A stretch of 39,843 bases of DNA from Chiloscyllium plagiosum (GCF_004010195.1 NC_057755.1:7674776-7714618); one strand, 5' to 3'. Positions 1-39,843 are shown, counted from the first letter of the stretch. A program made the numbers and translations. Notes: generated by a model from the letters alone, not told the origin.

Positions 1-197
1 TGGGGGCAATGTCGGTACACGGGGTTGGGGTAGACCAGGGAAAGGTGGGGGCTGCTGCCTCATCTCCTGGATGGGGCGCAGACTTAACATAACACCCTGA
101 GCCCCAGCGGAGAGACATTGAATCAATTAACCGAATAATCAGTTATCCGAATGAAGTAGTGCCCGCCCATCTCATTCGGATAATTGAGGTTCCTCTG
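1..197. mobile_element. End of a Tc1/mariner-pogo (Tigger-like) non-autonomous DNA transposon
   Basis: 175-197 TTCGGATAATTGAGGTTCCTCTG is the reverse complement of CAGAGGAACCTCAATTATCCGAA, a Tigger/pogo-type terminal inverted repeat. Subterminal TTA(T/A)CCGAA repeats occur at 128-151. The other end lies outside the window. Confidence 0.55.
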
Positions 198-521
198 TCT
201 ACTGTAAACTTTTTTTTTAAAAAGTCCATTGTTTTTCACATCGGATAAGATATGTACTGAACAAGAAACGTTAAGTTTCAGGGAAGTTATGCACCAGTGG
301 CTAATATAGTGCAACATATCAAACCGATATTCCCCCACCTTGGAAATCAGAAAGGAAAATGTCAACAATTGGAAAATATTCAATAGGCACCATTTGCGAA
401 GATGGAATCATTGATAACGATTCATGTCGATGACCTCTCAGCAGAGCAATGTAAAGTCTGGAGCATGTTCATCGCAAACATATATTAACCGAATCAGTTC
501 TGGTCAGGGATAAGGAACCCT

Positions 522-638
522 TCAATTATTGAATTCCTTATCTAACCAGAAGCTGGTGAGACTGATGATCCAGCCAGAGAGGACCAGTTGCAAGACATCA
601 AAGAAAGTTATTATCCAATGATAACTGGACATGCAAGT
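522..638 (-). CDS. Terminal coding exon (TM4 plus short C-tail) of MS4A/CD20-like gene
   Basis: Strong acceptor tttctgttctcttacAG (AG at 639-640). Phase-0 frame TCMSSYHWIITFFDVLQLVLSGWIISLTSFWLDKEFNN* with TGA at 522-524. The hydrophobic segment VLQLVLS aligns with the MS4A TM4 motif VLEFCIA. Confidence 0.7.
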   Translation of the reverse strand, partial: TCMSSYHWIITFFDVLQLVLSGWIISLTSFWLDKEFNN

Positions 639-784
639 CTGTAAGAGAACAGAAACATTGCCATGAATGGTCTGACTGTTGTCTAATTACCCATCCCTAA
701 TTAACCAGAGGGCAGGTAAGAATCAACCACATTACAGGGGGGAGGGCTGGAGTTATGTAAGTCAGGCCAAGTCAGAATGAATCG

Positions 785-1290
785 ATGTGGCGGTGGAAAA
801 AAAACACACGTCAGGCAGCATCTGAGGAGCAAGAGAGTCAATGTTCGGGCATAACCCTTCTTCAGGACTGGGGAGGGAGCAGGGGGCTCAGAAATAAGTA
901 GGGGTAGAGGGAGTGGGGCTCGGGGAAAAGTAGGTGGGATCGGCGAAGGTAGATGATTGTGATAGGTTGGTGGAGCGGCTAGCTGGGAGGGTAGATGGAC
1001 AGGTAGGTCAGGTCTGGAGGGTGGACCTTGGTCAGAGGCTTGGCACGAAGGGGAAATGTGCAAACTGGTGAATTCAACGTCGAAGCCATGTGGTTGTAGC
1101 CTCCCGAGGCGGAAGATGAGATGTTCCTCCATTAGTTTGTGGGTGGCCTTGAGTAGGCAGTGGAGGCCCAGACTGGACATATCATCAAGGGAGTGGAAGG
1201 GGGCGTTGAACTGGATGGCTACAGGAAGGTGAGGTTGGTTAGTGCCTACAGACCAGAGATATTCCCTGAACCTTTCCGCCCGTTCCGCAA
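785..1290 (-). mobile_element. Penelope-like retroelement 3' fragment (GIY-YIG endonuclease C-terminus plus pseudo-LTR)
   Basis: ORF 701..1303 contains HLPVAIQFN...LMEEHLIFRLGRLQPHGFDVEF, the typical end of the Penelope EN domain. It is followed by a degraded hammerhead motif CCTGAAGAAGGGTTATGCCCGAA at about 842-866. Confidence 0.8.
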
Positions 1291-1292
1291 AG

Positions 1293-1465
1293 GAAAACAG
1301 CAAATACCGCAGAAACCCAGCAGGTCTGGCAGCATCTGCAGAGAGAGAAACAGAGTTAACGTTCTGAAAAAAGGGTTATAGGACTCAACGCTATTTTCTC
1401 TCCCCACAGATGCGGTCAGACCTGCTGAGTTTCTCTGGCAGTTTTTGTTTGTTTGCTTCAGATCT
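1293..1465. mobile_element. Short inverted (palindromic) Penelope pseudo-LTR cassette, older subfamily
   Basis: Left arm CAGCAGGTCTGGCAGCATCTGCAGAGAGAG; right arm CTCTCCCCACAGATGCGGTCAGACCTGCTG, its imperfect reverse complement. Same family as 35145-35280 and 39018-39115. Confidence 0.6.
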
Positions 1466-1796
1466 CTCGTTCTTGATTTTGTTCCAGGTAAAGCCAACGG
1501 TTTCTGACATGAGTGAAGTAATTTTTGTCCTGACAATCAACAATTCTCTGAGGCTGTAGAAGCTGTTTTTGCTGGATTGCCCATTTGCAGCCATTTTTTT
1601 AGTCAGTCATAGTGCTGCTTTCTCCTTGGCTTGGCCCCTTTGCTCGGGTGGCCTTAGCTACGAGAAATTCTGCCTTTTCCACATAACTCATGAGCAATTT
1701 ACCTGTAGGTACTTGCTAATCAGGGTGTGAATATTGTGTGCTTTGATTCAAGGTCTGAGAACACTAATGTGCAGTCTTGGCAAGTCCTTAACCCAG

Positions 1797-2038
1797 TAAA
1801 AACAAGGACTGCAGGTGCTGGAAACCAGAGTCTGGATCAGAGTGGTGCTGGAGAAGCACAGCAGGTCAGGCAGCATCCGAGGAGCAGAAAAATCGACGTT
1901 TCGGGCAAAAGCCCTTCATCAGGAATACAATGGCACCCTGCATGTATTCCTGATGAAGGGCTCTTGCCCGAAACATCCATTTTCCTGCTCCTCAGATGCT
2001 GCCTGACCTGCTGTGCTTTTCCAGCACCACTCTTAACT
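1797..2038. mobile_element. Palindromic Penelope-derived cassette with hammerhead ribozyme motifs on both strands
   Basis: The arms are reverse complements around about 1935. The flanking AAGTCCT(T/C)AACCC is duplicated (about 1782-1794 and 2039-2051). Confidence 0.8.
1891..1927 (-). ncRNA. Minimal type I hammerhead ribozyme motif (Penelope-type), core intact
   Basis: Minus strand reads UAUUC-CUGAUGA-AGGGC-UUUU-GCCC-GAAA-CGUC-GAUU: CUGANGA and GAAA cores, 4-bp stem II, palindromic ACGU stem III and a GUC cleavage triplet. Confidence 0.75.
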
Positions 2039-2547
2039 AAGTCCTCAACCCTGCCCAGTGTATGTTCATATAGGCCATCTCATGACTATTTTGTGGTTCT
2101 GTGTCTGATTGAGCAATTCTTAGCTCGGACTACATAAATCCACAATGATCTGGAGTGCTTTGGAGTTGCACCAGTCCGTTCTAAGGAAAGGTGCAGTCCC
2201 CATGATACCACGCAATGAAGTTTGTCAGTTCTCAAGGTCTGAGTCTGGGGAATTTCTTCACCAATCTGGCTCAATCAGGCAGAAGTCATTAATTATGGGA
2301 TCCTGAACAAACTTAAAGTAGTTAAAAAAAACCAGCTAACCTGAGTCGACAGGCTGATCCCAAGTTAGGGAAAGACGCGGAGACAGGATGGGTCTGAAAA
2401 GAACACTGCCATAGGACAGAAGCCATTTTAAGTGGACCTTGAGGGATTAACAATGACACCAGTGTTTGTGTTGCTTGGCTTTGTGTGTTTTGTTTGGTCA
2501 TTTCATCACAGATAGTAGAAACGTGCTTTGGAACTGAGGAAGCGACG

Positions 2548-2900
2548 ATTGGGTCAACGACCACTAAATGTAAGAAAGACTGGCCGGCCCCAGGGACAAG
2601 GAAACCATGTCCCACTGAGAAGCACGGCCCATGTCCATCTGTCCCCTCGAAAAAGACGCAGAAGCGCCAGAGGTAAATAGGTTCGATGCAAAAATAAGGT
2701 AGGAGACACTCTGGTTCCCAGTCGGAAATAACTTTAAGGAAGTTCTCAGCTGGGCTATGAAGACAGAAAATAACCAAATGCTTTTTAAGGAACTAGCAGC
2801 AGGTGTTACAGTGAACACACAGAGACAGGAAGTCTGTCCAAAACAGCTAAAGGAGCGAGTGTGCGAGAAGGGCGGGCACTTTACCAAGAAATGCCTCAAT
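2548..2900 (+). pseudogene. gag: ERV gag matrix remnant
   Basis: GSTTTKCKKDWPAPG resembles a myristoylated MG start with the ATG decayed. A frameshifted WFPVGNNF resembles the gamma-type MA W/FPxxGSF motif. It lies just downstream of the LTR and leader. Confidence 0.45.
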
Positions 2901-3164
2901 AAAAAAACAATAAGAATTATGACAAACTAGGACATAGAAAAGTTGTCCTGACATGGAGGCAGGCAGGAACAAGGATTTGAACTGGCACAGAGTATCGTCA
3001 GCCAGTTGTCAATGGCAACCACAGCGAGCAAATTATAATCCAATTTACAGCAGATAAATTTAAGGAAGCTGTGAAAGGCAGCAGATCAATTTAAAGAAGT
3101 TGCCAACGGCCATCAGCCCCCAAAAAATAAATATAGCGGTCAGCCGCCCGATGAGCAGAACTTA

Positions 3165-3970
3165 TTAGCTATTCGTCATTTTTATAAACGACCTGGATGA
3201 GGGCGTAGAAGGGTGGGTTAGTAAATTTGCAGACAACACTAAGGTCGGTAGAGTTGTGAATAGTGACGAAGCATGTTGTAGGCTATAGAGAGACATAGAT
3301 AAGCTGCAGAGCTGGGCTGAGAGGTGGCAAATGGAGTTTAATGCGGACAAGTGTGAGGTGTTTTACTTTCGTCGGAGTAACTGGAATGCAAAGTACTGGG
3401 CTAATGGTAAGATTCTTGGTAATGTAGATGAGCAGAGAGATCTCGGTGTCCATGTACACAGATACTTGAAAGTTGCCACCCAGGTTGACAGGGTTGTTAA
3501 GAAGCTGAAAATGTGTTGCTGGAAAAGCGCAGCAGGTCAGGCAGCATCCAAGGAGCAGGAGAATCGACATTTCAGGCATGAGCCCTTCTTCCTGCTCCTT
3601 GGATGCTGCCTGACCTGCTGCGCTTTTCCAGCAACAAATTTTCAGCTCTGATCTCCAGCATCTGTAGTCCTCACTTTCTCCTAGGGTTGTTAAGAAGGCA
3701 TACAGTATTTTAGCTTTTATTAATAGAGGGATTGAGTTCTGGAACCATGAGGTTATGCTACAGCTGTACAAAACTCTGGTGCGGCCGCACTTGGAGTATT
3801 GTGTACAGTTCTGGTCACCGCATTATAAGAAGGATGTGGAAGCTTTGGAAAGGGTGCAGAGGAGATTTACTAGGGTTCTGTCTGGTATGGAGGGAAGGTC
3901 TTATGCGGAAAGGCTGAGGGACTTGAAGCTGTTTTCGTTAGGGAGAAGAAGGTTGAGAGGTGACTTAATC
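3165..3970 (+). mobile_element. CR1 LINE ORF2 (RT C-terminal) fragment inserted in the ERV
   Basis: FINDLDEG..SKFAD.TK, MEFNADKCEV, LYKTLVRPHLEYCVQFWSPHYKKDVEALERVQRRFTR. Confidence 0.9.
3505..3682. mobile_element. Palindromic Penelope cassette inserted in CR1
   Basis: Inverted arms with a perfect 15-bp target duplication AGGGTTGTTAAGAAG at 3490-3504 and 3683-3697. Confidence 0.85.
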
Positions 3971-4289
3971 TTGCAAACAGTTTTGAACATAACAAAGCGT
4001 TAATTAAAGAGAGGACCCAAACCAGTCAGAATAGCGAGGGGAGTGAATCAGAACAGAAAGCTTGGTGGTCGAGCCAGAAAAAGAACAAGGCACAGAAAGG
4101 GTTAATTATCCTAGCAGCTCTTTTGAAACAAAACGCCTCACAGAGGGAAAAAAGTAAGATGGTTGCAGTGGCAGCTAAAAGAGCATACTCCGAAAGGAGT
4201 TATGTTTTCATCTTAGCTATCTGCACCACGACTAGCTTCTCTGCTACTCCACTTGTTTTTCTGTTATCGACCTTTGCTCAGCCTTTTTC

Positions 4290-4620
4290 ATAGAATCCCT
4301 ATAGTGTGGAAACAGGCCCTTCAGCCCAACAAGTCCACACTGACCCTCCGAAGAGTAAATCCCCCCAGACCTATTCCTCTCTCCTATCCTTACCCCTGAC
4401 TAATGCACCTAACCTACACATCCCTGAACACTATGGGCAAGCTAGGATGGCCAGTTCATCCTAACCTGCACATCTTTGGACAGTGGGAGGAAACTGGAGT
4501 AAACCCACGCAGACACAGGGAGAAGGTGCAAACTCCACACAGACAGTTGTCCGAGGCAGGAATTGAACCCAGGTCCCTGATGCTGTGAGGCAGCAGTGCT
4601 AACCACTGAGCCATCACGCT
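4290..4620 (-). mobile_element. HE1-type V-SINE
   Basis: Minus strand has the tRNA-like head GTGGTTAGCACTGCTGCCTCACAGC, the V-domain TGTGTGGAGTTTGCAC..CTCCC.GTGTCTGCGTGGGTTT and the CR1-like tail GGGCTGAAGGGCCTGTTTCCACACT. Confidence 0.9.
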
Positions 4621-5009
4621 GTCCCATTTTCTCTGTTAAATTGTCACCGGTCAGCCAATACCTTTTCACTTTCACTTACGACGGCCGCCAATATACATGG
4701 ACACGGCCCCCCCCAAGCATACATGGAGAGCCCCACTGTATATGCCTCTGCTGTACACCGGACCCTGAAAGACCTCCACCAGTCATGTAAAAGCACCTTG
4801 GCTCAGCATGCCAATGATTTATTAGTGGTCTCCCATTCACCTCATGCCTCTACATATGACACTGTTGGATTGCTCCACTCTCTGGCTCAGGATTGACATA
4901 AGGACTCTATTGAAAAGATGCATCTCTGCCAAAAGACAGTACAGTATTTGGATACGAACTTTCACACCGTCTCAGAGCACTGTCTCAGGATCACATCTCT
5001 CCTCCCACT

Positions 5010-5497
5010 CATAGGAAGGACGTGGAAGGTTTTGGACAGGGTTCAGAGGAGGTTTACTAGGATGTTCCTGGTACCGAAGGGAAGGTCTTCTGAAGAAAAG
5101 TTGAAGAACTTGAGGCTCTTTTCATTAGAGGGAGAGGTGACTTAATTGAGACATACTAGATAATCGGAGGGTTAGCTAGGATGGACAGTGAGAGCCTTTT
5201 TCCTTGGATGGTGATGGTTAGTATGAGGGGACATAGCTTTCATTTGGGGGGGGCAGCGATAGATATAGGACAGATGTCAGAGGTAACTTCTTTACTCAGA
5301 GAGTAGAAGGGGGGTGGAATGCACTGCCTGCAACAGTAGTAGACTTGCCAGCTTTAAGGGCATTTAAATGGTCATTGGATAAACAGATGGATGAAAGTGG
5401 AATTGTGGAGGATAGATGGACTTCAATTTGGTTCCACAGATCGGCGCAACATTGAGGGCCGAAGGGCCTGTACTGTGCTGTAACAGTCTATGTTCTA
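5010..5497 (+). mobile_element. CR1 LINE 3' end
   Basis: LDRVQRRFTRM, 3' UTR GGGCCGAAGGGCCTGTACTGTGCTG and a (TTCTATG)n tail. Confidence 0.9.
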
Positions 5498-6118
5498 TGT
5501 TACAGCAATTGAACTTTTGTCCTTTTTGGGCATGGTGAATTACTGCAGACATTGGATACCAGACTATCAAGTTATTGATGTGCCTCTCCGCCAGGCATCC
5601 TCGCCAAACCTACCAGTCCCGGTGAACTGGATACCTGCAATGGCACAAGCCATGAAGAAACTTAAACAGTGCTTAACCTCAGCACCTGCTCTGGGCATCC
5701 CTGACCTTTTCAGCTTTATGCTGACGAAAAGGAGGGATATGCGTCCGGCATTCTACCACAACTGCATGGGCACCCTGTCGCCTTTTTTTAAAAAAGATTA
5801 ACAGAAGGACAGAATCAGTCGCCTCTCCTCTTTTAACACAAGAAAAGAGCAGAGTCCTTCACTTCCACACTGATCCAGCTCCCTCACGAACCAGTTCTCA
5901 GAGTGAACCATCTCGCCTTTTATTCTGTATCATTCCCACCTGTCGTAAAGGGAATGCTGACCTGTTTAGGAGCTGTGGCGGCTGCCGCTGTCATGGGAGA
6001 AAAGTCCACCCATCTTCCATTCCCCTTGTACAGTTTTCATTCCTCTTTTGGTTTCCCTGCTGCTTAATTCAGCAGCAACTCAGCATTTCACAGCGTCAAG
6101 GAGAACTGGCTGTGAGGT

Positions 6119-6417
6119 CTAGATTAGATTACTTACAGTGTGGAAACAGGCCCTTCGGCCCAACAAGTCCACACTGACCCTCCGAAGAGCAACCAATCCA
6201 GACTCATTCCCCTACATTTACCCCTTAAGCTAACACTACGGGCAATTTAGCATGGACAATTCACCTAACCTGCACATTTTTGGACTGTGGGAGGAAACCC
6301 ATGCAGACACGGGGAGAATGTGCAAACTCTACACAGACAGTTGCCTGAGGCAGGAATTGAACCAGGGTCTCAGGCGCTGTGAGGCAGCAGTGCTAACCAC
6401 TGTGCCACCGTGCCACC
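6119..6417 (-). mobile_element. HE1-type V-SINE
   Basis: Full head-to-tail match on the minus strand with a (TAATC)n tail. Confidence 0.9.
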
Positions 6418-6559
6418 CACAAGTAGGTCATCCTACTTTCTCGCAGTGACCTTACACTTCAGTGTGCCCTGGCTTGAAACGCTGTCTCCCTTCTCCCTGT
6501 TATACAGGATTCCCTGGCAGATGACCATGATTGCCTACACGGAGTCCAGGAGGTTGTCA

Positions 6560-7060
6560 CCCTGTGCCCCGACCTCTCTGAGACCCCATTAGACAACCCA
6601 GACATGGTCCTTTCTCACAGACGGCTCCTCTTTTCGGCCCTCAGATCATCAAACGCGAGCTGGCTCCATGAAATGTGCACCTTTTGAAACCCTTGAATCC
6701 GCTGCGCTGACGGAAGGGACGGCTGCGCAAGTAGCCAAACTGTTTGCCCTTACCAGAGCCTGGTGAAAGGTCTGTCAACATTTGCACAGACTCCAGATAT
6801 GCCTTTGGAGTGGCACATGATTTTGGAACCTTGTGGAAACGTAGAGGATTTATTACCTCCTCTGGAAGGCCCTTGCAGCATGCCCTGCTCATTAACGATT
6901 ACCCTTTTACAGGCTATGATGCTGCCCTCCGCCTTAGCTGCGGTAAAGTGTGCCCCCCCCATACCGCTGCTGACAGCCTCATCGCCCGAGGGAATGCTCG
7001 CATTGACCAAGCTGCTAGACAAGCAGCATTAGCTCCCACTGTATGGATTCTACAGGCTCC
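6560..7060 (+). pseudogene. pol: ERV RNase H remnant
   Basis: TDGSS at about 6617, then NICTDSRYAFGVAHDFGTLWKRRGFITSSG, VKC..H and ARGNARIDQAARQAA. Confidence 0.9.
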
Positions 7061-7149
7061 AAAGGCAGGGGAAGCAATAAGGGTTTTCGATCCAGCAGAG
7101 GGAACACAGGCTGCACAGCAACAGGCTCCACAATCGAGAAAGAGAGTTG

Positions 7150-8400
7150 GGTGCACATAGCTCTTTAGGGCTAACGGTGCATCCTGAAGGAAGGTTCATT
7201 TACCCCAAAGCCTACTTATATGTTCTTGCACTGGCTGCGCATGGGGTCAGTCATGCAGGAAAAGAAGGGATGATACATGCAGTACGACAAACTTGCTACA
7301 CACCAGGCTTTGCAGCATCAGCACAAGCACTAGTATCAAAATGTCAACAAAATAATTTTTTTTTAGATTCCCTACATTCCGGAAACAGGCCCTTCGGCCC
7401 AACAAGTCCACACCGACCCTCCGAAGAGCATTCCCATACATTTACCCCTGACTAATCCACCTAACACTACAGGCGATTTAGCACGGCCAATTCACCTGAG
7501 CTGCACATCTTTGTGACAGTGGAAGGAAACCAGAGCAAACCCACGCAGAGAACATGCAAACTCCACACAGAAAGTTGCCCGAGGACAGGAATTGAACCCG
7601 GGTCCCTGGCGCTGTGAGGCAGCAGTGCTAACCACTGAGCCACCGTGCCACCATGCGAAACTTTTCGCCATGTATGATCACCTGCCCGTCCCAGATGGAC
7701 CCTTTCATCATTTACAGACTGATTTAGGTCACGCACCAACTAAACAGGGCTTTAAGTACACGCTGGTAATTTTCTAAATGGGTAGAAGCCTTTTCCGCAA
7801 GACGATGCTAGGACTCTGGTCAAATGCCTCGTGAAGGATGGGATCCCTAGGTTTGGAATTCCAGAGAGCGTTAACAGTGCCAGAGGCACGCACTTTGCAG
7901 CAGCAGTCACAGACAATGTTACTAAAGCACTCGGCATCGTGCGGAAATATCATATTCCCGATCAGCCCCAGTCCTCAGGTATGGTGGAATGGTACTCTTA
8001 AAACCACCCTGACAAAGACCTTCCAGGATACCGGCCTGTCTTGGTCAGATGTCCCACCCCTAGCCCTTAAGAAACCAGGGCCACGGAAGCACAGGACTTA
8101 CCCCATTTGAGCTCCTGATGGGAAGACCCAGGCACACGGGAGCAAGACCTCCTAAATTTCCTGTGGATACGGCATTACTCTTAGACAGGAAGCTCTTCTG
8201 GATTATGTCAAAGCGCTCTGTAAGATGATTATCCGTAACCACGATCCGGTAAAAGAGGCCATTTGCGCACCTAATGATGACCCAATGCACCCCTTCTGAC
8301 CTGAGGACTATATCGCGATGAAATGATTGGAAAAGAATGCTGTCTCACTCCCAGGTGGAAAGGCCCGTACCTCGTCCTCCTGGTAACCCAAGGTTGAGGG
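7150..8400 (+). pseudogene. pol: ERV integrase remnant
   Basis: HGVSHAGKEGM (HHCC region), PVPDGPFHHLQTD, FKYTLVI, KWVEAF, IPRFGIPESVNS, PQSSGMVE, TGLTPFELLMGRP and PRWKGPYLVLLVT, across frameshifts. Confidence 0.9.
7363..7654 (-). mobile_element. HE1-type V-SINE inserted in integrase
   Basis: Same HE1 head, V-domain and tail on the minus strand. Confidence 0.9.
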
Positions 8401-8413
8401 AAGGCCTGAGCGG

Positions 8414-9410
8414 ATGCAGGGAACCTGCAGCAAGAGGGCACCATCCCCGGAGGGACACCAGCAGGAAACCCCAGAGGCATCAGCGCGCCCGCCAGCCACG
8501 ATATGTGGAGGCCGATCGCCATTTCAGTCTGTGCTCCCCATTGCCTTGTTCATTCTGACTGGACGTGACGGGAACAGGGAAGATGGCATAATGAACGCTG
8601 TCACAAGGGAGTTGCATGTCAACACTTTTCTTGACATGACTTACATTTACGCTCGGAAGGTTAACCACTCTAGCTGCTGGGTGTGTGCCCATACACTCTA
8701 AGGGAGGAATCCCCTTGAGACCCATTCCATGTAATGAATCCAAGACAGCTGAACGGTGTTTGGAACAAAATAGATCCTCCGATACGTCCACCTGGTGGGG
8801 GTGAGGTAGGATTCACTGGGAGTCTCAGGTCTCTTTTATGCGAGGCCCTGACGGGACCAATTATTCCGCTGACGACAAGTTCTGCAGGTTACAAGATGGA
8901 TAAGTATAAGGGCTGGTTCCAGCTCATTACACTCCTGCTCTGTTCCTTACTAATACCACAGGAAAGGGTATACCCATGGGAACCATCTGCTTCAAAAGCA
9001 GCTACACGTCAGGGTGGAAAATGTGAGAACCAGTAAATGTATCCATTCCCTGCTCCTTACCCTGTCTGCGCATTGAGCCACTTGTGCTAGGGGGTATCTT
9101 GAACCTTGAAGTTCCCAACAAGACTACTATAAGGGCCAAGTTCACAAATCTTTGGACTGGAACTCAGACCAATTTCCGGCCACAAAGCCTACCCCTGACG
9201 GCCACTTTCCTGGACTGGTAGTTGCTATCTAGGGTTTGTGATTCCCCCTTTACTTACCACTCGCACTCCTCCCCATTTCAAATGGCCTTGGCCTCACGCT
9301 AAGACAGCTATAACTGACACTGAGCAGTTCTTTGCCCTTCCCTTCCCCTCTTATGCAACTGCTCAACTGGCAACAGAGGTCAGGAAATTGGCAAGGGGAT
9401 TTGCAGTAAG
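8414..9410 (+). pseudogene. env: ERV env remnant (SU plus start of TM)
   Basis: Signal-like VLPIALFILTG, then NTFLDMTYIYARKVNHSSCWVC (gamma-type CWxC). HAKT/AITDTEQFFALPFPSYATAQLATEVRKLA reads as a decayed RxKR furin site plus fusion-peptide-like segment. The rest of TM is missing. Confidence 0.75.
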
Positions 9411-9426
9411 GTTAAAATCAACTAAG

Positions 9427-9595
9427 GTGAAAGTGAGGATTGCAGATGCTGGAAATCATAGCCTCGATTAGAGTGGTGCTGGAAAAGCACAGCAGTTCAG
9501 GAATCCTGATGAAGGGTTTTTGCCCGAAATGTCAATTTTCCTGCTCCTTGGATGCTACCTGACCCGCTGTGCTTTTCCAGCACCACTCTAATCCC
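9427..9595. mobile_element. Palindromic Penelope hammerhead cassette at the 3' LTR junction
   Basis: Inverted arms. Plus strand has CCTGATGAAGGGTTTTTGCCCGAAATGTC at about 9505-9533. Confidence 0.8.
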
Positions 9596-9816
9596 AAGTC
9601 CTCAACTCTGCCCGGTGTATGTTCACATCGGCCATCTAATGACTATTTTGTGGTTCTGTGTCTGATGGAGCAACTCTCTGCTCAGACTATATAAACCCAT
9701 GGTGATCTGGAGTGCTTTGGAGTTGCATCGGTCTATTCAAAGGAAAGGTGTGCTCCCCTGATATCACGCAACAAAGTTTGTCAATGCTCAAGCTCTGAGT
9801 CCGGGGAATTTCTTCA
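9596..9816 (+). repeat. ERV 3' LTR (5'-truncated)
   Basis: Direct repeat of 2039-2260 with TATATAAA at about 9688 and a ...TTCA end. Confidence 0.85.
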
Positions 9817-10269
9817 AGGTAGGCCCTTCCCCATTTGACTATTCCAGGTTTTTGTTCAATTCAAATTCAACCATGGCAGGTTGGAACGCAGGTCCCCATA
9901 ACTTTACCTTGGTTTGTGGATTCAGAATAATATCATTAGGCCATCACCCACCCAGTGAGGGAGGAGTTTAGTTTTGTTGACAGTGCTCACTGTATGGTAT
10001 TTGCTTGTCAATCACCTGTACATCGCTTCCAATTTTAATTTCAATTCTTATGTTTAAATGGAATTCAGATTGTTACATCAGGTGGAGGTTTCTTTCTCGA
10101 CACTGGGTATCACTCTTCCACAGTTGTGACCCTATTCATCAACTTGCCGATTCATATTGGGATTGGCTACCTCAGGGTTACTGCACAGAGAAACAGCTCA
10201 GAATCTGATCACCCCCGACACTGGGAAGATGAATCGCAGACTGGGAACCCATTGTGTTCACCAAACGAA

Positions 10270-10591
10270 CACGATGGCATGGTGGCATAGTGGTTAGCAT
10301 TGCTGCCTCACAGCGCCAGAGACCCCGGGTTCAATTCCCGCCTCAGGCGACTGACTGTGTGGAGTTTGCACATTCTCCCCGTGTCTGCGTGGGTTTCCTC
10401 CGGGTGCTCCAGTTTCCTCCCACAGTCCAAAAATGTGCAGGTTAGGTGAATTGGCCATGCTAAATTGCCCATAGTGTTAGGTGAAGGGATAAATGCAGGG
10501 GAATGGGTCTGGGTGGGTTGCGCTTTGGCATGTCGGTATAGACTTGTTGGGCCGAAGGGCCTGTTTCCACACTGTAAGTAATCTAATCTAA
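10270..10591 (+). mobile_element. HE1-type V-SINE
   Basis: GGTGGCATAGTGGTTAGCATTGCTGCCTCACAGC ... GTAATCTAATCT tail. Confidence 0.9.
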
Positions 10592-10594
10592 AAA

Positions 10595-10870
10595 ATGATG
10601 CTGCACTCCCAGTTGCCTTTAACTCACCGACCTGTTCCCTGGCCAATATTTCTATCTTAGGCTTGCTGCAGTGCTCCAGTTAAGCTCATTTCTCACCTGG
10701 GGACACTGCAGCCTTCAGGACTCAATATGGAGTTAAATAATTTTAGGGCCTGAGCATCTCCCTCTAAATCCTTTACTAACTCCCACACCCCAGCTCCTGT
10801 CATACTGCTTTTAATTAGTCAACCCATTGCCACTCAGTCATAGTCTCCATAGTCTCCCCTGTCCGCCCCC
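10595..10870 (+). mobile_element. Old Penelope EN 3' fragment
   Basis: CTCATTTCTCACCTGGGGACACTGCAGCCTTCAGGACTCAATATGGAGTT encodes a decayed HLIFRLGTLQPSGLNIEF-type motif. Confidence 0.6.
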
Positions 10871-10879
10871 AAGCCAACG

Positions 10880-11885
10880 ATAATTGACAACCTGCCCTGG
10901 ACTTCCCAAATAGATGTGACGGTCAAGAACGCACAACAACGCCTCTTCTTCCTCATGCGGCTAAGGAAATTCGGCACTACCATAAGGACCTTCCCCAATT
11001 TTTACAGACGCACCATAGAAAGCATACTGTCTGGGTGAATAATGACCTGCTACAGCTCTGCCCAGGACTGTAGGAAACTACAGAAGGTGGTTTTCACAGG
11101 CCAGACCATCACGGAAACCAACCTCCCGTCGCCAGATTCCACCTCCAACTCTGGCTGCCATGGAAAGGCTGCCAACATCATCAAAGATCCATCCCACCCC
11201 AGTGATGCTCTCTTACAATCTCTTCCATCAGGCAGGAGAAACAGCAGCCACAACACATGCCCCCCCCTCCACCCCAGAATAGACTTTAATAATGTCAACC
11301 TTGTTAATGTTGATCTTGCTTTGTGCACCTCCCCTGTCTGCCTCACGCTGTCTCAATCCCCTATGATCCGTATGTCCTTGTGTTGACTCAAAACAGTTTG
11401 GAGCACGCAAGAGTTCCATTAGCTTCTTTATTTTAGCTTAGCCAGCAAGAGATCCGGGCTCAGCACCAGAGTAACAGTCAAGCTCTCACTTGGTGGACTC
11501 TCATCGGACCTCTGTCTATATCATAAAAGCAGTACACTTCATAGCCCTCATGCATGTGACTGATATATATATATCTCGACCCTACACAACTACATGCTTT
11601 TCACATGAGTCATAAGCTGAGCGGTAAACAGTCTTCCAAGAAGTAACCCCAGCCATGGGTGAAGGGTAAGTGAAGCAAGAACCACTGAAGCTTTCAGTTT
11701 GTCTCATACACAGACACAGATTTCAAAATTTATGTTATTTCAGCAAAAGCTTTGTTACTTCAGCAGTTTTTATTTAACTATTGCTTCCCTAATACTCTAT
11801 CATGTGTTTGCTTGGATGTGACTACACTGCTTGCAAAACAAAACTTTTCACTGGACTCAGAAACATGTGGCGACCATAAATCGAA
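10880..11885 (+). mobile_element. Rex1/Babar LINE 3' end (3' UTR interrupted)
   Basis: VKNAQQRLFFLMRLRKFG..NFYRRTIESILSG and KAANIIKDPSHP. The tail CAAAACTTTTCACTG..ACATGTG resumes at about 11795. Confidence 0.8.
11381..11794 (-). mobile_element. Probable solo LTR inserted in the Rex1 3' UTR
   Basis: About 415-bp interruption with TGTT...AATA ends (near TG...CA). On the minus strand a TATATA box (about 11565) lies upstream of AATAAA (about 11428-11433). No clean TSD. Confidence 0.4.
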
Positions 11886-12221
11886 ACCAGAGTTCTGAGC
11901 AGATTCAGGCAATACCTCTTTTGTGTTTCGAAGAATGTGGGGCTGATCTTATTGAAATGTTGGGAAGAAATATATCGAGACATAATGGGATGGAGAAGTC
12001 TGTTCTATTCTTGGGAGAGTCTGGGAGTAGCAGGCACAGTTTTGAAATAAGCTTTTAGACTGAAATTAAGAGAATTAAATCTCAGAGAGTGTCATTAGTA
12101 TATGGAATTTTCCACTCCAGGGAGCCATGCGGACTGAGTCCTTAAATATATTAAAGGCTTATAAAACCATAGGGGCAGTAAAGGCCTGGGGAACAGGGAG
12201 GTAGATGGAGAATTTTTTGAG

Positions 12222-12590
12222 AGAATCTCTACAGCGTGGAAACCGGCCCTTCGGCTTAACAAGTCCACAACCGACCCTCCGCAGAGTATCCCACCCAGAT
12301 CCATTCCCCGACACTTACCCCTGACCAATGCGGTGAAAGTGAGGACTGCAGATGCTGGAGATCAGAGTCAAGATTAGAGCGGTGCTGGAAAAGCGCAGCA
12401 GGTCAGGCAGCATCCGAGGAGCAGGAAAATTGACATTTCGGGCAAAAGCCCTTCATCAGGAATGATTTTTCCTGCTCAGATGCTGCCTGACCTGCTGTGC
12501 TTTTCTAATCTTGACCCGAACCAATGCACCTAACCTATACATCCCTGAACATTGTGGGCAATTTAGCATGGCCAATCTACCCTAACCTGC
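12222..12590 (-). mobile_element. HE1-type SINE 3' part with a nested Penelope cassette (12332-12519)
   Basis: SINE tail on the minus strand. The cassette is flanked by an ACCAATGC duplication (12324-12331, 12520-12527) and has a minus-strand CUGAUGA..GAAA motif at about 12431-12462. Confidence 0.8.
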
Positions 12591-12924
12591 ATAGAGTTGA
12601 ATTCAATAATATGACATTCTTGATCTTATTGAATAAGACGTATTGACATACCCCCCACTAATAATTGCAATGTTTTTCTCTCCTTGGCATTACACAATTG
12701 TCTAATATTTGGAATAGCAAATATCCGTCCCGTTCAATTGCTTGACTTGAGTAAAAGTAAAGTGAGCTGAGATGCAAAGCAGCTATCACTATTTCACAAA
12801 CTCCTGGTTAATAGTAAGACCATATGGCCTACGAGAATAGAATTATATAGCACGGAGACAGCTCCTTCAGCCCAACTTGTCCACGTCCCCAAAGTCTCCC
12901 AAACTAAACTAGTCTGTCCCAAAC

Positions 12925-13227
12925 TAAACTGGCTCAAAAGTAATGGGTGACTGAAGTGAATGGTTGCTTTTCAGACTGGAGGCCTGTGACCAGTGAAGTG
13001 CCACAAGGATCGATGCTGGGTCCACTACTTTTCATCATTTATTCAGATGATTTGGATGTGAGCATAAGAGGTATAGTTAGTGAGTTTGCAGATGACACCA
13101 AAATTGGAGGTGTAGTGGACAGCGAAGAGGGTTACCTCAGATTACAACAGGATCTGGACCAGATGGGCCAATGGGCTGAGAAGTGGCAGATGGAGTTTAA
13201 TTCAGATAAATGCGAGGTGCTGCATTT
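12925..13227 (+). mobile_element. CR1 LINE RT fragment running into the gap
   Basis: SDWRPVTSEVPQGSMLGPLLFIIY.DDLD..FADDTKIGG..MEFNSDKCEVLH. Confidence 0.9.
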
Positions 13228-13920
13228 NNNNNNNNNNNNNNNNNNNNNNNNNNNNNNNNNNNNNNNNNNNNNNNNNNNNNNNNNNNNNNNNNNNNNNNNN
13301 NNNNNNNNNNNNNNNNNNNNNNNNNNNNNNNNNNNNNNNNNNNNNNNNNNNNNNNNNNNNNNNNNNNNNNNNNNNNNNNNNNNNNNNNNNNNNNNNNNNN
13401 NNNNNNNNNNNNNNNNNNNNNNNNNNNNNNNNNNNNNNNNNNNNNNNNNNNNNNNNNNNNNNNNNNNNNNNNNNNNNNNNNNNNNNNNNNNNNNNNNNNN
13501 NNNNNNNNNNNNNNNNNNNNNNNNNNNNNNNNNNNNNNNNNNNNNNNNNNNNNNNNNNNNNNNNNNNNNNNNNNNNNNNNNNNNNNNNNNNNNNNNNNNN
13601 NNNNNNNNNNNNNNNNNNNNNNNNNNNNNNNNNNNNNNNNNNNNNNNNNNNNNNNNNNNNNNNNNNNNNNNNNNNNNNNNNNNNNNNNNNNNNNNNNNNN
13701 NNNNNNNNNNNNNNNNNNNNNNNNNNNNNNNNNNNNNNNNNNNNNNNNNNNNNNNNNNNNNNNNNNNNNNNNNNNNNNNNNNNNNNNNNNNNNNNNNNNN
13801 NNNNNNNNNNNNNNNNNNNNNNNNNNNNNNNNNNNNNNNNNNNNNNNNNNNNNNNNNNNNNNNNNNNNNNNNNNNNNNNNNNNNNNNNNNNNNNNNNNNN
13901 NNNNNNNNNNNNNNNNNNNN
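13228..13920. other. Assembly gap
   Basis: Run of N. Confidence 1.
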
Positions 13921-14221
13921 ACATGCCTGGTGCGGACTTGTCCTACCCGCCTATCCCCTTTTCCACCTATCCACCCCACCCTGGCCTATCACCTTCATCC
14001 CCTCCCCCACTCACCCATTGTACTCTATGCTACTTTCTCCCCACCCCCACCCTCATCTAGCTTATCTCTCCACGTCCAGGCTCACTGCCTTTATTCCTGA
14101 TGAAAGGCTTTTGCCCGAAATGTCGATTTCGAAGTTCCTGGATGCTGCCTGAACTGCTGTGCTCTTCCAGCACCACTAATCCAGAATCTGGTTTCCAGCA
14201 TCTGCAGTCATTGTTTTTACC
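13921..14221 (+). mobile_element. Penelope pseudo-LTR with hammerhead motif
   Basis: Pyrimidine-rich segment, then ATTCCTGATGAAAGGCTTTTGCCCGAAATGTCGA (about 14093-14126) and the family end CCAGCATCTGCAGTCATTGTTTTTAC. Confidence 0.8.
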
Positions 14222-14239
14222 AGGATAGTGACGTAGGCA

Positions 14240-14845
14240 TTAGTTATGCTTTCCTATATTGGTCAGAGCATTGAGTTTAGGAGTTGGGAGGTCATGTTGC
14301 GACTGTACAGGATGTTGGTTGGCCACTTTTGGGATATTGCGTCAATACTGGTCTCCTTCCTATCGGAAGGATGTTGTGAAGCTTAAAAGGGTTCAGAAAA
14401 GATTTACAAGGATGTTGCCAGGGTTGGAGGAATTGAGCTATAGGGAGAGGCTGAACAGGAGGGTCGCAGGCTGAAAGGTGTTCTTTTCGAAGTTTATTAA
14501 ATCATGAAGGGCATGGATAGGATAAATAGACAAAGTCTTTTCCCTGGAGTAGGGGAGTCCATAACTAGAATGCACAGGTTTAGGGTGAGAGGGGAAAGAT
14601 ATAAAAGAGACTTAAGGGATAACTTTTTCACACAGACGGTGGTATGTATGGAATGAGCTGCCAGAGGCTCATACGATTGCAACATTTAAGAGGCATTTGG
14701 ATGGGTATGTGAATAGGAAGGGTTTGGAGGGATATGGGCCGGGTGCTGGCAGGTGGGACTAGATTGGGTTGGGATATCTGGTCAGCATGGAGGGGTTGGA
14801 CCAAAGGGTCTGTGTCTGTTGTGTACATCTCTCTGACTCTATGAC
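14240..14845 (+). mobile_element. CR1 LINE 3' end
   Basis: WSPSYRKDVVKLKRVQKRFTRMLPGLEELSYRERL, with a (CTATGA)-type tail. Confidence 0.85.
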
Positions 14846-14846
14846 T

Positions 14847-15240
14847 GTAGTCCCACTTGCCTGCATTTGGCCCATTTCCCTCTAAACCTTTCTTATTCAT
14901 TTTCCTGTCAAAATGTGTTTTAAATGTTGTAACTGGACCTGCATCTACCCCTTCCTCTGGCAGTTCTTTCCATATACGAACCACGCTCTGTATGAAAAAC
15001 TGCCCCACAGGTCACTTCCAAAACTTTCTCCACTCAACTTCAAAATATGCCCTCGAGTTTTGAACTCTGCTACCCTTGGGGCAAAAGACCTTTGCTATTC
15101 ACCTTACCTATATCCCTCATAATTTTGTAAACCTACGTAAGTATACCCCTCAACCACCTGTGCTCCAGTGAAACAAGTCCCAGTCTACTTTTTCGAACTT
15201 AAACCCTCCAGTCCTGGTAAATCTTTTCTGAACCCTCTCC
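14847..15240 (-). mobile_element. CR1 LINE 3' fragment
   Basis: FFIQSVVRIWKELPEE..FKTHFDR and ERVQKRFTR on the minus strand. Confidence 0.8.
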
Positions 15241-15511
15241 ATCGACTCATCGAGCCTGTTCCACCTCTCAATGAGATCATGGCTCCTCTTAGTTTCCTTA
15301 GAATCCTTAGTTTCACTTTCCTGCTTCGCCTCCCCCCCCCCCCCATTGTGAATCATTTCCTCACTGATTCAAATTCTTGATCTTATTGAATGAGATGTAA
15401 TACCAGGCCCCCACTCCGAACTACAATGTTCTGCTGTCCTTGACATTATGCAATTGTCTAATATGTGGAATAGCAAATATCCATCCCTTGATATCCATTG
15501 ATTTGTCTCAA

Positions 15512-16945
15512 CATTGAATAAGGAGGCATGGGATATAGGGAAATCTGGCTGTTCGGATACAGAATTGGCTGGCCCATAGAAGACAGAGAAGGGTAGTAGA
15601 AGGAAAGTCTTCAGCCTGGAGCTCAGTGTTGCGCAGGGATCGGTCCTGGAACCTCTGCTTTTTGTGATTTTTTCTATAAATGGCTTGGATGAGGAAGTGG
15701 AGGAGTGGTTTAGTAAGTTTGCTGAAGACATGAATGTCGGTGGAGTTGTGGGTAATGTGGGGGGCTGTTGCCGGGTTGCAGCGGGACATTGACAGGATGC
15801 AGAGCTGGGCTGAGAAGTGGCAGATGGAATTCGACCTGAAAAAGTGTGACGTCCTTAATTTGGAAGGTTAAATTTGCAGGTGAAAGACAGGATTCTTGGC
15901 AGTGTGGAGCAACAGAAGTCTCTCGGGGTCCACATCCAGAGACCCCTCAAAGTTGCCACCCAAATCAATAGGGTTGTTAAGGAGGCGTATGGCGTGTTGG
16001 TTTTCATTCGCAGGGGATTGAGTTTAAGGAGCCACGATGTTATGCTGCAGCTCTATAAAGTCCTGGTTAGACCACACTTGCAATATTGTGTTCAGTTCTG
16101 GTCGCCTCATGACAAGAAGGATGTGAAAGCTTTTGGGAGGGTGCAGAGGAGATTTAGCAGGATGCTGCCTGGGCTGGAGTGCATGTCTTATGAAGAAAGG
16201 TTGAGGGAGCTAGGGCTTTTCTCATTGGGGTGAAAAAGGATGAGAAGTGGCTTGATAGAGGTGTACAAGATGATAAGAGGCATAGACAGGGTGGATAGCC
16301 AGAGACGTTTTCCCAGGGTGGAAATGGCTGTCATGAGGGGGCATCATTTTAAGATGATTGGATGAAGGTTTAGAGGTGTTGTCAGAGGTTGGGGGTTCTT
16401 TACACAGAGAGTGGTGAGTGCATGGAATGCACTGCCAGCAGTGGTGGGAGAGTCAGACATGTTAGTGACATTTAAGCGACTCTTGGATAGGCACATGGAA
16501 GATAGTACCATGGAGGGTATGTAGTTTGGTTTGATCTTAGAGCAGGATAAAAGGTTGGCATAGGATAAAAGGTTGTGGGCAGCACGGTGGCACCGTGGCT
16601 AGCACTGCTGCCTCACAGCGTCAGAGACCCTGGTTCAATTCCTGCCTCAGGCAACTGTCTGTGTAGAGTTTGCACATTCTCCCCGTGTCTGCGTGGGTTT
16701 CCTCCGGGGTGCTCCGGTTTCCTCCCACAGTCCAAAAATGTGCAGATTAGGTGAATTGGCCATGCTAAATTGCCCATAATGTTAGGTGAAGGGGTAAATG
16801 TGGGGGAATGGGTCTGGGTGGGTTGCTCTTCGGAGGGTCGGTGTAGACTTGTTCAGCCGAAGGGCCTGTTTCCACACTGTAAGTAATCTAATCTAATCAA
16901 GGGCCGAAGGGCCTGTACTGTGCTGAACTCTTCTATGTTCTATGT
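15512..16945 (+). mobile_element. CR1 LINE (RT to 3' tail) with an HE1 SINE nested at 16577-16898
   Basis: QGSVL..LLF, LQLYKVLVRPHLQYCVQFWSPH, and the tail TTCTATGTTCTATG. A full plus-strand HE1 sits in the 3' UTR. Confidence 0.9.
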
Positions 16946-17595
16946 ACTTCACAATGCACCACTGCAGCCACCTGCAGTGAAGAATATCACAGATTCACTG
17001 CCTTCTCAGTAATGATAATCATCTTGATCCCTGCCTTAAATGGACACCTCTAAATTCAGGGATAATGCAAACTGGTTCCAGGCTCTCTGACGGGGAGAAG
17101 AAATGTCTCAGCATCGAGTGATGCAGCATAGAAACAGATTGATGTCTCGACGCAGTGTCTACTAATAATGCAGATAGGAAACTGCATGTCAATGAGGGGA
17201 GATTTGGTGTCAACAATGCTGCTATCAGGCAAGAGTCACGGTTAACAGGCAACTCATCACTGCCCAGCAAGAATCTCAGCTCAATGCCTCCAGCTTCGAT
17301 GGAAGATACGGCTCATGACTCCAGACCTTGAGGTATTTCACTTCGACCTCCCAGGTTATTTCCCACAGTCCACATCAGTCAGGCCTTTATCATATGCCAG
17401 CTTTAGGGAGAGGGAAGACCGGGGACAATTATAGGGTGATCAGACCCATTATCAGATTTGGAAAAGTACCAAGATTGTGAAGCTGTAAGGCAAGACGCGG
17501 TCACAGAAATAGGAAAAGAGGCGTTTAAGGACGTGGTTAAGAGTTTTGCATTCAAGCTTTTTTTGATATTCAAGCATAAAAGTAAATAAATATAT

Positions 17596-17903
17596 TGATT
17601 AGATTAGATTACATTACAGTGTGGAAACAGGCCCTTCGGCCCAACAAGTCCACACCGACCCGCCGAAGCGCAACCCACCCAAACCCCTATATTTACACCT
17701 TACCTCACACTATGGCCAATTCACCTGATCCGCACATCTTTGGACTGTGGGAGGAAACCGGAGCACCCGGAGGAAACCCACGCAGACACGGGGAGAACGT
17801 GCAAACTCCACACAGTCAGTTGCCTGAGGCGGGAATTGAACCCGGGAATTGAACTCTGGCGCTGTGAGGCAGCAGTGCTAACCACTGTGCCACCGTGCCG
17901 CCC
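17596..17903 (-). mobile_element. HE1-type V-SINE
   Basis: Near-consensus copy with a (TAATC)n tail. Confidence 0.9.
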
Positions 17904-18068
17904 GTGCCAAGCTTAAATACACCCAATCAGGGAAAGATCCAGGAAAACATTCTGCTATTCATATCAATAAGCATCAAAAATAAATTGTTTCACTTCTTTC
18001 AAAAGAACTTCATTTAAGAAAGGAGGTTCACACTTTGGGGAAATGCAATCAGTATTGAAGGTTCTCAC

Positions 18069-18170
18069 CGCATTGCTTTCATCCTGTTTAGTTCCATTCC
18101 AGACTGATAATCCCATTGACGTTATCGCAGTCAGCAAACCTATGATGTTCATGCCAAGTACAGTACGTAA
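18069..18170 (-). CDS. MS4A-like exon: TM3 plus second extracellular loop
   Basis: Acceptor ttttttccAG (18171-18172) and donor GCG/GTGAGA (18067-18068). 102 bp, phase 0-0: LRTVLGMNIIGLLTAITSMGLSVWNGTKQDESNA. Matches the MS4A exon that begins VRGSLGMNI. Confidence 0.8.
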
Positions 18171-18204
18171 CTGGAAAAAAAGGGTCAATCATTGGTTAAC
18201 TCGA

Positions 18205-19500
18205 CTTACAGAGTCACGCAGCATGGAAACAGACCTTTCAGTCCAACCAGTCAATGATGAAGATAATCCCAAATTGATCTAGTGCCACCTGCCTGCTGCC
18301 CACCTTCCCATATCCCTCCAAATGTTTCCTTTTCATCGAACTGTCTTTTAAATGCCAATAGTTAGCCGAATCATTCATTCCACCCATGAATCACTCTCTA
18401 TGTAAAATATTTACTCCTCATGTTCTTTTTAAGTCTTTCTGCTCTCACCTTAAAAGTGTGACACCGAATCTGAAAAATGCCCATCCTGGGAAAAGACAGC
18501 TACCATTAACTCTATCTATCCCCTTCATTATTTTATAAACTACGATAAGATCATCCCTCAACCTCTTTACTCCAGTGAAAACAATCCCAGCCGAGCCAGC
18601 CTTTCTTTATAATTCAAATCTTCCATCTCTTCTGAATGCTCTCCAGCTTGATAATAACCTTTCTCTAAAAAGGCAACCAGAACTGGACACAGTACACCAG
18701 AGGAGGCCTCACAAAGTCCTAGACACCCTCAACGCAACTTCCCAACTCCTATACTCAAGGGAGTAAGCAATGAAGGCAAACGGACTAAACGCTTTTTTAA
18801 CACCCTGTCGATATATGACGCAAATTTCAAAGAGGTCTAAAGCATGGGAACAGCCCTTATCCAGGCTGCACATTTTTTACAATTAAACTAGTCCCATTTA
18901 GAGTCACAGTGATGTATAGCATGAAATCGGACTCTTCAGTCCAACTCATCCATGTCAATCAGATATCCTAAAGTAATCTAGTCCTATTTGCCAATATTTG
19001 GCTCATATCCCTCTAAACCCTTTCTATCCATGTACCTACCCAGATGCCTTTTAAATGCTCTAATTATAGAAGCCTCCCCCGCCTCCTCTTGCAGCTCGTT
19101 CCATACATGCACCACCCTGTGTGTGAAAGTGTCCCTCAGGTCTCTTTTGAATCCTTCCCCTCTCACCTGAAATCAAAGCCTTATAGTTTTGGACTCTCCT
19201 ATCCTGGGAAAAAGACTTTGACTATTCACAAGGTCACCTCTCAACCTCTGATGCTCCAGGGGGAAAAAACCCAGTCTATTCAGCCTCTCCCTATGCCTCA
19301 AACCCTCCCATCCTTGTAAATCTTTGTTGAACCTTTTCAAATTTCACAACATCTTTCCTACAGGAGGGAGGGAGTAATCGAATGCAGCATTCCAAAAGTG
19401 GCCTAACCAATGTCCTGTACAGCCACAACATGACCTCCCAAAATGCCTATACTCAATCCACTGACCAATGAAGGCAAGGGTGCCAAACACCTTCTTCACC
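18205..19500 (-). mobile_element. Two CR1 LINE 3' fragments (about 18205-18835 and 18899-19500)
   Basis: CR1 ORF2 C-terminal motifs (FTHRVVHVWNELQEE..FKRHL) and CR1 tails on the minus strand. Confidence 0.8.
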
Positions 19501-19598
19501 AAGGATAGAGAAAAGGTCATAGATGAAGCAGCTGAAGATAGTTGGGCATTATTTTACTTTAAATAAACTCAACCACTTAATCATCAAAGATACAATAC

Positions 19599-19655
19599 CT
19601 TAAACTTTTCGCTTGTCCTGAGGGGTAACAAAGGAATCATTCCTATAACACAAAA
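19599..19655 (-). CDS. MS4A-like exon: TM2 second half plus intracellular loop (57 bp)
   Basis: Acceptor tttcctcttttctgttgcAG and donor AAG/GTATTG. Exactly 57 bp, phase 0-0: FCVIGMIPLLPLRTSEKFK. Size and position correspond to the short MS4A FIISGSL exon. Confidence 0.75.
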
Positions 19656-19962
19656 CTGCAACAGAAAAGAGGAAACACAAAGAAATGAGAAAAATCTATT
19701 GTGATCTCTTGTGTGTCGGATAGTAAACCTCCCGCATGCAAACCGTTTCAGTTAATACAACTGCAGAGTTTGTATTTAAAGTGGTTTAAAACAATGTATG
19801 TCAATTAATCAGAAGGAAATTTGTCCCATTCTGATTACCCAGTTTCAGTTCAGTCATTCTTTTGAGAGATGCAGGATTACAACTCCTCAGATACTGAAGC
19901 AGTTTATGTCCAAAGGCAGTAGGAACTGAACAATAGCGAGGCTTGGGATGAAAGGTTGCAAG

Positions 19963-21800
19963 TATATAAAATCATGAGGGGCCTGGATAGGGTAAATAGA
20001 CAAGGTCTTTTCCCTGGGGTGCGGGAGTCCAGATAGAGGGCGTAGGTTTAGGGTGAGAGGCGAGAGATGTAAAAGCGACCTAAGGGGCAACTTTTTAATG
20101 CAGAGGGTGGTACATGTATGGAATGAGCTGTCAGAGGGAGTGGTGGAGGCTGGTACAATGTAAAGGCATCTGGATGGGTTTACAAATGGGAAAGGTCTAG
20201 AGGGATGTGGGCCAAGTGCTGGCAAATGGGACGAAATTCATTTAGCATATCTGTTCGGCAAGGACGAGTTGAACGAAGAGTCAGTTTTTGTGCTGTACAT
20301 GTCTAAGACTCTATGACTAAGTAACATTCAAACATCAGTCAATGACTAGGCACTGCATGTCGGCATTTCAAATCAACTTGGTTAAAATGCCGCATCAAAA
20401 TGAGCTGGTTGCACCTCCCAGTTCAGTAGTGCAGCAAATTCTAGAATGACAGAGGAACACAGTAATTGAGGTAAGCCGAGATTATCAGAGGAATCCCAAA
20501 GTGATGACACTACCTCGAGGTCTCCCATCGGCATGAATTCATGTCAATCCTATCCAACTCTTCCTCATTCGGCCTGAATCAATCAAAGACCAAGCCTAGA
20601 TTTTGTTTCCTCCCACAGTCCCCTATAGCTCTGCAAGAGCATTGTGTGCAGTTTTGGAATCCACATTATAGAAGGGGTGTGATGGCACAGGAAATTTACT
20701 AGAATTTTACCTGGACTAGAGGGTTTCAATCATGAGCAGCAATTGGACAGACTAGGGTTGTTTTCCTTAGAGGAGACCAAGAGGGCTGTGACAGCAATGG
20801 GCAAAATTATGATGGACACAGTCAGGAAGGAACATTTCCCCTTAGTGGAGGAGGTCAATGACTGGAGCGTAGGTTTAAGGTAAAAGTAGGATGTTCAGAA
20901 ACGATGTGTGGAAACGTTTTTTACCTAGAGGGTAGTGGGAATCTGGAACTGTAAGAGTGGTAAAGACAGAAAGCGTCATATCATTTAAGAAGTATTTACA
21001 AGGCAGGCAAGCCAAGTGCTGCAAAATGGAATAGTTATAGAGTCACAGGTTTGTACAGTTGAAAGAGACCCTTCGTCCATGTTGACCAGGTGTCCTAAAT
21101 TAATTTCGTTCTGTTTGCCAACTTATGGCCCATATCCCTCTAAAGCCTTCCTGTTCTGTACCCATCCAGATGCCTTTTAAATGATGTAATTGTACCATCC
21201 TCCACCACTTCCTCTGGCAGCTCATTATAGTCACGCACCGCCCTCTGCGTGAAAAAGTGACAAATTCTTCCCCTCTCATCCTAAGCCTATGCCCTCTAGT
21301 TCTGGACTCCCCTACTTGGGGACAAAGACTTTGACTCTCTACCCTATCCATGCCTCTCAAGATTTTATAAACCTCTATAAGGTCACCCCTCAGCCTTCAA
21401 CACTGCAGGGAAAACAGCCCCAGCCTCTCCCTATAGCTGAAGCCCTCCAACCCTGGCAACATCCAACAGTAAATCTTTCCTGAACCATTGCAAGTTTAGT
21501 AATATCTTTCCTATAGCAGACAGACCAGAATTGAATGCAGTATTCCAGAAGTGGACTAACCAATGTCCTGATCAGACTGGTGCTGGAAAAGCACAGCAGG
21601 TCAGGAGGCATCTGAAGAGCAGGAGGATCGATGTTTCGGGCCGAAACATCGATTTTCCTACTCCTCGGATGCTGCCTGACCTACTGTGCTTTTCTAGCAC
21701 CACTCTGATGTAAACTCTGGTTTCCAGCATCTGCAGTCCTCACTTTTGCCTAACCAATGTCCTTTACAACCGCAACATGACATCCCAACTCCTCCACTCA
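19963..21800. mobile_element. CR1 fragments (19963-20320 +, 20630-21030 +, 21038-21800 -) with a Penelope cassette at 21570-21749
   Basis: CR1 motifs (LEYCIQFWS, SRTRGHRL). The cassette is flanked by a 14-bp duplication CTAACCAATGTCCT (21556-21569, 21750-21763). Confidence 0.8.
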
Positions 21801-22029
21801 ATTAGGTGCTTGTTTTTGACTGGCATGGACATGACGTGATGATGGACTGAAGGGCCTTTTTCTGTACTAGATTTCCATGACTCTATGACTATAGTTAGCA
21901 CTACAACACTTCGCTTCTAATGACATATGAGAATCTTGACACAAATAAATTTGTCCTGCTCCACCCTGTATCTCTGTATCATTTCTAAGCCAAAATACTG
22001 TCCAGTTTTCTATTATTAGCCCCTTTTAA

Positions 22030-22390
22030 TTATTTGATTTTATTTGATTTATTATTGTCACATGTACCTTGGTAAAGTTTTGTTTTGCGTGCAGTACAGG
22101 CAGATCATACCATATGAAGTGCATTAGAGAAATAGAACAGAGCGATGAATATTGATGCAGAGAAGGTGCACATCGAGCGAGATCAACATGACATTTAAAA
22201 TTTGAGAGGGTCCATTCATCAGTCTAATATCAGCAGAGAAGAAGCTGTTCTTGAATCTATTGATATGTGTGTTTAAGCTTTTATCTCTTCTGCCGGACAG
22301 AAGTGGTTGGAAGAGATTATAACCAGACAGGAGGGCTTGTTGGCATTAGTTGCCTTTCTGAGATAGCAGGAAGTATAGGGGACTTTAGTT
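22030..22390 (-). mobile_element. Rex1/Babar LINE 3' end
   Basis: Minus strand ends ...GGTACATGTGACAATAAATCAAAT, the same tail family as 11850-11885. TTCAAGAACAGCTTCTTC encodes FKNSFF. Confidence 0.7.
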
Positions 22391-22609
22391 TGTGGAAGAA
22401 GTATGTTTTTTCCCACTTTACTCTATAGCCCTGAATCAATTACAAAGCAAACTCACCCCTAGTAGTCCCTTAATGGCAGTAACCAAAACCAAATTAGTCC
22501 CACTGCCCCAATTCCTCTCCTTAGTTCTGCATCCAAATTAAGTTCAACAGTAAGATCCATTCAGTGACCCTGAGCAATCCCAGAATAGGGCCAATTTAAA
22601 AACTCTTAC

Positions 22610-22723
22610 CAGAACACCAGACCACCATGGAATGCGGACTTGTGCAAATGGGCTGTGCGGTGTTAAAATCGCCGAAGCAGTTGCCAAAACACTGATTGTG
22701 AAGCCCAAAGAGATTTGGCTCAA
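22610..22723 (-). CDS. MS4A-like exon: TM1, first loop and start of TM2
   Basis: Acceptor ttactcttcacAG and donor CTG/GTAAGA. 114 bp, phase 0-0: LSQISLGFTISVLATASAILTPHSPFAQVRIPWWSGVL. Contains the MS4A hallmarks xxQIxxG and PxWxG. Confidence 0.85.
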
Positions 22724-23262
22724 CTGTGAAGAGTAACAAAGCAAAATAGGAAATCAGCAATAAACAGGCACAAAGGTTAGGCGATTAGCAGACAATCGAT
22801 AATTCAATGAGGCGTTCGCTTTTCTAAGTCAAAATCAGGCACATGACATTTCTAACTGAATAGACACCAAATCTCAGAACGGTTTGGTTATGCTCCACAA
22901 CAGAACAGACATTTAGTTTAACAAGCATTGGGAGGTAATGTTCTTGAAGTTTTGTGACTGGCCTAACAATTCAGAAGCCCATAGCAATGCTTGGGACATG
23001 GATGCCAATCCCACCAGGCATCTGTAATGAAATCATGAAACTATAATCGATTGTAGTAAAAGCCTAACTGGCTTGTAAATCTATTTGAGGGGGAATAAAT
23101 CAATCTTCCTTACCTGGAAAGACCCACCACACCAATGTGATTAACTGCAAAAGGCACGTCTATTACGGATAATGAAGGACAGGTAAAAGTAGCAATGCCC
23201 TTAGAAAGAAATAGTTTAGTACGGTTTACATTAAGAGGAGCTGCTGAATATACCATGGATTG

Positions 23263-24333
23263 TGTGACCATACTGTGGCTTTAAGACATGCTAGAATATT
23301 TTTTTTTGAAGAGAGGTTTTAAGGCAGAGGTGGTGAGCTGTCTACCACGGTCACTAGGGTGAACAGTTTGTGAGGCCTTGGATTTTTTTAAAACGTTGGA
23401 ACCATAAAAGTAGCCTGAAGGGGTGTTGGCAAACTCCCACTGAGCCATGACTTTCAGGTTTAGCTTTCAGCATTTGCTGTTGGGTCTTGATGAAGTGGAA
23501 GCTATTTTTATTCCGCTGTCTCTGTTATAGTCAAAAGCTGGGCTGTTCTCTTATTGCTACTGGAGTTGCATGTGAGACCATCTGTTTTCTGAATTTGCCT
23601 TTTTTGCCAAGAGTAAGTTTGTGGGATGTTACTATATTGGAACAGTTAATTAGTAATAGTTACCACATCTATTATTCTGTTATGACATCACCAACCCAAA
23701 GAAACCCAAACATTTAAATGGAAAGCAGGAATTTTCAGCAGTGCTTCACCTGAGACCCACTGAAGCAGTTACCTAGTAGGACGACGAAATGTCTGGAAAT
23801 GAACAGATTACAGATTACATTACAGTGTGGAAACAAGTCCACACCGCCCCGCCGAAGCGCAACCCACCCATACCTCTACATTTACACCTTACCTAACACT
23901 ACGGGCAATTTAGCATGGCCAATTCACCTGACCTGCACATCTTTGGACTGTGGGAGGAAACCGGAGCACCCGGAGGAAACCCACGCAGACACGGGGAGAA
24001 CGTGCAAACTCCACACAGTCAGTCGCCTGAGGTGGGAATTGAACCCGGGTCTCAGGCGCTGTGAGGCAACAGTGCTAACCACTGGGGCACCGTGAACCTT
24101 CCAGTTCAGCGAGCAAACCAAATTCATTCTGTTAAATTTTTATAATTCCTTCTTTATTTTGTTTAGTTTAACTATAGCAGATGAATAAAGTATGTTTTGC
24201 TTAATGTCAAGTGGCTTAACTAATCGAATTGCATCTGGAGTGCAACACCTTACATTTACCTTTAAAATAAGAAAAGGTTAAGGTCCAGACTTTCTTCTGA
24301 AAATTTTGAGGGGGTTTGATCTGGTCCATAACA
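23263..24333. mobile_element. Solo LTR-like element with nested Penelope fragment (about 23682-24125) and HE1 SINE (23805-24093, -)
   Basis: TGTGACC...CCATAACA ends with a near TSD GATTG/AATTG. The Penelope piece is flanked by ATTCTGTTA and the SINE by TGAAC. Confidence 0.6.
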
Positions 24334-24566
24334 AATTGATAACATTATTAAAGGAATGGAGTTTTCCTTCTGTAATTGATTAGTGATGTTCAGAATCGGA
24401 AATCTAAATTGGACACAATTACAGGATTTGAAGTGGATCTTTTCAGGACATGGTCATGAAATTCAACAATTGCGCATGTACGACGAGCCAGTGCAATTTA
24501 AGGTGGGTTAAGGCAAGTCATCATTGAAGTATGGATTTATAAGGAATGAAAAGTTGAAGCTGCAAC

Positions 24567-24795
24567 ATGGTTTCCTCCAGGCATTCTGGTTTCCTCCCAC
24601 AGTGCAAAGATGTGCAAGTTAGATGGCTTGGCCATGTTAAATTACCCATAGTGTCCAGTGATCTGCAGGCTAGGTGGGTTAGCCATGGGAAATGTGGGGT
24701 TACAGGTTTAGGGTGGGGGTGGGATGTTCTTCAGAAGGTCAACGTGGACTCAATGGATCGAATGGTCTGATTCCACACTGTAGGGACTCTACAAT
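24567..24795 (+). mobile_element. Older HE1-like SINE, 5'-truncated
   Basis: GGTTTCCTCCCACAGTGCAAAGATGTGCAAGTTAG ... TTCCACACTGTAGGGA. Confidence 0.75.
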
Positions 24796-25556
24796 TCCAA
24801 GCTTCTATGAGGTTGTCTGTCATTTGTAGATGAAGGGACATTGAAATGTTGAATGTGTTGTCAATGTCTGTAATTAACAAAGTCCACAGAGGATTGATTA
24901 CATTTAGTTAGGGATGGATACTGACATATGCAAAGAATTGAGAATGTCAATCCAGAAGTGAGAGAGTGAGGGGGATGGTTTGCTCAGGTGGCTGGAACAA
25001 TGCAAAGAGATGTCAACAGCATGGGTTCAACTTCCACATGGGCCAAGGTTCTCAAAAGGACTCTCCTCCCGAGAGGCATGTTCACCCTTAAGCTAAACTA
25101 TCACCTCATGAGAGAGAAGTCCTCTGCTACAATAGCACAATGGCAATTTTAGCTTAATTGCAAAAATGAGCATTGAAGCAACAAATTTATAATATTTACA
25201 TGGACACGACACAAATGTAAAATGGTTGAGGCCTTTATATGCCCTTCTGCTCTGAAATCTAAGACTGTTTAATAATATCCAGACTGGAATGGACACTGGA
25301 ACACAATTGCATTTGTACTGGATTGGATAAACTATGGAACACATAGTACGCTGATAATCTTTATTAAGTTTTTTAAAATTTATTCACAGGGTGTGAGTAG
25401 TATTGGCCAGGACAGCATTTGTTGTCTATGCCTAATTGCCAAGAAGGCAGTGGAGAGTTAACCACATTGCTGGAATCACCCTGTGGGGCAGACCAGGTTA
25501 TGGATGGCTGTTTCCTTCCCTACTGGACAATAGAGGGCCAAATGGGTTTCCCAACA

Positions 25557-25830
25557 ATGTTCCACAGGGATCGGTTCTGGGTCCTCTTTTGTTTGTCATT
25601 TGTATACACAATTTGGATAAGAATATCAAAAACATGGTTAGTAAGTTTGCAGAAGGCACCAAATGAGTGGCATCGTAGATAGTGAAGAAGGTTTCCTAAG
25701 ATTACAAAGGGATCTTGCTCAAATGGGTCAATGGGCTGGAAAAATGGCAGATGGAGTTCCATCTGGATAAGTGGATATTTCAGTTTGATACAGCAAACAA
25801 GGGTTGGGCTTATACTATTAATGGTAGGGA
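25557..25830 (+). mobile_element. CR1 RT fragment
   Basis: VPQGSVLGPLLFVICIHNLD..VSKFAEGTK. Confidence 0.85.
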
Positions 25831-25899
25831 CAAACATTGTCAATAAATTCTCATTGAGCACCAATCGGGTCTTATTGCATCGTCTTTTGGAATACTCAC

Positions 25900-25952
25900 A
25901 GAAGGGTATCGTAGCTTTCCATCACGACCATAGTCTTTGGCTTCCCCTTTAA
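25900..25952 (-). CDS. Candidate pre-TM1 exon of the MS4A-like gene (53 bp, phase 1-0)
   Basis: Acceptor atttctttcAG and donor TCT/GTGAGT. Reads (x)KGEAKDYGRDGKLRYPS and splices in frame to 22723. KGEAK..G resembles the MS4A juxtamembrane KGEPKVLG. Confidence 0.55.
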
Positions 25953-26469
25953 CTGAAAGAAATCAATGTATGGAAAACATTTCATCTTCAGGAAATCAAA
26001 ATAGGTTTCTGATATTCTATCAGCAATGATCCTTGCATATTTATTCAAAGTCTTTGCAATATTCAAAGCTTAGGTTATTGATATACATCATTTGATCTTG
26101 ATTTAAATCCCTATCTCGAGCCCAGATGAGACAAGAGATTGCTTCGAGTCATGCAACATAGAGAGAGACCCTTCGGCCCACCAAACACCAAACATTTACC
26201 TGGAACTTGGTCGATAGCCTACTGTATGCTGACACTTTAAGATTCTTCAGAAATGTTGTAAGAGTTTCTGCCTCCCCAGCCTCTCAGCAAGCACATTCCC
26301 CCGTATTTCTACCATCCTCTGGGTGAAAAGATTCTGCCCTCAGATCCCAGTTACGCCTCACCTTAAACTTATACCCTCTTAGGTATCTCTGCCATGGGGA
26401 TGAAATTCCCATGATCCACTCTGTCTGTGCTGGTTTAGATTCTATGTCAGGGCCTGACTTTAGATGTAG

Positions 26470-26563
26470 GGCTGAAAATGTGTTGCTGGAAAAGCGCAGC
26501 AGGTCAGGCAGCATCCAGGGAACAGGAGAATCGACGTTTCGGGCATAAGCCCTTCTTCAGGAA
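26470..26563 (-). mobile_element. Short Penelope cassette with an intact minimal hammerhead motif
   Basis: Minus strand reads UUC-CUGAAGA-AGGGC-UUAU-GCCC-GAAA-CGUC-GAUUC (about 26528-26563). Flanked by an AGATGTAGGG duplication. Confidence 0.8.
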
Positions 26564-26787
26564 GATGTAGGGCCCTTCCTCAAAATCCTCACAGACAGCA
26601 TTTCCATTGAAGTCACTCCGCATTTGCTTACACAGAACAGGACGTAAACATGGGTCGAAGGAGACAAAGCCTCAGTGAGAAGTGACCGAGTGAATGGAAG
26701 TGTGTAACTTAGCTGTGTAAGCAGCTTGAGAGAGTAACAGGTCCACTAGGTGAGCGGTCAGGGTGGTAGCATGTACAGGAGGTCGTG

Positions 26788-27185
26788 TAGTCATAGAGAT
26801 GTACAGAACAACTCGCCCATGTTGAGCAGATATCCTAAATTAATCGAGTCCTATTTGCCAGCATTTGGCCCATATCCCTCTGAATCCTTCCTAGTCATTT
26901 ACGCATGCAGATGGATTTTTAATGCTGTCATTGTACCAACCCCCACCACTTCCTCACCCACTGTGTGAAAAAGCTCCCACTCAAGTCCTTTTTAAATCAT
27001 TACGCATGCAGATGGATTTTTAATGCTGTCATTGTACCAACCCCACCACTTCCTCTGGCAGCTCATTCCATACACGCTCCACCCACTGTGTGAAAAAGCT
27101 CCCACTCAAGTCCTTTTTAAATCATTTTCCTCTCACCTCAAACCTATGCCCTCTAGTTTCGGACTTCCCCATTCCGGGGGAAAGA
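26788..27185 (-). mobile_element. CR1 3' fragment with internal tandem duplication
   Basis: CR1 tail motifs. TCATTTACGCATGCAGATGG...CCACTTCCTC and CCCACTGTGTGAAAAAG...TTTTAAATCAT each occur twice. Confidence 0.8.
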
Positions 27186-27279
27186 TCTCGGTTATACATG
27201 CTACCCCATATTGCTCATGCGGGAAAGGAACGGGCAGGAAGACTGGGTTTGGACTGTCACTCAAGAGTGCTTGGCTTAC

Positions 27280-27386
27280 TTTTATACTCTAACTTTTCCT
27301 GGGTTACTCTCCACGTAATTGTTTCTGAATCCTCCGAAGCTCCCCGACTCCAGCCTTTGATTTAATGGTTTCTATTGCAGAGTAAT
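27280..27386 (-). other. Candidate linker exon (107 bp; frame broken unless one G is added in the G-run at 27342-27345)
   Basis: Acceptor attgacAG and donor AA/GTAAGC. Phase-1 entry gives NYSAIETIKSKAGVG, and the shifted frame ASEDSETITWRVTQEKLEYK exits in phase 1. Confidence 0.3.
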
Positions 27387-27601
27387 CTGTCAATCATAAG
27401 GTTCAACTCTCAGGTCATCTCCATATCGTTAGTGCATTGCAACCCCAATGGGGCTAAACCTCCCTCATTTCCTGACGCGATCGCTTTTCCAATCAGCTGG
27501 GTGTTTATCTGAGTTTTGAAAAGTATGGCCAATGCATCTTTTAGCTCACCGGACACTTCCCATTCACCTTGAGATGGTGACCAGAATATTTAAATACTCA
27601 C

Positions 27602-27787
27602 TTGAGGTCCAGATGTTTGCTTTTATTTTTCTCTTATTGATTGGCTGCTTTAACTCTGAATCTTGGACATCTTCGAACGATAGTTGATCTTGATGACTCA
27701 AGCAGAGCACTGATTGTTTCCTGTATCCATCAAGTTCATCAAGGCCCTGCACAGATAGGGATACCACTGAATCTCTGCGACAGTATT
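27602..27787 (-). CDS. Candidate linker exon (186 bp, phase 1-1)
   Basis: Strong donor A/GTGAGT but weak NAGNAG acceptor. Open frame EYCRRDSVVSLSVQGLDELDGYRKQSVLCLSHQDQLSFEDVQDSELKQPINKRKIKANIWTS. Splices in frame to the 53-bp exon. Confidence 0.45.
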
Positions 27788-28901
27788 CTGCTTGGAAATC
27801 CACCACGTGAACTATACAGCAACTGCAGGGGGAGGATTATATTACACATTCTCCAGAACAATGAAAGATGGGAAAAAAATTGAATTCCTCCTCCACACCC
27901 CTCACAACTCCAAAACAGGCAAAGGGTTCTGAAAGGCAAATCTTCTGGAAGGAAGAAAAGACAATCCAAACAGATTTCATACGGCATGTCTGACTAATAG
28001 AGTTCAATGTTTGAGGAGATAAATGGAGAGTTGATGAAGGAAATGCATTTGGTGTGGATGTTCGAAAGGTTATTGATAAGATCCCACTGTCTTGGAAAGT
28101 AAAACCTTACAAGCCAAGGGAGAAGAGCAAATTGGATTGAAAGTTCTCTCAACTCTACGCAGCCACCCACATACTTGACCTACCTCCCGATGTCACCAGC
28201 ACTAGCTCAAACCTCCACACACCCGTTGGCCCATTCACCAATGTTAGAACCGAACCTATGACAGGCATGTCCATCAAGAAACATGACTGGTTTTCCCCGT
28301 GTTGTGCTCTACTCTTTTGGAGGTCTCCAATGGACGCTGTCCTGCATATTTATCACAAAGTGGAGTTCATAAACATGGAAGTGTTTGGAACTGGTGGAAA
28401 ATCAAAGTGAATTGAACAGAATGACAGTCAACTCTGTCATGACAGGTTAAATTTGAAAAGGGCTTGATGGAGGAGACAGAGGGAGGTTGTTGCCTCGAGT
28501 TTTCAAACGGTTGGTTTGAAATGGAGGAGCCTTTTAGAACATCTACATCAAATGCACTGCCTTCATCAACTCTCCATTTAAACTCCTCAAACATTCTAAC
28601 CCTCTTTGTCAGACAAGATATGCATTGAATCATTTACAAAAACGGTGAGGAAATATTTCTTCATTGAGCAGCTTTGCATTTCCTCTGTCAGATTGTTGTG
28701 ATGCTATTTAATGTTCAACAGAACTAGCATCTGTCAGGAAATTATTATCCATGTCAAGTTGTCAAAGAACCTCAGTCAGGATCATGATAGAACTGGTTAA
28801 AGGAGGAGTATGATCTGATCCTACTCATATCTGTTATGTGCTTTGCATTTTTTTTTATTCTGGTAGGACACATTTTATTGTTAAATGTGAACCAGATTCA
28901 C

Positions 28902-28928
28902 CGAATTGGTTTCTGTCATTATTCTGTC
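28902..28928 (-). other. Candidate 27-bp micro-exon
   Basis: Acceptor tatttcctgttattAGcAG and donor TCG/GTGAAT. Open in phase 0 (DRIMTETNS) and phase 1 (GQNNDRNQF). Confidence 0.3.
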
Positions 28929-29479
28929 CTGCTAATAACAGGAAATAATTGAGTGAGACCTGTTTCCTGTAGACAGCTTATCTGCTTGAATCCCATGAAA
29001 TCTCAAGTAGACTGACTGTATAGAAATTGCTTCCAATTAGTAAGGCACACAGGCGAAGGGATACAAGGTCATAAGACCATAAGGCCACTTGGCCCATTGA
29101 GTCAACTCTGCCATTTGATCATGGCTGGTATGTTTCTCAATCCCACTCTCCTGCCTTCTCCCCGTCACCTTACTAAGCATGAACCTATCGATCTTTGCCT
29201 CAAAGCCACTCAATGACTTGACCTCCACAGCCTTCTGCGGCGATGATTTCTATGGATTTACCACCCTCCAACTGTAGAAATCTCTCGGAAACATTCCTCA
29301 ACTATGTGAGACCGAAATTCAGAAGACCTTTCTCGCCGAGCAGATTGAATGATCACCTCCAGCAACTTCTTATATTTTAAGAGACAACTCGAACGTGTGA
29401 AGAGAACATGAAAGAAGTGGAAAACCCGAAAAAGGTTAAGTTGACACCATCCATACAACAAGAAACCGGAGGTCACCAG

Positions 29480-29811
29480 GAATAGAATCCCTACAGTGTG
29501 GGAACAGTCCCTTTGGCCCATCAAGCCCACACTATTCCTCCGGAGAGCATTCCCCCCTCCAAACCCAGCCCACCTATCCTGCATTTCCCAGTGGCTAATC
29601 TACCTAGGCTACACATCCCTGGACACTATCGCCAGTTTAGAATGACCAATCCACCTAGCCTGTGCATCTTTGGACTATGGGAGGAAAACGGAGTGCCTGG
29701 GGGAAACACAGACTTGCGGAGTGTGTGCAAAATCCACACAGAAAGTCGCTCGAGGCTGGAATTGAACCCATGTCCATGGTGCTGTGAGGCAGCAGTGTTA
29801 ACCACTGAGCC
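29480..29811 (-). mobile_element. HE1-type V-SINE (older)
   Basis: Head, V-domain and tail on the minus strand. Confidence 0.85.
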
Positions 29812-29964
29812 TTCTATAATCTGCCATGTGAACTTAGCACATTAGCGACCTGTTATTCCCCAGGGTCTACAATTCCAAAGCAAACGCTTGGCTCAAAATA
29901 CTCAAATCTTCCGGCTGCAAGAAAAGCACCAATTGAGTTTTGGAAAAAGGAAAATCGAAATTAC

Positions 29965-30201
29965 CTCTCCCCCTATCAGCTTGTCCACCAGATCCATTCG
30001 TGGAATGTTTCCCAGAATAGTCACAACCACCTTTGATGCTTTCTCCTTGTCCTTGTAGAATTTCTTCAGCAGCTCCGCCACCTTGAAAGCGTCGGCATTT
30101 TCTAGTTTGCCAGCTGGTACCCGGTGCTCTCCCAATAAGTGCCTGAAGCGTTTCATCTCCTCTTCTGTCAAATCCTCTAGAATTAGATGAATTTTGTCCA
30201 T
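29965..30201 (-). CDS. Pyrin domain (PYD, death-fold) exon; probable first coding exon
   Basis: MDKIHLILEDLTEEEMKRFRHLLGEHRVPAGKLENADAFKVAELLKKFYKDKEKASKVVVTILGNIPRMDLVDKLIGGE fits the PYD pattern LE.L...E.K.F..L...IP.G.LE.AD...LA.LL...Y....A..V...IL..I.R.DL...L. Acceptor tttctttcAG 6 nt before a good Kozak gtcATGg; donor GAG/GTAATT (phase 0). Confidence 0.9.
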
Positions 30202-30459
30202 GACCTCCTGAAAGAAATATGGAGATGTGCTGCATTTGTCATACGATATCGTGGTGTAGAACTTTCAAAGAGGATAAAAAGTGACACCGATTTTTGGCAA
30301 CGCAATATTAATGCTCGATTCAATGAGACTGTGTCGAATTTCCCATCACCCAGTGCACAGATCTCAGTAGCTCCATGTCCCATCATTTATAAATGTTATC
30401 AATCTCAGTTTTGAACACTCCAAAAAGGTGACACTTAATAACAGAAGAGCAAGAGTAGG

Positions 30460-31470
30460 CAGGTAGGAGGCTGGAAAAACACAGCAAGCCAGGCAGCATG
30501 AGAAGGTGGAGAAATCAACATTTCAGGCACAACCTTTCTTCAGGACTGGCGGTGGGGGGTAAGGGGAGCTCCAAATAAACGGGGTGGTGGTGGGCTGGGA
30601 ATAGGTGAACACTGGTAGATTGGTCAAGGGGAGGAATGAACCCAGTTGGTGGTTGGGAGGAAGGGTCAATGAGAGGAATGGAAGGGAGGAGGGGAGGGTC
30701 TAGCATGACAAGGACATGCGAGCCTGCTTCATCATTAACGCAACCATAGCTGGTCTCATCTCGGCCTCAACTCCACTTTCCTGCCCGCTCACTATAACTC
30801 TTCAACCTGTTACTCATTAGACATTTGCCTTGTTAAAATTACTCAACACCCCTGCATCTACCACACTCCAGGCTAGTACATTCTACACATTCATGAACCA
30901 AGTAATTTCCCCTCCTCCAATCTGCTACCCCTTATCCTAAAATGATGACCTGTTCGAGTTTGGCCCAAATGAGGAAACATCCTTTCCATGGAGAAAGTGA
31001 GGTCTGCAGATGCCGGAGATCAGAGCTGAAAATGTGTTGCTGGAAAAGCGCAGCAGGTCAGGCAGCATCCAGGGAACAGGAGAATCGACGTTTTGGGCAT
31101 AAGCCCTTCTTCAGGAATGAGGAAGAAGGGTTTATGCCCGAAACGTCGATTCTCCTGTTCCCTGGATGCTGCCTGACCTGCTGCGCTTTTCCAGCAACAC
31201 ATTTTCAGCAACCAACATCCTTTCCATGTCTGCTTTGGTAATCCCCTTTATAGACTTCAATCAGACCTCCTCTCATTCTTTCAAATTCCAAAGAGTATCA
31301 GCCTAAACCTCTTAAGACAAGCCCTTTACCTCTGGGGTCAATCTAGACAAAGTGCTCCAGGCTGCCTCCAATTACACAGCATCACTCCTCAAGTAAAAGG
31401 ACCAAAACTATCTGTAATACTCGAGATGAGCGCTTACTAATGCCTTGTATTGTTGCAGAAAGACTTCTTG
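30460..31470 (-). mobile_element. Penelope pseudo-LTR fragment (30460-30710) and CR1 3' fragment (30715-31470) containing a palindromic Penelope cassette (30991-31213)
   Basis: The cassette arms are near-perfect inverted repeats with a 15-bp duplication AACATCCTTTCCATG (30976-30990, 31214-31228). Confidence 0.8.
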
Positions 31471-32736
31471 ATTTTTATATTCTGTCTGTCAACAATGCCA
31501 AAATTCAAATGGCCAAGGCAGATTTCACTCAAATAATACCAACCCAGACATTCACCAAATTTCATTACAGTCCTACTACAAGGCAAAACAATCCAGTCCT
31601 TCACTTTGAAGATCTATCATTGAAAAATCAGTCTTGTGCTCAGACTGGTTCGTGCCTTGGAAAGTTCAATCTTCTCTCCCTACACCAGGTTCTGACAGAC
31701 CTTTGACACTGCCCCTAGGCATCAAATTACTGCCATATTTTCAGCTTTTATCAAACTCAGACCATAGAGCTGTTCCTGATTCTCTCAACACCCCAGTATG
31801 TTACAGCTGCACCAAGCAAATTCTGTTTGGAGGTTTCCTTCAGTGTCTCCCCTTCCACTGTCAGCTGCACTCAACTTCTGATATCTCTCAGAGACATGTG
31901 CTGCCCTAAATCCCTAGAAGGTGACTTGTACAGCCTAAAACCTGTTTTTTTTCAATTCTGTCAATGGTCACTTCCAAGCTACAACCAATCTCACCCTGCA
32001 AGCATTCCAATCCATTCATTTTCAGCTCCATCCATCTGCATGACAAACTAGCCTTTTGCGGATGGCTCCGACCTAAGAAAAACTTTTGAATGTTTAACTT
32101 TCTTTCTTTATTTTTCTATGCCGTCCCGAAGATTTTGTGCCTGGGTACCTTTGTACCTAAGATGGTGCCGGGAAAGGTGACATTGTACACTTTTCACTGT
32201 ACTCACGTGCTTCTGTATACATGAAACAAATTCTAATTCATGGAACCCCTACAGTGTAGAAGTAGGCCATTTGGCCCATCAAGTTGGCGCTAACCCCTCA
32301 GAGGAGCAAAGGGCTTTTGCCCGAAACGTCGATTTTACTGCTCCTTGGATGCTGCCTGAACTGCTGTGCTCTTCCAGCACCACTAATCCACATTCCATCA
32401 CCCTACCCTATCCCTGTAATCCTGAATTTCCTAAGGCTAACCCACCTAACCAGCAGTTGAATAGTGAAGCAGGCTCGATGGGCCAAATGGTTCTAATGGT
32501 CTTCTGGTCTTACATCACTTCCTGAGCAACTTAAGATGCATTCATCTGAACTGGGCAATTTGTTAACTGTCAGTGCTTTGAAGTGTTCAGTTATTTCTTG
32601 CTGTCAATTATAAGTTCTGAGCAATATTTCTGTCCTTATTCTCCACATTAGCTTCACTCTCTTCAACTGTGAGATCAAATGAATAGCCTGTGTTCCTTAC
32701 TTCAGTTGTAGCCATCAGAAACCCCCTTGTTCTCAC

Positions 32737-32780
32737 CGAGCTGTTAAATCGGGCATTTGACAACTATTTTACTTTTACGT
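32737..32780 (-). other. Candidate non-coding 5' UTR exon (44 bp)
   Basis: Acceptor atttttctttccAG and donor TCG/GTGAGA, with stops in all three frames. Confidence 0.3.
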
Positions 32781-32914
32781 CTGGAAAGAAAAATGCATGC
32801 ATTCCTGCAATGACTGATGTCTGCTAAATCTGTCACTTTACACTTCCTATATGATTTCTCAATGTCTTGCTCCACTGTCTGCATTCTGCAGGATTTCAAT
32901 GAAATCTCGACATG

Positions 32915-33755
32915 GAAATAGAACATAGAATAGTGCAGAGCAGGACAGGCCCTTCGGCCCTTGATGTTGTGTCGACCTTTTATCCTACTCTAAGATCAAA
33001 CAAACCGACATAATGTTCAATTTACTATCATTCGTGTGTCGATCCAAGAGTCCTTAATGTGTATGACTCTACTGCCACTGCTGGCAGTGCATTCCACATA
33101 CCCACCACTCTCTGTGTAAACAACCTACCTCTGACATCTCCCCTGAGCCTTCTTCCAATCGCCCTGAAATTATGCCCTCTTGTGACAGCCATCCCTGCCC
33201 TGGGAAAAAAGGCTCTGATTTTCACTCTATCTTTTGATTCCAGCCTCAGGTGATTGTCTGTGTGGAGTTTGCACATTTTCCCTGCATCTGCGTGGATTTC
33301 CTGCGGGTGCTCCGGTTTCCTCCAAAGATGCGTAAGTTAGGTGGATTGACCATGCTAAATTGCCCATGGTGTTCAGGGATGCGTGGGTTGGGTGCATTAG
33401 TCAGGTGAAAATGTGGAGTAATAGGGTCGAGGTGGGATACTCTTCGGAGGGTCAGTGTGGGCTCTGAAGCTCAAAAGGGCCAAATGGCCTCTTTTCACGC
33501 TGTAGGGATTCTTTTCTATGAAGCTATGCCCCTCACCATCTTGTACACGTCTATCAGGTCACGTCTCATCCTTCTTTGGTGCAGTGAGAAAAGCCCAATC
33601 TCCCTCAACCTTTCTGCATAAGGCATTCTCTTTAGTCCAGGCAGCATCCTGGTAAATCTCCTCTGTACCCTCTCTAAAGCTTCCACATCCTTCCTATAAT
33701 GAGGCAACCAGAATTAGACACAATATTCCAAGTGTGATATAACCAGAACTCTATA
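32915..33755 (-). mobile_element. CR1 3' end with an HE1 SINE fragment (33235-33512, +) inserted
   Basis: PHYRKDVEALERVQRRFTRMLPGL and FTQRVVGMWNALP, with tail CTATGTTCTATT. Confidence 0.85.
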
Positions 33756-34339
33756 GAAATATAACAGGATCCCTATGGACTGCCAACATCAGTACAAATT
33801 ATGAATGCCACAACATGCAAAGACACGTTTGGATTGCGTGGAAGCAGGTATGTTAAGATTGAGGATTTTTGCTGTCTGTACCAATTCATCCCAGTGGCAA
33901 GAAACAAGTGAGTTGCCCAGCGCCAAAGGTGAAATCAATTAAATGTTTCCTATCTGTGCCAGGCCGTTGTAAAAGTGATTTGTTTTTAGTCCACTTCAGT
34001 GATCTGGTTGCATACTATTGCACTTTTGTCTTGCTGCATCAGCTCATTTTTTGGAAGTTGCAATGAAATCTGCTTCCACCAGCTACTCGAGGTCACAATC
34101 CACGGAGCCACAGCATTGTGACAGTGCAGAAGGAGGCTGCTCAGTCCATCAGGCCTGCATTGATTCTACCTCCTCGTGCCAATCTCCAGCCTCTTCCCCA
34201 AATCAACACACAGACAACCATCCAGTGCCTCAGTTGAAACTGCCACCACTATGTTTCCAGGCTGACCTTTCCACTCATGATGCCAGTAATTTCTTGCATC
34301 ATCCTTCCTTGATTTGCACATCAGTTTTAAATCTATAAG

Positions 34340-34488
34340 CGAAAGCGAGGACTGCAGATTAGAGTCGAGAGTGTGGTGCTGGAAAAGCACAGCATCCTGA
34401 TGAAGGGCTTTTGCCTGAAATGTCAATTCTCCTGCTCCTCAGATGCTGCCTAACCATGTTGTGCTTTTCCAGCGCCACACTCTCGACT
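34340..34488. mobile_element. Palindromic Penelope hammerhead cassette
   Basis: Inverted arms AGTCGAGAGTGTGG / CCACACTCTCGACT, with CCTGATGAAGGGCTTTTGCCTGAAATGTC inside. Flanked by a TTTTAAATC duplication. Confidence 0.8.
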
Positions 34489-35061
34489 TTTAAATCGATG
34501 CCTTCTCTCATTTGCTCCTTATAGTACATGGGAACAGCTTCTCCCTATCTACTCGAACAACCCCCACTCATGGTTTGGAAAACCTCCATCAGATCTCCTC
34601 TCAGCATCCTTCTCTTGAAGGAGAACAGTCTCAACGCTCTCCTCAGAACTGCAGTAAACCACCACGAATCACTGCAGAAGTTCACCACATTGGGTTCTCT
34701 GAAGTTAATGGTTTTAGAAAACAAAGCATTTGGACATCGGTAAAAGTTTCACCTCATTCCCGCCTATTCCAACAGTTCAAATTATCTGAACAACACAATT
34801 TTAAAAAAGTTTCATTAATCGTTTGCATTCTAAAGAAACAGCTCGAGTTATTTTTCATTTATATATTTACCGAAGTGAAAAATTTTCATCATCGCTACCA
34901 TTCTAGTCAACCTACTTAAAGATATTTGATTGTTTCTAAAGTATTTTATTTCTCTCAGAATTGGAATTGGAGTACGCTGTTCTGGAATCGTCAGCTTTAC
35001 TTTGCAATTCCCTAAATTAAAATCTTTCTCAAACTGTGACGATACGAAGAGAAGTTCTTAC

Positions 35062-35110
35062 CTCACTCGTGAGACAAAGCTGTTCGGGCAGTACAAAACA
35101 ACTTAAACTT
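35062..35110 (-). other. Candidate upstream non-coding exon of the PYD gene (5' boundary unknown)
   Basis: Consensus donor GAG/GTAAGA at 35060-35061 in unique sequence. The PYD exon has an acceptor and so needs an upstream exon. Confidence 0.35.
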
Positions 35111-35809
35111 TGTCCTTTGCAATGAAAAATCAATCCCAAATGAAAAGAAAACAAGGAATGGTGGATGCTAAAGATCTGAAACTAAGCCAGAAATCACTAG
35201 AGAAACTCTGCAGGTCTGGCAGCATCTGTGCAGAGAGAGCAGAGTGAATGTTTTGAGGCCAGCGACCCTTCTTTAGAACACGCCACCCTGCTGACCGACA
35301 GCTAGCACAGTCATTTAGAAACAGTGTTTGCAACCCTTTGAGGATGTGAGCTGTAAAAACAGCATGCTAACAAGGAAAGATGCAGCTCTGAATCAGACAT
35401 CACAGACAACGCAGAATGAAAGGAAATAAATTAGCCCTAAGGAAAATACCAGCTGATTCACTGAACGCAAAAGTTATGCTTAACCATTCGGTCGACTTAC
35501 TTGGTGGATTGCAGGATAGTGTTGACGTGGGTGATGTAATTAATGTGGATATGGACATTCAAAGGTGCATTATTGAGTAAGGTTGCAAGCTGGAATCGTG
35601 ACACCATGCGGTAACATTGATCGATCGCAGTTTGTGTGATGGGACATGCTGGCGAATGGTTCATTTAGCCTCAAGGGATAATACAATGCTGTGCTCAAAA
35701 CTCCAGGCAACCGAAGCTAATTGTCTCAAGATTAGGTACAAACTGGGTTCTTTGAAAGTTCAGTCATTCCTTCAAAGAGTAGCAGATGGTTTCAGTATCA
35801 AAGCACAGT

Positions 35810-36432
35810 CATAGAATCCCTACAGTGTGGGAGCAGGCCCTTCGGCCCAACAAGTCCACACAGCCCCATTCCCCGATTCTTTTAGGGCGGCACGGTGGCA
35901 AAGTGGTTAGCGCTGCTGTCTCACAGCGCCAGGATCCCAGGTTCAATTCCAGCCTCAGGTGACTGTGTGGAGTTTGCACATTCTCCCCGTGTCTGCGTGG
36001 GTTTCCTCCCACAATCCAAAGATGTGCAGGTCAGGTGAATAGGCCATGCTAAATTGTCCACTAGTATTAGTGTAAGGAGGGAAATGGTTCTGACTGGGTT
36101 ACTCTTTGGATGGTCAGTGTGGACTGGTTGGGTCAAAGGGCCTGTTTCCACACTGCAAGGAATCTAATCCTATTACTCCACATTTGCCCCTGACTAATGC
36201 TCCTAATCTACACATCCCCATACACCATGGACCTACACTATGTGCATGGTCAATTCACCTAACCTGCACATCTTTGGATTGTGGGAGGAAACCCATGCAG
36301 AGAGCAGAGCACACCCATGCAGACATGTGGAGAATGTGTAAACTCCACACAGATACAGTCACCCGATACTGGGATTGAATCTGGATCCCTGGTACTGTGA
36401 GGCAGCAGTGCTAATCACTGAGTCACCATGCC
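35810..36432. mobile_element. Nested HE1 SINEs (plus copy 35885-36170 inside a minus copy)
   Basis: Minus-strand tail at 35810-35875 and minus-strand body at 36170-36432 flank a complete plus copy. Confidence 0.8.
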
Positions 36433-36699
36433 AGTCCTGGCATACAACCGCAGCATTAAACAAGCAGTGAATTGAAGAGTCTCTACTCGTCTGCTGATGT
36501 ACTTAGGGACAATACTGAGGTAGTGCCACACTTCTGAGAGGAAGTCTTTCAGTTCGAAATGAGTCCATGATCCAACTTCAAAAGCAGACCCAAATATGAG
36601 AACAAAATTACAACTGTGGAAAAATGTTGCTGTGCTGCGTAACTGTCCTGTAACACTTCAACTGGTTTCATTTTATATTTCTCTTTGCAAATATAACTA

Positions 36700-37030
36700 G
36701 ATTTATAAAATCATGACTGGCATAGATAGGGTGAATGGTAGTTCTCTTTTTTCCCCAGGTTTGGGGGTTTGAAGACTAGGGGGCACATTTTTCAGGTGAA
36801 AGGAGCAAGATTTTAAAAAGACATAAGGCCCACTGTTTATACCCAGAGAGTGGTTTGTGTGCAGAAGGAACACCAGAGGAAGTGCTGGTTACAGGTACAG
36901 TTACAATGTGTAAAAGACACTTAGATAGGTACATGAATAACAACGGTTTGGAAGCAGCTGTGATAAATTTAATTTGAGATAATGGTCAGCATGGATTAGT
37001 TAGACCAAAGGCTCTGATTCTATGACTATA
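36700..37030 (+). mobile_element. Old CR1 3' end
   Basis: TATAAAATCATGACTGGCATAGATAGGGTG...ACTAGGGGGCAC, with tail TTCTATGACTAT. Confidence 0.75.
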
Positions 37031-37117
37031 CAAAAGAGATTTTCTGGGATTGAATCTGGATCCCTGGTGCTGTGAGGCAGCAGTGCTAATCACTGAGTCA
37101 CTAATCACTGAGATTGG

Positions 37118-37412
37118 TGGGCGGCAGTGGTTAGCACTGCTGCCTCACAGTGCCGGAGACCCGGGTTCAATTCCCGCCTCAGGCGACTGACTGTGTGGAG
37201 TTTGCACGTTCTCCCCGTGCCAGCCTGGGTGCTCCGGTTTCGTCCCACAGTCCAAGGATGTGCAGGTCAGGTGAATTGACCATGCTAAATTGCCCCTAGT
37301 GTTAGGTAAGGGGTAAATGTAGGGGTATGGGTGGGTTGCGCTTCGGCGGGTCGGTGTGGGGACTTGTTGGGCCGAAGGGCCTGTTTCCACACTGTAATGT
37401 AATCTAATCTAA
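37118..37412 (+). mobile_element. HE1-type V-SINE
   Basis: Near-consensus copy with a (TAATC)n tail. Confidence 0.9.
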
Positions 37413-38014
37413 TTTCTCAACTATTTGTGAATGGTACCTTACCATCTGAAAACTGTTGGCTGTGTATTCTCTGACATTACTTCAAAACTAATTGATTGTG
37501 TGACATTTTGAGGAATGTGATTTCTAACTCTATGACTATGAGCAACAGCATGAACACAAGAAGGTCAAAAGCAACAAAATGTGAGCACAAGATGTTTTTA
37601 TTCTAAGATGATGCAACTCCTGAGTTAAAATATAAAGGTATTGCTGGAGAGGGAATCCCGAAATCGGTAAGTTTGGATTTACAAACTTAGGCAAAAATGT
37701 CACAGAGTCGAGAGTGTGGTGCTGGAAAAGCACAGCAGGTCAGGCAGCATCCAAGGAGCAGGAGAATCGAGGTTTTAGGCATTAGCCATATCACAGAGGC
37801 TGGCAATCTGAAACAAACAGAAAATGCAGGAGAAATTCAGCAGATCTGGCGGCCTTAGTGGAGAGAGGGACAGAGGGAAGATTTTGTGTCTGGGATTTTA
37901 CCTCATGGGTTTCAGGATGTGGAGTGCCCATGTATGTTTTAATCAAGTCCCTGTGTTGAATTTACGACAGCCTGCCTCAAAGACCTCAAGGTGATTTTGA
38001 GAGAACTTTGTTCA

Positions 38015-38690
38015 CAGCAGGTAGTGAAGAAAGCTAATGGCATGCTGGCCTTCATAACAAGAGGAATTGAGTATAGGAGCAAAGAGGTTCTTCTGCAGCT
38101 GCATAGGGCCCTGGTGAGACAGCACCTGGAGTATCTTGTGCAGTTTTGGTCTCCAAATTTGAGGAAGGACATTCGGGCTACTAAGGGAGTGCAGCATAGG
38201 TTCATGAGATCAATTCCCGGAATGGCGGGACTATCATATGTTGAAAGATTGGAGTGACTGGGCTTGTGTACACTTGAGTTTAGAAGGATAAAAGGGGATC
38301 TGATTGAGACATATAAGATTATTAAAGGATTGGACACTCTGGAGGCAGGAAGCACGTTTCCGCTAATGGGTCAGTCCAGAACCAGAGGACACAGTTTAAA
38401 AATAAGGGATAGGCCATTTAGAACAGAGTTGGGGCGAAACTTCTTCACCCAGAGAGTGGTGGATATATGGAATGCTCTGCCCCAGAAGGCAGTGGAGGCC
38501 AAATCTCTGGTTAATTTCAAGAAAGAGATGGATAGAACTCTTAAAGATATTGGAATCAAACGTTATGGGGATAAGGCAGGAACAGGATACTGATTGTGGA
38601 TGATCAGCCATGATCATAATGAATGGTGGTGCTAGCTCAACGGGCCAAATGGCCTACTCCTGCACCTATTGTCTATTTTCTATTTTCTAT
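38015..38690 (+). mobile_element. CR1 LINE 3' end
   Basis: VKKANGMLAFITRGIEYRSKEVLLQLHRALVRQHLEYLVQFWSP and RNFFTQRVVDIWNALP, with tail GGCCTACTCCTGCACCTATTGTCTAT. Confidence 0.9.
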
Positions 38691-39017
38691 TGCTGTAACG
38701 GCTCACCAGATCGATTTCCCCGATGAAGTCTTTCTTTCTGCTTTTTACGAAATGTGTGCCAGATAGGTGCGTTGTCTCAGTTATGTTTATATGATTAGTG
38801 CACAGGTAAAGCTCGACGAAGGAATCTTCAATTTTCATATTCACCTTGCCAGAATAGCTTCTTCCCTGCTATTACCAGACTTTTGAACGGACGTCTCATA
38901 TGTTAAAGTTGATCTCCCTCTGCTCATTCTCCGTAGCTGTAACACTATATTCTGCATTGTATTCTATTATTTTGATGTAAGTCTTTAAGTGTCACATCAC
39001 TGGTTCCTTATTTCTAA

Positions 39018-39843
39018 AACCAAAAGAGAAAATGCTGGAAAATCTCAGCCGGTCTGGCAGCATCTGTAAAGAGAGAAAAGAGGTGACGTTTCAAGTCTAA
39101 CTGATCCTTTGTCAAAGCTAAAGAAAAAGGGAGAAATAGGGAGGTATTTATACCAGGCTGAGGGAAGGTGAGTCATGGCTCCAGAAGCAAAGGTAGCAAT
39201 AAAGAAATGATAGTGACAGTGCATAGAGAGATTATAGGTTGATTAGGAGCTGTGAATGACCAAGGCTGAAGCCAGTGCTATGTGACAAAATATGTGGGGG
39301 ATGGGGGGGAAATGGGTGAAGCAGAGGCAAAATGGAAAACAGAGGATAAGGGCAGCAAAGGGGGGAGAGGAGAGGAAAAAGGTGATGAGAGAGTGGGGAG
39401 CGAGAGAAAGAGAGACAATCAAGAAATAAGAGGTACAGAACAGTGAAAAATAATTTTAAAAAGATAAATAAAATAAATGAAATAAAATTACGGAGCAGAA
39501 TGAAAACAGAGGGGTCGAGATGGGATAATCATCTGAAGTTGTTGAATTCAGTGTTGAGACCGACAGGCTGTAACGTGCCTGGTCGGCAGATGAGATGCTG
39601 TTCCTCCAGTTTGCGTTGAGCTTCACTGGAACATCGCAGCAGGCCAGGACAGACATGTGGGTATGGAAGCAGGATTGGGTGTTGAAGTGGCAAGCCACTG
39701 GAAGGTCCGGGACCTGATTGCGTACAGGCCGAAGGTGCTCAGCAAAGCAATCACCCAGTCAGCGTTTTGTCTCTCCGATATGGAGGAGACCACATTGGGA
39801 GCAACGAATGCAATAGACCAAATTGAAAGAGGTACAAGTGAAA
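39018..39843 (-). mobile_element. Penelope-like element 3' part (EN domain plus pseudo-LTR), continues beyond the window
   Basis: Minus strand encodes YIGETKR.L..CFAEHL, PVACHFN and LEEQHLICR..TLQPVGLNTEFNNF (GIY-YIG region). Confidence 0.85.

Follow-up and report, generated by a model that had tools for sequence, protein, structure and literature searches.

Pyrin domains (PYDs) are otherwise known from soluble inflammasome proteins, and to our knowledge NLRP3, NLRP6, NLRP12, AIM2, ASC, and POP1 are all soluble. Two membrane proteins offer points of comparison for the gene described here: MAVS, a tail-anchored CARD adaptor, and FcεRIβ, a tetraspan that bears an ITAM. In addition, two mammalian CD20-like tetraspans, TMEM176B and (together with VSIG4) MS4A6D, are reported to restrain inflammasome activity in trans (PMC6521897 and PMC6326752, respectively). 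In the shark gene, by comparison, a PYD is joined to a CD20-like four-pass membrane protein.

The gene, LOC122544135 of the whitespotted bamboo shark Chiloscyllium plagiosum, carries the RefSeq name 'uncharacterized protein' and occupies the minus strand of the window, that is, of the whole stretch of 39,843 nucleotides that was analysed. Its seven coding exons extend over 522-30201 and join into a CDS of 825 nt encoding 274 residues and a stop, identical in every letter to RefSeq XP_043539110.1 (P0005); the exon borders, read directly from the sequence, all have AG at the acceptor and GT at the donor. The PYD exon (29965..30207) contains the start codon (ATG 30199-30201) and encodes residues 1-79, with a product 100% identical to these residues of P0005 (tblastn) and a phase 0 donor GT after 29965. 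The exon begins at 30207 because an acceptor (cag followed by GAGGTCATG) precedes the ATG; since this acceptor occupies 30208-30209, there must be a 5' UTR exon further upstream. Linker exon 1 (27602..27746, 145 nt), found by tblastn and bordered by splice sites (cag before GGCCTT, gtgagt after CAA), is entered in phase 0 and left in phase 1, encoding residues 80-127 and the first base of codon 128. Linker exon 2 (25900..25952, 53 nt), which encodes residues 128-145 including the motif KDYGRDGKLRYPS, is entered in phase 1 and left in phase 0, so that the two exons restore the frame only as a pair. The tetraspan exons follow: the TM1 exon (22610..22723, residues 146-183) with motifs QI..G and PWW.G, the TM2 exon (19599..19655, 57 nt, residues 184-202), the TM3 exon (18069..18170, residues 203-236) with the motif LGMNI and the start of an outer loop bearing NGT and NAT sequons, and the TM4 exon (522..638), which encodes residues 237-274 and ends with the stop codon at 522-524. 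The 3' UTR continues towards the start of the window, and neither AATAAA nor ATTAAA occurs in the 521 nt 3' of the stop.

An earlier note on this DNA had listed the coding part of the PYD exon (29965-30201) and the four tetraspan exons and had interpreted them as a fusion. The observation is confirmed, since all five translations match exactly and are bordered by AG and GT, and the fusion interpretation is indirectly supported. The two linker exons had been missed, and with them the annotated main product has 274 residues rather than the 208 of direct PYD-to-TM1 splicing. When segments of the window matched in length were joined at random in sets of seven as a chance control, none of 20000 joins was open in frame.

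A paralogue with all seven exons lies 6.3 Mb away in the same genome (C46:1.357-1.379 Mb). Its exon lengths are 237/148/53/114/57/102/117 nt, compared with 237/145/53/114/57/102/117 nt in LOC122544135, and its linker exons of 148 and 53 nt keep the same phases. The paralogue also holds an intact optional exon that gives isoforms with three transmembrane segments. The degenerate counterpart of this exon at 17263..17439 (minus strand; 41% identity in tblastn of P0009 residues 225-287) contains three in-frame stops and is probably not coding in LOC122544135. Between the paralogues, exons are 85% identical, versus 74-79% for the four aligned introns, and in a neutral simulation 5.4% of copies remain stop-free at 7.5% change per site. 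The dN/dS ratio is 0.77 overall (PYD 0.67, linker 0.78, tetraspan 0.83), and values this high point either to weak constraint or to diversifying selection.

Gene models, all of them predictions, place both domains together in six shark species, which answers the earlier suggestion that other chondrichthyans be searched; the orders, known for four of the six, are Orectolobiformes, Heterodontiformes, and Lamniformes. In C. punctatum, the 306-residue orthologue GCC17372.1, from an independent GenBank annotation on another assembly, follows the same exon chain. The agreement of the RefSeq model, this orthologue, the paralogue, and the models of the six species indirectly supports the proposal that the PYD and tetraspan exons share one gene. 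It may be argued that prediction pipelines have wrongly chained two genes, a PYD-only gene and a tetraspan gene arranged head to tail. One of the older models from C. punctatum, GCC33237.1 (P0016, 91 aa), does consist of the PYD exon only, read through its donor, and the cyprinid fusion models discussed below could be read-through artefacts. We nevertheless regard a wrong join as highly improbable. No Met occurs between residue 69 and TM2, in line with the earlier remark that the tetraspan part has no convincing start exon of its own, and the linker exons, themselves without a start codon, require an upstream phase 0 donor. The seven-exon unit has been duplicated whole, its chain is in frame in six species (three orders among the four looked up), and a second pipeline working on another assembly arrived at the identical chain. 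Thus, judged from gene models and sequence, a single gene very probably encodes the PYD-tetraspan fusion.

The identification of the PYD, which comprises residues 1-77 of the 274-residue protein, is upheld by the exon alone, which scores 57.5 bits against Pfam PYRIN (PF02758; E 1.6e-15). The whole protein scores 53.7 bits, more than the 22.9 bits of the curated cut-off, and its shark relatives score 35.8-57.6 bits. Assignment as a DED instead was rejected, with DED profile scores of 19.8-31.1 bits, all below the cut-off of 35.9 bits. The predicted structure has five helices within residues 2-76 (pLDDT ~80) and superimposes over 77 residues on the PYDs of NLRP12 (Z 14.1, rmsd 1.3 Å), NLRP3 (Z 14.0, 1.3 Å), and ASC (Z 13.4, 1.5 Å), with rmsd values for these three proteins in the range 1.2-1.9 Å. 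Among PYDs in the PDB, the family profile matches those of NLRP6 (8e-8), NLRP3, AIM2, and ASC. As judged by sequence and model, the domain is nearest to the receptor-type, filament-forming PYDs of NLRP6, NLRP3, and NLRP12 rather than to the PYD-only proteins (POPs), although the PYDs of POP1/ASC2 are also found among the fold and sequence matches.

The presence of POP1/ASC2 among these matches lends some weight to the possibility that the fusion is a membrane-bound decoy, inhibiting in the manner of a POP by sequestering PYD sensors or adaptors at the membrane. The two-domain architecture fits this reading equally well. No effector domain lies in the gene span either: among 134 ORFs scanned, out of 136 on the minus strand of 1-30400 with at least 50 aa, the PYD ORF is the sole one to match a relevant family, in agreement with the earlier statement that no CARD, NACHT, caspase, or PRY-SPRY exon follows the PYD. 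Furthermore, relatives have optional exons that yield PYD-less and three-transmembrane isoforms, a sign that dosage may be controlled, and TMEM176B and MS4A6D with VSIG4 are reported precedents for inflammasome restraint. Inhibition and activation are not separated by the present observations, however, and with a PYD nearer to those of NLRP6, NLRP3, and NLRP12 than to POPs, we consider a decoy rather unlikely.

Candidate partners of the PYD are few. The genome contains at least four PYD exons, two of them belonging to the fusion genes; the third precedes a death-domain ORF by 3 kb, and the fourth lies 9.4 kb upstream of a HIN-200 match, the only one in the genome. None of these PYD exons, whose number is a lower bound, lies close to one of the 32 CARD matches, where the PYD of an ASC-like PYD-CARD pair would be expected, and no PYD ORF was found within 10 kb upstream of the CARD at the 16 of 32 loci scanned with a PYD HMM built here (positive controls 4/4). 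A classical ASC route downstream of the fusion is unsupported at the 16 of 32 CARD loci covered. The scarcity of PYD partners would also suit a reversed relationship, in which the tetraspan is a CD20-like channel or scaffold and the PYD serves it as a regulatory or ligand-binding head, for example for a lipid or for a glycolipid of microbial origin. Both halves of this idea have precedents: the PYD of zebrafish caspy2 is cited as an LPS binding site (PMC12292325), and ion channel activity has been described for TMEM176B (PMC4806298). Against it, the fold and profile matches of the shark domain are ordinary homotypic PYDs, and a PYD in the service of the tetraspan seems highly improbable.

The PYD is connected to the tetraspan by a linker of ~65 residues that is predicted to be disordered, with pLDDT below 50 for residues 78-132. 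The part encoded by linker exon 1 evolves fast, with 19-25% identity between shark orders, compared with 50-67% for linker exon 2. In the juxtamembrane motif encoded by the latter, Lys133, Tyr135, Gly136, Gly139, Lys140, Leu141, and Arg142 are invariant in eight shark sequences.

The tetraspan, spanning approximately residues 142-272, is a four-helix membrane domain whose relationship to MS4A proteins is looser than had been stated. The whole protein scores 27.7 bits against Pfam CD20 (PF04103; E 3.3e-6), which falls short of the curated 27.9-bit cut-off by 0.2 bits, so that the Pfam scan of the spliced product proposed earlier clearly recovers PYRIN and narrowly misses CD20. Six of 12 shark relatives exceed this cut-off (28.1-38.7 bits) and six fall below it (18.7-27.7 bits). 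The CD20 signal is present in the whole protein only, as none of the three longer tetraspan exons matches in a single-exon Pfam scan and the 19-residue exon is too short to be scanned. In hhalign, eight shark sequences align with 22 canonical MS4A proteins from bony fishes, lungfish, and amphibians over 75 columns covering TM1-TM3 (probability 93.3%, E 2.8e-7), with the QI..G, P.W.G, and LGMNI motifs in register. No ordinary MS4A protein was found at E <= 0.001 by phmmer among 1.84 billion representatives, and none of five weak genome matches to CD20-like exons lies on C46, the contig that carries the gene, a count that is a crude lower bound. In the fold comparison (VIA-align), Z is 12.4 for CD20 and 14.3 for FcεRIβ, and the two sarcospan matches, at 16.8 and 16.5, are the only ones clearly above the background, because four-helix bundles outside the family score up to Z 13.5. 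The Foldseek results are also headed by FcεRIβ, sarcospan, and CD20, with every E above 1e-3. These three account for eight of nine PDB sequence matches of the PYD-less isoform P0012. Their E-values in PDB sequence comparisons differ little (FcεRIβ 0.0013-0.015, sarcospan 0.0045-0.014, CD20 0.012-0.11). By sequence and model, the domain is thus a divergent member of the CD20-like family, about as near to sarcospan as to MS4A2 or CD20.

The helices of the structure model comprise residues 142-165, 178-192, 199-229, and 233-272; the model, built from a 10-sequence alignment, has a mean pLDDT of 68 and thus moderate quality. Four hydrophobic segments are present, with five Lys/Arg residues before TM1 and four in the TM2-TM3 loop, versus one in each of the other two loops, and both sequons are placed in the TM3-TM4 loop. 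Both termini, and hence the PYD, are predicted to lie on the cytosolic side. The outer loops have only about 10 and 17 residues and therefore offer no evident sensing surface, which counts against the explanation that we favour below.

The same architecture is found in two cyprinid gene models, XP_051746592.1 of grass carp ('MS4A4A-like') and XP_067283960.1 of Pseudorasbora parva ('MS4A8-like'), in which a PYD precedes a CD20 domain (PYRIN 61.5 and 74.2 bits, CD20 66.4 and 59.6 bits, respectively). Their PYD shares 69% identity with that of a cyprinid 'caspase b-like' protein and their tetraspan 47% with an MS4A4A-like protein of grass carp, whereas they match the shark protein at only 21-26% of positions overall and at 0-11% in the linker. 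In a tree of 17 PYD sequences, the fusion PYDs of cyprinids and those of sharks form separate clades (support 99/97 and 91/90). Composed as they are of cyprinid parts, these models point to convergence, and they are likely to represent either an independent origin or read-through. LOC122544135 is a real gene, and its fusion architecture, which the earlier note did not recognise from described proteins, is indeed undescribed in the literature searched, although public gene models, including the two cyprinid ones, already hold it.

Taken together, the best explanation, and on balance a probable one, is a fusion membrane protein that acts through clustered PYDs, a function that we infer. Like CD20, FcεRIβ, or sarcospan, the tetraspan half would self-associate and form part of a larger membrane complex, and would not itself be a ligand receptor, and it would tether the PYD to the membrane by means of the flexible linker. 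Clustering of the complex would then raise the local concentration of PYDs and may seed homotypic assembly, which could recruit the PYD-HIN candidate, the PYD-death-domain candidate, or the paralogue. We can suggest, more tentatively, that the fusion serves as an activating PYD platform.

The shark PYD shares the helical death fold of the receptor and adaptor PYDs (NLRP3, NLRP6, NLRP12, AIM2, ASC, and POP1), with 27-36% identity, but differs from them in its covalent attachment to an integral membrane domain and in lacking a NACHT, CARD, HIN, caspase, or B30.2 exon. With the CD20-like tetraspans (MS4A2/FcεRIβ, MS4A1/CD20, and sarcospan) the shark protein shares a four-helix bundle and the predicted cytosolic location of both termini, although the outer loops of CD20 are far longer. 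As in FcεRIβ, a cytosolic signalling module would be carried on a tetraspan, this module being an N-terminal death-fold PYD instead of an ITAM or short tail. The nearest functional analogy would, in our inference, be a death-fold adaptor anchored in the membrane, as MAVS is, and not the classical ASC inflammasome. In both proteins a death-fold domain is held on the membrane by a flexible linker, and clustering makes, or in the shark protein might make, a polymerisation seed. The two have no sequence relationship, MAVS combining a CARD with a single C-terminal anchor, whereas the shark protein carries an N-terminal PYD on a four-pass membrane protein.

The seven exons of LOC122544135, located on the minus strand of the window, join by their coordinates to 825 nt that reproduce all 274 residues of the predicted product, XP_043539110.1 (P0005), letter for letter and end with a stop codon; when window segments of matched lengths were joined at random 20000 times, no join remained open. 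The protein was retrieved with the exon encoding the pyrin domain (PYD) as a query, with 100% identity across that exon, under the name 'uncharacterized protein LOC122544135 [Chiloscyllium plagiosum]'. The earlier note, working from sequence alone, had proposed a single fusion gene at 522–30207 and named five of its exons. These translate exactly as written there, each with AG at its acceptor and GT at its donor, but the list lacked two linker exons, which were found by tblastn of P0005 on the same strand, at 27602–27746 (145 nt, phase 0 to 1) and 25900–25952 (53 nt, phase 1 to 0). The exon carrying the start codon (ATG 30199–30201, minus strand) is directly preceded by an acceptor, and thus a 5′ UTR exon must exist further upstream; a pattern based on the start of a Chiloscyllium punctatum isoform gave no matches for such an exon. 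At the other end, neither AATAAA nor ATTAAA is present in the 521 nt between the stop codon and the window edge (window 1–521, minus strand), so that the transcript probably ends outside the window or relies on a different signal. The DNA of the window, which occupies C46:7674776–7714618 in the assembly, is that of a vertebrate, rich in repeats, and includes a run of N. At about 12944–14152 this assembly gap breaks an ORF that by eye resembles a reverse transcriptase, and the long introns, among them the 17.4-kb last one, are filled with many further ORFs resembling retroelements.

The N-terminal 79 residues of P0005 constitute the PYD. Against Pfam PYRIN, whose cut-off is 22.9 bits, the exon alone scores 57.5 bits and the full-length protein 53.7 bits. 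Assignment of this domain as a DED was rejected, since the DED profile scores below its own cut-off. A profile of the shark family, compared with solved structures, matched the PYDs of NLRP6, NLRP3, AIM2, NLRP4, POP1, and ASC, the best at 8e-8.

The structure of the locus and the comparison of gene predictions make it very probable that one gene encodes the whole PYD–tetraspan fusion. No methionine follows Met69 in P0005 before the second transmembrane segment (TM2), and the tetraspan part is without its own start codon in the annotated exons. The two linker exons restore the reading frame only as a pair, and they need an upstream phase-0 donor, which the PYD exon supplies. A paralogue, LOC122544060, located 6.3 Mb away on the same contig (C46:1356911–1378722, minus strand; L023–L025), also has seven exons in the same order and with canonical splice sites, their lengths being 237/148/53/114/57/102/117 nt in the paralogue versus 237/145/53/114/57/102/117 nt in the window gene, which indicates that the whole unit was duplicated. 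Two-domain gene models are found in six shark species, with two loci each in C. plagiosum, C. punctatum, and Hemiscyllium ocellatum, as well as in Stegostoma tigrinum, Heterodontus francisci, and Carcharodon carcharias. The architecture thus recurs in gene models of five further sharks, a recurrence that the earlier note had suggested looking for in chondrichthyan genomes, and the four species looked up span the orders Orectolobiformes, Heterodontiformes, and Lamniformes. The PYD–linker–four-TM chain is also present in GCC17372.1 (GenBank, 306 aa), a C. punctatum model that another annotation produced on another assembly. On the minus strand of positions 1–30400 there are 136 ORFs of at least 50 aa, and among the 134 scanned against Pfam the PYD ORF was the only one to match a relevant family. 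The possibility that the gene span hides an exon for a CARD, NACHT, caspase, or SPRY domain was consequently rejected, and HIN and death-domain exons were likewise absent from these ORFs, in agreement with the earlier note, which had seen no CARD, NACHT, caspase, or PRY-SPRY exon after the PYD. Counting against one gene, all of the chains cited are predictions, and an older partial model from C. punctatum (P0016) consists of the PYD exon alone.

Several isoforms and optional exons accompany these models. A second frame of the PYD exon is open as well (a 123-aa ORF at 29870–30238, minus strand). In isoform X3 of C. punctatum (P0012), translation starts upstream in this second frame and the 145-nt linker exon is left out, by which the tetraspan frame is regained and a PYD-less tetraspan is encoded. 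Such exon skipping may be a switch between PYD-bearing and PYD-less forms. In the paralogue, an optional exon that follows TM3 shifts the frame, and the TM4 exon then encodes a short tail ending in ...PVIIG, yielding isoforms with three TM segments; an isoform from Heterodontus has the same ending. The window contains a degenerate copy of this optional exon, with stops, at 17263–17439, and no intact one.

Comparison of the two paralogues gives a nucleotide identity of 85% and a dN/dS of 0.77 over all exons, the corresponding values being 86% and 0.67 for the PYD, 81% and 0.78 for the linker, and 87% and 0.83 for the tetraspan, and the four aligned introns, for which dN/dS is not applicable, are 74–79% identical. 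These ratios point to weak or partly diversifying selection, with the exons still not in free drift; selection of this type is common among immune genes. Among simulated neutral copies subject to substitutions alone, 5.4% were stop-free at 7.5% change per site. A decaying pseudogene was rejected on the grounds that the ORF is intact, the exons are more conserved than the introns, and the orthologues are intact as well. Across orders, the shark proteins are 39–54% identical to the window protein in the PYD and 51–64% in the tetraspan. Linker exon 2 is 50–67% identical at this distance, and seven positions of its KDYGRDGKLR motif do not vary among eight sequences; linker exon 1 is 19–38% identical, in line with a disordered tether.

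Judged by its sequence, the tetraspan half belongs to the CD20-like family, as a divergent member. The match of P0005 to Pfam CD20 has an E-value of 3.3e-6 and 27.7 bits, 0.2 bits below the curated cut-off, which is passed by six of the 12 shark relatives scanned, the other six falling short; three tetraspan exons scanned singly gave no Pfam matches. Independently of Pfam, a shark-only profile aligned with a profile of 22 canonical MS4A proteins over TM1–TM3 with 93.3% probability (E 2.8e-7), the QI..G, P.W.G, and LGMNI motifs being in register with those of MS4A. The divergence is real, because phmmer retrieved no ordinary MS4A proteins at E ≤ 0.001 among 1.84 billion representatives. The closest clusters in the ESM Atlas are CD20/MS4A (score 0.76), a match that serves as a lead only. 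Since FcεRIβ, sarcospan, and CD20 are about equally distant by sequence, the domain is filed here as CD20-like; of the 'MS4A' label originally attached to it, membership in the wider family was retained, but not a place in MS4A proper.

An AlphaFold model of P0005, based on a 10-sequence alignment and with a mean pLDDT of 68, consists of a helical PYD (pLDDT ~80), a disordered region comprising residues 78–132 (pLDDT < 50), and four long helices within residues 142–272. Foldseek placed FcεRIβ, sarcospan, and CD20 first and PYDs next, with weak E-values and no row at E ≤ 0.001. Re-examination of Foldseek's own list with VIA-align gave, for the PYD, Z-scores of 14.1 with NLRP12 and 14.0 with NLRP3 (rmsd 1.3 Å for both), and for the tetraspan 16.8 and 16.5 with sarcospan, 14.3 with FcεRIβ, and 12.4 with CD20, on a scale on which unrelated helical bundles reach ~13.5. 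Both termini are predicted to be cytosolic, so that the PYD would face the cytosol. The prediction draws on hydropathy, on the Lys and Arg counts (5 and 4 in the parts predicted to lie inside, compared with 1 and 1 in those outside), and on the TM3–4 loop, which bears two N-x-T sequons.

An exhaustive search and a profile search also yielded two models from cyprinids that score strongly for both PYRIN and CD20, XP_051746592.1 from grass carp (P0028), named 'MS4A4A-like', and XP_067283960.1 from Pseudorasbora parva (P0040), named 'MS4A8-like'. According to precomputed annotation, nine of 107 profile matches carry both families (seven shark and two cyprinid) and 95 carry CD20 alone. The PYD of the grass carp fusion is 69% identical to that of a cyprinid 'caspase b-like' protein, its tetraspan is a canonical MS4A domain that shares 47% identity with a grass carp MS4A of neighbouring type, and its linker has 0–11% identity to the shark linker. 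Additionally, the shark and cyprinid fusion PYDs form separate clades in a 17-row tree. Orthology was rejected for these reasons, the parts of the carp protein being local ones, and the cyprinid fusions read as either convergence through domain shuffling or read-through models.

When the 3.56-Gb genome of C. plagiosum was searched with Pfam PYRIN, at least four matches were obtained, two of which are the two fusion genes. Another, on the plus strand at C43:11929304–11929516 (L001; 59.9 bits), has a death-domain ORF (PF00531, E 7.8e-9; L017:3379–3687) 3 kb downstream, and its PYD is 34% identical to the PYD of a snake protein named 'FADD-like'; this locus is a candidate PYD–death-domain adaptor. 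The remaining one, on the plus strand at C11:82467674–82467883 (L004/L020; 41.9 bits), is followed 9.4 kb downstream by a HIN-200 ORF on the same strand (C11:82477281–82477604, L021:92–613; Pfam HIN 55.3 bits, E 8.9e-15), the sole HIN match in the genome. In a phmmer comparison of this ORF with Ifi204, AIM2, and IFI16, E-values of 8e-11 for Ifi204 and 6e-9 for the HIN domain of AIM2 were obtained. The exon pair is a candidate for a shark AIM2-like PYHIN gene; a 2026 paper calls the PYHIN family a placental-mammal-specific innovation (PMC13253634). None of the 32 CARD matches in the genome is near a PYD exon, and a PYD HMM run over the 10 kb upstream of 16 of these 32 loci found no PYD, with all four positive controls recovered. 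Within these 16 loci and a PYD count that is a lower bound, an ASC-like adaptor was not detected.

To our knowledge, the PYDs described to date are modules of soluble proteins, namely NLRPs, AIM2-like receptors, ASC, pyrin, and fish caspases. In searches of the main text of papers, no description of a fusion between a PYD and an MS4A or CD20-like protein was found, nor any mention of six LOC identifiers of the fusion genes. The impression that the architecture was unfamiliar holds insofar as no paper was found, although public models already display it as 'uncharacterized protein' or 'MS4A-like'. What is new is the combination of two known domains, and that combination is real and conserved. 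Where and how PYD polymerisation is nucleated is a central inflammasome question, and an integral-membrane PYD, in frame across three shark orders, would exemplify membrane-nucleated PYD signalling or membrane-bound sequestration. The fusion also joins in cis what mammalian work joins in trans only, namely inflammasomes and CD20-like tetraspans such as TMEM176B and MS4A6D. It provides an entry point to cartilaginous-fish innate signalling in a genome where PYD exons are scarce and ASC is not evident, and a protein as short as 274 aa is easily tested in heterologous cells.

A single reading frame, conserved in sharks, runs from the PYD through a flexible tether into a four-pass domain of the CD20-like family. 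As the outer loops comprise only ~10 and ~17 residues, the tetraspan is more likely to be a complex subunit or scaffold than a receptor, and it might take part in a membrane complex in the manner of FcεRIβ, CD20, and sarcospan. Clustering would then concentrate the tethered PYDs and could trigger their homotypic assembly with a partner from the small set of PYD proteins in the genome. That the fusion protein acts as an activator of PYD signalling is the favoured but tentative reading, possible but somewhat short of probable, and the data presented here are silent on whether it is an activator or a decoy. The latter, its mirror image and the main rival, would hold PYD proteins at the membrane by sequestering them, and we regard it as rather unlikely. 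We can also speculate that galeomorph sharks possess a small ASC-free PYD network in which the fusion protein and its paralogue provide a platform for the single AIM2-like PYD–HIN sensor and a PYD–death-domain adaptor, a long shot at best. If true, cytosolic DNA sensing would be wired to the membrane through PYD–PYD contacts, and early jawed vertebrates would have had membrane-anchored PYD signalling, with the soluble ASC speck being one solution among several. MAVS is a membrane-anchored death-fold adaptor, and an adaptor of this type would be the nearest functional analogue of the fusion protein; the ASC-free network, in turn, might be likened to RIG-I wired to MAVS through CARDs.
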